Source: an uncultured Christensenella sp.
Lineage (GTDB): Bacteria > Bacillota > Clostridia > Christensenellales > UBA1242
Assembly: GCA_949282135.1 (NCBI GenBank)
Contig: CASDOR010000029.1
Coordinates: forward strand, 9,685 to 73,684
DNA length: 64,000 nt
Direction of reading: 5' to 3'
How positions within the stretch are numbered: position 1 is the stretch's first letter; each line of letters starts with the position of its first letter. The translations under genes were made by a program, and so were the position numbers. The notes under the pieces were generated by a model, which was not told the origin of the DNA, did not search any database, and worked only from the letters and a program-made list of their open reading frames with translations. Below are positions 1 through 64,000 of the stretch, piece by piece.

Positions 1-570
1 TTCAAGCACCTCTGTATTATCTTCTACCTCTACAACACAGTCCTTAAACCCACCTAAATCAATAGCATTTGCACCTGAAACATTAACATTACGTACAGAG
101 TAATTAGTGCCCTTTAGGTATCCTGCAATGCCACCAATAAAACTAGCTGAAGTTGAATAACTTGAAATGCTAGTTGATACACTCATGTTTCTTATTGTTG
201 TGTTATCACCAAAACCTACTAACGTTCCTACATAACTTTCAGAATTTAGTGACTCATTGGTAATTTTTATAAACGCATTATCAACATAACCATTGACAAT
301 ATAAGCATTTTTTGTGTATCCAAAAAGTCCAGCATATATATAACTAGAGTTATCTATTGTAAGTCCTTTTATTACATGTCCATTAAAGTTAAATACTCCG
401 CTAAATGGATAGACCGCAGAAACACCAATTGGTGTCCAATAGCTACCACTTAAGTCTAAGTCCTTAAGAAGTACAAATTCAGTATTACTTGTAAGTAAAT
501 TTCCACTATTTACATTGTTAGCAAGCCATACAAGTTCTTCTTCTGATGTAATAAGATAGATTGTATTAAC
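1..570 (-). repeat. Giant B repeat array 6 (canonical entry module; truncated by the window edge)
   Basis: The entry module is ITSEEELVWLANNVNSGNLLTSNTEFVLLKDLDLSGSYWTPIGVSAVYPFSGVFNFNGHVIKGLTI (~370-570). It is followed by AGLFGYT, GTLVGFG and GGIAGYL, and the array continues past nt 1. Confidence 0.75.
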
Positions 571-3500
571 GCTTACACCACTAAAACTTTCACTCGAGAA
601 ACTAACTAATGTTTTATCTATTTCTTTTATAACACTACTACCATCTTCTAATTTGGTAGAGGTAATACTGTCAACATAATCTAAAATAGAGTTTTTTTCG
701 CTAAAATCACTTGAGATGCTAAAACTTGTTAAAGTCTCACTTTCAACATTTTTCCACTCTCTACCAAGACCTCTAAGTGTTGGATACTCAGACAATTCAA
801 CACTATTTAAACTATATTCTTTTGTCCAAATATTTGCTGGATCTCCTAGATATTCGTTACTATCATCGTTATTTGATAGGTTGTCAAAAGTTGGGTTATC
901 AGAGTTTTTAAGCACAACTTCTCCAGTTTCATTTGTTGTAATATAATACATTGTCTTGACTCTAATTCCTATTGTGTTGTTACCTGGTGTCATCATAATA
1001 CTGGACAAGTTAAACACATTTAGTAACCTACTAGAAATATCAGTAGAACCAACAACTGAAGCCCCATCTCCAATACTATCGTCTCTTACCGTTATAATTC
1101 CATTCTCGGAGTTATACGCATTTCCTATGTAGGAACTTTCAAGCACTCCAACAAGTCCACCTATTGAAGAAAACCCTGTATTTTCACTATTAACTCCAAC
1201 TCTTGTGTTATTGTAAGCAAAGTATAGACCTTTTCTATTACTTTCACTTAGTACGGCGCTGCTTGTGAGTTCTCCAACTATTCCCCCAGCCGTATACATT
1301 CCTTCAATAATAGAATCCTCACTCTCTTCATTTTCAGTGTAAACCATAGTAAGAAGAGAATTACTTGCTTTTGCTACAACACCACCTGCAGTGGACACAT
1401 TTTTAATAACAGGCGAAGAAAGTCCAACATTTCTAATTGTTGCATTTTGCACTACACCAAACAATCCGCCATACTCATTACTTGCCATAAACGAGCCATC
1501 AACTGTTAAGTTTTTAATCTCATACATATTTCCATTAAAGGTTCCTTTAAATGGATATTCTTCACTACCAATAGGAGTCCAGAATTTATTTGATAAATCA
1601 AGTGGTGAAGTTAAATTAATTATTATGCCCTCGCTTTCAATCTCGCCACTATTAATCTGCTTTGCGATATATGCAAGTTCTTTTTCACTACTAACACTAT
1701 ATGACACACCTGTACTTTGAACCTCAGTAACCCTATCAAACCAGAAAGAAGTAGCAAGATTGTTTCTTAATGTTGGATACCAAGTGTCATATTGTCTTTG
1801 CCAAACATTTTCAAAATCCCAAACATCTATAACATAAGAAGTGTCATCTATTACTATTTCTAGCTCATAATTATTCTCACTTTTTAAAGTTGATGAAATT
1901 CTAGATAAAGCAAAGGTAGAAATATCTTCAACAGGTGTATAATTAGAAGTTGAAGCTTCATATTCAGTAAACGCTGTATAATTTATGCCTTGACTATAAG
2001 CACTTCCTCTTAGGTAGAAATTATATAGACTCTCTGGAACATAACTATCAATATCATCAACTGTTACATTTGTATTTGCATTTGGATTAGTAGTAAAAAT
2101 GAAATTATCAACACCAGCAATTGCACCAAGTGCATTTCTAGCCCTCATGATGTTATAAATAGTTAAACTTCCAACATTTAGACATCTTTCAATAAGAACT
2201 CTATTTGATACTTCGTTTGTGCCATAGGCATAACCTAGAACACCTCCGAGGAAAGTCTCACAGTTATTGCTAGATAAAATCTCACCTGCATTATAACTAT
2301 CATAAATATGAACTTTGTCTTTTGTCTTTTCATTACCCTCATCTGAATTATTAGTAATATAATATGTTAAATCACTAACACCAATAAGTCCACCAATTCC
2401 AAAAGTTGAACCATTTGTAGAATAAACTTCAACATAACCAATATTATATGAAGAGCTTATTCTCACGCCACCAACTACACTTTGGTCGCTTTCATTTCCT
2501 CGTCTTATGATGTCAAGTCTACCTATTAATCCTCCAATTGACATCTTAGCTTCACTTGAAGATATTGCATTAACTGCTATATCCCCTTCATTGCTTATTA
2601 AACTAGCGCTTAAGTCTGCATAGCCAAAGACACCGCCAATATCGCAAGTAGCATAATCTTCATACACACTATCTTCTGTTAAATCTACACTTGAGAAGGT
2701 ATTTGAATTGGTAATATCAATATTTCCATTGTTCTTAAGACTTTGTACATAATTAGAGGTAAAGCTGATACTATCTAACGTTCGTGGTGAAGTAACATAC
2801 CCCACTATACCGCCTACATAAATTTTATTTGAGTTAGTAGTAATACCAATATCCCCCTCATTAAAAGCACCTTCAAAGTCTACCATATTTTCAGCATGTC
2901 CTATGATTCCGCCAGCATATAAGTTAATAAGCCTATTAGAGATGTAGTTGTTAAGGGTATTAAAAGTATAAATCTCACCATAGTTTGTATTTGATAGTAA
3001 CTGGCCTGAAGAATCTACATCTAGGTAACTAAACACCACATTTTTAGCATTTCCAACTATGCCACCTATATAGACATTACTTGAAACCCTTGTACTAGAA
3101 TTTGTACTCTCAACTCTTGCATAGTTATAAGTGTTATAAATTGAACCAGCATTCATAAGACCGACAATTCCACCACTATAAGTTACACCTAAAGAATTAT
3201 TTCTATTAGTTATGTTGTAAATCTCAGTATTTTCTGCTCTTGCTACAAGTCCTCCGGCATATTCTCCACTAACCTCACCACCAAGAATACTTAAATCTTT
3301 AATTGTAGCACCGTCTGTCATTCCAAATAGTCCAGCATATTTTGGAAGTGTTAAGCCATCACCATCTTTTATTGAGTTTTCATTAACAGATACATATTTG
3401 ATACTATGACCATTTCCATTAAATGTACCTTTAAATGGATGTTCCTCACTTCCAATAGGAACCCAATATTTACCGCTTAGATCTATGTCATTATGGAGTG

Positions 3501-6500
3501 TAACTTCCCTGTCCTCATAACTATCTAAGCCACTATTTACAATATAAGCAAATGCTGCAAGGTCCTCTGCTGTATATATCTCAGTAGAAACACTATTTGA
3601 CCTAAAGTCGCTCCAGACATATTTTTCTGCAAGTTCAAGATTAACTGGATATCTTGTCACCTCATCTAAGTTGTCAAGTAAGAAGTTTTCATCCATTTCC
3701 CAATAACCATTTTTGTATGAGCTATAAATAACTTTCTTTGACGAAATAACAAGTTCAAAATTAGTTATTGTATTTACGTCTCCTCTATAAGAATTTAGAG
3801 AAACAAACACGTTTTCACCGTCCAAGTTTTCATAGCCAATATTGTTATATTCAAAGGTAAGTTCAACATTATCTATATACGCACGAATATTATTCGCTGA
3901 TGAATAAGAAGATACAGTAAATTTAATATTTGTAACTTCTCCCCCATTTTGAAGAGGCAATCTAAAGTTGGAGTATTCATACTCACCTGACACAAATATT
4001 TCATGTTCCTCATCTGCATAGACTTCGTCAACTCTAGAATTAGTTTCATCTGATAAATCAATTGGTATTCTAAGCCCATTTACTGAAATGTAATTTTGTG
4101 CTTTTAGATCATCAATAGATTCAAATGTATAACCATTTACTCTAGTACTTTGAGCACTATTGTTACCATAGATAAATATATCGTCTTCACTAGATGAGTA
4201 TTCCTCTGTAAATGTAAATGAATTTAATATAGGGCTTGCTATGTAGTAAAAATCTCTATATGTATTCTCGTCAATTTTTTCTAAGCTTTCAAAATCACTA
4301 CTACCATTTACTAAAATGTATTGCCCGCTTTCGTCTTTATAGTAAATGTATCCAAAACGAGCTTGATACCACTGATAACTTCTTTGTTCGTATGGAGTAT
4401 TCCAACTTCCATCTTTATTATAATCTACGAGTGTATACAAACTGTCATTATTTATAAGGTCACTTGGAGTACTAGACTCAATTCTGTAAAAGACATCTGC
4501 ATAAACATCATGCTCACCACCCATACTTCCTGAAATATTATTTTCTGATCTAACTGCATATGTCACTTTAGCTGGCATGCTTTCATAATAAAATTCGCTA
4601 GTAGAATATGGGAATACAACCTGCTCATTATTACTATCTACTAATATATTTGGACTATCTTCATTAACTTCAACTTCGTCAAGGCCTACTGAAATATATG
4701 TGCTTTGTAGATATCTTGCGGGATTTGAGCCATTTACAGTTGTATATAAAGTATTTGCATAATAACTAGGTCTAATATAGGCCATATCTTCAAAAATATC
4801 TCTATTTAAATTTTCATCATAGTAAGATATTACACCAATAAAGCCAGATAAGACACTTTCTGTTAAAAGTTTAGATGAATAATAAGAATAGTCCTCTACT
4901 AACCAGTTGTTTGCTGATACACAACTTGAAATTATAACATTTTTATTTTCACTTTCTGCAAAACTACCATAAAAATCTGTGTATTTACTTATATCAAAAT
5001 TAATGAGGGTGTTAATATCATAATTACCTTCTTCAACCAAGAGGCTTATATTATTCATACTTCCTATGAAACCGCCCATAATTTTATTTGACAGAACTGA
5101 CCCCGTTGCAACTACATTGACAAGTGCCCCTTCAAGCATACGTCCTACTGCACCGCCTGCAATTACAGCAAGTTCATTTCTTACATTAACATTTGAAATA
5201 CTATTTGTGATAAGTCCTCCATTGTTTAGTCCAACTAAACCTCCAATGCTGTTTACTTCTCCACCTAATCCACTAAAGAACAAATCAAATTCGCTATATG
5301 ACGACTCTCCAATACCATCATTATTGGTAGAATCTTCTAAATAATTTGAAGATGAACTTATTATAGTTCCCCTATTTTCACCGACAAGTCCGCCACCATA
5401 ACTAGTAGCTTTTATAAATGAGGTTTCTGAATGTGAAAGGTATGCGTTAGTATAATTTACAATACTATTTTCGCCAACAAGTCCAAAGGCAGAACCTACA
5501 ATGTTACCAACATAACTATTATCATTAGACACTGTTACATTATTCGCATTGTAATTTCTAAGTGTCGCAGTATCAACTACTTTTTTAACGTCAAATATTC
5601 CAACTACGCCACCAGCATATGACACCCTTGAAATATACGTATCATCCCTGTCAATATATAATGTACTATTAATTATTGAACTAGGAGCATCATACGAAGC
5701 ATTTACACTAACACTTGTCGTTATGTCTTTGATAATTACATACCCTGTTGCAATTCCTGCTAGTCCTCCAACCGCATTTCTACCCATTATGTAGGCTGAA
5801 GCACCAATTGTAGAGCCTATATTTATATTTGCTAAGAAAACCTTGTGGGAGTTAACCCTTTCATCTGCCCTGATTTCACCAGCAAGAGCACCAACAAACC
5901 TATGTGCGTTAGACAAAACTTGGTTTACGTTGATATTTAAGTTCGAAATTACAGTATCAAGCGAAGAATCTCTATCTGTTTCAATTGACGCAAATAACCC
6001 AAAGGAAGTACTATTTAGGTTTTCATCTATCACACTTGTATTAAAGTAAGAAATAGACAAATTATCTATTGTCATATAGTTACCTTGAAGTATTCCTTTA
6101 AAAGTTGACCTTGAGGTAGAAACAAAATTATTATTTAGGTCAATATCACTAACAAGTCTAAAGAAACTATTATTTGTCTTGTTCGTAGTGGTCTCAGTGA
6201 GCCAATAACTAAATGATTCATAATCATAAATAATTTTTGGATTTGTTCTAGAACCTACAATATCACTTACGCCTGTAACACTTGCGCTATAGTAGTAAGA
6301 TGCACTTTGAAGTTCTCTATAAGTTATACGAAGTATCTCATTGGTCTCTTCATTTCTTTCAATAATAATTGTATCATTTGCTCTAAAGTTTTCATCTGTA
6401 TCATAATAAACGTCACCAACATTTGTTCTTATATCAAGAATAGTCCCATCCCCATATTCAGCGCTGTCAAACTCAATACTTTCATCGCCCTCTTCATTTG

Positions 6501-9500
6501 TCACTATGTTACAAATTATACTTAAAGAATTAAGTCCATTTCTCGCCATAAAGTTATAGGTTAAAGTATTTGTGTTATTATTTCTTAGTGTAGAGAAAAT
6601 TAAATCTTCTTCCGTGTAATTACCATTACTATCTACTTGATAATAATTCGTAATTATCTCTGACGAACCAATACCAACTCTTTGTTCTTCGACATGTAAT
6701 TCACCAAGACTTGCTAGGTCAAAGTAAACTATATCTTCACTTTCATAATTCTTTTCTTTACCAAGATAATCCTGCTGACTAATTGTATTTGTTAAAGTTG
6801 ATACAAGAAGTGGCTTTCCTCCAACAATAACCCATGTGTAACCATCAATATAATTAAATTCTGTCCTATTATCTGCGTATCTATCTGTATTATACACAAG
6901 TGACAAGTCATAATTAATAAAGCTATCATGAGTTGCGAAATCATCTGTTTCAAGAGGGAAAGCTCTTCTATTAGCTGGTGTTTCACTTGGATTATTACTA
7001 TTTGGCAAATAAAAGTTTGAGTTCGCCCAAGTTCCACCTGTTGTTAAATAATAACAATTATTTAAAATTCCATTTACCACAACTCTTAAAGGTGTAAACT
7101 CTGTGCTTGGCCCAAGGAATGGGAATGCTGTGGTTTCATTATCTCCCACTCTCTTATAACTAATTGAATAAGACTTACTTATTTCGCTACTTGCAGAATC
7201 TAAATATACAAATCCAGCCATTATACTTGAAGTTGAAATAAGAATATTAGAATAACAGTCGCTAATTAGGTTGTTATTTTGATAAACAAAGCCACCTACA
7301 TTGCCACCATCTGATGTTATACCTGTACCAGTGTTCCTAATATCATTATCAGTTGAATTTCTTGCACCTTGCGAGAAGCACTCATAAATCACCCCATCAT
7401 TTTGATATACAAAACCTCCAACATTTGCTGTTGATAAGTTTGAAATAGAACTATTATCAAAATATGACGCAACTATTTTACCACTATTAATACCAACAAA
7501 TCCACCTGTTCTACCATAGCAAGTTAGCATAAAATCTACAACTTTTGAATTTGTGATAAATGCTTTTTCTGAATTTGTTGCTACAAGACCTCCGTTTAAA
7601 ATCACATCCATATTAGTGTTACTAATATTTAATGTTACACTTCCAGAAGTTGTACAATTTGTGATTATACCATTGTTTGTAACCGCAATTCCACCAAAGT
7701 TTACTGGTATGTTAGTTTTTGCCGTGTAAGTTAATGGATATGCTCGTGGCACGAGTCTTCCTGTTTCAATTGACAAGTCAACTCTATTTGTATAATACAC
7801 CGCTGTATTATAAATCATAGTATCTTGACCAATTTCATTAAATAATCCCAAATTAGCCACAGTACTTTCTTCTGTCACTTCAGCAAAGCTTGTAATATAA
7901 ATTTTATAGTTGTTTCCATCAAAACTATTTACATTAATGTCAAATGGAGTGTAGTTTGTTAGTTCTATGTCATTTACTAGTCTAAAGTCACCACCTTCTT
8001 CATTTGCTAAACTTAAAAACTCACTTGCACTTGACACAGGGACTGGATTATTAATGCCTACCCTGTCAACAAATGCCAACATAAATTCATCAATAAATGT
8101 GAAGCTTCCTTGATAAAGCGAGTGTTCAAAATTATAATCTCTAACATTTGCTATACCACTACTATCCTTTACTCTTGAAGTAGTGTCGTCAAAATGAGCA
8201 TATGAAAGTCTTACGTTTAATCTTAGGCTAGAATTTCTATCGGTTTCATATCCATATACAGCTATATAACCTCTATAATCCTCAACACCAAAAGCATTAT
8301 TATTGTACATTCTTCCATTTCTTAGCACTGATAATGTCCCATTACTATCAACATAAAGCCATACCCCTGAGACCTTTTCTCCTTCCGCATCAGAATCATA
8401 ATCTGCCTTTGTGATTTGCTCTTCAAGAATAGAAATATAACTAATAAAGTTCTCTTGAACCTCATATCCAGCATTTACTATTTGTTGATATAGTGAGTTA
8501 GTTTCATCTGTGCCAAAATTCAAATACCATTCATTGTACCAGTTGTTAGTTGTGCCAAGCACACTTTCATCAAAGCTAGCACTAACAGTTACTTTAAGCG
8601 GGGTTGTAACAGAATTTTGAAGAATCATATACCCCTGACTTACACCACTTGCTGAAATATCAGTTACAGTAAATAGAGAAATAACAAAACTAACAGTACA
8701 AGGGTCTGTCGTTTCCCCTCCATCAACCGTTGCAGTAATGTTTATAGTCTTTCCAATAAGGTCAGTAGTAAATAGATTATTCTCATAATCCATGATGTTT
8801 ACATAATACCTATCTCCTTCAAGGAAAGGTGTAAACATTTCTTTCATGCTTTCAGTAAGCTCATAGTCTGAGCTAGTAACATCAAATGAAATTGTCTCAT
8901 AATCATTAGTTGTACTAATGTTTAACTCTTGTCTAGTATTTGCTGGAAGATAATAAATTGTGTCTTCACCTAAATATTCCTCATTAAAACTTAAATTTAA
9001 GTCAGACCTTGCAAGAGTTGTGAACTCTATACTTTTTGATAAAATAACATTGTCTCTACTATCTAGCACATCAATTGTCATTGTATATGCTGTCCTGTCT
9101 GGAACATTACTTGGAATAAGCACCCCAAAGAAATACATTCTACTATAAGAATAAATCCCATTAGAACTTATACTTGCACTATCCTGTCCGCTAGTCTTTT
9201 GAACAATAAGTGCTCCGTTTTCATCAAAGATAGCACCGGAATTTGTATAAACTGTGAATTTATCTCCTGTGCCGGAATTATTGTAACGAAGTTGAGACAA
9301 AGTAAAAGAGTAATTTGCACTACTAGTATAACTTATTCTAAGCTTGGAATAATTTGCAAAATAAGGATAGACCTCAAAAGCAAATAGTGCTGTTCTACCA
9401 TTATAAATTGTATTACTGTCACTTGGTTTGTGTGGGAAATCAGTTTTAATATCTGAATAAATCCTAGCACTAATATCACTTACCCCATCTTGACCGTGAA

Positions 9501-12500
9501 CAATAATGGTCAAATCTATTTTGTTTTCGCTAGTGTTGGTTTTAGGCCAAAAACTAAGTTTGTATCTTTTCTCACTATTTAAAGCTGTTTCTTTGTCTTT
9601 ATACCATACAGTGTAAGTTCTTGATACGCTTACAACATTGCCCAAGTTATCATAATTAAAAACTTTATTACTACCTTCATTAAAGCCAAAATTATCGTCT
9701 GAAATTAGATCTACATTATTGTCTATATCTTCTCCATCAAAATCAGTTTTTACTGTCACTGTGAAAGAAAAATATTCTAATTGATTAATCTCAACTGTTG
9801 ATAGAATGTTATTTTCTATTATAATATCTGTTGCACCATAACTTGCTGTAACACTAAATGTCCTTACACCAATTTGATCAAGTAAAACTCTAATTACCTC
9901 GTTATTAAAGTCAATATATGGAATATATGAAATATTAAGTTTTTCACTAAATGCCATTAGAGGTTCAATGGATATAGATGCACTATTATCCACATCTACA
10001 TAATAGTATCCATCTCCTATCCCCCATACCATGCCTGCAATTCTCAAAATGTCATTTAAGTCTCTGTCTATACTTTCAAGTTTTAACGAATCAAACAATT
10101 TTTCAAGCTTTTCATCATCTTCGATAATAAATCTAAGCCCAACATTGTCATAACTCATAAGACCCACATTTTGACCATTAACATTTCTTATGTATTCAGA
10201 TTCGGAGTAAAGAGTTTGAGTTTGAGACTTTACAAGTTCTAACGTGCTGTTATTAATATTAGCGGTCAAAGAAGGGTTTGCATAAACTTCAAAGCCTGTT
10301 ATGCCTTCTGTCACAACCACTTCAAGTTGAGCACTTATATTTGAATTTAATTTTGAAGAGATAGTTATAATTGCATTGCCTAGACCTACAACTCTAATAT
10401 CTCCGCTAGGACTCACCATTAAAACTGATGAGTCACTGCTTCTAACATCAAATCTAGTAGTTTTGTTCGTCTCAATTTCGACACCAAGAGAAATAATGTC
10501 ATTTAATTTTATGGTGTTTACCTCACTCATAATAGAACTAGAATAGCTATTAAATTCATCAAGCCCATAGAAAAGCAAGAGAGCTGAGTTAGAAGCTTTA
10601 ATATAATTTACATAATCACCAGCATTATCATTCACCATTACCGTTATCACAATTTGCGAAGTTGAAATCAATGCCTCACCCTCAAACACTAGATATGGAG
10701 GTGTTTTTTCATCACCACTTTCCTGCCAAGGACTACCAGATACAGAAATAGAATCTATTGTTCCATTTTTCATCCCATTGACAAAACTTTCTCCAGTTGA
10801 AGCATTATAAATAATTGAGTAAGAGTTTGTTCTAGTTGAAATTGGATTTGTATTGATAGAACCTTCCCCATAAATGCAACCTATAGTAAATGAGTTTGAA
10901 ATTGTTGTATTATTGTCAAAACTAATAAAGTTTGACACGGCACCCACACCTTTTACATTTAGATAACTAGCACTATTTGCGATAATACAACTATTTGCAG
11001 CCATACCTATAAAGCCGCCAACATTGTTATTCCCAACCACATCATAACTACTATCTAAATTTGCCACATCTTCACTTAAACTATCTGAATTAAAATAACT
11101 AACTACATAGCTAAATTCAATATTTGCACCTGACGCATACCCAATTAAACCACCTACATAAGTTTCTCCTCTAACAAAGGTCCTAGAAGAATTACTAAAT
11201 GTGGCATAATTTTCAGCACTAATATTATAAAAACTACCCTGAAGTGCTTGACCTATTGCACCACCAACGTAATTTCGACCTTGTGTTTTTCCAGACATAA
11301 AACTGCGTTCTATTGAATACTCAAAGCTACCACTTGTATTATAACCAACAAGTCCGCCAACGTTATCACTATTAGGAGCAATAACCTCACCTTGGACAGC
11401 AAAGTTCCTAATACCACCCATGTTATATCCAACAACACCGCCAATACGCGTGTTGCTTGAGACTCCCGTCACTCGAATATTTAGCGAAGAATCAAAACCA
11501 ATATCATTAAATGTGTAACTTGCTTGGTCTGAGGTATTATATGAACCGACAACACTACCATAGTTACTTCCAACAAATCCGCCAACATAAATATTTTGAT
11601 TTTCTCCGCCCATCACAACGTTAATTGTGCCTTCCATATTAACGGAATCTATAATAGTATTATTTTCTATAACTCCATAGTTTCTACCTGCGATTCCACC
11701 CACTGACACAACAAAATCTTCACTATCATTATTAGTCGTAGTTATTCTATAATCAGTAAACCTAACATTAACATTATTTATAGTTCCACGATTTTCTCCA
11801 ACAACGCCACCAAATGCTCCAGTTACACTCGTAGTTGGTTGATAATAACTATACTCAATTGTTAGGTCTGTTATGCTTCCATTTACTCCAAGTTTGCTAA
11901 AAATTCCTACTAAATCTCTTGTATTATTCCCAACAAATCTTACATTACTAATGCCATAATACTGAACAATTTCCTTCCCTGTTTTATAGTCATATAAAAC
12001 ATATTTTCCAGTGAGTGTACCATTAAAGCCATAACCATAATAAATCGTGTCCTCTATATAAGAATCACTTAAGACGTAATTTCCACTTTCATCAAGAGTG
12101 TAATAAGTATCCTTTAAAAACTCTTCTTCACTATTTACATTAGCTAGATAATAATTTGCAATAGTATTAAAACTTTCTCCAGTTGGGATTTCGATATCTC
12201 GCGTCAGAACGTAGTTCTTAGAAACAGCATCAACACTTGCACCAATTTCTAAAAGTTCTTCGTAAGTTGAAATATGATAAGGAACATCAACCCCGTCAGA
12301 AATACTAATATTCAAAATCAAAGCCCCATCCCAAATACTAAGAAGATTTGAAAAATCAACTGTTCTTACATAATAAACTACATCCTCTGCATACTCGGTA
12401 GCTGGCACATATTCATTTCCCTGCAAGACATAATATAGTCCAGCTATGAAATTTTCTTGTGTAACGTCGTACTCTTCATATGTAGGATTTTCAAACCACA

Positions 12501-15500
12501 AATTATACTCGTTTATATCATTAATTTTATCTTGAGGAAGTATAATAATTACTCCCATTCCCTTGTAATGCCTACTTAACGTAAAATCTAATCTAAAATT
12601 GTTTTCATAGGTTTTTATCATGTCTAGTGTGTATAAACCACTATCTCCTTGAGGGACAATAAATTTATTTACTCCGTTTACATTAGACACTGCTATAAAC
12701 CTATATAGCAAATTATCATTAAAAATATTGTTTCCTGAAGTTTCTAAATCAATAGATGAAGAATCATCAATTCCTTGCCTAAAATTAATATCAAATCCAT
12801 CTAAAGAGCTAATACTACCTACTTCGTTTACATTTAAAATGTTTACCCTTACATTATTTTCATAACTAGCCCTATTAAACTCTCTAACATAGGCACTAAC
12901 TAAAATATCTTCATTTTGCCCATTATAAGACTCACTTAATCTAAACCAATAGTATCCGTCGTTTGCCAAATTAGATAATAGGGTGATTGGAGTATCAGTT
13001 CTACTATACTCTAAAACCAGAACTCCATTTTCTACTCTATACCTGTTTTCCAAAACGCCACTAATTTCAAGTTCAATCACGCCATAGTTATTAAAACTAA
13101 AAGTTGGTATTCTATTGCTATTTATGTTTGTGCTGACTTTTACCCCAAAAATACTAGGGTCATCCTTACTTAGTACCAACGCATCACTATCTAATACCTT
13201 ATCCTCAAAATAAATAGCACTAGAATCAAAAACTTGTGGTGTAGAAGTTTCAACTAAAATGTTTCTAATTGGAACATAAGAATTTAAAACAACATCCTTA
13301 GTTAAAATTGCCCCATCAAGATTGTGAATTTCAAATCTCAGAATGTAAGTTCTATCTGTTCCATTATCATTTAAAAAACTAAAACTTAAATTTCTAGTAT
13401 CAAAAGAGAAATATCCATCTTGATAAATATAGGAATTTAAACCTCCTAAACTTGGAACAAGTGTATCTGGATTTTCTCCACCTTCCTCGTCAATTATACC
13501 ATTATCGTTTTCATCAAAATAAACATAAGTTTGTAAATCAAATTGCAGTTGATCAAGAGGTCTTGTTGACATAATAAAGTTAAATGTCCTTTGGGCTTCA
13601 ACAACTGCAGACTTTGTACTAGTATTATCATTCGCTAGCACATGTTCCCCTACGCCCTTATCATAAGTTGTAACTGACATGGTCACATAAAACACACTAA
13701 TTGGACTAAAAACATTAACATTTATTTCATAAACTGTGGATAAATTTGGTGCAGTAATAGTAACTACACTAGATCCACTTGACACTGGCTCAATTAAAAA
13801 CTCGCCATTTCCATTGTTTATAATTCTAGCAACACTAACATCGCTTGATGAAATTGTAAGAAAATCAAACGCTGGGTAATCAGTTTTAAGATTTACGGTT
13901 ACTTGCCTACCAACATTCAGATCGATATTTATATTTTCGTTTCCAATAAAAGTTTTGCTATCCGTTTCACTTGCGGTAAAACTCACATCTTGCAACCCGG
14001 TATTAGAAACTATTTTGTCTCCATTTTCGTCAAGGACATAATTTCCTTCTTCATCAACTTCATATGTATAATTTATAAAGTCGTAACTAGTCACTTTACT
14101 TATGCCCTGCACTGTTTTAAACCAAATAACAGCAGTTGTAGCACCACTATCTGGTTTTTCTGCCCTAAAGACCATATAAAACTCTGAATTTACTTGAACA
14201 GTCTCATTAGGTTTAACATAAAATACTCCGCTTTTCTCAAAAGAAGTTTCAAAATCACTATCTGTAAGAGGTCTTGTCCCCTCATGTTCATATGTGATGG
14301 CAAAGTAGGAACTTGGAGTTAATATCCTATTTAAGCTTCCATCATAGAACTCAACAAAATACCTAGCATCTTCCGCTTTTACATTACTAGGTTCTACTAC
14401 GTCTATTTCAAATTTCTCACCAAGCAAATCAGCGGACGTATTAAGATATAAATTACTTGTATAAAAACTTCCACGCCAAGCCTCAATTATACTTTGCAAG
14501 TCTCCTTCCTCAAAAGTAAAATGAGGGATGGTATTTCCGTTAATTTCAAAGCTCTGAATTAAACTATAAACCGTAGTAGGAACACTAGTATTAATTGGAT
14601 AATTAATCACTTCATAGTCTGCATAATTACATGTAAATACTAGATTATAGATATCATTTTCGTAGCCCACTCCATCGGTCTTTTTATTTGATTGAAGCCT
14701 AATAAAAGCATATGTCACACTGGCATCTTCGTAACTATCTACTTGAAAACCAGCATCATCATAATAATAGTATTCACTATCATACCTAGGTTGAGTTGTA
14801 GGATATAAAAAAGGATATAAACTATCTTGAATAACTGCGAATTCTATTTTCTCTCCATTTGAATTAACTTTGAGTATTAAGTCTTTATAACTAAGACCAT
14901 TCCCCATGTTATAAACAAATTCGAGTAAAGAATCTTGACTTAATTTATTTTCTTCTATTACATCATCAATACTAGTACCAACATATACTTCAAAATTAGT
15001 TAAACTAGATAAAATTCTAATTGTTGAAAATGCAGTTAGATTTTCTCCTAGCGGACTATCATAAGTCGCTTTAACCGTAAGTGAAGAAAGATTTATATTC
15101 GTCGTCCTAGTAAGAGATAAGATCTTTGTATTTGGATTGTAGCTAAAGCCTTCCGTTCTAAGAGTGTCACTCGACATAGTTTCAAAATTGTCGGCACTCC
15201 CCGTGCCAAACTCAAGTGTAAAATCTTGGTTTGCAGGAATTCCTATAACCTCATTTGTAAAGTCAATACTAGTCCTTTCTTCCTTCGATAACGCAAGTGA
15301 ATCTCTTCTAAATGATATGCCATCTGACACTTTTACCACTTCAATATATATACTTGAAGTTATTCCAGATTCGGAATTTCTAGCAACTAAATATCCTTGC
15401 CCCTCGCTTGAAGCAACAACTGCCACACGAATACCATTTGAAATATGTTCAGTATCTGACTCATCAACTCTAACTGCATCAGAATTGTAAGCAAAACTGA

Positions 15501-15792
15501 CATCATAATTAAAATCACTTGGAGTGTTAGAGTAAACTATGTCTAGAGGTATTCTCGCACTATCATTTCCAATATAAATTACATAACTGCCATCAACTCT
15601 TGCATCAAATACTCCTCCAGCAGTTGTCACTCTATATGTCCCATCGTCTAGCAGCTCTACATTTTCACTTTCTGGCGAAAAAGAAAAAGATAGAGACATG
15701 CGCAGTCCCGCAAATCTATCATTACATCCAACAAAAATGCAAGCACAAGTTATAAAAAGTAGAACACATATTGTATTTAAAAACCTTTTCAT
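1..15792 (-). CDS. Giant surface lipoprotein B. The 5' end is complete and the 3' end runs off the window, giving at least 5,264 codons. It has Ig-like (Big_2-type) regions plus six GLUG-type repeat arrays.
   Basis: The ATG is at 15792-15790 (plus-strand 'cat'), preceded by AAGGATAGAGAT (SD-like AAGGA). My translation reads MKRFLNTICVLLFITCACIFVGCNDRFAGLR, with lipobox FVGC and the Cys codon at 15724-15726. 15792 = 3 x 5264, and the frame still reads ...FKDCVVEVEDNTEVLE at nt 1. The ORF is not in the supplied track, which also omits the edge-running vanW-like ORF. No other long minus-strand ORF is listed in 1-15.8 kb, as expected if one frame is open throughout. Big_2-like strings are RSSDSSVLMVSPSGDIRVVGLGNAIITISS (~10350-10446) and ISSSDVSVARIINNGNGEFLIEPVSSGSSVVTITA (~13760-13860). 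I did not verify every codon. Confidence 0.85.
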   Translation of the reverse strand, partial: MKRFLNTICVLLFITCACIFVGCNDRFAGLRMSLSFSFSPESENVELLDDGTYRVTTAGGVFDARVDGSYVIYIGNDSARIPLDIVYSNTPSDFNYDVSFAYNSDAVRVDESDTEHISNGIRVAVVASSEGQGYLVARNSESGITSSIYIEVVKVSDGISFRRDSLALSKEERTSIDFTNEVIGIPANQDFTLEFGTGSADNFETMSSDTLRTEGFSYNPNTKILSLTRTTNINLSSLTVKATYDSPLGENLTAFSTIRILSSLTNFEVYVGTSIDDVIEENKLSQDSLLEFVYNMGNGLSYKDLILKVNSNGEKIEFAVIQDSLYPFLYPTTQPRYDSEYYYYDDAGFQVDSYEDASVTYAFIRLQSNKKTDGVGYENDIYNLVFTCNYADYEVINYPINTSVPTTVYSLIQSFEINGNTIPHFTFEEGDLQSIIEAWRGSFYTSNLYLNTSADLLGEKFEIDVVEPSNVKAEDARYFVEFYDGSLNRILTPSSYFAITYEHEGTRPLTDSDFETSFEKSGVFYVKPNETVQVNSEFYMVFRAEKPDSGATTAVIWFKTVQGISKVTSYDFINYTYEVDEEGNYVLDENGDKIVSNTGLQDVSFTASETDSKTFIGNENINIDLNVGRQVTVNLKTDYPAFDFLTISSSDVSVARIINNGNGEFLIEPVSSGSSVVTITAPNLSTVYEINVNVFSPISVFYVTMSVTTYDKGVGEHVLANDNTSTKSAVVEAQRTFNFIMSTRPLDQLQFDLQTYVYFDENDNGIIDEEGGENPDTLVPSLGGLNSYIYQDGYFSFDTRNLSFSFLNDNGTDRTYILRFEIHNLDGAILTKDVVLNSYVPIRNILVETSTPQVFDSSAIYFEDKVLDSDALVLSKDDPSIFGVKVSTNINSNRIPTFSFNNYGVIELEISGVLENRYRVENGVLVLEYSRTDTPITLLSNLANDGYYWFRLSESYNGQNEDILVSAYVREFNRASYENNVRVNILNVNEVGSISSLDGFDINFRQGIDDSSSIDLETSGNNIFNDNLLYRFIAVSNVNGVNKFIVPQGDSGLYTLDMIKTYENNFRLDFTLSRHYKGMGVIIILPQDKINDINEYNLWFENPTYEEYDVTQENFIAGLYYVLQGNEYVPATEYAEDVVYYVRTVDFSNLLSIWDGALILNISISDGVDVPYHISTYEELLEIGASVDAVSKNYVLTRDIEIPTGESFNTIANYYLANVNSEEEFLKDTYYTLDESGNYVLSDSYIEDTIYYGYGFNGTLTGKYVLYDYKTGKEIVQYYGISNVRFVGNNTRDLVGIFSKLGVNGSITDLTIEYSYYQPTTSVTGAFGGVVGENRGTINNVNVRFTDYRITTTNNDSEDFVVSVGGIAGRNYGVIENNTIIDSVNMEGTINVVMGGENQNIYVGGFVGSNYGSVVGSYNTSDQASYTFNDIGFDSSLNIRVTGVSSNTRIGGVVGYNMGGIRNFAVQGEVIAPNSDNVGGLVGYNTSGSFEYSIERSFMSGKTQGRNYVGGAIGQALQGSFYNISAENYATFSNSSRTFVRGETYVGGLIGYASGANIEFSYVVSYFNSDSLSEDVANLDSSYDVVGNNNVGGFIGMAANSCIIANSASYLNVKGVGAVSNFISFDNNTTISNSFTIGCIYGEGSINTNPISTRTNSYSIIYNASTGESFVNGMKNGTIDSISVSGSPWQESGDEKTPPYLVFEGEALISTSQIVITVMVNDNAGDYVNYIKASNSALLLFYGLDEFNSYSSSIMSEVNTIKLNDIISLGVEIETNKTTRFDVRSSDSSVLMVSPSGDIRVVGLGNAIITISSKLNSNISAQLEVVVTEGITGFEVYANPSLTANINNSTLELVKSQTQTLYSESEYIRNVNGQNVGLMSYDNVGLRFIIEDDEKLEKLFDSLKLESIDRDLNDILRIAGMVWGIGDGYYYVDVDNSASISIEPLMAFSEKLNISYIPYIDFNNEVIRVLLDQIGVRTFSVTASYGATDIIIENNILSTVEINQLEYFSFTVTVKTDFDGEDIDNNVDLISDDNFGFNEGSNKVFNYDNLGNVVSVSRTYTVWYKDKETALNSEKRYKLSFWPKTNTSENKIDLTIIVHGQDGVSDISARIYSDIKTDFPHKPSDSNTIYNGRTALFAFEVYPYFANYSKLRISYTSSANYSFTLSQLRYNNSGTGDKFTVYTNSGAIFDENGALIVQKTSGQDSASISSNGIYSYSRMYFFGVLIPSNVPDRTAYTMTIDVLDSRDNVILSKSIEFTTLARSDLNLSFNEEYLGEDTIYYLPANTRQELNISTTNDYETISFDVTSSDYELTESMKEMFTPFLEGDRYYVNIMDYENNLFTTDLIGKTINITATVDGGETTDPCTVSFVISLFTVTDISASGVSQGYMILQNSVTTPLKVTVSASFDESVLGTTNNWYNEWYLNFGTDETNSLYQQIVNAGYEVQENFISYISILEEQITKADYDSDAEGEKVSGVWLYVDSNGTLSVLRNGRMYNNNAFGVEDYRGYIAVYGYETDRNSSLRLNVRLSYAHFDDTTSRVKDSSGIANVRDYNFEHSLYQGSFTFIDEFMLAFVDRVGINNPVPVSSASEFLSLANEEGGDFRLVNDIELTNYTPFDINVNSFDGNNYKIYITSFAEVTEESTVANLGLFNEIGQDTMIYNTAVYYTNRVDLSIETGRLVPRAYPLTYTAKTNIPVNFGGIAVTNNGIITNCTTSGSVTLNISNTNMDVILNGGLVATNSEKAFITNSKVVDFMLTCYGRTGGFVGINSGKIVASYFDNSSISNLSTANVGGFVYQNDGVIYECFSQGARNSTDNDIRNTGTGITSDGGNVGGFVYQNNNLISDCYSNILISTSSIMAGFVYLDSASSEISKSYSISYKRVGDNETTAFPFLGPSTEFTPLRVVVNGILNNCYYLTTGGTWANSNFYLPNSNNPSETPANRRAFPLETDDFATHDSFINYDLSLVYNTDRYADNRTEFNYIDGYTWVIVGGKPLLVSTLTNTISQQDYLGKEKNYESEDIVYFDLASLGELHVEEQRVGIGSSEIITNYYQVDSNGNYTEEDLIFSTLRNNNTNTLTYNFMARNGLNSLSIICNIVTNEEGDESIEFDSAEYGDGTILDIRTNVGDVYYDTDENFRANDTIIIERNEETNEILRITYRELQSASYYYSASVTGVSDIVGSRTNPKIIYDYESFSYWLTETTTNKTNNSFFRLVSDIDLNNNFVSTSRSTFKGILQGNYMTIDNLSISYFNTSVIDENLNSTSFGLFASIETDRDSSLDTVISNLNINVNQVLSNAHRFVGALAGEIRADERVNSHKVFLANINIGSTIGASAYIMGRNAVGGLAGIATGYVIIKDITTSVSVNASYDAPSSIINSTLYIDRDDTYISRVSYAGGVVGIFDVKKVVDTATLRNYNANNVTVSNDNSYVGNIVGSAFGLVGENSIVNYTNAYLSHSETSFIKATSYGGGLVGENRGTIISSSSNYLEDSTNNDGIGESSYSEFDLFFSGLGGEVNSIGGLVGLNNGGLITNSISNVNVRNELAVIAGGAVGRMLEGALVNVVATGSVLSNKIMGGFIGSMNNISLLVEEGNYDINTLINFDISKYTDFYGSFAESENKNVIISSCVSANNWLVEDYSYYSSKLLTESVLSGFIGVISYYDENLNRDIFEDMAYIRPSYYANTLYTTVNGSNPARYLQSTYISVGLDEVEVNEDSPNILVDSNNEQVVFPYSTSEFYYESMPAKVTYAVRSENNISGSMGGEHDVYADVFYRIESSTPSDLINNDSLYTLVDYNKDGSWNTPYEQRSYQWYQARFGYIYYKDESGQYILVNGSSDFESLEKIDENTYRDFYYIASPILNSFTFTEEYSSSEDDIFIYGNNSAQSTRVNGYTFESIDDLKAQNYISVNGLRIPIDLSDETNSRVDEVYADEEHEIFVSGEYEYSNFRLPLQNGGEVTNIKFTVSSYSSANNIRAYIDNVELTFEYNNIGYENLDGENVFVSLNSYRGDVNTITNFELVISSKKVIYSSYKNGYWEMDENFLLDNLDEVTRYPVNLELAEKYVWSDFRSNSVSTEIYTAEDLAAFAYIVNSGLDSYEDREVTLHNDIDLSGKYWVPIGSEEHPFKGTFNGNGHSIKYVSVNENSIKDGDGLTLPKYAGLFGMTDGATIKDLSILGGEVSGEYAGGLVARAENTEIYNITNRNNSLGVTYSGGIVGLMNAGSIYNTYNYARVESTNSSTRVSSNVYIGGIVGNAKNVVFSYLDVDSSGQLLSNTNYGEIYTFNTLNNYISNRLINLYAGGIIGHAENMVDFEGAFNEGDIGITTNSNKIYVGGIVGYVTSPRTLDSISFTSNYVQSLKNNGNIDITNSNTFSSVDLTEDSVYEDYATCDIGGVFGYADLSASLISNEGDIAVNAISSSEAKMSIGGLIGRLDIIRRGNESDQSVVGGVRISSSYNIGYVEVYSTNGSTFGIGGLIGVSDLTYYITNNSDEGNEKTKDKVHIYDSYNAGEILSSNNCETFLGGVLGYAYGTNEVSNRVLIERCLNVGSLTIYNIMRARNALGAIAGVDNFIFTTNPNANTNVTVDDIDSYVPESLYNFYLRGSAYSQGINYTAFTEYEASTSNYTPVEDISTFALSRISSTLKSENNYELEIVIDDTSYVIDVWDFENVWQRQYDTWYPTLRNNLATSFWFDRVTEVQSTGVSYSVSSEKELAYIAKQINSGEIESEGIIINLTSPLDLSNKFWTPIGSEEYPFKGTFNGNMYEIKNLTVDGSFMASNEYGGLFGVVQNATIRNVGLSSPVIKNVSTAGGVVAKASNSLLTMVYTENEESEDSIIEGMYTAGGIVGELTSSAVLSESNRKGLYFAYNNTRVGVNSENTGFSSIGGLVGVLESSYIGNAYNSENGIITVRDDSIGDGASVVGSTDISSRLLNVFNLSSIMMTPGNNTIGIRVKTMYYITTNETGEVVLKNSDNPTFDNLSNNDDSNEYLGDPANIWTKEYSLNSVELSEYPTLRGLGREWKNVESETLTSFSISSDFSEKNSILDYVDSITSTKLEDGSSVIKEIDKTLVSFSSESFSGVSVNTIYLITSEEELVWLANNVNSGNLLTSNTEFVLLKDLDLSGSYWTPIGVSAVYPFSGVFNFNGHVIKGLTIDNSSYIYAGLFGYTKNAYIVNGYVDNAFIKITNESLNSESYVGTLVGFGDNTTIRNMSVSTSISSYSTSASFIGGIAGYLKGTNYSVRNVNVSGANAIDLGGFKDCVVEVEDNTEVLE
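1010..1720 (-). repeat. Giant B repeat array 5 (canonical entry module)
   Basis: The entry module is SSEKELAYIAKQINSGEIESEGIIINLTSPLDLSNKFWTPIGSEEYPFKGTFNGNMYEIKNLTV (~1510-1720). It is followed by GGLFGVV, GGVVAKA, GGIVGEL and GGLVGVL. Confidence 0.75.
2090..3600 (-). repeat. Giant B repeat array 4 (canonical entry module)
   Basis: The entry module is IYTAEDLAAFAYIVNSGLDSYEDREVTLHNDIDLSGKYWVPIGSEEHPFKGTFNGNGHSIKYVSV; the YWVPIGSEEHPFKGTF portion was read directly at 3421-3480. It is followed by AGLFGMT, GGLVARA, GGIVGLM, GGIVGNA, GGIIGHA, GGIVGYV, GGVFGYA, GGLIGRL, GGLIGVS, GGVLGYA and GAIAGVD. Confidence 0.8.
5040..6250 (-). repeat. Giant B repeat array 3
   Basis: The entry module is FRLVSDIDLNNNFVSTSRSTFKGILQGNYMTIDNLSI...FGLFASI. 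It is followed by GALAGEI, GGLAGIA, GGVVGIF, GGLVGEN, GGLVGLNNG, GGAVGRM and GGFIGSM (~5060). Confidence 0.7.
7150..8050 (-). repeat. Giant B repeat array 2 (degenerate)
   Basis: The entry module is VSSASEFLSLANEEGGDFRLVNDIELTNYTPFDINVNSFDGNNYKIYITSF...LGLFNEI. It is followed by FGGIAVTNNGIITNC, GGLVATN, GGFVGIN, GGFVYQNDG, GGFVYQNNN and AGFVYLD. Confidence 0.65.
10900..12310 (-). repeat. Giant B repeat array 1
   Basis: The entry module is VPYHISTYEELLEIGASVDAVSKNYVLTRDIEI...GFNGTLTG. It is followed by GAFGGVVGENRGTINNVNV (11761-11820), GGIAGRN, GGFVGSN, GGVVGYN, GGLVGYN, GGAIGQA, GGLIGYA and GGFIGMA (~10990). Confidence 0.7.
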
Positions 15793-15840
15793 ATCTCTAT
15801 CCTTTTTTGTTTCTCCTTTTTTGTAAATCCACCTTTTTTA

Positions 15841-15868
15841 TAGAGGCTCCACCCAACTTAAGCCTCTA
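15841..15868 (-). promoter_or_regulatory. Perfect 8-bp stem / 12-nt loop hairpin in the giant A-giant B spacer
   Basis: TAGAGGCT-ccacccaactta-AGCCTCTA. On the minus-strand RNA it is followed by UAUAAAAAAGG, an A-run rather than a U-run, so it is not a canonical intrinsic terminator. Confidence 0.5.
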
Positions 15869-15903
15869 ATATTAAATCTAAACAAAACATTAAACTATAA
15901 GTC

Positions 15904-15931
15904 ATTATATCTAGGTAGTGAGAATAGGCAA
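15904..15931 (-). promoter_or_regulatory. Candidate sigma-A-type promoter for giant B (TTGCCT-16 nt-TATAAT)
   Basis: Plus-strand 'attata' at 15904-15909 corresponds to TATAAT, and 'aggcaa' at 15926-15931 corresponds to TTGCCT, with a 16-nt spacer. It lies 34 nt downstream of the giant A stop codon. Confidence 0.4.
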
Positions 15932-15964
15932 ATCATGTTTTGCAATTAACTTAAAACCTTTCAT

Positions 15965-18900
15965 TCAAACCTGCAACACTATGTTAGATAGTTGCCCTCC
16001 AGTTTCAATTGGTTCTTCAAGTATTACCATCTCCAAATTATTTTTAAGAATTAGATACATATCTGAACTATTAATTATAAAATCTTCATATGTATCTTGA
16101 TTTCCTGTTTTTGTGAGTAGATGCGTATAATCATAACTGCTCTTATTAATTCCAGACTCTATAATACTTTCTGTCCCCATGCTGTCAAGATTGCTAGAAT
16201 AAGTACTGCTGATAGTGATGTCACTTAAATCATCTAAACTAGTTTGATAAATTACTTCATCTAAATTAGGTACGTGAGGAGGCTGATTATATGTTTTATC
16301 ACAATCGCATTGTCCGTAAATCTTATCAAGAATTTGCAGATTTTGATACTCCTGAGTTATATACCCATCCTTCTTTGTTGCATCTCTAGTTTCACCACTT
16401 TCCCCTGTTGTATATCCCACATCTTGAAGTGCATCAAAGGTAAAGTTTTTAAAATGATATGTCGTACTAAATTCTACGTAGTAAGAGTTAAACACATAAT
16501 CATTATGACTTGGATAAGCAACAGCTTCATTTTCAAATCCGCTTCGTGAAGTTGTTTCTGTTTTCATAAGTAAATTTTCATTATAAACACCCTCTTCAGA
16601 TGTAAGTAACTCGGCTGGACTAATAACTTTTTCAAGACCTAAAATTGCCAATTGTGCATAACTATTTATTTCTTTACCAGCAAATAAGTCAGGATTATTA
16701 GTTCTTGTTAGCCAATATTCTACACGTGGTAACACCATGGCTAGGTCCCACCCACCTGTTTCTAGATTAGGTGTATAAGTATACGTAGTAATATCAACAC
16801 GGAAACCTACAATATATGCTTCTTGATTATCCAATAAATGTTCATTTCTATCCGCCCAATTAATTGTGGCATCGTCAAAAGGTTCACCCTCTATCTTAGT
16901 TGGATGTTGTCCTACAACAGTACTCTCGCCTTCATCACTTCCTTGGTTAACAATAGTAATGTAATCAGTTTCACCCTCAGATGTTTGAGCTCCACCTTCA
17001 AGATAACCCACAATTTGTCCACGTTTATCGGAAACATAAGAAGTAAATGCAAGGTCATTCTCATCACTTCCTTCCTCAACTATATAGGAATTATTCCTAT
17101 CATAATCAACGCCAGATTCTGAAAAATCATAACCATAGAAATAGTAACCAGAAATAGTGCCATTATTTATACCTCTAACGTAAAGTTCCTTTGTCACATC
17201 TTCTGAACCTTCTACAGCTGTTGTGATATGACCTTTTCCAACAATACCACCAACTGAACCTTTGTGATTTGAGTTGAAGTCACTAAATCGAGTTTCATTA
17301 CCCGAAGAGACTATATCAAGTGAATTTAAATTTCCTTGAGCCCACAAACTTATGTTGCTTGCAGCAGGATTTGTTAGACTATAGAATGATAGATCCCCAT
17401 TATTGATAGCTCCATCTATAACTGCTGAAATTGCCTCACCAGCAATACCACCTACGTTTACATTTGGGGTAAAGCCTATAATATCCGCATCATTTACACA
17501 GTCAATAATGTTGGTAAATGTTGCTGTACCTACTATTCCACCTTGACTTGCAACTAGACTTCCGTCCCCACTTGCTCCATTAAACAAGTCAAACTCGTTT
17601 GTACAATTATAAATGTTACCATAGTTGCTTGCGCCAACTATACCACCTACAGAAATGTTACTTCCGCCAACTAATGTTATAGCAGTTCCAGATTGCTGAG
17701 GCATTGTCACGTAGAATACAGACGAATCATTAAGATAACCCACAATTCCACCAATATAATCTCCTTCAACTGAACAACTAAGTGTTACTCTAAGCCTTGC
17801 ATCCTCATCTTCTCCGCCTAGCTTTGCATTATTTTCGAGTGCACCTACAATTCCGCCAACATATTTTCCACTAATCGTACCTTGTGAAGTAAAGTCTAGA
17901 TTTGTCCTAAGTTCTATTCCATCTACAAGCCCAATAAGTCCACCTGCATAGTTTTCACTCTCAATGTTAACAGTTACGTCATTGTTTGCAGTTAATTTTT
18001 CTACTAGAATATTTGCTGAAATATTTGTCGAGTCCTCCTCAGCACTTATTATTCCAATAATTCCACCTGCAGCAGCATTACCTTTTATAGTAACATTATT
18101 TGGAATATAGCTATTATCGACTTCTCCAGAAACATATCTACCTATTAATCCGCCCGCATATTCCGAGCTAACATTTGAAACTTGTAAATTTGATATATCT
18201 GGGAAGGACTCTTCACTATTAAATTCACCAATTACACCACCGCCGTACATACCGCCATCAACTTCAAGCCCCGTAAATGATTTTCTAAAACTTCCCTTGT
18301 TAAATAGTCCTATAAGTCCACCAAGAGCAATTCCTTTTGTATCGCCGTTTTCCTCATCAACACCAATTCCTATAGCGGTAACTTTAAAATTTTCACCTAT
18401 AATATCATTTTCAACAAAACCGCCACCTGAAATAACACCACCATTCATTTGTCCAACTATACCACCACCATAGAAGCCATCTTCATTTACAGTTACATTC
18501 CTCGCTAGTCCACTTCTGATTTCACCATCCTCAAGAAGCCCTACAAGCCCACCTACAATTCTACCACTTACACTTGGCGCTTCTATTGTGTATGAGTCTT
18601 CTCCCTCAGCAAGTCCTAGTGTTCCGTCAGCCAATATACCCACAAGTCCGCCAATGTAACCTGTTACAATTTCTTCACTTTCTTCCCCAGAGCCACTTTC
18701 TTCTCCAGAGCCATTTTCTTCTCCAGGAATTTCGGCGCTAGTAATTGTTACATTGTCTGGGTTTATATCTGCCCTCTCTATATTTCCGTAAGAAATTCCA
18801 GCGATTGAACCTGCAGCATCAATACCACTTATATTGACAGAGTATAATTTTGTACTAATATCAAAACCATTAGCCATTCCAAGCATTGTGTCCTTAAATA

Positions 18901-21900
18901 CTCCTATGCTACTAGTTAGAATTTGCCCACCTTTTCCAATCCTACCAGCGATTGCACCTGCATAGTAAGCATCTTCTGTATCAGACACAGCATATGAATA
19001 CTCAACTGTACCTTTATCAAGATTTCCAACAATACCTCCTGCATAGTTTCCACCTGACATGCTTGCAAGCATAACTGCATTTCTAATTTTTACACCTTCT
19101 TCATATTTTGGATCGGTGTTTTCCTCTGAAATTGTTGCTAGACCAACTATTCCACCAATAGAACCTGTATGTTGTGTGTAATCTCCATTGTCTAATGTAA
19201 TAAGTTGTTCGCCATATAAAATCACAGCCTCGGCATTATCTCCAAACGTACCCTCTTTTGTCGTAACTTTTGCAATAGTAACATTAGATATTTCTCCTCC
19301 ATCCATAAAGCCTACTACTCCACCAGCAACTGAGTTTGCATCTCCTACTACTTTAATACCAGAAATAACATTTCTAATTGTTCCATTTTTAAGATACCCT
19401 ACAATACCTCCAGTATATGACCCTGCAACTCCTCTTACAGTAAATGTTGACTCTCCATCCTCGTCATTAACTCCTAATCTTGTGCTTTGGCTTAATGTTT
19501 GTACAGAATTTATATTTTGCATGTCTATATCAGTAAGTCCTCTTGATAAACCAAGTACGTCAACAACAGGATATGTTTCATCTCCACTTCCTATACTTTT
19601 ACCAGTTGAAAAATCTACAAGCGAACCCTCATCAACTCGTCCAAAAATTCCACCAGTATAAAGACCATTTGATATTGTTCCGTTAACGCTTACATGAATG
19701 TTACCTGTGTAGTTCTGCATTATTTGTCCTGGCTTGTCATAATAACCTACTGCTCCCCCTACAAACATAGCCTTTTGAGACCCACTATCACTTAATCCAA
19801 AATTTACACTGGCATTTAATGTCGTTTGAAGGAACACATTCTCTGTACCTACTAGCTTAGTACTACCTATTTCACCGTTTCTCATAATGCCAACAATACC
19901 ACCAGCATAACCGCCATAAATATAGTCTTCTAAGCTAGGAGCAATTGGCTTTCCATTACCATCAGATTTTATTGCATATCTTGCAGCAGCGATTCTAACA
20001 ACACTTCTATTTATAAGCGAATTACCGCCAGTCTTACCAACTGAAACAGTCCCAGAAATATGACCATCCTGCATAAAGCCAGTTACACCACCTGCGTAAC
20101 CACCATAAATTTGTAACTCGCTTCCTTTGAATATTGAATCAACAATTCCTTCGATGCTTGACAATGCAGTTCCCAGTCCTGGAGCAACCTTTGCCATGTA
20201 AATAGCACTTCCTGCATCCATATACCCTATCAAGCCACCAGCATATTTACCACTATACACAGAACCGCCATTTACAACCTGCAAAATTGACCAATCGGTA
20301 AAATTCGGAGTATTGAATAATGTATCGCTTTGCGCAACGGAGTTATTCCACCTAATATAAAGGCCAATTTCATGAGGGCTAAGGAAACTCTCAATTTCTG
20401 CAGTATTAATAGTTGCTTCACGAGCATAACCAATAATTCCACCTGCAAAAATTTCACCATTTATAAGTCCTGCATTCTGAACTTGTCCATATAAAAGATT
20501 TTGATTTAACATCTCATTTACCATGTCAGCTATAGAATCAAATTTAAAATTCGGATTAAATGAAACAACTTGTACAGTATTACTATCTGCATATCCTACA
20601 ATACCACCTGCAGTCCTACCAATGACTGGCATAAAGTTTGCTGATGCTGTTACTATTAATCCCGCTTCAGCCATACCAATAATTCCGCCAGCTATACCAG
20701 AAGAAGCAACAGACGAAGTAAATAGTGCCCCTACGTAAGTAGGCAATTCGATACCATAACTAAATGTCATGCTAAGAGTTAAATCCATAGTGCCTGTCTT
20801 ATATCCAATAATACCACCTGAAGAACCTCGACCTGCTGGAACATCTTCAAGCTGAACATCAACATTATCAGTAGATAAATCATTATCTACAGTTGCAAAT
20901 CTCTTATCAAAATAATCATCCCCTATGTTACAAATGTTTGAATTTGCAGTTAAACCTCCGAATGTAGATGTACCACCACTTGTATCAACTGACCATTTAT
21001 TATTCCAAGTATATCTGTTAACAACAATATTCAAAAAATAGTCCACAAATGAAACATCGTCTAAATCATCTAGTCCAAAATCAAGACTTCCCTCAAGACC
21101 AAGGTCAAAAATACCAAGCAAGTTAGTAGATGCTCCAATTTCAATAAGTGGTAGTTCTTGTCCATCTACTGTAACACCAGTACTAAATTCAAAGCCAAAA
21201 AGACCTAAGTTTTCAGAAACAGTTAGGAGAAGATCATCAAACTCGTTATCATCAATTTCCCCATCTGATTCTGCCTCTTCTATTCTACTTGCAATAGAAC
21301 GAGAACTAGAAATTACTTCTGAAGCAGAGAATATCATTGCTATATTTGAATAAACTCTACCAAAGTTAAATGCCCCAGTAAATTCACTATATTGTGCTTT
21401 ATCAAAGAAGCCTATTATACCACCAGAGATGAAACCGACAACCATACCTGTTGGACCATTTACCATAATGCCAGCACCATTTAGAGGGTTACCCTCGTTA
21501 TCTAAACCTCCAAAAATAGTATTAAATGCCTCTTCAAAACCAGACATATTTCCGCCTGAATTATCTAAGTATTTTTCTACACCTTCTATTATGCTTGCAA
21601 CACTTAAGTGTCTACCAAATGTATTAAGCCTTGCATTATTGCCAGAAATTACTCCAATAATTCCACCAGCGATACCGTAAAGTGACATAACTATGTTATT
21701 ATTAAAAATAATTGAATTTGCTTGGACAGTACCTCCTGCCATAACACCAACGATACCACCAGAAACACGTACACCAAGCAGCACTCCAGGTAAGAAGAAT
21801 TCTGAAGAATCACTTGCTGTTTTACAATCATAGATATACCCACTATTCATATAGCCAACTATACCACCTATAACATTAGGTATACCAAGTATAGATTGTG

Positions 21901-24900
21901 TAAAGTCTTTGAAGAAACTTGCTACTTCTTCACCAATATCCTTACCAGATGGAGCAGAATCTCCAAATAAGGTTTCAAAGAGTGCAATCAAAGATGCATT
22001 ATATTGACAGTCCTCTATTGTAGCCCCTTCAAGGAAACCTACAATACCACCAGCAAATGAACGAACTAAATAACCGAGTAAACTAGCATTTGAGGTACAA
22101 TTTTTTATATAAACGTTTCCTCTACTCTTATTAGAAACGAGACCAACTATACCTCCACTAAATGTAGCAAGATTTGAACCAACTTTTCCTGTCGAAGTAG
22201 CATTTTCAATTACAATGTGATCAATGTTTCTACTAGTGTTTTCTACCATAGCATAACCTACAATACCACCAGCAATTGAATGAGTTAACCCTGCTGCAAT
22301 ATTTGCTATAAGTGTTGGATCTAATCCATATTGAGAACCAACCAGATCACTAAATATATCTTTTATTGTATTAAATGAACTTTCACCCACTACTCTTGCA
22401 GAACCGCTAACATCTACCTTTATCGCTCCAATGCCAGAAATTATTCCACTACTTGTAACATTAGTTATACGAACTGATGTACTATCACTAATACCTTTAT
22501 TCAAAATTTCGCCAACAATTCCGCCCGCTGAGTAGTTTGAAGTTATGTTTGCACTATTTGAAATAGAACTTCCTTCACCAGTCTCTGTCTTTCCATTTAG
22601 TTCACCATATATCATTCTACCAACAATACCACCGGCAACACTATATCCATCGTTTGCAAATCCTATGTAGCCAACATACTCAAAGAAGTGGTCTAAGTTA
22701 ACACCTCCATATTGGCCACTGCCTTCCCATCCTCCAATTAATTCCTTAAATTGTGGACTTAATAAATCGCTCCAAAGTTTGCCAGAATCCCACATATCTG
22801 CAAGATAGTCACCAACTTCAGCGAAGACCTCATCAAATCCATTTTCATCAAAGTTTTCATATGAATATGCTACAGGGTCGCCAATAAGGGCAGTAATATT
22901 AGAGCCCTCTTTTGCTGTACAATTAGTTATTGTACCGCCTCTCATTCTACCAATTATTCCACCAACAACACCTTCTTGTGCTGTCTTAAGTAAGAGCACC
23001 CCTGTAATATGACAATTATCAATTATTAAACTGTCCTTACTATATACATCTCCGACAATTCCACCAACATAAATTGTGTACAATCCACCTAAACTATGTG
23101 GATAGAGGTTTATTGCTGCTGTGTACTCACCTCCACCAAAGTTAGAGTTTCTAATTATTCCTGACCCCATAACACCAGCAATACCACCCAAATAAATTTC
23201 TGTTATATAAATAGTTTCGGATGTGTCTCCTCTATCCTCATAACTTGGGACATCTGAACCAGTACTAAGGTTTTTAACAATTGTTTGCATTTGGGACCCA
23301 TCTTCAGTTCCTGCTTCCCAATTCAAGTATCCTATTCTAACACCTCTAGCTTCACTAAAATCATTATGAATACTATAAGTACAATCTTCAATATTTCCAC
23401 CATCTAACATACCAGCAATACCACCAGCAGAATACATAGAGTAAATAGAAATATCTCTTGATGATCCTTGCCCCATAACAATTCCCTTAATTCTTGATTG
23501 ACCGCCTCCTATGTAACCTGCAATACCACCAACATACGAGAAAGTTTGCACTCTTTGAGAAGCCTTTAAACTTGTCGCAACTGTCATTTTCTGAATATCA
23601 ATCTCTCCCGCAACATCAGAAGATACAATACTATCTATTGCATCACTAGTAATCGTACCTCCATTCATAATTCCGACAATACCACCAGTATAACTTATTT
23701 CATTTAATCTCTTGCTTAAATCAATTTTAGTACCATCAGATTCTGAAACTTCGTTATAAACCATAACAGTAAGCCCATTTATGACTATGTCCGTTATGAC
23801 CCCTCCGTTCATAATTCCGACAAGCCCACCCGCAAATGTTGTCTTTTTGCTATCTCGATCAGAATAGATATCATTATTTGGAATGTAATCACTTTCGGTT
23901 ATAGGATCTGAATTACCCACTAAGACTTTCATATTTATTGATGTGAGAACTTCTTCTAAAATCTCATATTGAGGTTCTAATTGAGAATTTTCACCATCAT
24001 CTTTACAGAACAATTTATAATCTTCTTTGCTTAGTAATTGAAGTATATTTCCATTATAGACATAACTTGCACCGCCTCGACCCTCATCTGTTACTGTTAT
24101 ATTACTTATCGTTCCACCGCCGACATATCCAGCAATGAGCCCAGTTTTTGAGTAATTGCCCCTATTAAATGTAATATTTTTAACTACTACCTCTTGCGCT
24201 TCTTTGTTATTTATTATGAGGTTTTCGGTGTTAGGAATTGCCCTGACTAGTCCATATGTTGCGAACATATTGGAAACATCCTTATTATCTCCATCTAGAT
24301 TTCCATAAAATATTGCATTTATCTTATCCCAATTTTCAGACCAATATGTACCTTTTTGGTATTTAATAAGATTTATATCTCTAGTGAAAATGTAATATCT
24401 ATATACAGGAGTTGCTTCACGGCAATTTTCAACAACTAACATATCAAGAAGTCCGCCATGTTTAATACTGTATGGCATATCTTCAAAACCACCTGCTTCC
24501 GTAGCTGTTTTAAGACGAGGAGGATTTTCTCCCCTAACGTTGTTAATGTCTCTAAGACCACTACCAGTATAAAGCATATCAAAATACTTTTTCGTATTTG
24601 CAGCCTCGTCTTCGCCGACAAAGATATTTTGCATATCCTTAGTCAAATATCCAAAGTTAAACCAAGTTGTATCAATAATTAAACTATCATTTTGACTTAC
24701 TCTAGCATAATTATTAGTAAGTTCAAATTGATTTGAAACTCCAATCCATGAAGTTTGAAGTATATCAAGCATTGTTACACTTTCACCTATATTTGGATCA
24801 CTTATATTATCTAAACTTAAATCACCAGAATAAGTTGTCGTCCAAACATAAATACCATCACGTGAAATGAAAGAAACATTATCGGCAGTAGTACTTAGTA

Positions 24901-27900
24901 TGTCATCAATCCTCTTACCTTCATTACTTCCAAGATAAGCAACATAATCATAATATGTTCTATACAAATTTTGCTTAGTTTCTGCTTCACCTGCCTCATG
25001 TCCAACAACTGGGTAAACTTTACTTAAACTCCCCTCATCTTCTGGAGCATCAATATCTGCCATAGTATATGAGTTTGAGATAACTCCATATGTACTTCTA
25101 AATGCAAGCCCTGTATAAACACTATTTTCTGATGAACCAGAAGCATTAATTGAACCTGTATAATAAGAATCGTAAATATTTCCAATATAACTATCATTTT
25201 GTCCGTTATAAAGCACAAGCCCTGCTGCACCATCACTTGTTATGTTTGCCAAGCTAAATACTCTATTTAATACTCCATAGTTGTTAGAAACCACTGAGCT
25301 TACAGATTGTGGCGTCCTAACACTATTTAAAATATCTCCACTCACACCACATGAGAAAACAAAGCCATAGTTAACTCTTGATATAGCTGAGAAATTGTTA
25401 TCAACACGAGTATCTCCATCCACCGTAACTAGCACTCCAACAACTGCCGACCCCTCAGTAATCGTATCAAATATAGGCAATGTTACTCCATTTGAAACAA
25501 CACTTATGCTATGTCCTTCAGCATTGAGCACCCAATTTGTATAGTTAGTAGAATAAATAGATGCACTTAAATTTAAATCATCACTTAAAATGTAATATGT
25601 GGAATTTGTCAAACTTCCGCCGGAGCTATATTCAATAGGATTTAACTTACTACCTGACGTAAATGAATCATTTTCAAGATAAGTACTATATAAAGATGAA
25701 TAAGAATCTTCAACCTCAAGCACAGTCTCAAGTCTTAAGATCTCACCTCCGTCATTGTAAGTAAACATATTAAATATTTTTGTAAACTGTGTACCAAGTT
25801 CACGTTGTGAAATGGCAGAGAAACTATCTACTCCTGTGCTTACAATTGTAATTCCGCCTATGTTCCCTCCAGAGACACTTGTTCTATTACTATTTGATAC
25901 AAGAGAAATGTTTTCATTAAAGTAGACTTTTGCCATATCTCCATTATATGTAATTGATGTAATGTCACCACCTATAACACTGTGAATCCTTGCGTCAAGT
26001 TTTTGTGCTATAGCATAGTCGCGAATAGTAGAAGCAACTAGAACAAGTTCATCAGCTCTTCCGCTTACTGTAAAGGAGCTAAGTATCTGACCTACAAGTC
26101 CACCGACATAATAACTTCCATTTTCTATGTAGAAATATGAATTACTACTACCTGTTCCTCGTTTTAAAGTTATGTCAGATAAAATTATTACATTTACAAC
26201 AGAAAGAACCTCAACTGTACCAACCGCACCACCAACAAACATTGAACTCTCTTGATTAACTATGATATCTACTGTTGAAATTGCTTGCTCTAAAGACAAA
26301 CTCACACCACTTGCAAGTATCCCACCTACATATAAAATATCATTTTCATAATAAGTTAGCCCATCTTTTTCAATAAGATTCTTAACAACTTCTAATTTTT
26401 CCGCATCACTTACAACATTAATAAGTCTTAAATCTGAAGTTGACTGAGCAATTATACCTCCAAGATACAACCTATTATATACTGTTGCATCAACTTTAAT
26501 GCTTATATTTGAATATATGTTTTCAATTGTAGCAGTAGAATTTTCACCAAAAACACCACCGACACTTGGATTTGAACTTTCATCATTTAAGTGTACAAGT
26601 ATTCCTCCGTTAGAAACTCCACCTACAATAGAATTCGAGTTGTCTGGAGTCACGCCAGATTGCCTAATATAAATATCATTTGTTACAGCCTGATTTTTAG
26701 CAATAACACCAGCTATTGATTGTCTACCTTTGATATATGTCTCAATTGACAAATCATAAACATAAACACTTTCAATAGAACCTACTGAAGTAGAACTTCC
26801 AACACTCTGATATCTTCCATGATTACCAGAAACACCTCCAACATATGCACCACTTGCTCCGCTTGAAGAATTGCTTACGTATATATATGGATCTTGTCTT
26901 TCTCCTTGAGGTTCTCCACCTACAAGAATGCTACCACCATCTATGTAAATGTTCTCCATTTGTCCCTGATAATAACCTGCAATGAGACCAAGATATAGTG
27001 AACTTATATCTCTTACCACAGTTGTCATGCCCGTAAACTCTGATTGAAGATTGATATAAGATTGAGAAGATGCATTTCTAATATATCCCTTACCAAATCC
27101 AACTACAGAACCCACATAAACATTACTATTACTACCTGAATATAAAAGTGAGATATTTACATTTGCACCACTATTCTCAATTGTCGCTGTACTATCGCCT
27201 GTAGAAGCTACTAGCCCACCAAAAGTCGAAGCATTTGTCTTTATTTCACCTTCATTTTTAACCTCAACAGTGTATCCTGTGCCAGTAGACTCAACAAAGC
27301 GACTGCCATTCGTTAAATCAAGGGTAAATGTGAACGACCCAGAAATTTCTATACCATCAATTACATACTCTGCTAACTTTAGGTAAGAAACATTACTTAC
27401 TTTTTCTACAACGTTTGAATCATTGTAACTTAATCCTTGTGAAACATTAAATGTTATGCCTTCCATACTTGGGCTATATGTTCTACTTGAAGAATACCTA
27501 GAAACATTACTTGTTAAACTAGAATAAACATTGACATTAGTCATTGTCATATTCTCAGCATTACCTACAAGAACAGATGCTCTTGTATCTCCAACTAAAC
27601 TATTAGAGAACCTTACATCGTAATTTGAAATTACAAAGTTAAGATTAGAAATTGAGCCCCCACTTACATTTTCAAACAATGCATAAGTAGAATTTTCCAC
27701 ATTTGTATTATTAAAGTTAAGATTAAAGAGTATTGGGTACCTTGTATAAGTACCAGTACCATCAGTATACGTGACTGCATTACCAATTAATCTACCACTA
27801 AAAGTTGAAGTAATTGGTGAAAGATCTGTAATCCCACTAAAGTCAATGTCATTCATAACTAAATAAGTCATCTCAGCATTATTTCTTGTTGACAACTCTT

Positions 27901-30900
27901 CCATAAATTGTTCAGCAGTGTATATAAGTACAACAGAAGAATTATAACCATAGTTATGAAGTGGCAACAAATCACTTGACTCAAATTTCCATGTTGTAGT
28001 TGGCCAGTTGATTCGACTAAAATAGGCATCCCTAAGTGTATTATATTCCTCAAATCTACTTGCATCTATTGCTATATTTTCATCAATAGCAACGTTTGAT
28101 CCACCAAAGTAAATTCTGTAGTCTTGAGGCTCTATTCTATTGGTAGTAGAACCTGATAGATATTGAGCAAGATATGAATCATAATACCTATTAGTTGTAC
28201 TATCTATTTCAGAACCCCAAAGTCTAATATAAGTGACATCTCTATCAGCAGTACCATTAGCATCTGGGTCACTATAAGTTGGAATAAATTTACCCTCGTC
28301 ATTTTGTGCAGGCCCTATCATAAATGTATCATTTATCCCTAGTGTTTTTATATAACTATTGGTATAGTCCTTAAGGATATAACTTTGAATATAAATATCA
28401 GCCCCTTGATCAATTCTCACAATTCCTGTTGAACGATCACTCTTTTCATTTTGATAATATCCATAAAGCCCACCGATCCTAGCAGGATGAGCGACATCAA
28501 AAGCATAAAGTGCATTAAAATCACTTGTTGTATACATATTAAGCCCAACTATGTTGCTAAGTAACAAAGTCTTATCTCCATTTATAGCATCACTAAAATA
28601 CCCTTCATCTGCATTATCAAAGATTCTACCAATAATGCCACCAATGTACACATCTTCGCTTGCATTTAAGTTTGCCATAAGTCCTGCTGTTGTATAGACA
28701 TTTCTTATTTCGCCAATGTAACTAGCTCCGACAATACCTCCAACACCTATTGAGCCAGTATTTTTTACATCAACCCTATTATAACTATCAACAATACTTC
28801 CGGACCCACTTACATCTGTGCCAGCATTAATACCTGCAATACCTCCAATATACCTTGGAGCATATTCTTCTACGTTTGCAGAAAACAAATTTTCAGTTAC
28901 ATTTTCATCTCTAGTATAACTAGATCCTACTGCGTAGTGAACTAGGTATTTGTCCTCTTCTTTCATTGTCTCTACGTCATATGATACATAGGACTTTGCA
29001 ATCATACCAAAGTTAACACCAGCAATACCACCTGCAACTTGCTTTCCAGAAATTGCACTACCACCATCAACAATAAACTCTGATCTACTAAGATATGTCT
29101 GATCACCAATAAAACCAAACATACCACCAACATAATCTGACAAAATACTCACACTTGTGGAATAATTACCAGTTGAAATGCTACTGACATTTTGTGTATA
29201 ACTACCCACATGAATATTTGTTACATTTTCCGCATTTAGAACCGCACTACTACCCTCTTCTCTCTCTTGTCCTAGATCAATAATACCCGCAATACCACCT
29301 GCATAGAAAACATCTTTACCTAGGTTATACAATCTTAAATTCTTACCGCTTGTTCCTGATAAAGATATAGGTTCTATTTGTGCCCAAATAGTAAATGACG
29401 ACGTAATAGCAGGAGAAGTTTTTGAATCATTATTAATACCACCCATTACCGAAACGTTAGATTTTATATTTGACACATGATAAATGTCTCCAGAATTACT
29501 TGATGTAACAATTCCAGCAAGAGCTCCAACATAATTGTTTCCAAGAACGACAGAATTGCTTGTTCCGTTCGAAACTAAAGAAATATTAGAAATATTGCTA
29601 TCAACTATAACTCCAGCAAGAGCACCCACACTTGTACTATTACCTGCATTGATTCTAGTAACTCCAAGAGTTAAATTTTTAACACCAGCACTATAAATAT
29701 CTCTAAACAAACCAAAAGCATGACTACCAGCACTTCTATCAGTGAGAGACATGTTGTAAATAGACAAATAGTTTCCGTCAAACACAGCGGTTTCTCCTAT
29801 AATTGACGTGTACTCTACTGAAGTAGAAAGTGGTGTAATACCTGAGAAATTAATATGATTAATAAGTCTTATATTCCCTGTAAATTTTGATGCAATATCA
29901 ACAGTTGTAGAATTATCACTGCTATAAGCTCTAAAAACGTTATTGAATTGCTCAGCACTTGAGATTAAATATGGATTATTGTCGCTTCCAAGTTCATAAT
30001 CTGCCACATAATAGAATCTAGTTGTTGTACTTCCATCTGCATTTAAGGTTGTCCTTGCTATTCTATTTGACAATGCAATAGTATTTGCACTAATAAGCTC
30101 TGGATGTCCACTATTTTCACTACCAAGGCTTATTGCCCAAACGCCGGCAGAATTTGAAGCAGAGTAATTAGCAAAATTCTCAATGCTATAATCAAATGCA
30201 AATCCGTTGAAACTTTCTATACTTGCAAACTGATTTAATCCTGATTCTACGTCTGTATTATCAGCATCAATAACGGCACTATTTGACAACTCAATTGCTC
30301 TTTCTTCGCTTGTATCAAAATCATTTTCAGTTGTCTCTTTTAAGAAATAGCAATTTTCAATCGTCCCTTGCTGAGAAACTTTAACACCAATAACATTTAA
30401 TGCATCAAGTGTAGCCTCAAAAGCACTATGTGTATTTGGGTCAATTCCAATTTTGCTTAATGAATATGACGTGTAAATAGTAGCATTTTCACTCATGTTA
30501 AATACAAAACCACTTGCTGCAACAATATTTGCATCGTTGCCGTTTAGCCTATCTAAGATTCCTAATGTCTTAGCCGCAGTGGAATAACTACCACTTAAAT
30601 TGATATTCGAATAACAATTTTGAATATAATTTGTATTTTCAAAAACAAATCCACTTATAGGTCCATTTGAATACAACCCACCACCAAGTATCCTATTAGG
30701 ATTAGTTGCTTCATTTTGTCCAGCAAACTGCTCTTCCTCAAAGCCAGTGACAAACGAACCATTAATAAAGCCACTGTTATTTACAACAAAACCAGCGGTC
30801 CTAATATTAGTTGTCCCTTGATTGTCATCGTAAACTTCTATTTGCATATTTTTTGCAAAACTTGAGGAAATCGTGCCTGTGTTCTCTGCAACAAATCCAG

Positions 30901-33900
30901 CAACAAGACCTGGACCACTAACATTAATAATAGTACGTGGAGCAACATTTGCAAGATATTCTCTTCTTACAATAGTTGATTCTGAGTTGTCTGTTCTTAA
31001 AACCTCAACACTTTCTCGACCCACACGTGAATTAGTAATTATACCTGTATTTTGTCCTACGAGACCCCCAATATACACATCGTGACTGCCCTTTGTGTTA
31101 AAATTGAGAGTATAACTATAATTAGTTTCTCCTCCAAGAGTAATAACATCACAGTTTGTTATAATACCATTATTGATTCCCGCTATACCACCAAAGTTAA
31201 TTTGAGCGTAGTGAGTTAAATCCATAGCACTATCCTTATTATTTGGAAGTGCAACAATGACATTTTTAACAATATTGTTACTATTTATTGTACTAAAGAG
31301 TCCCATATTAGTTGAATTTGCATAATCCGCATTGCCAACTTCATATTGGAAGCTATTAATAGTAATAACTTTATTATTTCCATCAAAAGATGCAAAGTTT
31401 GCCGTAAGAGGCTTATGTAAATCTATAGACAAGTCATTCATTAAAATGTAATTGCCTGTACCATCATCTTGCTCAATAAGTCTTAAATCCTCTTCGTCAT
31501 AGATAGGAATAAGATCCTCTTCTTCTCCCTCTATAACACTCACGGTAAAGTAAATCTCCTCAACAAATTCTGTACTTGCAAGATCATTTGGAATTAAAAG
31601 CACCCTACCATCTCTATACACATAAGACATTCTGAGAAGCATAGATACACTACCATATGTAATTGCCCCATCAAGATAAATTGTATCGTAATTTACACTA
31701 AATGTTTGATTTTCACCAGAAATCAAACCTAAATCAGTGCCACTAATTGTTATAACACTTGCCTCATCATTACTTGTTGGTAATTGATTAACAACAAAAG
31801 GAAGATAAGGTGCTAAATCAATGGACGTAAGTGTAAAGTATTGTCCACTACCTGCAATACTACCATACCAATAATAAGGCACACGAGATCCTGAACCTGA
31901 AACGTAACGAGAAATCGACTCAGCAATACTACTAAGAGCATCACTTGTTCCAAATCCATTTATCTTAACTCTAAGTGGTCTTGAAGAAGATATATTCATC
32001 TTGACGTCATTATTGTCATCCATACCCTCAATACTTAGACTTTCAATCACCGCATCTACAACAGTAATTTCTTTTACATAACTTTGGGTAGTTTCATAAT
32101 CTTCATAATCAAGCTCGACATTAAGACTAACTACAATCTTATCTCCAACTTGTGCTCTTGGCCCAAGTCTAAGCACACTTCTATCCTTGTAATCTTCAAC
32201 AACAGCATAATCAGCGCTTTGCCCCATATTTTGTCCGTTACTAATGACAGAGTAGCTAATAGAATAATCATGTCCATCGGTTACACTTGCAAAAATATCT
32301 ATCCAGTCAGGGGTTGTAGCATTTTCAGTATTAATTCCAGTGTAAGCAATTATTTCTCTTTCCTCACCCTCATGAGATAATTCAAGGTTAACATTAGGAT
32401 TAGTCATGACATGAAGAGTTTTTACAGCTGTCCTTGTAACATTTATAAGTTCTCCCTCTTCATTTAATGCTTGATACACAACATTAACCGTAATATCAAA
32501 ACTATCCTCCTCACTAAGCGATGATGGAGCAATTGTTCTAACATAAAGCCTACCTAGATTAGGGTAGCCTTGCTCGGAACTAAAGGCATAGGAAATCTCT
32601 CCATTTAAAATTCCGTTTGTCCCTTGAACAACAATCTCAGCATTAGGCATTGACGAAACTAGATTTAGAGACGTACTTCCATCTGAATTAATAGTTGTTG
32701 ATGGCCCATACACATAATAATATTTATTTGGATCAAGGGAATCTTTAACTTTTACCATTTGGACAAAATTCACTGCATTTCCTTGACTTCCAAGAGAAGA
32801 GCTAACACTTACTGATAAAATATTAGAATAGTAAGGTACTAAGTCAATTACTAGCAGCCCACCAAGTCCTGGCACAATACTGTCCGCTTGACTTGGAGAA
32901 TAAGAATAGAAATAAGTTGGAATAGTTTCTTCTCCCTCACCACCTGTCGCCCCTGTAATATTTGAAATCTGCTCTGTATATGCATAATGATTAAGAGACA
33001 ACGGATTTAGAGAAGCTGGACTAATTTTTAATTTAACATCCGCATATTCAGTCTCAAGCACTCCAGCCTCGTCATAAACCATAAGAACATATGTTAAAAC
33101 TTCTTTTTCATCTTTATATTTATCTTTAAGCGAAACTCTAACATTGTAATTGTACCCACCTTGCTTGCCTTGTGGAATTAACGAAATAATAAATGGAGAA
33201 TTTTCATTATCATAACTACTTTCACCTGTTTCTTCGTTTACAATAGTCCTATCTAAATTTACTATGTCTCCACTTGGGGTTTGAAGCTTCATACTTAGTG
33301 CTGGGATTTCTTCGGTCGCAGTTGCAAATAAAGTTACAACAAACTCTTCAGAGCCTTCTCCTTCAAGAATTATCTCACCTTCACTAATTGCAACATCGTA
33401 TGCACTTGCACGTGCATTAAGATAAAATGTCCAGTTATCATCTGTATATCTATATCTTGTGCCACTATTGTCAGTAAATACTACCGACACTGTAACTTCG
33501 TAATACCCTTCTGTAAAGAAAGTTATACCCGTACTAGTAAAATTATAGTACGTTTCTACCTCGTCAATTTCCGTAAATTCATCTATCACACTTGGACTGT
33601 ATTTTACGTCATACTCTACAGTATAGAAATTTGAGGATGGAATTTCATTTTGAGTTAAACTATCAACTAGAAGGTAATTTAAACTAGTCTCTCTATCAAT
33701 TACCACATACATTGGGTTATTCAACTTTGAATCAAAATAAGATGAAGAGTAATTTAGATTAGGAGATAACCACAACTCGTCAAAGTTTTGAACTATAATA
33801 ACATGGACATTAGATTCAACCATACTATTTTCTTTAAGTCTAAAATTAAGATCTATCTCTCCCGTCCTATTAATTATAACTCTACCATCATTCGTAATTG

Positions 33901-36900
33901 TAAGTACGTTGTTAGAATTATCAATTTTACTAACAATTATTTTTACATTTTTAATTCCCTCTGGCAAGGTTGAGACCTCAAAGAGTGAACTTAAATCAAA
34001 CTCTGAATTATATGTGGAATAATTAATAAGTAAAACATTATGTTTCTCATTATTTAAATCATTATATGAATAGTTATAGAAGACATTCCTGTCTAAATTA
34101 GTTGTAAAATCTAAAACGTATTCATCACCATCTTGATTTAATAAAGCCTCACTTCCTGTACCAGTTACGTCTATTGACGTTGGTAAATCACGTAAAAGAT
34201 CACTTCTCTTTACGATTTCTCTTAATTCATAAGCATCTCCATTTAACACATAGGAATTAAATATGATATTTCCATCTACAACTTCAGTACCATAATCATC
34301 ATCTTCATATTTAAGAGAAACAAATGTATCTTTTACACCATCAGCATTTATATCTCCAGCCTTTACTCCCTCTTCGTTTGCATAGGTTAAAATATAATAG
34401 AATTCAACCCTAGTTTGACTTCCCTCACTTACACCAAGAAGTTCGTTAACATTTTGGCTATCTTCTAGTGCGTTAAAAGCTCCTATATAAAATACACTAT
34501 CAACACTTACATTTCCTGCTCCAAATAGTCCTCTAACATTGACACTTTCTTGGGACACAATATTAAATGTAGAGAATACAATAGACGCACTAAGTCCAAC
34601 ATTTTGACCACTAATACCTCCAGCATATACATCCCCTTCACCATAAACATATATGTCACCATAATTTATGTACATGTCGTCAAATTTATCTTGATATCCA
34701 TATGAATACGAATCTTCAATAGTACCATTTGCTATGTTTCCAACAATTCCGCCTACGTTATTTCTACCAACAATAAGGGTGTTGTCTCCGTCTCCAGCTT
34801 GTCTATAACTTTCAACAAATACGCCATCTAGTTTTGCATTATTTGAAGTCGTACTTGAGAAAAGTCCAACCGCACCACCAACATTATCTCTTCCTCTTAC
34901 CTTTATACTTGTGAGAGAATTTAAAATTTGCCCAGATTGAGTATTAATTCCAACAATTCCACCAACATTATCATTTGTTCCATAAAGAGTATTGTTACTA
35001 AAATCAAATCTTCCAATTTGTCCATCAACAGCAACATTTGAAATAAGTCCATTTTGACTTAATCCCGCAACACCACCTATACTTGAATCACTTGAAGTTA
35101 TACTTCCTCCGCTCACATTAATCTCAACATTAACATCTATCCCTTCATTTTGATAAGAGGTAACAAAAATAGTGTCATTTTCGTCAATTTCCTTATTATA
35201 TACACCATAGTATCCATTAATTCTACGAGTGTTCTTACCAACTAAGCCACCCACGTAAGTCGTGTTTGTACTTGTTATAGCCATTTTACCTGTACTATAA
35301 ATATTTGCAATACAATCATCTAAATTAACATCATTTGGAACATTACCTGTATCATACTTCGCAAATATGCCAGTATCAGTATTTACTCCAAAGTACTTTT
35401 GCGCAATAACATCATCAGTTTCATTATTTTTATGTACATCAATACTAAAGTTGTAAATTACACCATTATTTGTGCCAACTAAGCCTCCAATATTTGCTAC
35501 ACTACTAGTACTTACAATAATATTGCTAAATTCGACTGCAACATTCATTACAATACCATTATTAATACCAGCAAGAGCACCTACATTCATTTCAGTAGTC
35601 ACATCTCCCCTAATGTTAATAAGTGAAACATTAAGTTTTAAATCGTAAACAGTTCCATATCTAGAAATAACACCTAGATCATCATAATAATTATCTATAC
35701 TCTCAAACAATCCAACATTACCACTTTCAGTCAAATAACTAAGTTGTAACCCAGAGATTGTATGATTATTTCCATTTAAAACACCATTAAAGCCCTTAAT
35801 TGGTTCCTCCCAATTAGAATTTAAAACAATGTCAGCTACAAGTACATAACTCTTGTCTGGTTCTGCCTCAATATTTTTTAATTCATAACTATTACTAATT
35901 GAATATGCATGAGTTACGCCATCTTCTATAATAATATGTACTACTCTTGACACATCGTAAACATCTTCACTTGTAAAACTATCTTTTGCGATAATTAATA
36001 TGTCAAATTCCCCACTCACATCTTCATTTACATTAAGCGTAAATCTATCCATGGCATTAATTACAATTTCACTAACATTGTTAGAATTACCATATGTAAG
36101 GCCTGCAAGTGTGCTTACATCTCCATCTTCACTACTAAGCCTTACAATAAGATCATCTACTAAAACTTCTTCTGGATTAATGAAAGTCCTAATGTCAACA
36201 CTGCTTCCATTTCTTACTCTAAGTTCATAAGTCTCGTCAGTTTTATCTACAATTGCCTCTGTTCCATTTTTAGATGCTGTAATGTCTATATCTTCTACCT
36301 TTACCGCCCTTCTAATGGTAATTGTGTATGATCTACTTGTCTCAAAACCAAATTCCGACACGACGACAGTAAACGTAATTGTTTCCACGTCTCTTGCGTA
36401 AGTAGGAAGAGAAGCTATTGCACTAAAGTTACTAGTCACAACAACATTGCTTCCGTTTTCATAAGTAACACCTTCTAGATAGTTTATCTTTCCACTTTCT
36501 ACTTCAAATCTAACAGCAGTTGGGTCTTTTGCGACTGTTGCATCACTACCTATTATGCTTACTCCTATTTGAATATTTGCTAAACTCTCATTATCATAAG
36601 ACAAAGAATTTACATCATAGAAAATATTTGCATTAGGTGTTAAAGAAAAACTTTCCATTGGTATATAAACTTGCAAAGTAAATGTTTTAACATATTCAGT
36701 TTGTCCCCATTGATAAAAGTTACCTAATCCAGCACTAAAAGTGTAATATGTAATAGTTGTCGTAATAGACACTTGACCTTCCTTCACACCACTAACTCGT
36801 CCCATGCTTGATACAGTCGCAACTGTGTTGTCACTTGAAGTATAAGACTTACTAATAACCCCTGAAGCATTGGTTTTATAGGTATCTATAATGTTAAACG

Positions 36901-39208
36901 AATATCCATATTTCATTGATACATAAGGTTGTGTTGGATTATCTAATTCGTCATCAAAAACAGTATTTATAACCTGTGCTTCAATTGATAAATCAACCTC
37001 TGTTATTATATCAACTACTTTAACCTTTACTGTTGCTTGATAGCCATTTTCAGCGGTAAAGAGAATACTTGTTTCACCTACCCTTAACCCCTTAAAAGCA
37101 ATAACTCCACCAATTTGAAGTTCACTTTCATCATACGCACCACTAAAGAAGGCTTCTAAGTTAGAATCAGATTCACTTGAAGTCACTTCTTCAATAATGC
37201 TTTCGTCATAACCACTAACTTCAATTTCACCCTCAACATCACTATCAAAGAAATATGCTATCAAAGTGCCATTTAAATTTCCTGCCCCTAAAACTAATTG
37301 TTGATAACTTGGATCTGCCGAAAGATTATAGTTATCAAGGTTAACAAAATCATTGACACCCTTAATTGCTTTTACTTCAATATTCTCAACACCCTTAGTC
37401 GTAAGGACATTTGTATCAACTTTTTCTCCTTGTATTGCTCCTATAATTTCACCTTCACGAGTCATTATCTCATGACTAACAAGATTCTCAAAAGTAAGAC
37501 TAAAAGAAGCATTTTCATTAACACTTCTTGCCCTTAAATAAAAAGTCTTATTGAAATCATCGCTTAAATCTAAATCAAAATAATAATTAGTAGTTCCATC
37601 AATTTCAATAGTGTTTAGTGCTATCTCAGACCCATTTGCGTTAATAACAATTAGGTTGTTACTTACTACAATATCACTTGTTTGTCCCTTTAAGTAAACT
37701 CTAACAATTTTATTATCGCTTAAAATTCCAGACCTAGAGCTAAGACTAACTTCAAATTTGCTACCATTTTGATTCTTTGTCACTGCATAAGAATCAAAAA
37801 TTGTAATCTCATCAGTATCAATAGTTGTTCCACCATCTCCAGCACGTAAAATAGTTTCCCCGTCTTGAGAAACACTTATAAGATCAGAAACGAGACTCAC
37901 ATCAAAAACAAACTTTGTGTATTTTTCATAGTCTTCAAGAGAGTTATAATCTGACTCTGCTAGGCTCTCAAGGTAGTCGTTGTACAAATCTCCAAAACTA
38001 AAACTTATGTCATTATCAAATCCATAATTAAACACAAAATCGACATATGCAGTACCTGCATTGCCGGATCTAATTTCAAAAAATTTATCTTTATTTGTTC
38101 CGCTTGAAGTTATTTCTAAGACATTATTTTGGCTTACAAAAGTTTCGCCTTCAAATATCATATCTCCTATAATGTAAGAAATATCTATATCTTCCGCACT
38201 ATCAACAAAAACTTCCACTTTTTCATAATTGTATGAATAGCTAGTACTTCCAATATTGTAAGTTGAGTCCACATTGTTATATAAACTAGTGTTAAGTTTA
38301 ACCACTCTATTACCTGCTACATCATCACGATAGTTTTGAAAGCCAACTTGTCCGCCAGTAATTACAATATCATCAAGAGTAATAGGTGTTACAATTTCAA
38401 TATCTTCAGTATCTATAAGTCTGTTGTTATTTTCTCTAAGTTCTTGTTTCTCTTCTTCGGTAAGATCACTCGACTCTAAGTAGGATTCTAGGTCATCATC
38501 ATATTTTTCAGATTTAGCAACAACACTCACAACCCCATCAAGAGTAGAATCCAAAACTTGAAGAAGCCCATTTTCTATATCAAAAGCAGGTGTGCTAATT
38601 CCTTCAATATAATACGCTCCGTCTCTTTCTTCAACAATAGAACTAACACCCTCTTCATTAGTGTAGCCATCAATTACAAAACTAACACCTCTTTCATCTG
38701 GCTCATAACCAGTCCCAAAGTCACTATAAAATTCAACTTGGCTGTTTAGGTCTAAACCTTCACCAATCATAATTCCAAGATTGTCCGCCAAATTTATTTC
38801 AGAAGTAGGTAGTAAGACTTTAAAGTAAAGATTTAGTTCTCCTCTGTTTGTTTCCCTTGACCTAACGTTGACTCTAAAGGTTTCGTTGCCCGATGGCATG
38901 TCCGCACGGAAGTCCGCACTGTTTGAAGTTACAGAACTTGAAATCACAGGAAAATTTTCGCTACTAGTAAAAACCACATCTCGACTAACCTCGCTAGAAG
39001 ACGAGACACTTGCATTAACCGTAATCGTATCTCCGTAGTAAACCTCGTAATAGTTGCCATTGCTGTTATATGTAACCTCTCTACCAGAATCACTTGTGAT
39101 AGAAGTCAAAACAACTCTCAGGTCTGCATACCTATCCTCATTGCAAGCAAATAATACGCCTGAAAACGAAAGCATCAAAATAGATAAAAAAACTAAAACC
39201 TTTTTCAT
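15965..39208 (-). CDS. Giant surface lipoprotein A (7,747 aa). It has N-terminal Ig-like/Big_2 regions, six entry-module plus GLUG-type repeat arrays, and a unique C-terminal domain.
   Basis: This is a complete ORF in the track. The ATG at 39208-39206 has AGGTG 5 nt upstream, and the stop is TGA at 15965-15967. The N-terminus MKKVLVFLSILMLSFSGVLFAC-NEDRYADLR carries lipobox LFAC (Cys codon 39143-39145). A Big_2-like string, SSDNTVATVSSMGRVSGVKEGQVSITTTI, lies at ~36760-36870. GG[ILV][IVA]G motifs recur throughout. I saw no HExxH, Walker, KS/AT/A/C or other catalytic motif. Confidence 0.95.
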   Translation of the reverse strand: MKKVLVFLSILMLSFSGVLFACNEDRYADLRVVLTSITSDSGREVTYNSNGNYYEVYYGDTITVNASVSSSSEVSRDVVFTSSENFPVISSSVTSNSADFRADMPSGNETFRVNVRSRETNRGELNLYFKVLLPTSEINLADNLGIMIGEGLDLNSQVEFYSDFGTGYEPDERGVSFVIDGYTNEEGVSSIVEERDGAYYIEGISTPAFDIENGLLQVLDSTLDGVVSVVAKSEKYDDDLESYLESSDLTEEEKQELRENNNRLIDTEDIEIVTPITLDDIVITGGQVGFQNYRDDVAGNRVVKLNTSLYNNVDSTYNIGSTSYSYNYEKVEVFVDSAEDIDISYIIGDMIFEGETFVSQNNVLEITSSGTNKDKFFEIRSGNAGTAYVDFVFNYGFDNDISFSFGDLYNDYLESLAESDYNSLEDYEKYTKFVFDVSLVSDLISVSQDGETILRAGDGGTTIDTDEITIFDSYAVTKNQNGSKFEVSLSSRSGILSDNKIVRVYLKGQTSDIVVSNNLIVINANGSEIALNTIEIDGTTNYYFDLDLSDDFNKTFYLRARSVNENASFSLTFENLVSHEIMTREGEIIGAIQGEKVDTNVLTTKGVENIEVKAIKGVNDFVNLDNYNLSADPSYQQLVLGAGNLNGTLIAYFFDSDVEGEIEVSGYDESIIEEVTSSESDSNLEAFFSGAYDESELQIGGVIAFKGLRVGETSILFTAENGYQATVKVKVVDIITEVDLSIEAQVINTVFDDELDNPTQPYVSMKYGYSFNIIDTYKTNASGVISKSYTSSDNTVATVSSMGRVSGVKEGQVSITTTITYYTFSAGLGNFYQWGQTEYVKTFTLQVYIPMESFSLTPNANIFYDVNSLSYDNESLANIQIGVSIIGSDATVAKDPTAVRFEVESGKINYLEGVTYENGSNVVVTSNFSAIASLPTYARDVETITFTVVVSEFGFETSRSYTITIRRAVKVEDIDITASKNGTEAIVDKTDETYELRVRNGSSVDIRTFINPEEVLVDDLIVRLSSEDGDVSTLAGLTYGNSNNVSEIVINAMDRFTLNVNEDVSGEFDILIIAKDSFTSEDVYDVSRVVHIIIEDGVTHAYSISNSYELKNIEAEPDKSYVLVADIVLNSNWEEPIKGFNGVLNGNNHTISGLQLSYLTESGNVGLFESIDNYYDDLGVISRYGTVYDLKLNVSLINIRGDVTTEMNVGALAGINNGIVMNVAVEFSNIIVSTSSVANIGGLVGTNNGVIYNFSIDVHKNNETDDVIAQKYFGVNTDTGIFAKYDTGNVPNDVNLDDCIANIYSTGKMAITSTNTTYVGGLVGKNTRRINGYYGVYNKEIDENDTIFVTSYQNEGIDVNVEINVSGGSITSSDSSIGGVAGLSQNGLISNVAVDGQIGRFDFSNNTLYGTNDNVGGIVGINTQSGQILNSLTSIKVRGRDNVGGAVGLFSSTTSNNAKLDGVFVESYRQAGDGDNTLIVGRNNVGGIVGNIANGTIEDSYSYGYQDKFDDMYINYGDIYVYGEGDVYAGGISGQNVGLSASIVFSTFNIVSQESVNVRGLFGAGNVSVDSVFYIGAFNALEDSQNVNELLGVSEGSQTRVEFYYILTYANEEGVKAGDINADGVKDTFVSLKYEDDDYGTEVVDGNIIFNSYVLNGDAYELREIVKRSDLLRDLPTSIDVTGTGSEALLNQDGDEYVLDFTTNLDRNVFYNYSYNDLNNEKHNVLLINYSTYNSEFDLSSLFEVSTLPEGIKNVKIIVSKIDNSNNVLTITNDGRVIINRTGEIDLNFRLKENSMVESNVHVIIVQNFDELWLSPNLNYSSSYFDSKLNNPMYVVIDRETSLNYLLVDSLTQNEIPSSNFYTVEYDVKYSPSVIDEFTEIDEVETYYNFTSTGITFFTEGYYEVTVSVVFTDNSGTRYRYTDDNWTFYLNARASAYDVAISEGEIILEGEGSEEFVVTLFATATEEIPALSMKLQTPSGDIVNLDRTIVNEETGESSYDNENSPFIISLIPQGKQGGYNYNVRVSLKDKYKDEKEVLTYVLMVYDEAGVLETEYADVKLKISPASLNPLSLNHYAYTEQISNITGATGGEGEETIPTYFYSYSPSQADSIVPGLGGLLVIDLVPYYSNILSVSVSSSLGSQGNAVNFVQMVKVKDSLDPNKYYYVYGPSTTINSDGSTSLNLVSSMPNAEIVVQGTNGILNGEISYAFSSEQGYPNLGRLYVRTIAPSSLSEEDSFDITVNVVYQALNEEGELINVTRTAVKTLHVMTNPNVNLELSHEGEEREIIAYTGINTENATTPDWIDIFASVTDGHDYSISYSVISNGQNMGQSADYAVVEDYKDRSVLRLGPRAQVGDKIVVSLNVELDYEDYETTQSYVKEITVVDAVIESLSIEGMDDNNDVKMNISSSRPLRVKINGFGTSDALSSIAESISRYVSGSGSRVPYYWYGSIAGSGQYFTLTSIDLAPYLPFVVNQLPTSNDEASVITISGTDLGLISGENQTFSVNYDTIYLDGAITYGSVSMLLRMSYVYRDGRVLLIPNDLASTEFVEEIYFTVSVIEGEEEDLIPIYDEEDLRLIEQDDGTGNYILMNDLSIDLHKPLTANFASFDGNNKVITINSFQYEVGNADYANSTNMGLFSTINSNNIVKNVIVALPNNKDSAMDLTHYAQINFGGIAGINNGIITNCDVITLGGETNYSYTLNFNTKGSHDVYIGGLVGQNTGIITNSRVGRESVEVLRTDNSESTIVRREYLANVAPRTIINVSGPGLVAGFVAENTGTISSSFAKNMQIEVYDDNQGTTNIRTAGFVVNNSGFINGSFVTGFEEEQFAGQNEATNPNRILGGGLYSNGPISGFVFENTNYIQNCYSNINLSGSYSTAAKTLGILDRLNGNDANIVAASGFVFNMSENATIYTSYSLSKIGIDPNTHSAFEATLDALNVIGVKVSQQGTIENCYFLKETTENDFDTSEERAIELSNSAVIDADNTDVESGLNQFASIESFNGFAFDYSIENFANYSASNSAGVWAISLGSENSGHPELISANTIALSNRIARTTLNADGSTTTRFYYVADYELGSDNNPYLISSAEQFNNVFRAYSSDNSTTVDIASKFTGNIRLINHINFSGITPLSTSVEYTSIIGETAVFDGNYLSIYNMSLTDRSAGSHAFGLFRDIYSAGVKNLTLGVTRINAGNSTSVGALAGVIVDSNISNISLVSNGTSNSVVLGNNYVGALAGIVTSSNSGDIYHVSNIKSNVSVMGGINNDSKTSPAITSSFTIWAQIEPISLSGTSGKNLRLYNLGKDVFYAGGIAGIIDLGQEREEGSSAVLNAENVTNIHVGSYTQNVSSISTGNYSTSVSILSDYVGGMFGFIGDQTYLSRSEFIVDGGSAISGKQVAGGIAGVNFGMIAKSYVSYDVETMKEEDKYLVHYAVGSSYTRDENVTENLFSANVEEYAPRYIGGIAGINAGTDVSGSGSIVDSYNRVDVKNTGSIGVGGIVGASYIGEIRNVYTTAGLMANLNASEDVYIGGIIGRIFDNADEGYFSDAINGDKTLLLSNIVGLNMYTTSDFNALYAFDVAHPARIGGLYGYYQNEKSDRSTGIVRIDQGADIYIQSYILKDYTNSYIKTLGINDTFMIGPAQNDEGKFIPTYSDPDANGTADRDVTYIRLWGSEIDSTTNRYYDSYLAQYLSGSTTNRIEPQDYRIYFGGSNVAIDENIAIDASRFEEYNTLRDAYFSRINWPTTTWKFESSDLLPLHNYGYNSSVVLIYTAEQFMEELSTRNNAEMTYLVMNDIDFSGITDLSPITSTFSGRLIGNAVTYTDGTGTYTRYPILFNLNFNNTNVENSTYALFENVSGGSISNLNFVISNYDVRFSNSLVGDTRASVLVGNAENMTMTNVNVYSSLTSNVSRYSSSRTYSPSMEGITFNVSQGLSYNDSNVVEKVSNVSYLKLAEYVIDGIEISGSFTFTLDLTNGSRFVESTGTGYTVEVKNEGEIKTNASTFGGLVASTGDSTATIENSGANVNISLLYSGSNSNVYVGSVVGFGKGYIRNASSQSYINLQSEFTGMTTVVRDISSLYLGLIAGYYQGQMENIYIDGGSILVGGEPQGERQDPYIYVSNSSSGASGAYVGGVSGNHGRYQSVGSSTSVGSIESVYVYDLSIETYIKGRQSIAGVIAKNQAVTNDIYIRQSGVTPDNSNSIVGGVSNGGILVHLNDESSNPSVGGVFGENSTATIENIYSNISIKVDATVYNRLYLGGIIAQSTSDLRLINVVSDAEKLEVVKNLIEKDGLTYYENDILYVGGILASGVSLSLEQAISTVDIIVNQESSMFVGGAVGTVEVLSVVNVIILSDITLKRGTGSSNSYFYIENGSYYVGGLVGQILSSFTVSGRADELVLVASTIRDYAIAQKLDARIHSVIGGDITSITYNGDMAKVYFNENISLVSNSNRTSVSGGNIGGITIVSTGVDSFSAISQRELGTQFTKIFNMFTYNDGGEILRLETVLEVEDSYSSLYSTYLENDSFTSGSKLNPIEYSSGGSLTNSTYYILSDDLNLSASIYSTNYTNWVLNAEGHSISVVSNGVTLPIFDTITEGSAVVGVLVTVDGDTRVDNNFSAISRVNYGFVFSCGVSGDILNSVRTPQSVSSVVSNNYGVLNRVFSLANITSDGAAGLVLYNGQNDSYIGNIYDSYYTGSINASGSSENSVYTGLAFRSTYGVISNSYTMADIDAPEDEGSLSKVYPVVGHEAGEAETKQNLYRTYYDYVAYLGSNEGKRIDDILSTTADNVSFISRDGIYVWTTTYSGDLSLDNISDPNIGESVTMLDILQTSWIGVSNQFELTNNYARVSQNDSLIIDTTWFNFGYLTKDMQNIFVGEDEAANTKKYFDMLYTGSGLRDINNVRGENPPRLKTATEAGGFEDMPYSIKHGGLLDMLVVENCREATPVYRYYIFTRDINLIKYQKGTYWSENWDKINAIFYGNLDGDNKDVSNMFATYGLVRAIPNTENLIINNKEAQEVVVKNITFNRGNYSKTGLIAGYVGGGTISNITVTDEGRGGASYVYNGNILQLLSKEDYKLFCKDDGENSQLEPQYEILEEVLTSINMKVLVGNSDPITESDYIPNNDIYSDRDSKKTTFAGGLVGIMNGGVITDIVINGLTVMVYNEVSESDGTKIDLSKRLNEISYTGGIVGIMNGGTITSDAIDSIVSSDVAGEIDIQKMTVATSLKASQRVQTFSYVGGIAGYIGGGQSRIKGIVMGQGSSRDISIYSMYSAGGIAGMLDGGNIEDCTYSIHNDFSEARGVRIGYLNWEAGTEDGSQMQTIVKNLSTGSDVPSYEDRGDTSETIYITEIYLGGIAGVMGSGIIRNSNFGGGEYTAAINLYPHSLGGLYTIYVGGIVGDVYSKDSLIIDNCHITGVLLLKTAQEGVVGGIIGRMRGGTITNCTAKEGSNITALIGDPVAYSYENFDENGFDEVFAEVGDYLADMWDSGKLWSDLLSPQFKELIGGWEGSGQYGGVNLDHFFEYVGYIGFANDGYSVAGGIVGRMIYGELNGKTETGEGSSISNSANITSNYSAGGIVGEILNKGISDSTSVRITNVTSSGIISGIGAIKVDVSGSARVVGESSFNTIKDIFSDLVGSQYGLDPTLIANIAAGLTHSIAGGIVGYAMVENTSRNIDHIVIENATSTGKVGSNLATFSGGIVGLVSNKSRGNVYIKNCTSNASLLGYLVRSFAGGIVGFLEGATIEDCQYNASLIALFETLFGDSAPSGKDIGEEVASFFKDFTQSILGIPNVIGGIVGYMNSGYIYDCKTASDSSEFFLPGVLLGVRVSGGIVGVMAGGTVQANSIIFNNNIVMSLYGIAGGIIGVISGNNARLNTFGRHLSVASIIEGVEKYLDNSGGNMSGFEEAFNTIFGGLDNEGNPLNGAGIMVNGPTGMVVGFISGGIIGFFDKAQYSEFTGAFNFGRVYSNIAMIFSASEVISSSRSIASRIEEAESDGEIDDNEFDDLLLTVSENLGLFGFEFSTGVTVDGQELPLIEIGASTNLLGIFDLGLEGSLDFGLDDLDDVSFVDYFLNIVVNRYTWNNKWSVDTSGGTSTFGGLTANSNICNIGDDYFDKRFATVDNDLSTDNVDVQLEDVPAGRGSSGGIIGYKTGTMDLTLSMTFSYGIELPTYVGALFTSSVASSGIAGGIIGMAEAGLIVTASANFMPVIGRTAGGIVGYADSNTVQVVSFNPNFKFDSIADMVNEMLNQNLLYGQVQNAGLINGEIFAGGIIGYAREATINTAEIESFLSPHEIGLYIRWNNSVAQSDTLFNTPNFTDWSILQVVNGGSVYSGKYAGGLIGYMDAGSAIYMAKVAPGLGTALSSIEGIVDSIFKGSELQIYGGYAGGVTGFMQDGHISGTVSVGKTGGNSLINRSVVRIAAARYAIKSDGNGKPIAPSLEDYIYGGYAGGIVGIMRNGEIGSTKLVGTENVFLQTTLNASVNFGLSDSGSQKAMFVGGAVGYYDKPGQIMQNYTGNIHVSVNGTISNGLYTGGIFGRVDEGSLVDFSTGKSIGSGDETYPVVDVLGLSRGLTDIDMQNINSVQTLSQSTRLGVNDEDGESTFTVRGVAGSYTGGIVGYLKNGTIRNVISGIKVVGDANSVAGGVVGFMDGGEISNVTIAKVTTKEGTFGDNAEAVILYGEQLITLDNGDYTQHTGSIGGIVGLATISEENTDPKYEEGVKIRNAVMLASMSGGNYAGGIVGNLDKGTVEYSYAVSDTEDAYYAGAIAGRIGKGGQILTSSIGVFKDTMLGMANGFDISTKLYSVNISGIDAAGSIAGISYGNIERADINPDNVTITSAEIPGEENGSGEESGSGEESEEIVTGYIGGLVGILADGTLGLAEGEDSYTIEAPSVSGRIVGGLVGLLEDGEIRSGLARNVTVNEDGFYGGGIVGQMNGGVISGGGFVENDIIGENFKVTAIGIGVDEENGDTKGIALGGLIGLFNKGSFRKSFTGLEVDGGMYGGGVIGEFNSEESFPDISNLQVSNVSSEYAGGLIGRYVSGEVDNSYIPNNVTIKGNAAAGGIIGIISAEEDSTNISANILVEKLTANNDVTVNIESENYAGGLIGLVDGIELRTNLDFTSQGTISGKYVGGIVGALENNAKLGGEDEDARLRVTLSCSVEGDYIGGIVGYLNDSSVFYVTMPQQSGTAITLVGGSNISVGGIVGASNYGNIYNCTNEFDLFNGASGDGSLVASQGGIVGTATFTNIIDCVNDADIIGFTPNVNVGGIAGEAISAVIDGAINNGDLSFYSLTNPAASNISLWAQGNLNSLDIVSSGNETRFSDFNSNHKGSVGGIVGKGHITTAVEGSEDVTKELYVRGINNGTISGYYFYGYDFSESGVDYDRNNSYIVEEGSDENDLAFTSYVSDKRGQIVGYLEGGAQTSEGETDYITIVNQGSDEGESTVVGQHPTKIEGEPFDDATINWADRNEHLLDNQEAYIVGFRVDITTYTYTPNLETGGWDLAMVLPRVEYWLTRTNNPDLFAGKEINSYAQLAILGLEKVISPAELLTSEEGVYNENLLMKTETTSRSGFENEAVAYPSHNDYVFNSYYVEFSTTYHFKNFTFDALQDVGYTTGESGETRDATKKDGYITQEYQNLQILDKIYGQCDCDKTYNQPPHVPNLDEVIYQTSLDDLSDITISSTYSSNLDSMGTESIIESGINKSSYDYTHLLTKTGNQDTYEDFIINSSDMYLILKNNLEMVILEEPIETGGQLSNIVLQV
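17200..24430 (-). repeat. Giant A repeat array 6: a continuous ~7-kb GLUG-type super-array
   Basis: The entry module is YRYYIFTRDINLIKYQKGTYWSENWDKINAIFYGNLDGDNKDVSNMF (24240-24430). By hand count, about 45 GG[ILVA][IVTAF]G motifs follow (GGLVGIM, GGIVGIM, GGIAGYI ... GGIAGEA, GGIVGKG at ~17240). They are interleaved with I-x-[ND]-[CS] rung motifs (IEDC, IDNC, ITNC, IKNC, IYDC, IYNC, IIDC). Confidence 0.8.
18677..18729 (-). repeat. Three imperfect 18-nt tandem copies encoding a G-S-G-E-E-S acidic linker inside giant A
   Basis: On the plus strand: cactttcttccccagagc / cactttcttctccagagc / cattttcttctccagga. The minus-strand translation is ...PGEENGSGEESGSGEESEEIVTG... Confidence 0.8.
25830..27950 (-). 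repeat. Giant A repeat array 4
   Basis: The entry module is VVLIYTAEQFMEEL...YLVMNDIDFSGITDLSPITSTFSGRLIGN (27780-27950). It is followed by FGGLVAS, GSVVGFG, GLIAGYY, GGVSGNH, AGVIAKN, GGVFGEN, GGIIAQS, GGILASG, GGAVGTV, GGLVGQI and GGNIGGI (~25860). Confidence 0.65.
28450..29990 (-). repeat. Giant A repeat array 3
   Basis: The entry module is NPYLISSAEQFNNVF...ETAVFDGNYLSIYNMSL...FGLFRDI. It is followed by GALAGVI, GALAGIV, GGIAGII, GGMFGFI, GGIAGVN, GGIAGIN, GGIVGAS, GGIIGRI and GGLYGYY (the last at ~28460). Confidence 0.7.
30450..31450 (-). repeat. Giant A repeat array 2 (degenerate GLUG-type)
   Basis: The entry module is YILMNDLSIDLHKPLTANFASFDGNNKVITINSF (31330-31450). It is followed by MGLFSTI, GGIAGINNGIITNC, GGLVGQNTGIITNS, AGFVAENTG, AGFVVNNSG, SGFVFENT and ASGFVFNM. 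Confidence 0.65.
34480..35810 (-). repeat. Giant A repeat array 1 (entry module plus GLUG-type rungs)
   Basis: The entry module is ...YVLVADIVLNSNWEEPIKGFNGVLNGNNHTISGLQL (35750-35810). It is followed by GLFESI, GALAGINNG, GGLVGTNNG, GGLVGKN, GGVAGLS, GGIVGIN, GGAVGLF, GGIVGNI and GGISGQN, ending at ...RGLFGAGNVSVD (~34500). Confidence 0.7.
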
Positions 39209-39274
39209 AAAAACACCTACTTTTATTATGTGACTTTCTTCAACTTTTATTTTGTCAACAACTAAGTTTAATTA

Positions 39275-39304
39275 ATTATATTTTATATTATCTTTTTTTG
39301 TCAA
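39275..39304 (-). promoter_or_regulatory. Candidate sigma-A-type promoter for giant A (TTGACA-18 nt-TATAAT)
   Basis: Plus-strand 'tgtcaa' at 39299-39304 corresponds to TTGACA, and 'attata' at 39275-39280 corresponds to TATAAT. This predicts a ~60-nt leader to the ATG at 39208, with the AGGTG SD at 39214-39218. Confidence 0.5.
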
Positions 39305-39544
39305 ATAAATACGCAAAAAAAGTAGACATTTTTAAGAGTTTTTTCTAAGAAAAATTTTAAAAAATTTTTTAATTTTTTTTCTTAAAAATTATTGTTTTAA
39401 GTTTTAAATTTTCTTTAAAATATAATTTAGTTTTTTTACCTCTGATTCCCTTTAATTTACTGGTATTTATTAATTTATCTTTGCACAAAAAAAACACAAA
39501 TAAAATTAAATAAATCTCTAATATAAAAATTCTAAGAAAAACAT

Positions 39545-39808
39545 TTAAGCTTTATTTAAATTTTTAGATTTATATTTGTTTTTTGTCGCCTCTCCACCCC
39601 TGATATGCCTCTCAGACAAATTTAACTTAAGCAAATTATCTACCTCTAAAAAAAGAGATAAATTTAATTTCTTTAATCTCTTACTTAAATCAAAGTGAAC
39701 AGTACTTTTAGACACGTTAAACTCACTTGCAATACTTCTTACCGTCCCCCTTTTTTCCAAAATAAACATTGCTTCTTTATACACTCTCTCTTCAATATTC
39801 CCTTTCAT
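39545..39808 (-). CDS. spoIIID: Stage III sporulation DNA-binding regulator SpoIIID
   Basis: The 87-aa protein MKGNIEERVYKEAMFILEKRGTVRSIASEFNVSKSTVHFDLSKRL...ERHIRGGEATKNKYK matches the SpoIIID signature (TVR-IA-EF-VSKSTVH-DL; RH-RGGEATK-KYK). I chose the ATG at 39808 (SD GAGAGG 5 nt upstream) over the GTG at 39814 used by the track. Confidence 0.9.
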   Translation of the reverse strand: MKGNIEERVYKEAMFILEKRGTVRSIASEFNVSKSTVHFDLSKRLKKLNLSLFLEVDNLLKLNLSERHIRGGEATKNKYKSKNLNKA

Positions 39809-39830
39809 TTTCACCTCTCTATTTTATAGA

Positions 39831-39861
39831 GATATGAAAGGACAAGGTCTTTTTATGTCAA
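39831..39861 (-). promoter_or_regulatory. Candidate spoIIID promoter, possibly mother-cell sigma type (-35 GACATA / -10 CATATC)
   Basis: The minus strand reads TTGACATAAAAAGACCTTGTCCTTTCATATCTCTATAAAATAGAGAGGTGAAAATG. There is no TATAAT at the sigma-A spacing. The CATA-type -10 loosely resembles sigma-E/sigma-K promoters, which drive spoIIID in B. subtilis. Confidence 0.3.
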
Positions 39862-39953
39862 ATTTTGTAGAAAAAAATAAAAGCCTTTTAGAATTTTACT
39901 CCTAAAAAGTTTAGCATAACACTTAAATATAAAGAACAAATAAAGGGTTACAA

Positions 39954-40000
39954 TAAAAAAGTCCTAACTTATAGGCTAAAATCAACCACAAGTTAGGACT
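39954..40000 (-). terminator. Intrinsic terminator after acpP
   Basis: On the minus strand: AGTCCTAACTT-(19-nt loop)-AAGTTAGGACT followed by TTTTTTA. It starts 10 nt after the acpP TAG stop. Confidence 0.6.
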
Positions 40001-40010
40001 TATTTTACAA

Positions 40011-40247
40011 CTAATTGTCTTTTTTGACTGAATCAATGTATTTTGCTATGTCACCCACAGTTTTTAAACTATCTGCCTTATCATCTGGAACAGTAATTCC
40101 AAACTCTTCCTCAAGTGCCATAAGCATCTCAATCATATCAAGGGAATCAGCGCCAAGATCTTCTATAATTTTAGAATCTTCTTTAATTTTATCAGTTTCA
40201 ATATTAAGTTGATTTGCAAGCATTTCCCTTATTTTATCTATCGTCAT
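40011..40247 (-). CDS. acpP: Acyl carrier protein (orphan, with no fab/pls neighbours)
   Basis: The 78-aa protein MTIDKIREMLANQLNIETDKIKEDSKIIEDLGADSLDMIEMLMALEEEFGI carries the phosphopantetheine-site motif LGADSLD. The ATG at 40247 has GGAGGA 4 nt upstream; the track starts at an upstream GTG. Confidence 0.9.
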   Translation of the reverse strand: MTIDKIREMLANQLNIETDKIKEDSKIIEDLGADSLDMIEMLMALEEEFGITVPDDKADSLKTVGDIAKYIDSVKKDN

Positions 40248-40318
40248 ATTATCCTCCACGTACTTAAACTAATAGAATTATACAATATCTTTTAGTTTTA
40301 GTAAAGCAATTTATCTAA

Positions 40319-40900
40319 CTATTTATTAGAATTTTCAAGATAAAGGTTAGGATCGGTTTTTACACCATTCAATAATACTTCAAGATGCAAATGAGCACCA
40401 TCATTCAGTTCTCCTTTAGCACTTGTTGAAACTTTTCCAATTACATCACCCTTTTTAACTTTGTCACCCACTTTGACACTTATGTCATCTGCTAAAGAAG
40501 CATAAACAGTTTGGAGCGAATCACTATGCTTAATTGTAACTATATTACCTTTTAAGTAGTCATTAGTTACACTAACCACCTCACCATCATAGCAAGCATA
40601 AACATCCGCATCATCAGCCCCTTTAATGTCTACTGCCTTATGTGCTTCCCATTGCTTTAAAGTAGAATTATATTTTAAAGCAGTATTTGAGTAATCTTTT
40701 ATTACTACTCCATCTTTTACAGGCATAGTAAACTGCACAACATCAGGTGTGGTTGTTTGCACATTATCCTCAACCCTATCCGTACCAGCACTTTTAACTG
40801 CAACTATACAAATAAGTGCTATTGCAAGTACTATTGAAACAAGTGTAATAAGTAATCTTTTGTGTCTATGAAAAAAATATTTTACCTCAGTGTTATCCAT
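40319..40900 (-). CDS. Membrane-anchored M23/LytM peptidase with SpoIIQ-like architecture
   Basis: There is an N-terminal TM segment (LLITLVSIVLAIALICIVAV). The M23 motifs are intact: HKAVD (HxxxD) and HLHLEV (HxH). The ATG at 40900 has the strong SD AAGGAGGA. The position just upstream of spoIIID matches clostridial spoIIQ synteny. Confidence 0.75.
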   Translation of the reverse strand: MDNTEVKYFFHRHKRLLITLVSIVLAIALICIVAVKSAGTDRVEDNVQTTTPDVVQFTMPVKDGVVIKDYSNTALKYNSTLKQWEAHKAVDIKGADDADVYACYDGEVVSVTNDYLKGNIVTIKHSDSLQTVYASLADDISVKVGDKVKKGDVIGKVSTSAKGELNDGAHLHLEVLLNGVKTDPNLYLENSNK

Positions 40901-40954
40901 TTCAAATCCTCCTTGGCTAAGATTATTGACAAGAAAAATTTTTTTAAACACAAA

Positions 40955-41419
40955 TTAGAAACTTGTGTAAATCATAGGATATCCTATAGTAATTTGACTA
41001 CCTCGCACTGCAATTTGGAAATTTATTTTTTGATTAGCCACATGACAACATTTATTAAAATAAGGCGAATAGCCATAAGTAACACTAATTTCTCCAACTT
41101 TTTCACTAAACTTATAGTTAATTCCTAAATCCAAAATAATATTATTAATTACATTTCTGTCTCCATTAAATCTCACTTCAAAATATTTCACCTTTCCACT
41201 TCTTTTTGTTTCTAATTTGCTAAAGTATGCTAGCTTATACCCTCCACTAGCAATTATTTTGTCATAATCTTTACTAGAAAAATCCTCTGCGTAAACATAG
41301 CAAAATGTCGCACTTGAAAAATTAGAAAAATAATTATAAAACCTATCTTTTGTATTCACACATAAATATGTACAAATAAAAAAAAGTGTAATGCTTAAAA
41401 AAGAAATTAATTTTTTCAT
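40955..41419 (-). CDS. Hypothetical secreted/membrane-anchored protein (154 aa)
   Basis: It has a hydrophobic N-terminus (MKKLISFLSITLFFICTYLCV). I recognised no family and saw no SD upstream of the ATG. Confidence 0.5.
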   Translation of the reverse strand: MKKLISFLSITLFFICTYLCVNTKDRFYNYFSNFSSATFCYVYAEDFSSKDYDKIIASGGYKLAYFSKLETKRSGKVKYFEVRFNGDRNVINNIILDLGINYKFSEKVGEISVTYGYSPYFNKCCHVANQKINFQIAVRGSQITIGYPMIYTSF

Positions 41420-41703
41420 GCAACAATTATTAACTGAAAAATAAGATTTTAAACATCAGGTGTAAGTTATTGAAAATAAACATATTTTGCCACAATATAA
41501 TATATTTATTAAACTTTTCCTTTTGACGCGTAAAGCTCTTATCTCCTATACATATTTTGTCACTAAGCTTCTAAAAACAATTAAGGTTCTATTTAACAAA
41601 GCATATTTGAATAAGCTTAAAATAAAACACACCATAAGAAAGAGACATTTCCCCTCACATAAGTATAGTATATTACTAAGCAAAAACTTAAAGATTTACA
41701 AAT

Positions 41704-41731
41704 TAAAAAAACCTCGACCAAGCGGTCGAGG
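41704..41731 (-). terminator. Strong intrinsic terminator after the flippase-like gene
   Basis: On the minus strand: CCTCGACC-GCTT-GGTCGAGG followed by TTTTTTT. It lies 42 nt after the stop at 41773. Confidence 0.85.
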
Positions 41732-41772
41732 ATAAAATTTATTTTCTTGATTTTTATGACAAATAAAGGCAT

Positions 41773-43179
41773 CTAGACATTCGACTGTTTGTTCGAGGAA
41801 GATTTGTTTTTTTGCTTTTCCTCTCGCTTTATCCTAATTCTTTCACTTATTGGGTGTAACCAAAATTCTTTATTCTTTTCAAGTCTTCTATTTCCTATTG
41901 CATAGTCATAACTAAGCAAGAAAAACCCTTGAAGAATATAAATATAATTTGTTAAGAATCTCCAAATAAGGAGTGCCCATACTACCGCACCAGACGAAGA
42001 GAATAAAACCGCAACTAGAGCTGTAAATGAAAGTTCTGCCGTACCTGTCCCCATAGGAAGAGGATTAAACAAAGAAGCCAAATCAATTAAAATTCCCATA
42101 GAAATAATGTCTAACCACATCTCAGGATGCCAGCCTTCAAACGCACAGTAGATAAAGAACAACATACTAAAACTAAGCAAATAATAAATAATTGAGCAAA
42201 CTACATTAACTATAATTACTCCTGCAGACTTACTATACTGTTTGGTGGTTTTTTGCCATGAATTGACAGTCCTCATAACACTTTGGAAACTCTTTTTATA
42301 GTCTTTAATAATTCTAAATTTACCTATTTTTATTTTACTTATCAACTTCAAAATACCAACAACAAATCCTGCCCCAGCACGTCTATTTAGAGATATGAAA
42401 CCAATTAGGAAGATTACAACAGCAATACAAGCATATCCTATCCAGCTGAATGTCAAAACCGTACCACTTAAAAGATTATAATCTGATATAACATCTGCAA
42501 AAAACGTGCTTCTAAACAAAAAGAAAGTTGCCCCTACGAAGTAAACCAGTTGATAAAAGATATACTTCGCCATAACAATAGATATACCCTGCCCAGCTTT
42601 TATTCCGTATTTATTAAGGTACAGAACTTGGAAAGGTTGCCCTCCAGTACTAAGCGGAGTAATTACATCATAATATTTTCCTTGAGCTGAGACCTTATAA
42701 GCAAGATTAATTCTAAACACTCCTGTCGCCTTATGTATAAGGACAGCAAAACGTAGTTGGTCCAAAATCATACCTATAGCAAATACTCCAAAAGCAGCTA
42801 AAATAAACCACCAATTAGCATCTAAAATTTCAGATAAAGACTCCCATGGATCTGCCTCTTGTGACAATTGAATGCCAAGAACCAAAACAATAACTGCTAT
42901 ATTTATAATAAAATATAAGAAATTCCAAATTTTTTTCTTTTTTTTGGATTTATCGCTACTTTGTTTTAAAACTTTCTGGTCTGTTTCGTTTGCTTCGTTT
43001 ATTAAATTTGTAACCGTTAAAGATTTTTCAAAAAACTTTGTATCTTCGGTTACACTTGCGCCATAGTTACTAACAAACCTATGAATCTTGCCTTTCTTAT
43101 AAATGACGAGTTTTAAAAGAGGGACAGAAATTTGCCTTTTATTCTTATCTATATTATCTATGTTTTGAGATTTAGACAT
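41773..43179 (-). CDS. Polytopic membrane protein, flippase-like (LPG-synthase-TM / UPF0104-type)
   Basis: The 468-aa protein has many hydrophobic segments, the motif VITPLSTGGQPFQVLYL, and a lysine-rich cytoplasmic N-terminal extension. SD AGGAGGAGGGA precedes the ATG. The family assignment rests on motif memory only. Confidence 0.5.
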   Translation of the reverse strand: MSKSQNIDNIDKNKRQISVPLLKLVIYKKGKIHRFVSNYGASVTEDTKFFEKSLTVTNLINEANETDQKVLKQSSDKSKKKKKIWNFLYFIINIAVIVLVLGIQLSQEADPWESLSEILDANWWFILAAFGVFAIGMILDQLRFAVLIHKATGVFRINLAYKVSAQGKYYDVITPLSTGGQPFQVLYLNKYGIKAGQGISIVMAKYIFYQLVYFVGATFFLFRSTFFADVISDYNLLSGTVLTFSWIGYACIAVVIFLIGFISLNRRAGAGFVVGILKLISKIKIGKFRIIKDYKKSFQSVMRTVNSWQKTTKQYSKSAGVIIVNVVCSIIYYLLSFSMLFFIYCAFEGWHPEMWLDIISMGILIDLASLFNPLPMGTGTAELSFTALVAVLFSSSGAVVWALLIWRFLTNYIYILQGFFLLSYDYAIGNRRLEKNKEFWLHPISERIRIKREEKQKNKSSSNKQSNV

Positions 43180-43385
43180 TCCCTCCTCCTATTAAAACTC
43201 TCATAAAATGTCAAAATTACTATTATACGTAAAAATTTTATTCACCGTAAGCACTAAAATTAAATAAATTATTGTAAACCCCTTAAGAAAAGCAGTAGTT
43301 TTTAGTAACTCAAATTTATCTAGTTATTTATTACGACAATTTTTTTAATTTAAACAAAATCATTTATCTATACATCTTTATAATA

Positions 43386-45113
43386 TTAGTACAAGTCAGA
43401 AAAATTGCCTACGTTATAAGTTATAGTTTGACCACTCTTTTCTGTTTTAACAGCATTAGCACTAATAGATTCATATATATCTTGAATAGTATTGTCAAAA
43501 ACAAGTTCAAATATAGTTTGATTGTAAGACAAAGAAGTCTTTTCACTAGACAAAATATTATAAACATTGCTCGTGTTTAAAGTATCAAGTTCTGAACTAG
43601 AACTAAATAAATTGTTTAGTGTACCTGTATACATTACTATATGATAACCGCTATAGTTATCGTTCTCTTCATAGCAAATGCCTATACTTCCAGGAGTTCC
43701 ATTTCCATCATCATACAGCCCTCTAACTAGATCAGTAAAGCTATCTACCATAGCACTATTTTTTGTACCTACAACATAATCATAGTGAGCATTTATTATT
43801 CCACTATCAACATTATAAGCATATAAATATTCATTAAACTTATTAACCTTGTCTTCAAGTGTTGCTTGCGTTCTTACACTACTTACTACTTCATTATATA
43901 AATCTTCTACACTTTTCCCTGCGTTACCAAGTTCAAAGCCGGTTTCCAAATCTCTTTCATAAGCAAAAGTATTTGCCCAAGAACTAACAGCATTTTTTGC
44001 TCTTTTTAATTTTTCACCATAGTACAAAGGATTGCTTTCAAGTGCGCTAATCTCACTTAGTTGGTCTTCGCTAAGCTGAATTAAAATATGTGTACAGGTA
44101 ATCAATGTCTCTTCGTCTTGCTTACCATAATAAACATAGTTTTCTCTACTTTCAGTATCCGCCACATTAACATAATATGAATTTTTATTTTTCATAGAAT
44201 TATACATATCCATATTTGACGAATACATTCTCTTATATTCATCTACAATTTTTTGAAGAATTTCTTCAGTCATAACATAGCCTTGTACACTACTATCAAA
44301 ATAAAAACCATTCTCCCTTTCAACTATGTTTTGATATCTTGAAATCTTTTGTGCGTCTAAGTTACTATCAAAAACTTTAGAAATTTCTCTTTCTAGCACA
44401 CTTGCGTTATCTAATTTGTCATAACCATAACCACTTTGTTCTTCTTTTAAAGTGGTCATAAATCTATTCCAAACGAGAGCTTTGTAAAACTCATCTTCTC
44501 CCTTCACACCATTTTGGACAGTATAATTTTTTAGTGCGTAATTTTTTGCTTCTTCCTCATTTGCAAAATCCCAATAATATTCATAATCTTCTTCTTCAGA
44601 AGAATAATTTTCGTAAATTACTTTACCCTCAAAATAATCAAATTTTGTCGCATATTTTTCTTGAGGAGCATATTCTGGAGTCTCTTCTTCTTCCTCTGTT
44701 GTAACATCAGACACATCAAGCCCATATTCACTCCTAATTTCATCAACAATAGTCTGTACTCTACTATCTAAATAACTATAGGTGTTTGAAACAACTATAT
44801 TATAATCCTCGCTAGTTAAAGCATACTTATCATTATGTTTTTCAATATATTGCAATAAATACTCTTGATCAATAATATCATCAATTGTCATTCTGATAGC
44901 TTCTTCTTGAGTATAGCCATAAACGTAATTGTAATAATACCCACTACTATAATAGGCATTAAGAAGTTGTTCTCTCGTAACGGAAATACTACCACTAGTT
45001 GCAACAATAGAAGATAGTGCCACATAGTTATTTGTTGAAAACAAATTACAGCCTGTTAGCACACTCAAACAAGATATAAGAAGTAATAAAAGAATAGCAC
45101 ATTTTTTTCTCAT
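43386..45113 (-). CDS. PrsA/parvulin-like peptidyl-prolyl isomerase lipoprotein (575 aa, unusually long)
   Basis: The signal peptide plus lipobox is MRKKCAILLLLLISCLSVLTGC. Parvulin-like strings are CTHILIQL ... SGYHIVMY. Its position directly after mfd matches clostridial genomes. An alternative ATG lies at 45137. Confidence 0.55.
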   Translation of the reverse strand: MRKKCAILLLLLISCLSVLTGCNLFSTNNYVALSSIVATSGSISVTREQLLNAYYSSGYYYNYVYGYTQEEAIRMTIDDIIDQEYLLQYIEKHNDKYALTSEDYNIVVSNTYSYLDSRVQTIVDEIRSEYGLDVSDVTTEEEEETPEYAPQEKYATKFDYFEGKVIYENYSSEEEDYEYYWDFANEEEAKNYALKNYTVQNGVKGEDEFYKALVWNRFMTTLKEEQSGYGYDKLDNASVLEREISKVFDSNLDAQKISRYQNIVERENGFYFDSSVQGYVMTEEILQKIVDEYKRMYSSNMDMYNSMKNKNSYYVNVADTESRENYVYYGKQDEETLITCTHILIQLSEDQLSEISALESNPLYYGEKLKRAKNAVSSWANTFAYERDLETGFELGNAGKSVEDLYNEVVSSVRTQATLEDKVNKFNEYLYAYNVDSGIINAHYDYVVGTKNSAMVDSFTDLVRGLYDDGNGTPGSIGICYEENDNYSGYHIVMYTGTLNNLFSSSSELDTLNTSNVYNILSSEKTSLSYNQTIFELVFDNTIQDIYESISANAVKTEKSGQTITYNVGNFSDLY

Positions 45114-45203
45114 TATAAACTCACTCCAAATAAGCATTATTTAGTTGACACTACAGTCATTTTAAACAAAGAGTATTATACATTATTTTCCCAGCAAAAG
45201 CAA

Positions 45204-48200
45204 TTATTTATTAGCAGTTTCTACGCATTTTATAAGAAATTTTATAAGCCCCATAAGACTTAAGTCCTTATCTGATTCTTTTCTAAGTATAATTATAGGC
45301 AACTTTTCTTTATTTAAAACAAAATCTGTTCCACCTTTATTAAAGAAATTAAATAAATTTGAATTGTAAATGTCCTCATAAAACACTATTTTCGTATTAA
45401 AATCATTTAAAATAATGCTCTTTGCCATTATTTTTTGCCCTAAATTCTTAATTAAACCCACGTAACATAAATTTTTTACTGACTTTGGAGGCTCTCCATA
45501 AATATTTTTTGTATTTTCAATTAAGGTTTCTAAATCTTTAAGTGAAGACAATTTACTTACTTTAGTGTAAAATTCAATACGATTTTCACTTTCCTTAATG
45601 TAATCCTCTGGAACATAGGCACTTATGTCAATACTAAGCTTAATCTCTTTTTGTACTTCAACCTTTTCGCCCTTTATTTCACTTACAGCCTCTTCTAAGA
45701 GCTTTACATAAAGGTCATAACCTACTTGTTCCATATGTCCATGTTGCTCACGTCCTAAAATATCCCCAGCACCTCTAATCTCTAGGTCTCTCATGGCAAC
45801 TTTATAGCCGCTACCAAACTCTGAAAACTGCATTATTGCATCAAGTCTTTTGTATGAATCCATTGTAAGTATCTTATCTTTTGAAAAACTAAAATAAGCA
45901 TAAGCATCAATGTTACTTCTGCCGATTCTTCCTCTAAGTTGATAAAGTTGACTAAGCCCAAGCTTATCTGCATCTATTACAAAAAGCGTGTTAGCAAACG
46001 GCAAATCAATGCCATTTTCAATTAAAATAGTACTAATAAGTATCTGAGTTTGCCTCGAATAAAGTCTATAAATAGCGTCCTCAAGTTTTTGACTATTCAT
46101 CTGTCCATGGGCATAATCAATTGTTGCAAAAGGGAGTAACTTTTTGACAAAATTATAAAAATTTAAAATACTTTGCACCCTATTATAGACAATTAAAACT
46201 TGTCCACCCCTGTCAATTTCTCTTTTGCAAACCTCATATAACAAGCTATCAGAATAATCTATAACAGATGTTTTTACTTGTTTTCTAATGCTAGGTGGTG
46301 TAGATAAAAAACTAACATCTCTAATCCCAACAAGAGACATGTAAAGAGTACGCGGAATTGGAGTGGCTGACAGCGACAAAACATCAACATTACTTTTTAT
46401 ATTCTTTAGTTTATCTTTATCTTCGACCCCAAACCTTTGTTCCTCATCAATAATTATAAGCCCTAAATCATGAAATTTGACGTCCTTACTTAAAAGTCTA
46501 TGAGTGCCACAAATAAGATTAATCTTACCAGTTTCTAAATCCTTTAAAATCACATCTTGTTCTTTTTTTGTTTTAAATCTATTAAGACAAGCGACATTAA
46601 CAAAAAAGTTTTTCATTCGACTTAGACTTGTCGCATAGTGCTGCTCACTAAGAATTGTAGTTGGGCAAATAATAGCAACCTGTTTGCCATCTTGTATGGC
46701 TTTAAAGGCACTTACAAGTGCAACTTCTGTTTTACCAAAGCCGACATCTCCACATAAAAGCCTATCCATAATTCTATTGCTTTCCATGTCTTTTTTAATG
46801 TCATTTATGGCGTTTATTTGGTCCGCCGTATAAGGATACTCAAAAGCGTCCTCAAATTCTCTTTGAAGATAACTATCTTTTGAATATCTAAATCCACGAG
46901 CATTCATACGTCCAGCATAGACTTTTATAAGGTCAAAGGTCATTTGTTTTATTGAATTTTTAACTTTTTGTTTAACCTTATAGAACTCCGCACCGCCTAT
47001 TTTATTGCATTTTGGTTCTTTTTCACCTGTAAATTTGGAAAGCATGTTTGCATTTTCACTAGGCACATACAAAAGGTCCTTGTCTCTATATTCAATTATA
47101 ATGTAGTCGTGGCTACAACTACCAATTTTCATATTTTTTATACTTACGCATTTACCAATCCCATGAACTTCATGAACAACATAGTCTCCAACCTTTGGAA
47201 GATAACTTGGTTTTTCATCCTCCCTTTTTTGTCTTTTTACGTCTACATAAGACCCAAGCTCATTTTCGCCAATAAAAATTAACTTTTGAAGTTCAAAGCA
47301 CCCCGAATGCAAAAATCCATTTTCATATAGATTTATACCACTATTTAGTTCTTCCAAACCTTTTATAGTTTTTACTTCTAGTCCTCGTTCAGTCAAAAAA
47401 CTTGATAACCTTTTTATATATTCTTTATTTTTTGCACTTAGTAAAATAGTTAAGTTAGCACTATTGTATTCTTTTAAATCATTTGCTAAGTCTATAAAAT
47501 GCTCATTGTACCTTTTTACGTGAGGGCAAAGAAAATTTAAAACATACTCGCTCTCAAAAATCTTATTTTGGCTAACAAGTCTAGAATAGGCTATTTGTTT
47601 AAAATTTCGACTTTTAGTTAAAGTGTCCAACTTTTTAAAGTAAAAATCCATATGACGTGGTAAAAATTCCCCACTTAAAGACAAACTTAAAAAACTGTTT
47701 ATATTTCCCTCATCTATTTCAGTTATTTTATCTGTAATTAGTTTTGGCTCATCAAAAATTATTTTAGTATCACTTTCTAGGTAGTCAAAAATTGACGCAT
47801 TAAAATAACTAGTGTATGGCAAGAAAAAAATACTTGATACGCAAGTTAAATTATTATCAAGATAATCAAACTGAGTAGACACAATCTCAGAAATTCTAAG
47901 CATGCTTTCGCTTTTTTTAAGATTTAGTTTTAATAAGTCTTTTTTGATTTCATCCTTAACTACTTCCTCTTGACTTTTGTCAATGTCTAAAAAAGTGTTG
48001 CAAAAAATTTTAATTTGCTTAGTGGTTTTCTTTAGTTTATAAGTTGCTAAATCAAAATAAGAAATGCTTTCAACTTCATCGTCAAAAAAACTAATTCTTA
48101 CAGGCAATTCCTCATTTATAGGAAAAATATCTAAAGTGTCCCCTCTTACACTAAATTCTCCTATACCGCTTACAACCTCAGTCTTTTCATAGCCCATTGA

Positions 48201-48623
48201 AACAAAACGAGATAAGAGGTTTTCAAGTTTGTATTCTTTGCCAGTTTCTATAAATTCTAAGTGACTGAGCATATACTCTTTACTTGGTAATTTTTGAAAT
48301 AAAACTTCTGGAGAAATAAGAACTACATCATAGTCATTTTGTGTAAGTAAGCTAAGGAATTTATAATAATTTTTAAATGCACTTGACGATCTTTCACTAA
48401 GTGTAATAAGTAAAGGCAATTTTTCATCTAGCACAACTACCTTTTTATTAAAACTTTGAAGAGTCGTAAGATAGGTCTCAAACATTATTTTATCAGCACA
48501 AACAATCATAGTTTTTGTGTCAAAAAAAAATGGTAAAAAAGCTTTTTCACCATTTCCTAACCCACTTATTGTAAGCTTATTATAACTATTAATTTTATCT
48601 AATTCTTCATTAAAAAATTTCAT
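45204..48623 (-). CDS. mfd: Transcription-repair coupling factor Mfd
   Basis: The 1,139-aa protein contains VVHEVHGIGK, GDVGFGKTEVAL (Walker A), IIDEEQRFGV and SATPIPRTL. Its ATGA overlaps the pth stop. Confidence 0.95.
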   Translation of the reverse strand: MKFFNEELDKINSYNKLTISGLGNGEKAFLPFFFDTKTMIVCADKIMFETYLTTLQSFNKKVVVLDEKLPLLITLSERSSSAFKNYYKFLSLLTQNDYDVVLISPEVLFQKLPSKEYMLSHLEFIETGKEYKLENLLSRFVSMGYEKTEVVSGIGEFSVRGDTLDIFPINEELPVRISFFDDEVESISYFDLATYKLKKTTKQIKIFCNTFLDIDKSQEEVVKDEIKKDLLKLNLKKSESMLRISEIVSTQFDYLDNNLTCVSSIFFLPYTSYFNASIFDYLESDTKIIFDEPKLITDKITEIDEGNINSFLSLSLSGEFLPRHMDFYFKKLDTLTKSRNFKQIAYSRLVSQNKIFESEYVLNFLCPHVKRYNEHFIDLANDLKEYNSANLTILLSAKNKEYIKRLSSFLTERGLEVKTIKGLEELNSGINLYENGFLHSGCFELQKLIFIGENELGSYVDVKRQKREDEKPSYLPKVGDYVVHEVHGIGKCVSIKNMKIGSCSHDYIIIEYRDKDLLYVPSENANMLSKFTGEKEPKCNKIGGAEFYKVKQKVKNSIKQMTFDLIKVYAGRMNARGFRYSKDSYLQREFEDAFEYPYTADQINAINDIKKDMESNRIMDRLLCGDVGFGKTEVALVSAFKAIQDGKQVAIICPTTILSEQHYATSLSRMKNFFVNVACLNRFKTKKEQDVILKDLETGKINLICGTHRLLSKDVKFHDLGLIIIDEEQRFGVEDKDKLKNIKSNVDVLSLSATPIPRTLYMSLVGIRDVSFLSTPPSIRKQVKTSVIDYSDSLLYEVCKREIDRGGQVLIVYNRVQSILNFYNFVKKLLPFATIDYAHGQMNSQKLEDAIYRLYSRQTQILISTILIENGIDLPFANTLFVIDADKLGLSQLYQLRGRIGRSNIDAYAYFSFSKDKILTMDSYKRLDAIMQFSEFGSGYKVAMRDLEIRGAGDILGREQHGHMEQVGYDLYVKLLEEAVSEIKGEKVEVQKEIKLSIDISAYVPEDYIKESENRIEFYTKVSKLSSLKDLETLIENTKNIYGEPPKSVKNLCYVGLIKNLGQKIMAKSIILNDFNTKIVFYEDIYNSNLFNFFNKGGTDFVLNKEKLPIIILRKESDKDLSLMGLIKFLIKCVETANK

Positions 48624-49144
48624 CTACCTATTAATTTTAGCACTTTTTCTATGCCCTCGTCAATACTACTTAAAATTAAAGATAAACTCTCCTCGTCAAT
48701 TTTACTCAAAACATAGTCTTTAAGGTCAATTGTCTCGTCTCTTCCAGCCCCTATTTTTAGCCTAATAAAATCCTCAGAATTTAGACTATGAACTATACTT
48801 TTAAGCCCATTATGAGTACCGCCACTTCCGTTCATCCTTAGTCTATTTTCACCTTTTTTTAAATCAATGTCGTCAACAAAAACTATTATGTCTTTAGGTT
48901 CTAACTTATAAAACCTTTTAAACTCTGCAACAGCATTTCCACTTAAATTCATATAAGTCAAAGGCTTAATTAAAAAAACTATTTCACCATTATACTTTCC
49001 TTGTCCATACAAAGCATTAAACTTTGCTTTGTTAAATGGAATATTTAGTTTTTTAGATAACCTATCTACTGCCATAAAGCCAATATTGTGATAAGTATTC
49101 TCATATTCCCTACCTGGATTTCCTAGCCCAAAAATTAATTTCAT
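48620..49144 (-). CDS. pth: Peptidyl-tRNA hydrolase
   Basis: The N-terminus MKLIFGLGNPGREYENTYHNIGFMAVD is canonical. The gene has 4-nt overlaps with both neighbours. Confidence 0.95.
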   Translation of the reverse strand: MKLIFGLGNPGREYENTYHNIGFMAVDRLSKKLNIPFNKAKFNALYGQGKYNGEIVFLIKPLTYMNLSGNAVAEFKRFYKLEPKDIIVFVDDIDLKKGENRLRMNGSGGTHNGLKSIVHSLNSEDFIRLKIGAGRDETIDLKDYVLSKIDEESLSLILSSIDEGIEKVLKLIGR

Positions 49145-49923
49145 TTTTTCTCCTTAATAATTTTTTCAAAAGGTCCAATTTTACTATTCTTTTTTATTGA
49201 GACATTCTTTAAGTACGATGAAGTAATCTCACAATTTTCCCCTATTTCACTATTTACTATTATATTATTTTCAAAAAGCCTTGTATTTGGCATAATTTTT
49301 GTGAAACCCTTTAACGTGTTGTTAGAAAAAATTTCGACACCACTTAAGATTTCCACCGTAGAATCTATATAACAACTATCTTTATCATAAAATCTGACTC
49401 CACTTTTTGACAAACCATCAAGTATTCTATTTTTGAGAATATTTCTTGCTTTTATGCAAGTTGCATTGTTAAAAATAGCAAAAAAGTCTTCCTTATTTAA
49501 AAAGTTTGCCTCAGCTGTATACTCAATTTTGTTATTTCTTAATGCCTCAGTTTTAAAAATAGCACCATGATAAAGTTTACAATAATCAAGATTTTTTGTG
49601 GTAGCATAACTTAGTGCATCACTAACACTTTCCTCTTTAATTAGGGGAATGTTTGCATAAAGCACAATTATATAATCTTCATCTTCTATATTTTGACGCA
49701 CCAAATCAACAAGATTATCACTTGTGCTAGCATTAACTTCTTTTATTTTATAGCCATTTAGTGCTTTTTTTACAAGACTTAAAGACGTCTCCCCCATTAA
49801 GTCTTCTTTATAAATACTTGAAAGCTTGTCCTCATATAAAATAATCGCACTAATTTTAAAGTCACTTGCTTGAGAAAGCGAAAATTCAGTTAAAAATTCA
49901 GTTGTAAAAATAAAATCATTCAT
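49141..49923 (-). CDS. Truncated, divergent GlmU-like protein (260 aa)
   Basis: DEDYIIVLYANIPLIKEESVSDAL aligns with GlmU DEDILMLYGDVPLIS. SGVRFYDKDSCYIDSTVEI...IGPFEKI aligns with the start of the GlmU left-handed beta-helix (...IGPFARLR). The L-x2-G-x-G-T-R-M nucleotide-binding signature is replaced by ILYEDKLSS. The protein ends before the acetyltransferase core. Confidence 0.6.
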   Translation of the reverse strand: MNDFIFTTEFLTEFSLSQASDFKISAIILYEDKLSSIYKEDLMGETSLSLVKKALNGYKIKEVNASTSDNLVDLVRQNIEDEDYIIVLYANIPLIKEESVSDALSYATTKNLDYCKLYHGAIFKTEALRNNKIEYTAEANFLNKEDFFAIFNNATCIKARNILKNRILDGLSKSGVRFYDKDSCYIDSTVEILSGVEIFSNNTLKGFTKIMPNTRLFENNIIVNSEIGENCEITSSYLKNVSIKKNSKIGPFEKIIKEKK

Positions 49924-49962
49924 ATTTTTATGTTAGTTTTTTTATAAAAATTTGTCAACTAC

Positions 49963-50700
49963 CTAGGCGCCATAGATTTTTACTTTGTTCCCCATTGTAA
50001 AAATTTTTACCACTTTATTTTGAAGATTGTCTTTAACTATTCTATAAATCTCATCAGGATCATCTATTTTTACGCTAGACAACACTAAAAAAATTTCATT
50101 ATTACTTATATTTTGAACTGCCCCTACAACCAAATACTCGCGTGCATTATTACTAGAATTTAAAAAGACCTCAATTTTTTTGTTTTCAGTCAAAATGTAA
50201 TTTTTGTTCTTTTCACTAAAAACAGTTTGCGTTGTGCCAATTAGCTTTTTTAACTTGTTTTTTTCTCTTAAACTTACAAAAAACTCATCAAGCAAGGATT
50301 TACTTTCTTCTGCGCCTATTCCACTGACAACTTCTAAATTGTAACCATATCTGCTTGTCCCGTCAAATTTTCCGCCTGCAAAACCAAGATTTTTATCCAT
50401 AACACCAATATAAAGTCTTTTTATTCTTGCACTTAAAATTGCCCCCATGCACATCATACATGGTTCAAGAGTTACATACATAGATGCCTCATCCAATCTA
50501 AAACTCTTTAATTTTTTACACGCTTTATCTATTGCAAGCATTTCCGCATGATAAGTCGCGACTTGTCTTCTCTCTTTTTTGTTGCAAGCTTTTGCTATCA
50601 CCTCATTATTTTTGACAATTACAGCCCCCACCGGTACGTCTCCATTTTTCAGTGCTTTTTTTGCCTCTTTTAAGGCAAGCTTCATAAATTTTTCTTCCAT
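49963..50700 (-). CDS. tadA: tRNA-specific adenosine deaminase TadA with a ~90-aa C-terminal extension
   Basis: The deaminase motifs are VPVGAVIV, HAEMLAI and LEPCMMCMGAI. The deaminase fold ends near ...LLDEFFVSLREKNK, and the remaining ~90 aa are unassigned. Confidence 0.85.
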   Translation of the reverse strand: MEEKFMKLALKEAKKALKNGDVPVGAVIVKNNEVIAKACNKKERRQVATYHAEMLAIDKACKKLKSFRLDEASMYVTLEPCMMCMGAILSARIKRLYIGVMDKNLGFAGGKFDGTSRYGYNLEVVSGIGAEESKSLLDEFFVSLREKNKLKKLIGTTQTVFSEKNKNYILTENKKIEVFLNSSNNAREYLVVGAVQNISNNEIFLVLSSVKIDDPDEIYRIVKDNLQNKVVKIFTMGNKVKIYGA

Positions 50701-50704
50701 AGTG

Positions 50705-51541
50705 TTATTTTACCTTTAATAAATTAATAATCAAATCCTTATTTTCGTTAAATATAGTGTCTAAATTTTCAAGTCCTATTGGATGCGACAAATAGTCTTT
50801 TCCAGTTTCAATTGTAAAGGAAAGTATTCCTAAAACATACAAACAATAATCTTTGTACCCTCCTGTGCTATTTCTTGTATAAATCGGTGTGTAATTTGTA
50901 GTACTCACTATAACATCTAAATACTTTTTCTGATATAAAAGAGTATTTTCCTTTTGTCCTTCAAAACCATAATAAACTACATTTCCTTTACTATGATAGC
51001 TAAGTGTTAAAAACGGAGACTCCTTTATAGTAAGGTCTATAAGTGCTTTTACCTCACTTTCAGAATTAGGATAAGGACCTATATAATTTTCACTACTAGG
51101 AGAGATCTTTGTATTACTAGCCCCTTCACCCCATTTTGCATCAAAATTAACATTTAAGTCAACTCCATTTGCATTTGCTTTATATAATTTTTGATTAGAA
51201 TTTGATAAAATGCTTTTTACAAGCTCTCTTTTTTCTTTATTTTCTATAAAATCCGCCCCTTCAAGGCAAATCCTTACTCCATCTGGATTGCTGAGTGGAA
51301 TTATAATCGCTCGACCATTCAAGGTAAAATTTTTTAAATATTTTATAATACTTATAAGTAAAAAAGAATTTATGTATTCCCTCGCATGAATACTCCCCTG
51401 TACTAATATTGTTTTGTCCCCTTCTCCCAGTTCAAAAGCAACTAAGTCCTCTCCGAGCTCACTTTTTCCATAAATAAAGTACTTTGTAGTCTTTTTTAAT
51501 TCTTCTATCTGTTCCATTAAAAGGCTATATATCTTATTCAT
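50705..51541 (-). CDS. M14 zinc carboxypeptidase (gamma-D-Glu-mDAP peptidase-like)
   Basis: The motifs are VQGSIHAREYI (HxxE zinc site), NPDGV, VDLNVNF, SYHSKG and FTIETG. Confidence 0.75.
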   Translation of the reverse strand: MNKIYSLLMEQIEELKKTTKYFIYGKSELGEDLVAFELGEGDKTILVQGSIHAREYINSFLLISIIKYLKNFTLNGRAIIIPLSNPDGVRICLEGADFIENKEKRELVKSILSNSNQKLYKANANGVDLNVNFDAKWGEGASNTKISPSSENYIGPYPNSESEVKALIDLTIKESPFLTLSYHSKGNVVYYGFEGQKENTLLYQKKYLDVIVSTTNYTPIYTRNSTGGYKDYCLYVLGILSFTIETGKDYLSHPIGLENLDTIFNENKDLIINLLKVK

Positions 51542-51715
51542 GTTATTATTATATGATAAATTATAAATTTAAAATAGCACATAAAAAAAGATTTAATTTA
51601 AAAACCATAAAATAAGACACTTTTTACTCTACAGCTTTAAACTAAAATCTCATAAGCTATATCTTATGCAAATTAGTAAAAAATTTTACTAAATAAATTT
51701 GCCATCTTTTAATTT

Positions 51716-52183
51716 TTACTTATGATACGTTATGTTATTTTTTATTGTGAAAGCACGATATAGTTGTTCCTCAAGCATTATTCTAAAAAGCGTGTGTGGA
51801 AAAGTCATTTTAGAAAAACTAAGTTTGTAATTGCTTTTAATTTTATCACTTAAACCGTACGAACTACCAATTACAAAGGTAACTGTGTCGTCAAAACTAA
51901 AAAACTCAAATAATTCGTTTGAAAACTCTTCACTACTAGTAAACTTTCCAAATTTATCAAGCACAATAATTTTACCTTTAAGGTAAGGTTTTATTATTTC
52001 GTATTCCTTATCAAGTGCACGTGTTATCTCACTTGAACTAGGATTTAAAGGCAGTTTATATTCTTCTTTTTCAATAATTTCTAAATTACAAAATCTACTA
52101 AGTCTTTTTTGATATTCTTTTTGTGCCTCAACATAAAAATCATCTTTTAGACTTCCTACACACACTATTCTAATTTTATACAT
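51716..52183 (-). CDS. rlmH: 23S rRNA (pseudouridine1915-N3)-methyltransferase RlmH
   Basis: The 155-aa protein runs MYKIRIVCVG...GSSYGLS...MTFPHTLFRIMLEEQLYRAFTIKNNITYHK. The ATG at 52183 overlaps the upstream stop (TAATG). The track's longer 174-aa start is unlikely. Confidence 0.9.
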   Translation of the reverse strand: MYKIRIVCVGSLKDDFYVEAQKEYQKRLSRFCNLEIIEKEEYKLPLNPSSSEITRALDKEYEIIKPYLKGKIIVLDKFGKFTSSEEFSNELFEFFSFDDTVTFVIGSSYGLSDKIKSNYKLSFSKMTFPHTLFRIMLEEQLYRAFTIKNNITYHK

Positions 52184-53310
52184 TACAAAACTCCCCAAAT
52201 AAAGGTTGATAAAGTAACAAATCCACCTACTACAATACATGCAACTAAGAAAGTTAATTCAAATTTTGTAAGCTTTCTTGCACTACTTTCAATGTCAGTA
52301 AAAATCATTTTATTTAGACTTTTTATGTTGTAGTCGCTCATTAGTTTATTAATTTGATACATTGCAATCAAATTTTCATCACGAGAAATTGTACTATTTG
52401 GATTTACAAACTCTTTATTGATATTTGAAATATCACTAAGAAGTTTTGCTGCCGCTTTTATTCTTGTCTCCTTAAATAACCAAGTAAACAAAAGTACTAA
52501 AATAAGCACTAATGCTGCAAGAAATAGGAGACTAGTTATAAAGTAAGAAAATAGATTTCCTCCCCCATAGATGAAGTTTGTAATTAAAGTTGGAATATCA
52601 CCACCTACCCAATTATTGTGACTTGCAAAAGAAAAATATGTGCTTAAAAAATTATTCATAAAGTGTATTAGAATTGCAGGAAGTATATTCTTACTAGATA
52701 CAACAGATATTGAAATAATAAAACCTAGAATTGTCGCATAAAAAAATTGGTTTATATTAAGATGCATAAGTCCAAAAAGAAGAGAAGAAATTAGCATTGC
52801 CCTAACAATCCCCATAGGCTTTAAACCATTTAAAAGCAAACCGCGATGTGTCGTTTCCTCGCAAATAGCAGGAAGTAGTGCAACACTTATAACTTGCAAA
52901 ATAAAGCTAGTCACCGAATAATCCCCACTTCCACCTGAAAACTGAGGAACACTTTCATAGCCACAAAGACTAATAATAGAACTAAAAAACGAGGCAATAA
53001 ACATATTTAAAAAATAGCAAACTATTCCAATAAGAATACTAATAATTATTGGCATAAAACCTATTTTCGAGTATCCAAATTCGCCTAAAGTAGTTTTAAG
53101 GTTTTGATGTCTAAGTTTAGAGTACATAAAAATGCATAAGAAAAACATAACGCCAACTTGAATAAAAATAGTTGTAATCAAATCACTAACACTACTACTA
53201 AGTGGAATTGAAACATATAAAAACACAACTCTAATTAAAATAAAAAGAGTAAGCATAACAAAATATGTCAGTAAACTAGCTGATAGCATTGACAAAGATT
53301 TCTTTTCCAT
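52183..53310 (-). CDS. CPBP (CAAX/Abi) family intramembrane metalloprotease
   Basis: The motifs are ICEETTHRG (EExxxR), LLFGLMH and ILIHFMNN. The ATG at 53310 has GGAGGA 4 nt upstream. Confidence 0.8.
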   Translation of the reverse strand: MEKKSLSMLSASLLTYFVMLTLFILIRVVFLYVSIPLSSSVSDLITTIFIQVGVMFFLCIFMYSKLRHQNLKTTLGEFGYSKIGFMPIIISILIGIVCYFLNMFIASFFSSIISLCGYESVPQFSGGSGDYSVTSFILQVISVALLPAICEETTHRGLLLNGLKPMGIVRAMLISSLLFGLMHLNINQFFYATILGFIISISVVSSKNILPAILIHFMNNFLSTYFSFASHNNWVGGDIPTLITNFIYGGGNLFSYFITSLLFLAALVLILVLLFTWLFKETRIKAAAKLLSDISNINKEFVNPNSTISRDENLIAMYQINKLMSDYNIKSLNKMIFTDIESSARKLTKFELTFLVACIVVGGFVTLSTFIWGVL

Positions 53311-53311
53311 T

Positions 53312-54295
53312 TTATCCTCCAAACGAATTTAAGCACCAAAGAAAAATGCAGGTAGTTAAAGCAATGAATAAGCATACTAAACTACTTAAACTTGTCTTAG
53401 ATTTAAGCCCTACCGCCTCATTATTTGTAGTCGCCTCATCATTACTAGTATTTCTAGAAATTCTTTTTATCATATAAAAAATACCTATAACCGCCAAAAT
53501 TCCTAACTCAAAGAAAAGTATAGATAAAAATATTTCAAGCCCCCCAAACGTAGCAAACTCAAAAATACTACGTCCTCCTTTTGTTATATAAGAAATTAAA
53601 ACTATTGTAAAATTGTTTACAAAATGAAAAAGCATACTAAATAAAATGCTTCCTGTAAAGTGCACAAGTAAAGCTAAAACTATACCAATTAAAAATTGAT
53701 AAACTGTTTGAAAAATTGAAAAATGAATAAGTGCAAATATTAGCGCACTAAAAATAACAGACAAACTAACATTAAACTTGTCTTTTAAGCCATTAAATAT
53801 TAGTCCTCTAAATAAAAGTTCCTCACACACAGCAGGAAGGACTGCAAAAGTAATAGTAGTCATAACAAACTCAAAAAAATTAGAAATAGGTACTGTTCCT
53901 CTAGGTTTACTCAGTCCGCGAGAGAGTAAATCACTAATTAGATTTATAAAGTTAAGACTAGCAAAAAAGACTACAAGAGCTAAAAGAATAGTTGTAAATG
54001 ATAATGACACGCTTTTTTTAGCAGTAAATTGCTTATCTAGATTGCTTGCACTTTTTAGGTCAACTTTCTTAAACTTACTATAAATAATAAAAACTAGCAG
54101 ATAAACAAGTTCTGTTAGAAATGCATTAAGCCATATAACAACATTACTTGAAGCAATCGTTCCAAAATCTTGGTTGCTCGAATTTGCAATTATGCTTAGT
54201 ACTTGACTAAAAACTAAACTTAGCACTAAATAACCAAGCACCATAAAAATAAACGCAAAACCTACATCTTCTAATTCATACTTCTTTCTTTTCAT
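53312..54295 (-). CDS. CPBP (CAAX/Abi) family intramembrane metalloprotease, tandem paralogue
   Basis: The motifs are VCEELLFRG, LIFALIH and LFHFVNN. I prefer the ATG at 54295 (MKRKKYE) over the TTG at 54331 used by the track. Confidence 0.8.
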   Translation of the reverse strand: MKRKKYELEDVGFAFIFMVLGYLVLSLVFSQVLSIIANSSNQDFGTIASSNVVIWLNAFLTELVYLLVFIIYSKFKKVDLKSASNLDKQFTAKKSVSLSFTTILLALVVFFASLNFINLISDLLSRGLSKPRGTVPISNFFEFVMTTITFAVLPAVCEELLFRGLIFNGLKDKFNVSLSVIFSALIFALIHFSIFQTVYQFLIGIVLALLVHFTGSILFSMLFHFVNNFTIVLISYITKGGRSIFEFATFGGLEIFLSILFFELGILAVIGIFYMIKRISRNTSNDEATTNNEAVGLKSKTSLSSLVCLFIALTTCIFLWCLNSFGG

Positions 54296-54301
54296 AGCGA
54301 A

Positions 54302-54331
54302 ATTATAACATATTTTTTTACAACTAAGCAA
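54302..54331 (-). promoter_or_regulatory. Candidate extended -10 promoter (TTGCTT-18 nt-TGTTATAAT) whose -10 hexamer ends 6 nt before the CPBP ATG
   Basis: Plus-strand 'attataaca' at 54302-54310 corresponds to TGTTATAAT, and 'aagcaa' at 54326-54331 corresponds to TTGCTT. There is no SD between the -10 and the ATG at 54295. Confidence 0.35.
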
Positions 54332-54464
54332 TTAAAGTAAGTAACTAGTTTAAAAGCATAAAAAATAAAATTATTTTTAAAAAAAGAATAATACTTTAAG
54401 TTTTTCATTCCCTTATTTAAAAAATCATTTACTACTTGAAGTAATTAAAAATTTTTATACAAAA

Positions 54465-55256
54465 CTACAGGTTAAAAATTGTACCTATTTTGTGTTGATA
54501 CGCAACATCTACGCAAACATTCTTCCCTTCAATAATTCCATGCTCAGATAAAACTCGCTTTACCGTAGTATAAGCAAGAACTGGAGTGTTATTTTCTTCG
54601 CTTAAATGAGACAAAACAACCTGCAATACTCCCGTTTTTACAAGCTTAGCAATTGCTTGTCCACTCATAACATTTGACAAATGCCCCACATTACTTAATA
54701 TTCTTTTCTTTGTTTTAGCAGGATACTTAGGGTTTTTAATAAGCAATGTTTCATCGTGATTACTCTCAAGATATAAAACATTGCTTTTAGAAAGATAATT
54801 TATGACTTCATCGCTAATAAAGCCTAAGTCAGTTGCAATACTCACTTTTCTTCCACTAAAATACAAACTATATCCAACACAAAATTTACTATCATGCGGA
54901 AGAATAAAACTTGAAATTGTCACATCTTTTATAAAAAAATCACTTGTTCTATACCATTCGATTTGAGTTTCTGGAAGAGATAAAATACTTTTTATATTGT
55001 ACTCTTTCACAAAAAGTGGAATATAAACTTTTGTATTTTTATTTTTCTTTAAAAAAACCTGCACCCCACCAATATGGTCAACGTGTTCGTGAGTTAAAAG
55101 TATGGCATCAATTTCACTGGGATCCACATTGATTTTTGATAGTCTAGACTTTATCTCTAGATAAGAAAGTCCGTCATCAATTAAAATTTTTGCCATTTCC
55201 GACTCAACAAAAGTTGAATTTCCTTTGCTACCACTTGATAGATTAACTGTTCTCAT
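54465..55256 (-). CDS. MBL-fold metallo-hydrolase (YycJ/WalJ-like)
   Basis: The motifs are SGSKGNSTFVE and LLTHEHVDHIGG (HxHxDH). SD AAAGAGGA precedes the start. Proximity to rlmH mirrors the Bacillus yycJ...rlmH arrangement. Confidence 0.85.
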   Translation of the reverse strand: MRTVNLSSGSKGNSTFVESEMAKILIDDGLSYLEIKSRLSKINVDPSEIDAILLTHEHVDHIGGVQVFLKKNKNTKVYIPLFVKEYNIKSILSLPETQIEWYRTSDFFIKDVTISSFILPHDSKFCVGYSLYFSGRKVSIATDLGFISDEVINYLSKSNVLYLESNHDETLLIKNPKYPAKTKKRILSNVGHLSNVMSGQAIAKLVKTGVLQVVLSHLSEENNTPVLAYTTVKRVLSEHGIIEGKNVCVDVAYQHKIGTIFNL

Positions 55257-55476
55257 TTTTTCCTCTTTAGCCTAATAATTTTTAATAAGTCTTTCTAAAA
55301 GAAATTACCTTTTAGAACTAATATGTTCTTTAATTTATATGACACAAGAATAGCTAGTAATTTTAAAAATGCGTTTTATTAATTAACTTTTCTTGTTTTT
55401 ATTATTCCTAGTTAAAAATTTTGTGTCTTATAGCCTCTCGCAATAAAATCCATATACATTTTGACTAGTATTTTAG

Positions 55477-55505
55477 ATTATATCACATAACAATCACAAA
55501 AACAA
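55477..55505 (-). promoter_or_regulatory. Candidate promoter (TTGTTT-17 nt-TGATATAAT) giving a ~215-nt leader to the MBL hydrolase gene
   Basis: Plus-strand 'attata' at 55477-55482 corresponds to TATAAT with a TG extension, and 'aaacaa' at 55500-55505 corresponds to TTGTTT. Confidence 0.4.
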
Positions 55506-55519
55506 TTTAAAGTTAAAAA

Positions 55520-57028
55520 TTATTCATAACTCTGTAAAATTACTTTGCCTTGTACCCATGAGTCAAAGAATCCCTCAAGGTCACGTTTTGATGCTATTTC
55601 AAAGCAAGATATCATATCATCTGGCGAAGCAATTTTATATCTGTAAGTATTAAAATACCGCTTTAGTCCTTTTAAAAAGACCTTTTGTCCAAGTAGCTCT
55701 TCTAGTGTGTTAAAAAACAACTCTCCTTTTACATAAGTCACGTAAACATATTCCATTTCACCGCTAAACTCATTAACATTTTTGCTCATAATCCCATCAA
55801 AAGAACCATAAACACTTTCAAAAATTTCACTAAATAAAACATAACTAGAAAGTGAAGCATTAAGAGTTTCCTGAATATTTACCTCATAACTTGGATTTTC
55901 TCTATAAAACATTAATGTTGAATATTCCGTAAGCCCCTCATCCATCCAAGCATATTCACATGCATTACTACCAACTAAATTATACCACCATTGATGAGCA
56001 GTTTCATGAATAATGACATTTAGATAGTCTTTATAATCCTCTACATCATCTGAAATGTACACTAAATTTGGATATTCCATTCCACCATGCACAAAATTTG
56101 TTTTAACAACACTATAAGTTGAATAAGGGTAAGCTCCAAACAAATTACTAAAAGTATTAATTGCATCTATTCCTGCCTGTAAACTTTTTTCAGCATTTTC
56201 ATCTTCATAGTAGTAATAATAAACTGTTGTGTTCCCTGCTTTCCCAGATATGACAGAAAAATTTCTACTAAGCACAAAGGCAAAATCACGTACAACATCT
56301 GCAGTAATATTTGTAGTTTTCATGCCGCCATCTATCTTTGTTTCATTTTGGACACCAGTGCTAGCAAGTGTAAAATCATCATCGTATGTAATATTTACGT
56401 TATAATTTGCCATACTGCTGTAAAATGGGTCTCCATTTGCACCATAATTTACTTCGCAAAATTCTCCGTTTTCATAGATGCACACAATAGGATAAAAGTT
56501 CCCAAAATTATATGTATTTAAGCCATATCCAAACCTATGATTAACATTTGGAAGTAGTACAGTATAAGTAATACCAATATTAACCCTGTCATTTGGATAA
56601 AGTTCTTCATTTAACTCTACCTTTAAGATGTTTTTGTCACTTCCTGTTATTTCAAAGTCTCTAGCCTCACCTTCTACACTCACACTTTCAATATTTATAT
56701 TTCCCTCCGAAAATCCATTAGGATAAGCCCTATCATAGTTGTTGTTATTCACAGGTCTAAAAGTTGCGTCTTGCCTAAAAGCATTAGGATAAAGATGAAA
56801 TTCAAGCGAATTTAAACAAACATCGTGAGGATTAATAAAATTAACACTTTGCTCTCCAGATAGAGTTTTAGAACCATCATCAAAACTAAGGTTTAAATTA
56901 TAAGTTGTTAAATTCTCACCTTCTTTTTTAATATTGTCCTTACAAGATGATAAAAAGATTACTGCTGGAACTATTAAAGCTATGGCTAACACACAAATTA
57001 TTATTCTAATTACAACTTTCTTTTTCAA
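55520..57028 (-). CDS. M1-family (gluzincin) metallopeptidase lipoprotein
   Basis: The signal peptide plus lipobox is ...VIFLSSC. The catalytic motifs are GGMEYP (GxMEN-like) and HETAHQWWYNLVGSNACEYAWMDEGLTEY (HExxH-x18-E). The start is TTG at 57028-57026, with AGGTG 5 nt upstream. Confidence 0.85.
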   Translation of the reverse strand: MKKKVVIRIIICVLAIALIVPAVIFLSSCKDNIKKEGENLTTYNLNLSFDDGSKTLSGEQSVNFINPHDVCLNSLEFHLYPNAFRQDATFRPVNNNNYDRAYPNGFSEGNINIESVSVEGEARDFEITGSDKNILKVELNEELYPNDRVNIGITYTVLLPNVNHRFGYGLNTYNFGNFYPIVCIYENGEFCEVNYGANGDPFYSSMANYNVNITYDDDFTLASTGVQNETKIDGGMKTTNITADVVRDFAFVLSRNFSVISGKAGNTTVYYYYYEDENAEKSLQAGIDAINTFSNLFGAYPYSTYSVVKTNFVHGGMEYPNLVYISDDVEDYKDYLNVIIHETAHQWWYNLVGSNACEYAWMDEGLTEYSTLMFYRENPSYEVNIQETLNASLSSYVLFSEIFESVYGSFDGIMSKNVNEFSGEMEYVYVTYVKGELFFNTLEELLGQKVFLKGLKRYFNTYRYKIASPDDMISCFEIASKRDLEGFFDSWVQGKVILQSYE

Positions 57029-57167
57029 TTTTTCACCTACAAATTTTTACTTACTTTATTTGTATGATGGTTTACTTTCTATTTATACCAACTTGTCTAA
57101 ATTTTTGCTGGCAACACTTTCACTTTTTACATTTTCATTTTTATTATAAGCACAAATTCTCAGATAC

Positions 57168-57213
57168 AAAAAAAGAATGTGTTTTATAAGTTTAGTATTC
57201 TTAAAAAACACAT
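57168..57213 (-). terminator. Probable intrinsic terminator after the gltX/small-membrane-protein unit
   Basis: On the minus strand: ATGTGTTTT-(19-nt loop)-AAAACACAT followed by TCTTTTTTTG. The stem is AT-rich and the loop is long. Confidence 0.45.
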
Positions 57214-57260
57214 CCTTTTAATACCTTTTATGTACAAAAATTTAATTTTTTTATTATAGT

Positions 57261-57551
57261 TTAACCAAAAACAATAATTGAATAACACGCAAGTGCACAA
57301 ACTGCTAACACGCAAAATGGAATAAAAATAATAATCGATCTTTTGCTAGCAAAGGCAAACCCACAAACAGTAATTGTAATAATCACCGCATAATTTTTTA
57401 TGTTATTTAGTGTATTATAGGTGTCCTCAGGTAAAAATTTTACTGGCAAGACGTCATTAAGGTATATTAGCCCAATTAAAATTATAGTTAGGAAAGCCAT
57501 AATCTCGCCAATTGTACTAAAAACTTTTGAAAAACTTTTAAGAATAATCAT
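57261..57551 (-). CDS. Small integral membrane protein (96 aa, about three hydrophobic segments)
   Basis: The ORF starts 4 nt after the gltX stop. Its sequence is hydrophobic throughout, and I recognised no family. Confidence 0.55.
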   Translation of the reverse strand: MIILKSFSKVFSTIGEIMAFLTIILIGLIYLNDVLPVKFLPEDTYNTLNNIKNYAVIITITVCGFAFASKRSIIIFIPFCVLAVCALACYSIIVFG

Positions 57552-57555
57552 TGTT

Positions 57556-59238
57556 TTATTCCTCTCTTTCTTTAAGTAATTTTATCACTTTATCAAACCT
57601 TTTTGCAATTTCTTTTTTACCAAGTAATGATGAAATGAAGTAAAGATCTGGGGTATTCTTTCTTGTAGTAATAGCAACTCTTATAATACTACTCATATCA
57701 GCAACACTTCCCTTGTAATTTTCAGGACTCAGTCTATACTCTTTCATATTACTACAAAAATTATATTTTGGACACAAATCACGAATTTTCCTAAACCACT
57801 CATCTTTGTCATCATTGTCACTATATAGCTCTTTATATTCCTTTAAAATACTTATGATATCTTGCTTTTCAAATTTACTATCAAATTCATAATCCTCTAA
57901 TTTTTTATTATCAAGAGAAAAGAACATATAATCGTAAAGTGAACTTACATCGCTCCATTTTGCAATATCTTTTCGCACATTCTTGCCTGTTCTATCAATA
58001 CTAAAAAGCTTTATGGCAAAATCTTTTTTGCTTACTAAAATTTCATAAAAATCTTTATCATAATCTAAAGCCCAACTTAGCACTCTATTATAAATCTCTT
58101 CACCGCTAAATTGACTTATAACCTCTTTTGAAAAATCATTTAGTTTTTGGAAGTCAAACATTGGATTATTCGAACCAATTTTAGAGACCTTAAAAGGAAA
58201 CTCATAAAAAGATTTTTCTTTATTTGCCCGTCTCCAATCTTCAAAATCACTATTTATTAGGTTAAGAAGATATTCCATAACACTACTTACAGGATACCCC
58301 TGTTCAATAAAATACCTTGCGTCTGCCTCTTTGTCTTTTCTTTTGCTCAGTTTTCTTTTGTTTCCATCCTCATCCATTTTACAAACAACTGGGGTATGAG
58401 CATACTTTGGTGGAGTAAGGTTTAATGCACTAAAAAGTTCAAGGTGACTTGCAAGGGATGGATACCACTCTTCTCCCCTTACAACTAAAGTCGTACCCAT
58501 AAGTGTATCATCAACTACATGTGCAAGTGAATAAGGTGGAGTAAAGTCACTTTTTAGTATTACAATATCTTTTGTGTTTTCCCTAATTTCTCTTTTCCCT
58601 TTTATTTCATCTTTAAAACTGAAAGTCTTATTCTCATCTCCCATGGACCTTAATCTTATTGCAAATGGCTTGCTTTCTAAGACATTTCTTTCTATTTCTT
58701 CAAAACTTAAGTCTCTACACTTATCCTTTTCTTCAATATCGTGAGTAGAACTAAGAGACTCCTCTCTTCGTTTTTCTATCTCTTCTTTACTCTGAGCACT
58801 CCTACAAAAACAAGGATAAGCCCTTCCAATACTAACTAAGTACTTTGCAAACGCAATATAAATTTTTTTTCTCTCACTTTGAATATAAGGGCCATAGCTT
58901 CCCACTTCTTTTTTTTCTGTTCCTGCGTAACCTTCATCTGGTTTTAAGCCAAAAACACTTAGCATGTCATAAGCTTTGTCACCTGCGTTCTCAACTTCCC
59001 TTTTACTATCTGTATCTTCAAGTCTCATGTAGAAAATGCCGTTTGAATGATATGCAATAAGTTTATCTATAAAAGCACCATAAACAGACCCAATGTGCAA
59101 GTATCCAGTTGGACTTGGGGCAATACGCACAACTTCAGCATCTTTTGGCAATATTCTCTTTGGATATGCCTCAAAACACTCCTTAATTGTTAAATCATAA
59201 TCTTTAAATAATAAGTTTGCTAATTTTATATAATCCAT
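57556..59238 (-). CDS. gltX: Glutamate--tRNA ligase (long form, 560 aa)
   Basis: The class I aaRS motifs are RIAPSPTGYLHIGS (HIGH-type), MRLEDTD and KLSKRK (KMSKS-type). SD AGGTG precedes the ATG. Confidence 0.8.
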   Translation of the reverse strand: MDYIKLANLLFKDYDLTIKECFEAYPKRILPKDAEVVRIAPSPTGYLHIGSVYGAFIDKLIAYHSNGIFYMRLEDTDSKREVENAGDKAYDMLSVFGLKPDEGYAGTEKKEVGSYGPYIQSERKKIYIAFAKYLVSIGRAYPCFCRSAQSKEEIEKRREESLSSTHDIEEKDKCRDLSFEEIERNVLESKPFAIRLRSMGDENKTFSFKDEIKGKREIRENTKDIVILKSDFTPPYSLAHVVDDTLMGTTLVVRGEEWYPSLASHLELFSALNLTPPKYAHTPVVCKMDEDGNKRKLSKRKDKEADARYFIEQGYPVSSVMEYLLNLINSDFEDWRRANKEKSFYEFPFKVSKIGSNNPMFDFQKLNDFSKEVISQFSGEEIYNRVLSWALDYDKDFYEILVSKKDFAIKLFSIDRTGKNVRKDIAKWSDVSSLYDYMFFSLDNKKLEDYEFDSKFEKQDIISILKEYKELYSDNDDKDEWFRKIRDLCPKYNFCSNMKEYRLSPENYKGSVADMSSIIRVAITTRKNTPDLYFISSLLGKKEIAKRFDKVIKLLKEREE

Positions 59239-59353
59239 TTTTTACACCTATTTTATCACTAGTTTCGCTATTTTTTTAAAATAATAATTTTTATTATAAT
59301 TTTAAACAAAAAACAAATTACAATAAAGTCTTATGTAAATTTGATTTAAACAC

Positions 59354-60388
59354 TTAGCTTAAGTTAATTAATATTTTATCCATTGCCTCAATAAATCCGG
59401 CATATCTTCCAGAAATAAAATTATCAATAATATTAAAAGAAGACTTTTCAAGCATACTACAGCTATCCACATAAGCTTCTTTATTTGTTGCATTAAAATA
59501 TTCTAACAAATTAATATTTCCTAATGCCTCTAAATATAAATCGTACTCATGTTCATAACTAGTCATCTCAGCCTGAACACTTTTAAGTGCATTTAAAATC
59601 GTACTTACTTCGCTACTAGTCAGCCCTCCGACTAAATTTGTTCTATTTAAAACCTCTATAATTTGCGAACTAGAATTTACAAAATCTCCAAGCACCACAG
59701 TACCATTAAACCAAGCATTAATTTCTCCATAAGGGTTACTAGGCACAAAATTTTCCATCTCATACTTAAAAGAAACTTTTGATATAGAACAAAGTTCGTA
59801 CCACAAAAAGTCTTTCAAACTACCATCATGAAGCTCCGTTTCATTTTTAAAATCGGTATAGTAATAGGAAAAATAATATTTAGAAAAGTCATCATTTAAG
59901 TTATATAAATTATTTATCAAGTCATTTAAACTATTAATTGTCTCTTGATAGTAAAGTTTACCGCCGCTATTTTCAAAAACAGTCTTAGCCTTTTTAAATG
60001 CGTCAAGAGCAAGTTTTACTTTATTTAAACCATTATATACACTATTGATTTCTTCTTGATTAAAAGACTGTATAGCATAAACAAGTGTAGGTCTTTCTTG
60101 TCTTGCCGCCACCCCAAAAATGAGCCCTGAGCTGGAAATCACATAAGGACTATAACAGCGTGAAAAAATGTATGATTTATCAAGCGTTTCATCCTCACCT
60201 TCCCCAACAACTTTATCCATATCAATACTAACATCTAACATATAATTATCTAGTCCATAGTCAGTCATGATACTTTGGTAGAGATTTTCAACATCTTCTT
60301 TTGAATAATTAGGCTCGTTACACGCACTAAAAAAGAATATACTAAAAGAAAACAAGCAAACAAAAAGCATTATAAACTTCTTTTTCAC
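59354..60388 (-). CDS. Hypothetical lipoprotein (344 aa)
   Basis: The signal peptide plus lipobox is MKKKFIMLFVCLFSFSIFFFSAC. The start is GTG with the strong SD AAGGAGGAG. I recognised no family. Confidence 0.7.
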   Translation of the reverse strand: MKKKFIMLFVCLFSFSIFFFSACNEPNYSKEDVENLYQSIMTDYGLDNYMLDVSIDMDKVVGEGEDETLDKSYIFSRCYSPYVISSSGLIFGVAARQERPTLVYAIQSFNQEEINSVYNGLNKVKLALDAFKKAKTVFENSGGKLYYQETINSLNDLINNLYNLNDDFSKYYFSYYYTDFKNETELHDGSLKDFLWYELCSISKVSFKYEMENFVPSNPYGEINAWFNGTVVLGDFVNSSSQIIEVLNRTNLVGGLTSSEVSTILNALKSVQAEMTSYEHEYDLYLEALGNINLLEYFNATNKEAYVDSCSMLEKSSFNIIDNFISGRYAGFIEAMDKILINLS

Positions 60389-60405
60389 AACTCTCCTCCT
60401 TCATC

Positions 60406-61347
60406 TCATGACAAAAAATAACTATCAAAAAATGCCTTTGCATTTTCCGCTCTTACTCTTAGAGTTCCATAAAGATTTTCGACATAACCTTCAAAATTTG
60501 ATGCAAAGCTATATATATTTAATTGGTTCAAATCATCTACAAATTGCCTTAATGTCTCATTTAACATTATATCTTTATTAGAAAACTGCGTACAAGTCCT
60601 AAGATAATCATAATAATCGTCTACTTTTTGACAGCTTGAAATTTCAAGCCTGCTTTCACTATCATCTGGGCTATATTGTTTGTAGCCATTTTGGAAAACT
60701 TCTAAAATTCCACCGCTTGCAAGTCCTGATTTTAATAAATAAGTTTGAGAGTTATATGACAAAACAAGGTCAAAATTTTCTTGCAAAACCTCAACTATGT
60801 TCTTAAGCAAAGTATACTCAGTGTTAAATAGAAGCACATAGTTTTCAACTAATTCTTCCTCACTTCCCTTTACTCTCGCAGTTGCAAATTCACCCCAGCC
60901 TTGTTCCTCAGCGGCTTTATACTCTAAAAGATAATTATTATACAAATTCCTTACATTCGTCACTTCAACTGACACACTATCAAAACTCTTAATTATCTTG
61001 TCTTGCTCACCTCTTGTAATATCACCATCTGAAGATAAATAATCTAAAAAATAGTCTATTCCACGACTTGTCTCCAGCACCGCACTCCCAATAAAACTTG
61101 TATACTCATTGTTTAAAATGCCAGGCCCTAGTTTAACATTATCATCAATATCACTAACAAGGACTTCTATCTCAAGGTTTTCTTTATTTGTAGACACATA
61201 ATTGTATGCCTCAAACGCAATATTTCTGCTGTTTATAATTGCTACCGTCACAAAAACCATAATGCCAACAAATGACACTACCATAATAATTTTTAGTAAT
61301 GCAGAAAGAAATTTACTCATACAAGTATATTTTATCATTAATAACAC
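60406..61347 (-). CDS. Hypothetical N-terminally membrane-anchored protein (~305-313 aa)
   Basis: It has one TM segment (LKIIMVVSFVGIMVFVTVAII) followed by a helical-looking ectodomain. The stop is TGA. The start is uncertain (GTG at 61347 or ATG at 61320). Confidence 0.6.
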   Translation of the reverse strand: MLLMIKYTCMSKFLSALLKIIMVVSFVGIMVFVTVAIINSRNIAFEAYNYVSTNKENLEIEVLVSDIDDNVKLGPGILNNEYTSFIGSAVLETSRGIDYFLDYLSSDGDITRGEQDKIIKSFDSVSVEVTNVRNLYNNYLLEYKAAEEQGWGEFATARVKGSEEELVENYVLLFNTEYTLLKNIVEVLQENFDLVLSYNSQTYLLKSGLASGGILEVFQNGYKQYSPDDSESRLEISSCQKVDDYYDYLRTCTQFSNKDIMLNETLRQFVDDLNQLNIYSFASNFEGYVENLYGTLRVRAENAKAFFDSYFLS

Positions 61348-61552
61348 GACGTGTCAAATATTGTTAAGTTTAGATTAATTTTTTTCTAACAAGTCTCAAA
61401 ATAGATTTTAATGTCCTAAAATATTATATCATAAACTTAGATGATTTACTAAAAAATAACTTTAGATTACAATTTTAAAGTTTTAGTCTTTAAAATTTTA
61501 TGCTAAATTTAAAAAATTTTAATAAAAACATTTTTTTCAAATCAAACAATTT

Positions 61553-61560
61553 GATATAAT
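61553..61560 (+). promoter_or_regulatory. Extended -10 promoter element (TGATATAAT) for rmuC
   Basis: Plus-strand ttgatataat lies at 61551-61560. SD AGAGGA is at 61569-61574, and the ATG is at 61580. No good -35 element is present. Confidence 0.4.
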
Positions 61561-61579
61561 GTCTTCTAAAGAGGAAAAA

Positions 61580-62893
61580 ATGAGTTTAAGTGAAATTTTA
61601 TTATTCGCCATTTTTGGCATAGCTATTATTAGTTTAATATTTATTGTAATTTTGACTATAAAAAAGAGGTCTCAAAATATAGACCTTAATTCGATTATCA
61701 GCGAAATAAAAAGACAAAATGAATATTTAGAAAAAACAATGAAAAATCTTTTTGAAAGTCTTTTTTCGTCTACAAAGCAACTAAACGAATTTGTTTTAAC
61801 CGCAGTAAAAAACTACAACGAAAGTGTATCTAATTTCTTGGCCGAGTTACAACGCACGCAAGCACAACAATTAAATAGTATTGAAAGTAGGCTAAACGAG
61901 ATTCTAAAAGAAAATGACGGAAAACTCAACAGAATTGCAGATATCATTTCTGAAAATCTAAAAAGCTTACAAGACAGGAATGAAAGAAAACTAGAGCAAA
62001 TGCGTCAAACAGTTGATGAAAAATTATCTTCAACTTTGGAACGAAGACTTGGAGAATCTGTTAAAATAATAACTCAAGGACTAGACACAGTGTCAAAAGG
62101 ACTTGGTGAGATGCAAAGTTTGGCAACTGGTGTAGGCGACCTAAAAAGAGTACTTACAAACGTCAAAACTAGAGGTGGCTGGGGCGAAGTACAACTTTCT
62201 AGTCTTCTCGACCAAATCTTATCAAAATCTCAGTACAAAGAACAAGTAACTATAAAGAAAAATTCTAATGAAAAAGTTGACTTTGCGGTTATTCTCCCTG
62301 GCAAAGGTGAAAGCGAACTACTTTTACCAATAGATGCGAAATTCCCACTTGAAGACTACTCTAGACTTTTAAGTGCAATAGAACAAAATAATATTAGTGA
62401 GATTGAAGCTCAAACTAAAAATCTAGAAAACAGAATAAAAGAGGAAGCACGTGCAATTTCAACAAAATACATTGACCCACCACTAACAACTGACTTTGCT
62501 GTGATGTATCTACCAATAGAAGGGCTCTATGCGGAAGTCATCCGTAGGCCTGCCCTACTTGACATGCTCCAACATAAATATAAGATAATGGTCTGCGGTC
62601 CAACTACCCTTACCGCGCTATTAAATAGTCTTCAAATGGGCTTTAAAACACTTGCAATTGAAAAACGTAGCAGTGAGATTTGGAACACATTAAGTGTGTT
62701 TAAGTCAGAGTTTACAAAATTTGTTGATCTTTTGTCAAAAACTCAAAAGAAAATTGACGAGGCGAGTTCCACCCTTGATTACGCCACAAAGAAAACTAAA
62801 ACTATTGAACGCAAATTAAAAGATGTCGCTGACATCGATTCGTCAAGTGTGTCCGGTGAAGATGGTGGTCAAATAGACTTCTTCGGCGAATAA
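61580..62893 (+). CDS. rmuC: DNA recombination protein RmuC
   Basis: It has an N-terminal TM segment, a coiled-coil region, then TRGGWGEVQLSSLLDQIL...DFAVILPG...LPIDAKFPLEDY (RmuC nuclease-like core). I prefer the ATG at 61580 because the track's ATG at 61559 sits inside the -10 element. Confidence 0.85.
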   Translation: MSLSEILLFAIFGIAIISLIFIVILTIKKRSQNIDLNSIISEIKRQNEYLEKTMKNLFESLFSSTKQLNEFVLTAVKNYNESVSNFLAELQRTQAQQLNSIESRLNEILKENDGKLNRIADIISENLKSLQDRNERKLEQMRQTVDEKLSSTLERRLGESVKIITQGLDTVSKGLGEMQSLATGVGDLKRVLTNVKTRGGWGEVQLSSLLDQILSKSQYKEQVTIKKNSNEKVDFAVILPGKGESELLLPIDAKFPLEDYSRLLSAIEQNNISEIEAQTKNLENRIKEEARAISTKYIDPPLTTDFAVMYLPIEGLYAEVIRRPALLDMLQHKYKIMVCGPTTLTALLNSLQMGFKTLAIEKRSSEIWNTLSVFKSEFTKFVDLLSKTQKKIDEASSTLDYATKKTKTIERKLKDVADIDSSSVSGEDGGQIDFFGE

Positions 62894-62997
62894 AATTATA
62901 AATTAAGCTTAAAGATTACTTTTTAAAGAGTTAAAAAGGTTATAAATAATCTAAAATTTATTTGAGTAGTTTCTATTTATTTACCCATACTAAAAGT

Positions 62998-64000
62998 ATG
63001 GAAAAAAAGAAAGTAGTAAAACAAATTAAAAATGTAACAATTATTTTTATCTTGTGTTTTTGCTTACCTTTAATAACTTTTTTTGCAATTAACTATTATT
63101 TAACTCGAAAAGATGTGATTTTTGAAAAGGGGTTTACCTTATGTGGTGTAGACGTTTCAAATCTCACACTTGAAGAAGCAAAAGAAAAGATAGAAAATGA
63201 GCTTAAAGAAAAGGAAAACATTTCTTTAACTTTGACTTTCCAAAATAAATCTTGGCATTTTAGCGAAACAGACTTTGAAGTCCACTCAAATGTACATATT
63301 GTTCTTGAAGAACTTGACAAAGCCAATAGAAAAAGTAATGTTGATAAATCCAGACTAATTAGAAGAATCAAATCAATGGGTTTTGACAGCAAAGTAGCGA
63401 CAAATTACGTATTCATGGGTTTTGATAAAAAAATTGATGAAATAGCAGAAGCTGTTAATCTAGAACCAGTAAGTGCCAGTGCAAAGTATAACTTTAACAC
63501 AAACTCTTTTGACATTACCGATGACACCTCAGGAATCATTATTGACAAAGAAAAACTGTACGATGACATAGTAGGTAACCTTAAAACTTCAAATACTATT
63601 AGTCTTGAAATTGCAACTAAAGATGTTCCGGCTGAATTTTCGACTGATGACATAAAAAAAGCAACAAAAAAACAAGGCGAGTTTTCAACCTCTTATGCTT
63701 CTTCAAATGCAAGTAGAAAAAATAATATTAAAATTGCGGTAAATTCGCTAAATAACTTAGTCATTAAACCAAATGAAACCTTTTCCTTTAACAACACCCT
63801 CGGCAAGAGAACCAAAAACAAAGGTTATAAAGAAGCTAATATTATAAAAGATGGCAATTTTGTAAAAGGTGTAGGAGGTGGAATTTGTCAAGTGTCAACA
63901 ACACTTTATAATGCCCTATTATTAAGTAACATTGAAGTAACAGAATCTCACAAACATACACTCCCTGTATCATACGTAAAACCAGGACTTGACGCGATGG
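62998..64000 (+). CDS. VanW-family protein (3'-truncated by the window edge)
   Basis: My translation reads MEKKKVVKQIKNVTIIFILCFCLPLITFF... (TM anchor) ...ETFSFNNTLGKRTKNKGYKEANIIKDGNFVKGVGGGICQVSTTLYNALLLSNIEVTESHKHTLPVSYVKPGLDAM, which is the VanW core signature GGGICQVSTTLYNA. The ORF is not in the track because it runs off the edge. Confidence 0.8.
   Translation, partial: MEKKKVVKQIKNVTIIFILCFCLPLITFFAINYYLTRKDVIFEKGFTLCGVDVSNLTLEEAKEKIENELKEKENISLTLTFQNKSWHFSETDFEVHSNVHIVLEELDKANRKSNVDKSRLIRRIKSMGFDSKVATNYVFMGFDKKIDEIAEAVNLEPVSASAKYNFNTNSFDITDDTSGIIIDKEKLYDDIVGNLKTSNTISLEIATKDVPAEFSTDDIKKATKKQGEFSTSYASSNASRKNNIKIAVNSLNNLVIKPNETFSFNNTLGKRTKNKGYKEANIIKDGNFVKGVGGGICQVSTTLYNALLLSNIEVTESHKHTLPVSYVKPGLDAM

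What the first reader, a model, noticed from the sequence alone, without database searches (positions are those of the whole stretch)
15965..39208. Uninterrupted 23.2-kb ORF encoding a 7,747-aa lipobox-anchored GLUG/beta-helix mega-protein with no recognisable catalytic or binding domain
What the sequence shows:
- A single open frame of 7,748 codons has a good SD, an ATG and a TGA stop.
- The N-terminus is a classic lipoprotein signal (LFAC).
- About 1,100 aa of Ig-like/Big_2-type sequence follow.
- Then come six units. Each has a short entry module ending in F-x-G-x-[LF]-x-GN-x-[HKY]-x-I, followed by tandem ~25-50-aa rungs carrying GG[ILV][IVA]G and I-x-[ND]-[CS]. The units are separated by beta-sandwich-like spacers.
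- The protein ends in a unique ~400-aa tail.

What follows from known families: the G-[LI]-hydrophobic-G rung is the signature of the Pfam GLUG motif, known from M26 IgA1 proteases and large uncharacterised Firmicute surface proteins. Here there is no HExxH or any other enzyme signature.

Inference: at about 110 Da per residue the product would be roughly 0.85 MDa and would be tethered only by an N-terminal lipid. This would be an extended surface fibre/adhesin class of unknown function, among the largest bacterial proteins.
Basis: partly seen in the sequence, partly recalled or inferred. Interest (0 to 1): 0.9.

Follow-up and report, generated by a model that had tools for sequence, protein, structure and literature searches.

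The report
Giant lipid-anchored beta-helix surface protein
This is a real, conserved 7,747-residue gene from an uncultured gut-type Clostridia bacterium that most likely makes a very long, lipid-anchored surface fibre built from six beta-helix modules; its function is untested, but related bacteria carry the same giant protein with a cell-wall-cutting enzyme at the far end.

Summary
The ORF is real. It lies at window 15965-39208 on the minus strand: 7,747 codons plus TGA, 833 kDa, with its own consensus promoter, a Shine-Dalgarno site and a lipobox (LFAC, Cys22). It is not an artefact. At least 13 colinear homologues of 6,560-7,993 aa exist, independent assemblies give the same lengths, synteny is conserved in two Clostridia MAGs, and dN/dS is 0.11.

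The six capped beta-helix units are confirmed. Their fold matches the GLUG-type beta-helix of M26 IgA1 proteases, but there is no protease domain. Only one Big_2 domain is detectable in the N-terminal 1,100 aa. The ~970-aa spacer and the ~420-aa tail match nothing known.

- A second giant lipoprotein paralogue lies directly downstream (window 1-15792) and is cut by the window edge.
- A sister clade of full-length orthologues ends in CHAP and/or NlpC/P60 peptidoglycan-hydrolase domains. The window protein lacks these.

The most likely role is a lipid-anchored, extended surface fibre or adhesin with a variable distal tip. The hydrolase-tipped relatives hint at contact with other cells' walls.

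No database names this family. It is a new variant of a known kind (giant beta-helical surface proteins). It is not among the largest bacterial proteins.

The parts
39275..39304 (-). Sigma-70-type promoter TTGACA-18-TATAAT (12 of 12 matches), about 67 nt upstream of the start codon
   Evidence: Conserved in the closest relative L001.
39214..39218 (-). Shine-Dalgarno AGGTG, 5 nt before the ATG
   Evidence: Read directly from the sequence. Identical in L001.
15965..39208 (-). Giant CDS: 7,747 codons plus TGA; 833 kDa, pI 4.2
   Evidence: Colinear orthologues of 7,417-7,993 aa. dN/dS is 0.11 over the first 1,008 codons against L001.
39143..39208 (-). Lipoprotein signal peptide, aa 1-22, lipobox L-F-A-C with Cys22
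   Evidence: PROSITE-type rule met. Cys22 is invariant in 11 full-length proteins. The rule is met in 38 of 52 long family members that begin with Met plus a Lys/Arg; most of the rest have truncated or mis-called N-termini, and three (P0025, P0050, P0064) have an intact signal peptide that the rule as coded does not accept.
35912..39142 (-). N-terminal region, aa 23-1099. Acidic and beta-rich, starting with the conserved post-lipobox motif NEDRYADLRV. Fold unassigned apart from one Big_2 domain.
36755..36853 (-). Big_2 (bacterial Ig-like) match, aa 786-818; the only Ig-like domain recognised by sequence
   Evidence: Pfam 27.7 bits against a 22.8 cutoff. Present in 4 of 4 orthologues, best E 8e-9. 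Weak intimin hit.
34409..35911 (-). Beta-helix unit 1, aa 1100-~1600: entry cap ...FNGVLNGNNHTISGL... followed by GLUG rungs
31511..34408 (-). Long spacer, aa ~1601-2566. No family or structure match; moderately conserved at aa 2100-2300.
30089..31510 (-). Beta-helix unit 2, aa 2567-3040, ending in a C-cap (W...GHPEL). Part of the family's most conserved core.
27941..29977 (-). Beta-helix unit 3, aa 3078-3756, ending in a C-cap (W..W...NYGY). Part of the conserved core.
28409..31411 (-). Family-defining conserved core, aa 2600-3600: 50-63% identity among 11 full-length proteins with almost no gaps. It is the only region shared with the downstream paralogue and with all 156 library hits.
25643..27937 (-). 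Beta-helix unit 4, aa 3758-4522
24479..25642 (-). Beta-helix unit 5, aa 4523-4910 (weak rungs)
17219..24478 (-). Beta-helix unit 6, aa 4911-~7330: one cap followed by a ~2,400-aa array with about 40 canonical GLUG rungs. Variable among orthologues (20-35% identity, many indels).
   Evidence: aa 6850-7275 is modelled as a regular beta-solenoid with pLDDT of about 70-90.
16241..17218 (-). Shared tail element, aa 7331-7656, with the motifs GYYFYG, VSDKRG, WADRNE, AYIVGF and ALQDVGY...IYGQCDC. Recognisably homologous only in P0003, P0004 and P0006-8. No known fold.
15968..16240 (-). Unique C-terminal extension, aa 7657-7747. It occupies the position where sister-clade orthologues carry a Gly/Ser linker plus CHAP and/or NlpC/P60 domains. 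There is no Cys-His motif, and the model is low-confidence.
1..15792 (-). Tandem paralogue: a second giant lipoprotein gene (ATG at 15792, lipobox FVGC, at least 5,264 aa) that runs off the left edge of the window, so its C-terminal tip cannot be seen
   Evidence: about 30% identity over aa ~2570-2950; caps at aa 2583, 3185, 4071, 4698, 5079; Glug 47.2 bits.

Best explanation
The gene encodes a cell-surface protein of about 0.83 MDa.

How it most likely works (all steps inferred):
1. It is exported by Sec.
2. It is lipid-modified at Cys22 and so tethered to the outer face of the cytoplasmic membrane of a monoderm, spore-forming Clostridia bacterium.
3. From that anchor an acidic, all-beta chain extends outward: about 1,080 aa of beta-rich domains (one recognisable Ig-like Big_2), then six serially capped right-handed beta-helices of the GLUG type, then a fast-evolving non-enzymatic tail.
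4. The last helix is a ~2,400-aa rod, and the tail would be the distal tip.
5. It works as a long, semi-rigid, modular fibre. The conserved central double helix (aa 2600-3600) is the structurally or functionally constrained part. The variable distal rod and tip make contact with something outside the cell, such as other cells or polymers.

What is shown: the ORF, its conservation, the lipobox pattern, the beta-helix fold of two segments, and the absence of enzyme domains in this protein.

What is inferred: export, lipidation, the extended geometry (a rough estimate of 100-200 nm if fully stretched) and adhesion.
For: The gene is real and constrained:
- Colinear homologues of 6,560-7,993 aa.
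- The same ORF length in independent assemblies on contigs up to 383 kb.
- 98.6-99.9% identity among six copies within one species-level cluster.
- Conserved synteny in two Clostridia MAGs.
- dN/dS of 0.11.

Surface location:
- The lipobox is invariant across the family.
- There is no other hydrophobic segment and no LPxTG.
- The protein is acidic, with low Cys content.

Fibre architecture:
- Six caps, 53 rung motifs and Glug above its cutoff.
- The core model (pLDDT 71.9, pTM 0.82) matches GLUG-type and generic right-handed beta-helices, including the adhesins PfbA, Ag43 and Fap2.
- The distal array is modelled as a regular solenoid.

No enzyme:
- Pfam, NCBIfam, PHROGs and PDB sequence searches find none.
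- Invariant residues are overwhelmingly G, Y, N and F; only one His is invariant.

The conservation gradient, with a constrained core and a variable distal rod and tip, is what one expects of a surface protein whose far end meets a changing target.
Against: - There is no expression, localisation or binding evidence of any kind.
- The lipobox was tested only by pattern; SignalP and LipoP were not available.
- About 2,500 aa have no fold assignment: the N-terminal region, the spacer aa 1601-2566 and the tail. They could hide a function.
- The distal model has no significant structural neighbour.
- The high conservation of the central core (50-63% identity) is unusual for a mere spacer and could mark a binding or catalytic site.
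- The hydrolase tips in the sister clade suggest the family may be more than an adhesin.
- Whether the chain is extended or folds back on the cell surface is unknown.
Confidence: 0.55

Rival explanations
1. Cell-wall-directed contact device. The family is a reach-out stalk whose distal end engages peptidoglycan, either of neighbouring bacteria (antagonism, epibiosis or predation) or of the producer's own outer wall layers. In the sister clade the tip is a CHAP or NlpC/P60 hydrolase. The window protein would be a version with a non-enzymatic or novel tip, possibly working together with the tandem paralogue, whose tip lies off the window.
For: - P0009 ends in two NlpC/P60 domains (32.4 bits, cutoff 23). 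P0010 ends in CHAP (42.8 bits, cutoff 26). P0015 ends in CHAP (44.4 bits) plus a weak NlpC/P60.
- P0013 and P0014 have NlpC/P60-like domains with intact Cys and His motifs.
- The tip profile's best PDB hits are Tn916-type cell-wall hydrolases and CwlO.
- All five are colinear, lipobox-bearing orthologues.
- Giant proteins elsewhere have been linked to attack on cell walls (bioRxiv 10.1101/2023.11.21.568195).
Against: - The window protein has no hydrolase domain and no remnant of one.
- On the core tree the hydrolase-tipped proteins form one clade, and both the window clade and the ~6,600-aa outgroups lack the domain. So it looks like a single late gain, not the ancestral function.
- There is no immunity-like small gene next to the gene.
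- There is no swapping of tips within a species-level cluster.
Confidence: 0.2
2. Envelope or coat component. The protein does not project outward. It lies in or on the wall as part of a protective or structural layer, comparable in role to an S-layer or sheath, with the beta-helices acting as building blocks.
For: - A consensus vegetative promoter suggests strong expression.
- Sequence is very stable within a species.
- Two or more family genes occur in tandem here and in a pig-gut contig.
- The surface is acidic.
Against: - No SLH, CWB2 or other wall-binding or self-assembly domains were found.
- A size of 7,700 aa is far beyond known S-layer subunits.
- The distal gradient of variability fits an exposed end better than a lattice.
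Confidence: 0.12
3. Beta-helix enzyme. One or more of the six helices, most likely the conserved core, is a polysaccharide lyase or hydrolase acting on dietary or host glycans, as in pectate lyase, PL6 enzymes or tailspikes.
For: - The lowest Foldseek E-value is to a PL6 alginate lyase (8bwk_A, 1.9e-4), with many lyase and tailspike hits below it.
- The core is the most conserved part and holds several invariant Asp, Glu, Lys and Arg residues.
Against: - Those matches superpose poorly (TM 0.15-0.19, rmsd about 24 A) and are generic to right-handed beta-helices. The specific matches (probability 0.66-1.00) are to non-catalytic GLUG helices.
- There are no Pfam hits to pectate-lyase or Beta_helix families.
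- Invariant residues are mainly structural.
Confidence: 0.08
4. Polymorphic toxin or contact-dependent inhibition protein, with a conserved filament and a variable C-terminal toxin.
For: The C-terminal tail is the most divergent part between species, and different orthologues carry different C-terminal modules.
Against: - Identity declines gradually, without a sharp demarcation motif.
- Six copies within one species-level cluster share the same tail.
- No immunity gene follows; the next gene is the giant paralogue, 172 nt downstream.
- No toxin domain was found.
Confidence: 0.03
5. Assembly artefact or pseudogene.
For: - The source appears to be an uncultured organism: the closest relatives found are MAGs, and the window's proteins are not in the public protein collection.
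- One distant relative (L008) has the gene split into four ORFs.
Against: - There are no internal high-identity repeats that could cause misassembly.
- Identical lengths are recovered independently in ENA, Logan, NCBI and JGI assemblies.
- Orthologues are colinear over aa 1-7656.
- dN/dS is 0.11.
- The chance of such an open frame is about 1e-286.
Confidence: 0.01

Closest known systems
GLUG-type beta-helix of Gram-positive M26 IgA1 metalloproteases (S. pneumoniae IgA1P NTD residues 781-1070; G. haemolysans IgA1P) and the B. ovatus BACOVA_03286 domain (PDB 3n6z)
   Same: - The same rung motif: Pfam Glug is above its cutoff.
- The same small right-handed beta-helix fold: Foldseek probability 1.00 to 3n6z (TM-target 0.51) and 0.66-0.98 to 6xja, 7uvl, 7uvk and 6xjb.
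- Both are surface proteins of Firmicutes.
   Different: - There is no HExxH and no M26 middle or C-terminal catalytic domain, no G5 domain and no LPxTG.
- In IgA1P the helix is a single gate domain next to the active site (PMC7695701). Here six helices are strung in series, and one is ~2,400 aa long.
- Sequence similarity to 3n6z is not significant (E 0.28).
Cluster of five giant (3,000-9,000 aa) extracellular proteins of Apilactobacillus kunkeei
   Same: - Firmicute origin.
- Tandem genes for giant secreted or surface-associated proteins of similar size.
- Function unknown, presumed to be adherence (PMC10496945).
   Different: - Those proteins have type-I signal peptides and some have transmembrane domains, not lipoboxes.
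- They have proteomic evidence of expression; this protein has none.
Beta-helical adhesins: PfbA (S. pneumoniae), Ag43, Fap2 and chlamydial Pmp autotransporters
   Same: - Right-handed beta-helix rods exposed on the cell surface. All appear among the fold matches.
- Pmp proteins also have a Gly-Gly-hydrophobic rung motif, GGA[ILV] plus FxxN (PMC11166332).
   Different: - The anchoring and export routes differ: LPxTG-sortase or type V beta-barrel, against an N-terminal lipid here.
- The matches are weak and generic (probability at most 0.3).
- There was no Pfam hit to any autotransporter or Pmp family.
- Those proteins have a single helix rather than six capped units.
Giant proteins of Omnitrophota and gut Clostridia linked to adhesion and cell-wall degradation
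   Same: - Very large, mostly unannotated, extracellular beta-rich proteins from uncultured bacteria.
- Some carry murein-active domains (bioRxiv 10.1101/2023.11.21.568195), as the sister clade does here.
   Different: - Those are 10,000-85,804 aa, with many transmembrane regions and SecA-like domains.
- This family is 6,500-8,000 aa, has a single lipobox anchor and has no such domains.
Cell-wall hydrolases with C-terminal CHAP or NlpC/P60 domains (CwlO, Tn916 Orf14-type hydrolases)
   Same: The tip domains of P0009, P0010, P0013, P0014 and P0015 belong to, or resemble, these families, with the Cys and His motifs aligned.
   Different: - The window protein itself has no such domain.
- In the known enzymes the catalytic domain is attached to short targeting modules (own knowledge), not to a 7,000-aa stalk.

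Membership tests
Pfam Glug (PF07581) motif-containing proteins | A match to the Glug HMM at or above the gathering score of 20.5 bits | tested here: met
   27.8 bits (aa 1101-2400, 4 stretches) and 27.7 bits (aa 2401-3700, 4 stretches). Sub-threshold but recurrent in aa 4901-7300 (16.1 and 17.8 bits, 5 and 7 stretches). Scanned as 4,000-aa pieces, the score is only 20.0.
GLUG-type right-handed beta-helix fold | A three-dimensional match to a solved GLUG beta-helix | tested here: met
   The model of aa 2560-3560 (pLDDT 71.9, pTM 0.82) matches 3n6z at probability 1.00 and TM-target 0.51, and 6xja_P at probability 0.98. This rests on a predicted structure, not a solved one.
M26 IgA1-specific metalloendopeptidases | HExxH zinc site within Peptidase_M26 catalytic domains | tested here: not met
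   There is no HExxH anywhere in the 7,747 aa and no Peptidase_M26_N or _C hit. Only one His is invariant in the family.
M26 IgA1-specific metalloendopeptidases | LPxTG-type wall anchor and G5 domain | tested here: not met
   No LPxTG and no G5 hit.
Bacterial lipoproteins (Lgt/Lsp substrates) | An N-terminal signal peptide ending in a lipobox [LVI..][..][AGS]-C, with the Cys at position 15-35 and Lys/Arg near the start | tested here: met
   The PROSITE PS51257-type pattern is met at Cys22 and is also met in the paralogue. The Cys is invariant in 11 full-length proteins.
Bacterial lipoproteins (Lgt/Lsp substrates) | Actual diacylglyceryl modification and signal peptidase II cleavage; prediction by LipoP or SignalP 6 | not testable with these tools
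   No predictor or experiment was available. No lgt or lspA gene lies in the window.
Big_2 (bacterial Ig-like group 2) domain proteins | A match to PF02368 above 22.8 bits | tested here: met
   One domain, aa 786-818, 27.7 bits, found in 4 of 4 orthologues. The claim of about 1,100 aa of Ig-like sequence is not established beyond this one domain.
Type V secretion / two-partner-secretion beta-helix adhesins | A C-terminal beta-barrel translocator or an N-terminal TPS domain | tested here: not met
   No such Pfam or NCBIfam hits. The genomic context is that of a spore-forming Firmicute.
Polymorphic toxin systems | A sharply demarcated variable C-terminal toxin domain, followed by a cognate immunity gene and swapped between strains | tested here: not met
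   Divergence is gradual. No small downstream gene is present. The tail is the same in six copies within one species-level cluster.
CHAP / NlpC-P60 peptidoglycan hydrolases | A catalytic domain with the Cys-His motifs | tested here: not met
   For the window protein there is no Pfam hit and no match to HMMs built from the orthologue tips. The feature is met only in the orthologues P0009, P0010 and P0015 and is NlpC/P60-like in P0013 and P0014.
S-layer / wall-bound proteins of Firmicutes | SLH, CWB2, LysM, SH3 or choline-binding wall-attachment modules | tested here: not met
   None were found by Pfam.

The most novel reading that the evidence does not exclude
An undescribed family of ~0.8-MDa lipid-anchored 'reach' proteins in uncultured gut Clostridia mediates contact-dependent interactions with neighbouring bacteria. 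A wall-spanning stalk of serial beta-helices presents an exchangeable distal module. In one clade that module is a peptidoglycan hydrolase used to breach other cells' walls. In the window's clade it is a novel non-enzymatic or unrecognised effector or adhesion tip. This would be a monoderm counterpart of contact-dependent attack or epibiotic feeding.
Probability: 0.15. Interest if true: 0.8.

Novelty: new variant of a known kind. Interest (0 to 1): 0.5.

Why it matters
- The family is conserved but completely unnamed. Every source label seen is 'hypothetical protein' or absent, and no Pfam or NCBIfam model covers more than short motifs.
- Together with its tandem paralogue, the gene takes up at least 39 kb of what is probably a small genome. 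That is a heavy investment and implies an important surface function in an uncultured lineage found in animal-gut metagenomes.
- Three features are unusual and testable: a single N-terminal lipid as the only anchor for 7,700 residues, six serially capped GLUG beta-helices, and a distal slot that holds cell-wall hydrolases in a sister clade.
- These features raise two questions. How do monoderm bacteria export and display megadalton proteins? Do gut Clostridia use such fibres for cell-cell contact or antagonism?
- It is not a record-size protein, and nothing here demonstrates function.

Tried and rejected
Searches that failed or found nothing:
- Word-index searches with aa 1-1500 and aa 6900-7747 found only one fragment each. 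The family became visible only with the exhaustive HMMER search on aa 2480-3679.
- An exact look-up of the window's Mfd protein and of the giant protein found no source contig, so the organism could not be named beyond its relatives' labels ('uncultured Clostridia bacterium', 'Christensenellales bacterium').
- The 13-sequence N-terminal alignment was too divergent for the genome scan. A three-sequence alignment worked. Its three Bacteroidota loci (L004-L006) matched only the signal peptide and were discarded.
- A metagenome scan with the paralogue's N-terminus found nothing, so conservation of the tandem arrangement is untested. A pig-gut contig does carry two lipobox-starting family genes.
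- A literature search for the MAG and sample codes gave only noise.

No assignment reached:
- PDB sequence searches, by single sequence and by profile, for the N-terminus, spacer, core and tail gave nothing significant.
- NCBIfam and PHROGs gave no hits.
- The distal-end model has no structural neighbour, and the tail is modelled at low confidence.
- The viral fold library gave only uncharacterised beta-helix proteins.
- Second-tier family tails carry only Glug.

Ideas considered and rejected:
- IgA protease: no catalytic domain.
- Polymorphic toxin.
- Assembly artefact.
- A sporulation-specific role because of the adjacent spoIIID and spoIIQ-like genes. The promoter is sigma-A-like, and the neighbourhood is otherwise housekeeping.


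Full report
OBSERVATION

The window holds one uninterrupted reading frame at 15965..39208 on the minus strand. It has 7,747 codons from an ATG to a TGA. The other two frames of that strand contain 587 and 1,106 stops. From base composition, the chance of such an open frame is about 1e-286.

AGGTG lies 5 nt upstream of the ATG. A perfect sigma-70-type promoter, TTGACA-18-TATAAT, lies at 39304..39275. Both are conserved in the closest relative.

The product is 833 kDa with pI 4.2. It is rich in Gly, Ser, Asn, Ile and Val and has only 20 Cys. It begins MKKVLVFLSILMLSFSGVLFAC. This fits the PROSITE-type lipobox rule with Cys22. There is no other hydrophobic segment, no LPxTG and no HExxH.

IS IT A REAL GENE?

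Yes, for five reasons.
- BLASTP of the protein against itself finds no internal repeat at E 1e-5, so there is nothing for an assembler to collapse or expand.
- An exhaustive HMMER search of 1.84 billion representative proteins with aa 2480-3679 found 156 relatives. They include at least 13 colinear giants of 6,560-7,993 aa that match at the same positions. The two closest align over aa 1-7656 at 53% and 48% identity.
- Within 90%-identity clusters, independent ENA, Logan, NCBI and JGI assemblies give the same lengths (7805-7817 aa six times; 7955-7963 aa three times), on contigs up to 383 kb. Six copies in one cluster are 98.6-99.9% identical, with only 15 gapped columns.
- Two MAGs labelled 'uncultured Clostridia bacterium' carry the orthologue in the same place: Mfd, a 583-aa unknown, a flippase-like protein, a DUF1779-like protein (weak hit), an M23/SpoIIQ-like protein, ACP, SpoIIID, then the giant gene.
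- Against an 87%-identical fragment, dN/dS over 1,008 codons is 0.11.

The neighbours mark the chromosome of a low-GC, spore-forming Firmicute. They include SpoIIID-like, SpoIIQ-like, Mfd, Pth, TadA, RlmH and GltX genes.

ANATOMY

An HMM of the entry modules finds exactly six caps, at aa 1100, 2567, 3078, 3758, 4523 and 4911. The same HMM independently detects caps in the neighbouring paralogue.

The rung motif GG[ILV][IVA]G occurs 53 times against 0.55 expected. Rungs cluster after each cap. They form one continuous array of ~2,400 aa after the sixth cap.

Pfam Glug passes its gathering score when the protein is scanned in 1,300-aa pieces (27.8 and 27.7 bits against 20.5). It is recurrent but sub-threshold in the long array.

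Units 2, 3 and 4 abut directly through C-cap motifs (W...GHPEL at aa 3024-3040; W..W...NYGY at aa 3735-3756). So the 'beta-sandwich spacers' of the finding are not generally present. The only long spacer is aa ~1601-2566, and it matches nothing in Pfam or the PDB even as a three-orthologue profile.

In the N-terminal 1,100 aa, only one Big_2 domain (aa 786-818) is detectable. It is present in all four orthologues tested.

STRUCTURE

It consists of short regular strands. Its specific Foldseek matches are GLUG-type helices:
- 3n6z, at probability 1.00 and TM-target 0.51.
- The beta-helix of the M26 IgA1 proteases 6xja, 7uvl, 7uvk and 6xjb, at probability 0.66-0.98.

The remaining hits are generic right-handed beta-helices: PL6 lyases, tailspikes, PfbA, Ag43 and Fap2. 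In IgA1 protease that helix is a non-catalytic gate; the catalytic HExxH lies in other domains (PMC7695701).

A model of aa 6850-7747 shows a confident solenoid to about aa 7275. The tail is mostly below pLDDT 50, and the model has no significant structural neighbour. Profile searches of the core and the tail against PDB sequences gave nothing significant.

CONSERVATION PATTERN

Among 11 full-length proteins:
- The core, aa 2600-3600, is 50-63% identical with almost no gaps.
- The caps are also conserved.
- The long distal array is 20-35% identical, with 20-40% gaps.
- The tail is 11-17% identical.

Invariant residues are mostly G, Y, N and F. Only one His and two Cys are invariant (the lipobox Cys22 and C2686). 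The core is also the only part shared with the downstream paralogue and with the ~3,000-5,300-aa second tier of the family. All family members with intact N-termini start with a lipoprotein-type signal peptide, followed after its Cys by a conserved D-K-Y-x-[DN]-[LM]-K-like motif.

1. Directly downstream, 172 nt away on the same strand, a second giant lipoprotein gene starts at 15792. It has the lipobox FVGC and at least 5,264 aa, and it runs off the window edge. It is about 30% identical to the first gene over the core, has caps at similar positions, and gives a 47.2-bit Glug hit. A pig-gut contig also has two lipobox-starting family genes in tandem.

2. Five distant full-length orthologues carry peptidoglycan-hydrolase-type domains at the far C-terminus. 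These follow a shared tail element ('LQDCGG...LY..CG') and a Gly/Ser linker.
   - P0009 has two NlpC/P60 domains (32.4 bits, cutoff 23).
   - P0010 has CHAP (42.8 bits, cutoff 26).
   - P0015 has CHAP (44.4 bits) plus a weak NlpC/P60.
   - P0013 and P0014 have NlpC/P60-like domains with the Cys and His motifs.
   - The best PDB hits of their profile are Tn916-type wall hydrolases and CwlO (E 0.017-0.11).

   The window protein has no such domain and no remnant of one. On a neighbour-joining tree of the core, the hydrolase-tipped proteins form one clade. That clade is sister to the clade of the window protein, and the ~6,600-aa outgroups also lack the domain. So the hydrolase looks like a single gain. 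Second-tier tails carry only Glug.

INTERPRETATION

The shown facts are:
- A conserved gene under purifying selection.
- A lipobox as the only anchor signal.
- Serial GLUG-type beta-helices.
- No enzyme domain in this protein.
- A proximal-to-distal gradient of increasing variability.

They fit best a lipid-tethered, extended surface fibre whose variable far end contacts something outside the cell (confidence 0.55). Export, lipidation, extended geometry and adhesion are inferences.

The hydrolase-tipped sister clade shows that evolution has used the distal end as a slot for wall-active enzymes. This supports the idea that the tip reaches peptidoglycan, probably that of other cells. It keeps a cell-wall-contact role alive as the main rival (0.20), especially because the paralogue's tip is unseen.

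The other rivals are less likely:
- Coat or sheath role: 0.12.
- Glycan-active beta-helix enzyme: 0.08.
- Polymorphic toxin: 0.03. It is disfavoured by the gradual divergence, the identical tails within a species-level cluster and the lack of an immunity gene.
- Artefact: 0.01.

COMPARISON AND NOVELTY

- It shares the rung motif and fold of GLUG beta-helices but fails every defining feature of M26 IgA1 proteases.
- It works like beta-helical adhesins (PfbA, Ag43, Fap2, Pmp) but uses a different anchor and export route.
- In genomic style it resembles the tandem giant extracellular proteins of Apilactobacillus kunkeei (3,000-9,000 aa, function unknown; PMC10496945).
- It is not among the largest bacterial proteins. 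Predictions reach 85,804 aa, and gut Clostridia reach 10,000-30,000 aa.
- No source names any family member.

I rate it a new variant of a known kind, with moderate interest (0.5). It is a solid, well-conserved, unnamed family with an unusual anchor-to-size ratio and an informative modular tip, but it has no functional evidence.

Noticed in passing
window 1-15792 (minus strand): A second giant lipoprotein gene lies in tandem (ATG at 15792, lipobox FVGC, at least 5,264 aa) and is cut by the window edge. It is a distant paralogue of the finding with a strong Glug hit. Its C-terminal tip cannot be seen.
   Followed up: partly
orthologues P0009, P0010, P0013, P0014, P0015 (C-terminal ~350 aa): Full-length orthologues of one sister clade end in CHAP and/or NlpC/P60-type peptidoglycan hydrolase domains after a Gly/Ser-rich linker. 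The window protein and its closer relatives lack them.
   Followed up: yes
window 43386-45137 (minus strand): A 583-aa protein with no Pfam or NCBIfam match sits at the same syntenic position in both related MAGs, at 57-65% identity. It lies between mfd and a flippase-like gene.
   Followed up: no
window 52183-54331 (minus strand): Two adjacent, slightly overlapping genes each encode an Rce1-like (CAAX-type) intramembrane protease domain.
   Followed up: no
window 16000-24000 compared with 40000-62000: G+C is higher inside the giant genes (0.34-0.385) than in the flanking housekeeping genes (0.29-0.31). The likely cause is the Gly-rich composition (GGN codons) rather than foreign origin. This was not tested.
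   Followed up: no
window 39240-39275 (minus strand), between the promoter and the SD: A second TTGACA box is followed about 22 nt later by CACATAAT, downstream of the consensus promoter. It is conserved in L001. It may be an alternative promoter or a regulatory site.
   Followed up: no
L008 177-12450 and L007 118-11030: In two distant relatives the family gene is split into several colinear ORFs (757, 210, 1101 and at least 1,891 aa in L008; 2,239 and 1,363 aa in L007). This could reflect pseudogenes, sequencing errors or natural splits.
   Followed up: partly
window 1-62000 compared with 62000-64000: GC skew on the plus strand is strongly negative (-0.15 to -0.37) across the whole run of minus-strand genes. 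It turns to about zero only where the single plus-strand gene (RmuC, 61559-62893) lies.
   Followed up: no

What the first reader, a model, noticed from the sequence alone, without database searches (positions are those of the whole stretch)
17200..24430. Single continuous ~7-kb (~2,400-aa) GLUG-type super-array whose copies are conserved as protein but diverged as DNA
From the entry module at ~24.4 kb to the last GGIVGKG at ~17.24 kb I counted about 45 GG[ILVA]xG motifs by hand. They have a recurring partner motif, I-x-[ND]-[CS], and most of the protein's Cys residues sit in that position.

There is no intervening spacer domain, unlike the other, 0.7-2-kb arrays.

I compared neighbouring copies directly: GGLVGIMNGG at ~23790-23830 and GGIVGIMNGG at ~23660-23700. 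Only a 16-nt core (ttcataattccgacaa) is identical and the flanks differ. The repeats are therefore old, not recent amplifications or assembly collapses.

If these rungs stack like canonical right-handed beta-helices (4.8 A rise per rung), this array alone would form a rod tens of nm long.
Basis: partly seen in the sequence, partly recalled or inferred. Interest (0 to 1): 0.6.

Follow-up and report, generated by a model that had tools for sequence, protein, structure and literature searches.

The report
Very long GLUG beta-helix shaft
The 7.2-kb stretch encodes the outer third of a 7,747-residue lipid-anchored surface protein of a tiny-genome, spore-former-type bacterium: about 45 ancient, individually conserved "GLUG" rungs predicted to stack into a long beta-helix shaft carrying a fast-changing tip. 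It is an unusually long version of a known fold, not a new kind of system.

Summary
Window 17200-24430 (minus strand) is aa 4927-7337 of one 7,747-aa lipobox ORF (15965-39208). It holds 43 strict GG[ILVA]xG motifs, against 2.7 expected by chance.

There are no DNA repeats longer than 21 nt exact or 30 nt at about 90%. Twelve species of the genus keep every rung in the same alignment column at 27-51% identity, and rungs match their positional orthologues rather than their neighbours. The array is therefore old and shows no concerted evolution.

AlphaFold2 on both 1,200-aa halves gives pTM 0.70-0.71. The same strand-GG-turn-strand pattern appears at 42 of 43 motifs. Foldseek returns almost only right-handed beta-helices, best 3n6z and the M26 IgA1-protease beta-helix, but no E-value is significant.

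- Paralogous rungs are only about 21% identical as protein.
- The I-x-[ND]-[CS] partner occurs in about a third of rungs.
- The array is not uninterrupted. A conserved, family-less 142-233-aa module splits it into about 17 and about 27 rungs, and there are further helical inserts and an acidic linker.

Most likely function: a rigid distal shaft, roughly 20-30 nm, presenting a strain-hypervariable tip. This is inferred, not shown. It is a new variant of a known kind, of moderate interest.

The parts
15965..39208 (-). Giant A: one 7,747-aa ORF that contains the finding. The only hydrophobic segment of transmembrane strength is the signal peptide. The protein is strongly acidic (975 D+E against 422 K+R).
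39143..39208 (-). Lipoprotein signal peptide with lipobox, MKKVLVFLSILMLSFSGVLFA|C (aa 1-22). The Cys is conserved in all seven database orthologues.
   Evidence: The genome encodes Lgt and LspA.
24149..24430 (-). Entry or cap module of the array (aa 4927-5020), with invariant YWS..D, F.G.LDG and GL.R motifs. It is the most conserved part of the region (mean identity 0.52).
21374..24145 (-). N-terminal sub-array (aa 5022-5945): about 17 GLUG rungs. It is interrupted by low-confidence, predicted helical inserts at aa 5055-5121, 5445-5519, 5597-5640, 5741-5771 and 5868-5911.
   Evidence: Pfam GLUG scores 31.3 bits in aa 4927-5467.
20840..21373 (-). Conserved non-GLUG insert module (aa 5946-6123), 142-233 aa long in 12 species. 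Motifs: [IF]N[LF]G.V, G..IDG....L..I, Y..GIVVN.Y.W. No Pfam or PDB relative. AF2 pLDDT is below 50.
17198..20839 (-). C-terminal sub-array (aa 6124-7337): about 27 GLUG rungs. This is the most regular part, with period 27-35 aa near the end.
   Evidence: Pfam GLUG scores 44.2 bits with 6 stretches in aa 6968-7369.
18671..18727 (-). Acidic (GSGEES)n linker inside the C-terminal sub-array (aa 6828-6846), encoded by the only tandem DNA repeat (18 nt x 2.8). AF2 pLDDT is below 50. Orthologues carry different acidic or Pro-rich linkers at the same place.
15968..17197 (-). Non-repetitive C-terminal tip (aa 7338-7747). It has no Pfam family and is the least conserved part between species (identity 0.05-0.27).
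16454..16831 (-). Hypervariable cassette in the tip (aa 7460-7585). It is 39% identical between two strains whose arrays are 97-98% identical. The same pattern holds in four other close pairs.
1..15792 (-). Giant B: a second lipobox GLUG giant (open frame 5,642 aa in the genome) directly downstream. The tandem arrangement is kept in 10 of 11 relatives.

Best explanation
The region encodes the distal shaft of a lipid-anchored cell-surface fibre.

Shown:
- It is part of one intact 7,747-aa lipobox ORF. The genome is 1.25 Mb and 97.5% complete, and it also encodes Lgt and LspA.
- It consists of about 44 GLUG-type units whose GGxxG corners are near-invariant.
- Number, order and spacing of the units are kept one-to-one in 12 species of the genus.

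Predicted:
- Each unit forms one rung of a right-handed parallel beta-helix of the 3n6z / M26-IgA1-protease N-terminal-domain type. Gly-Gly makes the same beta-arc in every rung. The hydrophobic +2/+3, G+9, I+11 and [ND][CS]+13/14 positions would fill the core; that last point is inference.
- The rungs stack into a stiff acidic rod, about 20-30 nm by arithmetic. One conserved ~180-aa module and several helical excursions emerge between the 'I-x-N-C' strand and the next rung.

Inferred function:
- The shaft is a spacer or scaffold of fixed length. It holds the ~410-aa C-terminal tip, whose ~125-aa cassette is hypervariable between strains, far outside the wall.
- The purpose would be attachment to a partner cell, host surface or particle. 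This fits a reduced-genome, probably partner-dependent gut-type Clostridia-like organism.
For: Gene and anchor.

Motif excess: 43 observed against 2.7 expected.

GLUG membership at both ends of the array and in the genome-wide scan.

Ancient, non-homogenised rungs:
- No DNA repeats.
- All 43 columns conserved in 8 proteins and 12 species.
- Positional-orthologue test 44/48 and 41/48. Orthologue flank score is 54.5 against 21.4 for the best paralogue in the nearest species.
- Open frames of 7,673-8,262 aa without stops in at least 11 relatives.
- dN 0.47 against saturated dS, so dN/dS is at most about 0.17-0.41.

Fold:
- AF2 pTM 0.71 and 0.70, pLDDT 72.7 and 61.2.
- Identical strand-GG-turn-strand at 42/43 motifs.
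- Foldseek top hits are 3n6z (probability 1.00, TM 0.44 normalised by target length, all 339 residues aligned) and the G. haemolysans / S. pneumoniae IgA1-protease structures. The rest are nearly all beta-helix adhesins, lyases and tailspikes.

Scaffold rather than binding face:
- Invariant residues are almost all Gly.
- Conservation is flat along the rod, 0.26-0.40.

Variable tip: the cassette at aa 7460-7585 is 27-55% identical in five close pairs whose arrays are 72-98% identical.
Against: - No experimental or expression evidence exists.
- No Foldseek hit reaches E <= 0.001, and PDB sequence and profile searches find nothing.
- The AF2 alignments have only 12 rows, and AF2 tends to build solenoids from repeats.
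- 29% of residues (707 of 2,399) have pLDDT below 50.
- Continuity across aa 5946-6123 and across the acidic linker was not tested.
- Pfam GLUG fails in the middle 1,500 aa and on the long queries.
- The adhesin or spacer role is inferred from architecture alone. No ligand-binding domain was identified in the tip.
Confidence: 0.65

Rival explanations
1. It is a segmented chain rather than one rod. Two or three shorter beta-helices (about 17, 14 and 13 rungs) would be joined by a folded ~180-aa module and a flexible acidic linker that act as hinges. The 'super-array' would then be several modules that simply lack Ig-type spacers.
For: - pLDDT is below 50 over aa 5958-6132 and 6828-6846.
- The insert is conserved in all 12 species and has non-GLUG motifs.
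- The linker is acidic or Pro-rich and variable in orthologues.
- The junction of my two models coincides with the insert, so nothing tests continuity there.
Against: - pTM is 0.71 for the half that contains the acidic linker. This argues that the rungs on both sides of it are placed in one rigid frame.
- The helical inserts in the other half do not lower pTM, which is 0.70.
- In solved long beta-helices such as H. influenzae IgA1 protease, domains emerge from and return to an uninterrupted helix (PMC7695701).
Confidence: 0.3
2. It is an envelope layer or coat component rather than an adhesin. The two tandem giants would form a fixed-thickness fibrillar layer, a capsule or S-layer substitute, with the shaft setting the layer thickness.
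For: - The tandem giant A and giant B lipoproteins are conserved in 10 of 11 relatives.
- Together they take about 3.2% of a 1.25-Mb genome.
- Rung number is strictly conserved.
- The surface is highly acidic.
Against: - A strain-hypervariable distal cassette is more typical of a ligand- or receptor-facing tip than of a lattice former.
- No SLH, CWB2 or other lattice or wall-binding domain was found by Pfam.
Confidence: 0.2
3. It is an enzymatic beta-helix: a polysaccharide lyase, hydrolase or epimerase, like tailspikes or PL6/GH28 enzymes, with the inserts forming the substrate groove.
For: - Foldseek lists PL6 alginate lyases, fucoidan lyase, GH110, polygalacturonases and phage depolymerases among the weak hits.
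- The inserts all emerge from the same inter-strand position (sequence reading).
Against: - These hits have probability 0.09 or less and reflect the shared fold only.
- There is no Pfam lyase, hydrolase or Beta_helix family hit.
- Residues invariant across 12 species are almost exclusively Gly, with no conserved Asp/Glu/Lys/Arg/His cluster outside the cap.
Confidence: 0.07
4. It is an assembly artefact or a recent repeat expansion.
For: None beyond the repetitive protein motif.
Against: - The longest exact DNA repeat is 21 nt.
- The same architecture is found in at least 12 independent assemblies, with open frames of 7.7-8.3 k aa.
Confidence: 0.01

Closest known systems
GLUG-motif beta-helix domains (Pfam PF07581). 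Solved examples: Bacteroides ovatus BACOVA_03286 (PDB 3n6z) and the N-terminal beta-helix of Gram-positive M26 IgA1 metalloproteases (6xja, 6xjb, 7jgj, 7uvk; PMC7695701, PMC9637739).
   Same: - The repeat consensus is the same..YAGGIVGY..GGtI.nC....
- Pfam GLUG passes its threshold at both ends of the array.
- A cap module with F.G.LDG precedes the rungs.
- These structures are the best Foldseek matches.
   Different: - Known examples have roughly 250-340 residues. PMC7695701 calls the pneumococcal helix 'relatively small'. Here about 2,300 residues and about 44 or more rungs lie in one stretch, with conserved helical inserts and a ~180-aa inserted module.
- There is no M26 protease domain.
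- The middle of the array is too diverged for the Pfam model.
- No detectable sequence similarity to the solved chains.
Long beta-helical fibre adhesins of diderm bacteria: TpsA / FHA-type (EtpA, 8vbb), Fap2 (9qe7), Ag43 (7koh).
   Same: The working principle is the same: hundreds to thousands of residues stacked into a single right-handed beta-helix rod tens of nm long that projects an adhesive region. They appear among the weak Foldseek hits.
   Different: - The repeat families are unrelated.
- Those proteins are exported by type V secretion with a TPS domain or beta-barrel. Here an N-terminal lipobox anchors the protein in a monoderm-type organism, and no such domains are found.
'Extender plus tip' giant adhesins, such as RTX/BIg-repeat adhesins and the giant staphylococcal surface proteins (from my own knowledge, not tested here).
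   Same: A long, sequence-tolerant, length-conserved extender carries a distal variable or ligand-binding region. The proteins are giants with an acidic surface.
   Different: The extender here is a beta-solenoid rather than tandem Ig-like or helical-bundle domains. The anchor is a lipid rather than LPXTG or type I secretion retention.
Other giant GLUG lipoproteins noted in this scan in small-genome gut Clostridia. These are AI notes and unpublished.
   Same: They share a lipobox, Ig-like modules plus GLUG beta-helix modules, tandem giant pairs and small genomes.
   Different: Those notes describe cassettes of about 250-350-aa arrays separated by other domains. Here the last cassette is expanded about 7-fold into a ~2,300-aa array. 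In a phmmer scan of 1.84 billion representatives, only two orthologues match it end to end.

Membership tests
GLUG motif family (Pfam PF07581) | Match to the Pfam GLUG HMM above the gathering score of 20.5 bits | tested here: met
   31.3 bits for aa 4927-5467 and 44.2 bits (6 stretches) for aa 6968-7369. The genome scan also passes at three places in giant A. The middle pieces fail: aa 5468-5967 scores 11.2 bits, and aa 5968-6967 has no hit. The 4,000-aa queries also fail.
GLUG motif family (Pfam PF07581) | Right-handed parallel beta-helix fold as in 3n6z and the IgA1-protease N-terminal domain | tested here: inconclusive
   AF2 pTM is 0.70-0.71, and the same strand-turn-strand appears at 42/43 motifs. 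Foldseek's best hit is 3n6z: E 0.05, probability 1.00, TM 0.44 normalised by target length. For the other half, 7uvk gives E 0.21 and probability 0.92. No hit reaches E <= 0.001. Coordinates could not be inspected.
GLUG motif family (Pfam PF07581) | Cap module with F-x-G-x-(L/F)-D-G-x-G before the first rung. This feature is recalled from known GLUG proteins and is not a formal Pfam criterion. | tested here: met
   aa 4966-4975 read FYGNLDGDNK. F28, G30, L32, D33 and G34 of alignment A2 are invariant in 12 species.
M26 IgA1 metalloproteases | Peptidase_M26 catalytic domain (HExxH zinc site) C-terminal to the beta-helix | tested here: not met
   Pfam scans of the whole protein return only Big_2 and GLUG. 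The C-terminal 378 aa have no family even at E <= 10.
Type V secreted beta-helix adhesins (TpsA / autotransporters) | TPS secretion domain or C-terminal beta-barrel translocator, in a diderm host | tested here: not met
   No such Pfam domains are found. The N-terminus is a lipobox signal peptide. The neighbourhood holds M23, mfd and pth genes, and earlier scan notes call neighbours SpoIIQ-like and spoIIID, which would point to a monoderm endospore lineage; I did not test the sporulation assignments.
Pectate-lyase-superfamily enzymes and tailspike depolymerases | Family-specific catalytic residues or a Pfam lyase, hydrolase or Beta_helix match | tested here: not met
   No Pfam match. Invariant columns are almost all Gly. 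Foldseek probabilities are 0.09 or less.
Bacterial lipoproteins | Signal peptide ending in a lipobox Cys, with Lgt and LspA present in the genome | tested here: met
   The lipobox is LFA|C at aa 19-22, conserved in seven orthologues. Lgt scores 207 bits and LspA 102 bits in the window's own genome. Actual lipidation is not testable here.

The most novel reading that the evidence does not exclude
The shaft may be a molecular ruler. Its rung number has been held constant since the genus diverged: all 43 motif columns are kept at 27-51% identity. The tip it carries is swapped or diversified between strains. In a 1.25-Mb, probably partner-dependent bacterium, the two tandem giants take 3.2% of the genome. 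They would be the organ that docks the cell at a fixed distance onto a specific partner cell or host structure. The conserved family-less ~180-aa module and the row of helical inserts would form a second, undescribed functional face on the rod.
Probability: 0.2. Interest if true: 0.7.

Novelty: new variant of a known kind. Interest (0 to 1): 0.4.

Why it matters
GLUG is a widespread surface-protein motif, common in gut bacteria and archaea, whose function the literature still calls unknown (PMC9723798). The solved examples are short helices of roughly 250-340 residues.

This locus shows that the same unit can be extended to about 2,300 residues. It also shows the unit kept rung-for-rung over deep divergence without any DNA-level homogenisation. 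That makes it a clean natural example of a long repeat protein evolving with no concerted evolution.

The locus sits in a lineage with extreme genome reduction that nevertheless spends about 3% of its DNA on two such proteins. If the shaft-plus-variable-tip reading holds, it points to the attachment apparatus of uncultured, reduced-genome gut Clostridia and gives a concrete target for finding their partners. The candidate region is the tip cassette at aa 7460-7585.

As it stands this is a predicted structural scaffold built from a known fold, with no tested function.

Tried and rejected
- Pfam and NCBIfam on 4,000-aa halves gave nothing useful for the region. I had to cut it into 400-540-aa pieces (one search failed on frame).
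- PDB sequence searches found only spurious hits or none: phmmer with aa 6717-7369 and aa 4927-5373, and profiles A2 and A3.
- Pfam on the 180-aa insert in 12 species found nothing consistent.
- The look-up of encoding contigs refuses proteins over 5,000 aa. I therefore could not get the DNA of the 97%-identical strain for a proper dN/dS.
- The search for related loci in genome contigs found no relative, so the organism could not be named.
- The search of protein representatives with profile A1 failed because the profile exceeded 1,200 positions. I re-ran it with the single sequence.
- Literature searches for 'GLUG' with 'beta-helix' and for 'PF07581' returned nothing. 'GLUG motif' returned two passing mentions.

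Analysis with limited value:
- NG86 dN/dS against the nearest species is limited by saturated dS (pS 0.62-0.73), so it gives only an upper bound.

Ideas rejected:
- Recent amplification or assembly collapse.
- An IgA1-protease identity, because there is no M26 domain.
- A transmembrane or double-anchored topology, because there is no hydrophobic segment beyond the signal peptide.
- The 157-aa plus-strand ORF at 19188-19661 as a gene. It lies antisense inside the conserved giant ORF. I did not test it further.

Full report
**What is at the coordinates**

The window's minus strand carries two giant ORFs, 15965-39208 (7,747 aa) and 1-15792 (open at the window edge). The finding, 17200-24430, is aa 4927-7337 of the first ORF.

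The protein starts with a lipoprotein signal peptide (…GVLFA|C). It has no other hydrophobic segment of transmembrane strength and is strongly acidic, with 975 D+E against 422 K+R. The window's own genome is 1.25 Mb in 29 contigs and 97.5% complete. It encodes Lgt and LspA. The upstream genes match Peptidase_M23, Mfd and peptidyl-tRNA hydrolase families. Earlier scan notes call two neighbours SpoIIQ-like and spoIIID; if right, that would be the neighbourhood of an endospore-lineage Firmicute. I did not test those sporulation assignments and could not name the organism.

**Checking the observation**

- The region holds 43 strict GG[ILVA]xG motifs, against 2.7 +/- 1.6 (maximum 9) in 2,000 shuffles.
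- A rung HMM has the consensus SGSVSGGYAGGIVGYMDGGTISDCTIVGNT. It finds 44 copies here, 17 in the other 5,300 aa of the protein, and 23 in the part of giant B inside the window. The other arrays are 250-350 aa long, so this one is about 7-fold longer.
- Motif spacing runs from 27 to 202 aa. Twenty-three of 42 gaps are 42 aa or less (median 35); the rest contain insertions.
- At DNA level the longest exact repeat in the 7.2 kb is 21 nt. The best self-alignments are 26-30 nt at 90-96%. The only tandem repeat is the 18-nt x 2.8 unit that encodes GSGEES.
- The partner motif I-x-[ND]-[CS] follows only about a third of the rungs.
- Nine of the protein's 20 Cys, and 8 of the 12 in the region, occupy the partner position. 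Several of these Cys are invariant across species.
- Paralogous rungs are not really 'conserved as protein'. Thirty-residue units average 21% identity (maximum 53%). Only G0, G1 and G4 are 96-99% conserved across 43 rungs x 12 species. Positions +2/+3 (I/V) reach 57-59% and G+9 reaches 47%.

**Age and mode of evolution**

A database search found seven lipobox giants of 7,689-7,993 aa that cover the region end to end at 29-97% identity. A whole-genome search found open frames of 7,673-8,262 aa in same-genus genomes: 16 of 27 genomes had a hit, and 0 of 9 other genera of the family did.

I fetched the C-terminal ~10 kb from 11 species. Each has 38-44 strict motifs. In two independent MAFFT alignments, all 43 motif columns are conserved. 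In the 12-species alignment, 39 of the 43 columns are kept in all 12.

An aligner might simply lock onto GGxxG, so I masked the core and scored the flanks only. Each rung's best match in the two nearest species is its positional orthologue in 44/48 and 41/48 cases. The mean flank score against the nearest species is 54.5, against 21.4 for the best paralogue. In species at 27-35% identity it is still 14-25/48, where chance would give about 1/48.

The array therefore predates the genus. It has not gained or lost rungs and shows no concerted evolution. dS against the nearest species is saturated (pS 0.62-0.73). dN is 0.47-0.54, so dN/dS is at most about 0.17-0.41.

**Fold**

I predicted the whole region as two 1,200-aa halves, each with a 12-species alignment.
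- aa 6140-7338: pLDDT 72.7, pTM 0.71, 45% strand, 4% helix.
- aa 4940-6139: pLDDT 61.2, pTM 0.70, 36% strand, 17% helix.

At 42 of 43 motifs the DSSP string is identical: the strand ends on the first Gly, two turn residues follow, and the next strand starts. The one exception lies in the disordered last nine residues of a model. A pTM near 0.7 over 1,200 residues argues for one rigid frame rather than beads on a string.

Foldseek against the PDB returned almost only right-handed beta-helices.
- For the first half the top hit is 3n6z, the B. ovatus GLUG protein: E 0.05, probability 1.00, TM 0.44 normalised by target length, all 339 residues aligned.
- For the second half the top hit is the G. 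haemolysans IgA1 protease: E 0.21, probability 0.92.
- These are followed by S. pneumoniae IgA1 protease, Fap2, EtpA, Ag43, PfbA, PL6 lyases and tailspikes.

None of these hits is statistically significant, and PDB sequence and profile searches found nothing. I could not see the coordinates, so handedness and length are not measured. Forty-four or more rungs x 4.8 A gives roughly 21-29 nm by arithmetic.

Pfam GLUG passes its threshold in the first 540 aa (31.3 bits) and the last 400 aa (44.2 bits). It fails in the middle.

The array is not uninterrupted.
- A 178-aa stretch (aa 5946-6123, nt 20840-21373) has no GLUG rungs. It is present in all 12 species at 142-233 aa, with its own weak motifs ([IF]N[LF]G.V, G..IDG, Y..GIVVN.Y.W). 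It is as conserved as the rungs, has no Pfam or PDB relative, and is predicted with pLDDT below 50. It splits the array into about 17 and about 27 rungs. It coincides with the junction of my two models, so continuity across it is untested.
- Four further low-confidence, predicted helical inserts lie at aa 5445-5519, 5597-5640, 5741-5771 and 5868-5911. All sit between the I-x-N-C strand and the next rung. There is also a 67-aa insert just after the cap.
- The acidic GSGEES linker (aa 6828-6846) interrupts the second half.
- In all, 29% of the region has pLDDT below 50.

**Function (inferred)**

Residues invariant across species are almost all Gly. Conservation is flat along the shaft (0.26-0.40), highest in the cap (0.52) and lowest in the C-terminal 410 aa (0.05-0.27).

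Between the window's protein and a 97%-identical strain, 85 of the 277 differences fall in aa 7400-7600. The cassette at aa 7460-7585 is 39% identical, while the arrays are 97-98% identical. Four other close pairs show the same contrast: 27-55% in the cassette against 72-94% in the arrays. In two of those pairs the array also evolves faster than the N-terminal 4,900 aa or the cap.

With the N-terminus lipid-anchored, this fits a stiff distal shaft that presents a diversifying tip. That is the logic of fibre adhesins.

The tandem second giant is conserved in 10 of 11 relatives. Together the two genes take about 3.2% of the genome. A published survey describes a reduced-genome, sporulation-gene-bearing gut Clostridia family (UBA1242, Christensenellales) as probably partner-dependent and rich in hypothetical membrane-bound proteins (PMC12306168). 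Whether this genome belongs to that family is not established here.

**Comparison and novelty**

The unit and the fold are known: Pfam PF07581, PDB 3n6z, and the 'relatively small' IgA1-protease beta-helix of PMC7695701. Rods tens of nm long made of one beta-helix are known from type V adhesins.

What differs here:
- The GLUG helix is extended about 7-fold.
- It sits in a lipoprotein of a monoderm-type organism.
- Its rungs are conserved one by one, and it carries conserved inserts.

In a phmmer pass over 1.84 billion representative proteins, only two orthologues match the 1,199-aa half end to end. The other 31 hits cover 500 aa or less. The literature search found no description of such proteins. 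GLUG is mentioned only as a motif 'of unknown function' that may serve adhesion.

Earlier notes of this scan report many similar giant GLUG lipoproteins in small-genome gut Clostridia. Within this scan the class is therefore recurrent, and this finding is its long-array extreme. I file it as a new variant of a known kind, with moderate interest.

Noticed in passing
window 16454-16831 (minus strand; aa 7460-7585 of giant A): A hypervariable cassette lies in the C-terminal tip. It is 39% identical between two strains that are 97-98% identical over the arrays, and 27-55% identical in four other close species pairs whose arrays are 72-94% identical. Conserved blocks flank it (WADRNE... and ...EFSTTY.FKNFTFDALQDVGYTTG...). 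This looks like cassette swapping or diversifying selection of a binding region.
   Followed up: partly
window 20840-21373 (minus strand; aa 5946-6123): A conserved ~180-aa non-GLUG module sits inside the array (142-233 aa in 12 species). Its motifs are [IF]N[LF]G.V, G..IDG....L..I and Y..GIVVN.Y.W. It has no Pfam or PDB relative and AF2 pLDDT is below 50.
   Followed up: partly
window 21476-22876 (minus strand; aa 5445-5519, 5597-5640, 5741-5771, 5868-5911): Four amphipathic-looking, F/L/D/E-rich inserts are predicted helical. Each is placed between the I-x-N-C strand of one rung and the Y-x-GG of the next. They would all leave the helix on the same edge and could form a ridge along one face. 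Their length is conserved in orthologues but their sequence is variable.
   Followed up: no
window 1-15792 and loci L016-L026 downstream of giant A: A second lipobox giant (open frame 5,642 aa in the genome) follows giant A after 57-458 nt in 10 of 11 relatives (172 nt in this window). The tandem pair is a conserved unit and takes about 3.2% of a 1.25-Mb genome.
   Followed up: partly
G000:C9:85972-87567 (own genome, outside the window): A third, much smaller GLUG protein (open frame 1,061 aa) is the only other GLUG-bearing gene in this genome.
   Followed up: no
P0004 vs P0005 and L021 vs L022 (orthologue pairs): In these pairs the super-array (72-81% identity) evolves faster than the proximal parts. 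In P0004/P0005 the N-terminal 4,900 aa are 92% identical and the cap 93%. In L021/L022 the cap is 86% identical. The distal third of the protein is under weaker constraint, or under diversifying pressure, compared with the proximal two thirds.
   Followed up: no
window 19188-19661 (+ strand): A 157-aa ORF lies antisense inside the array. It is most likely a by-product of the repeated CCNACNATNCCNCC pattern and not a gene.
   Followed up: no
window 18671-18727 (minus strand; aa 6828-6846): The (GSGEES)n linker is the only DNA-level tandem repeat in the giant. The 97%-identical strain has the same copy number with one Ser-to-Thr change. More distant orthologues carry unrelated acidic or Pro-rich linkers at the same position.
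   Followed up: partly
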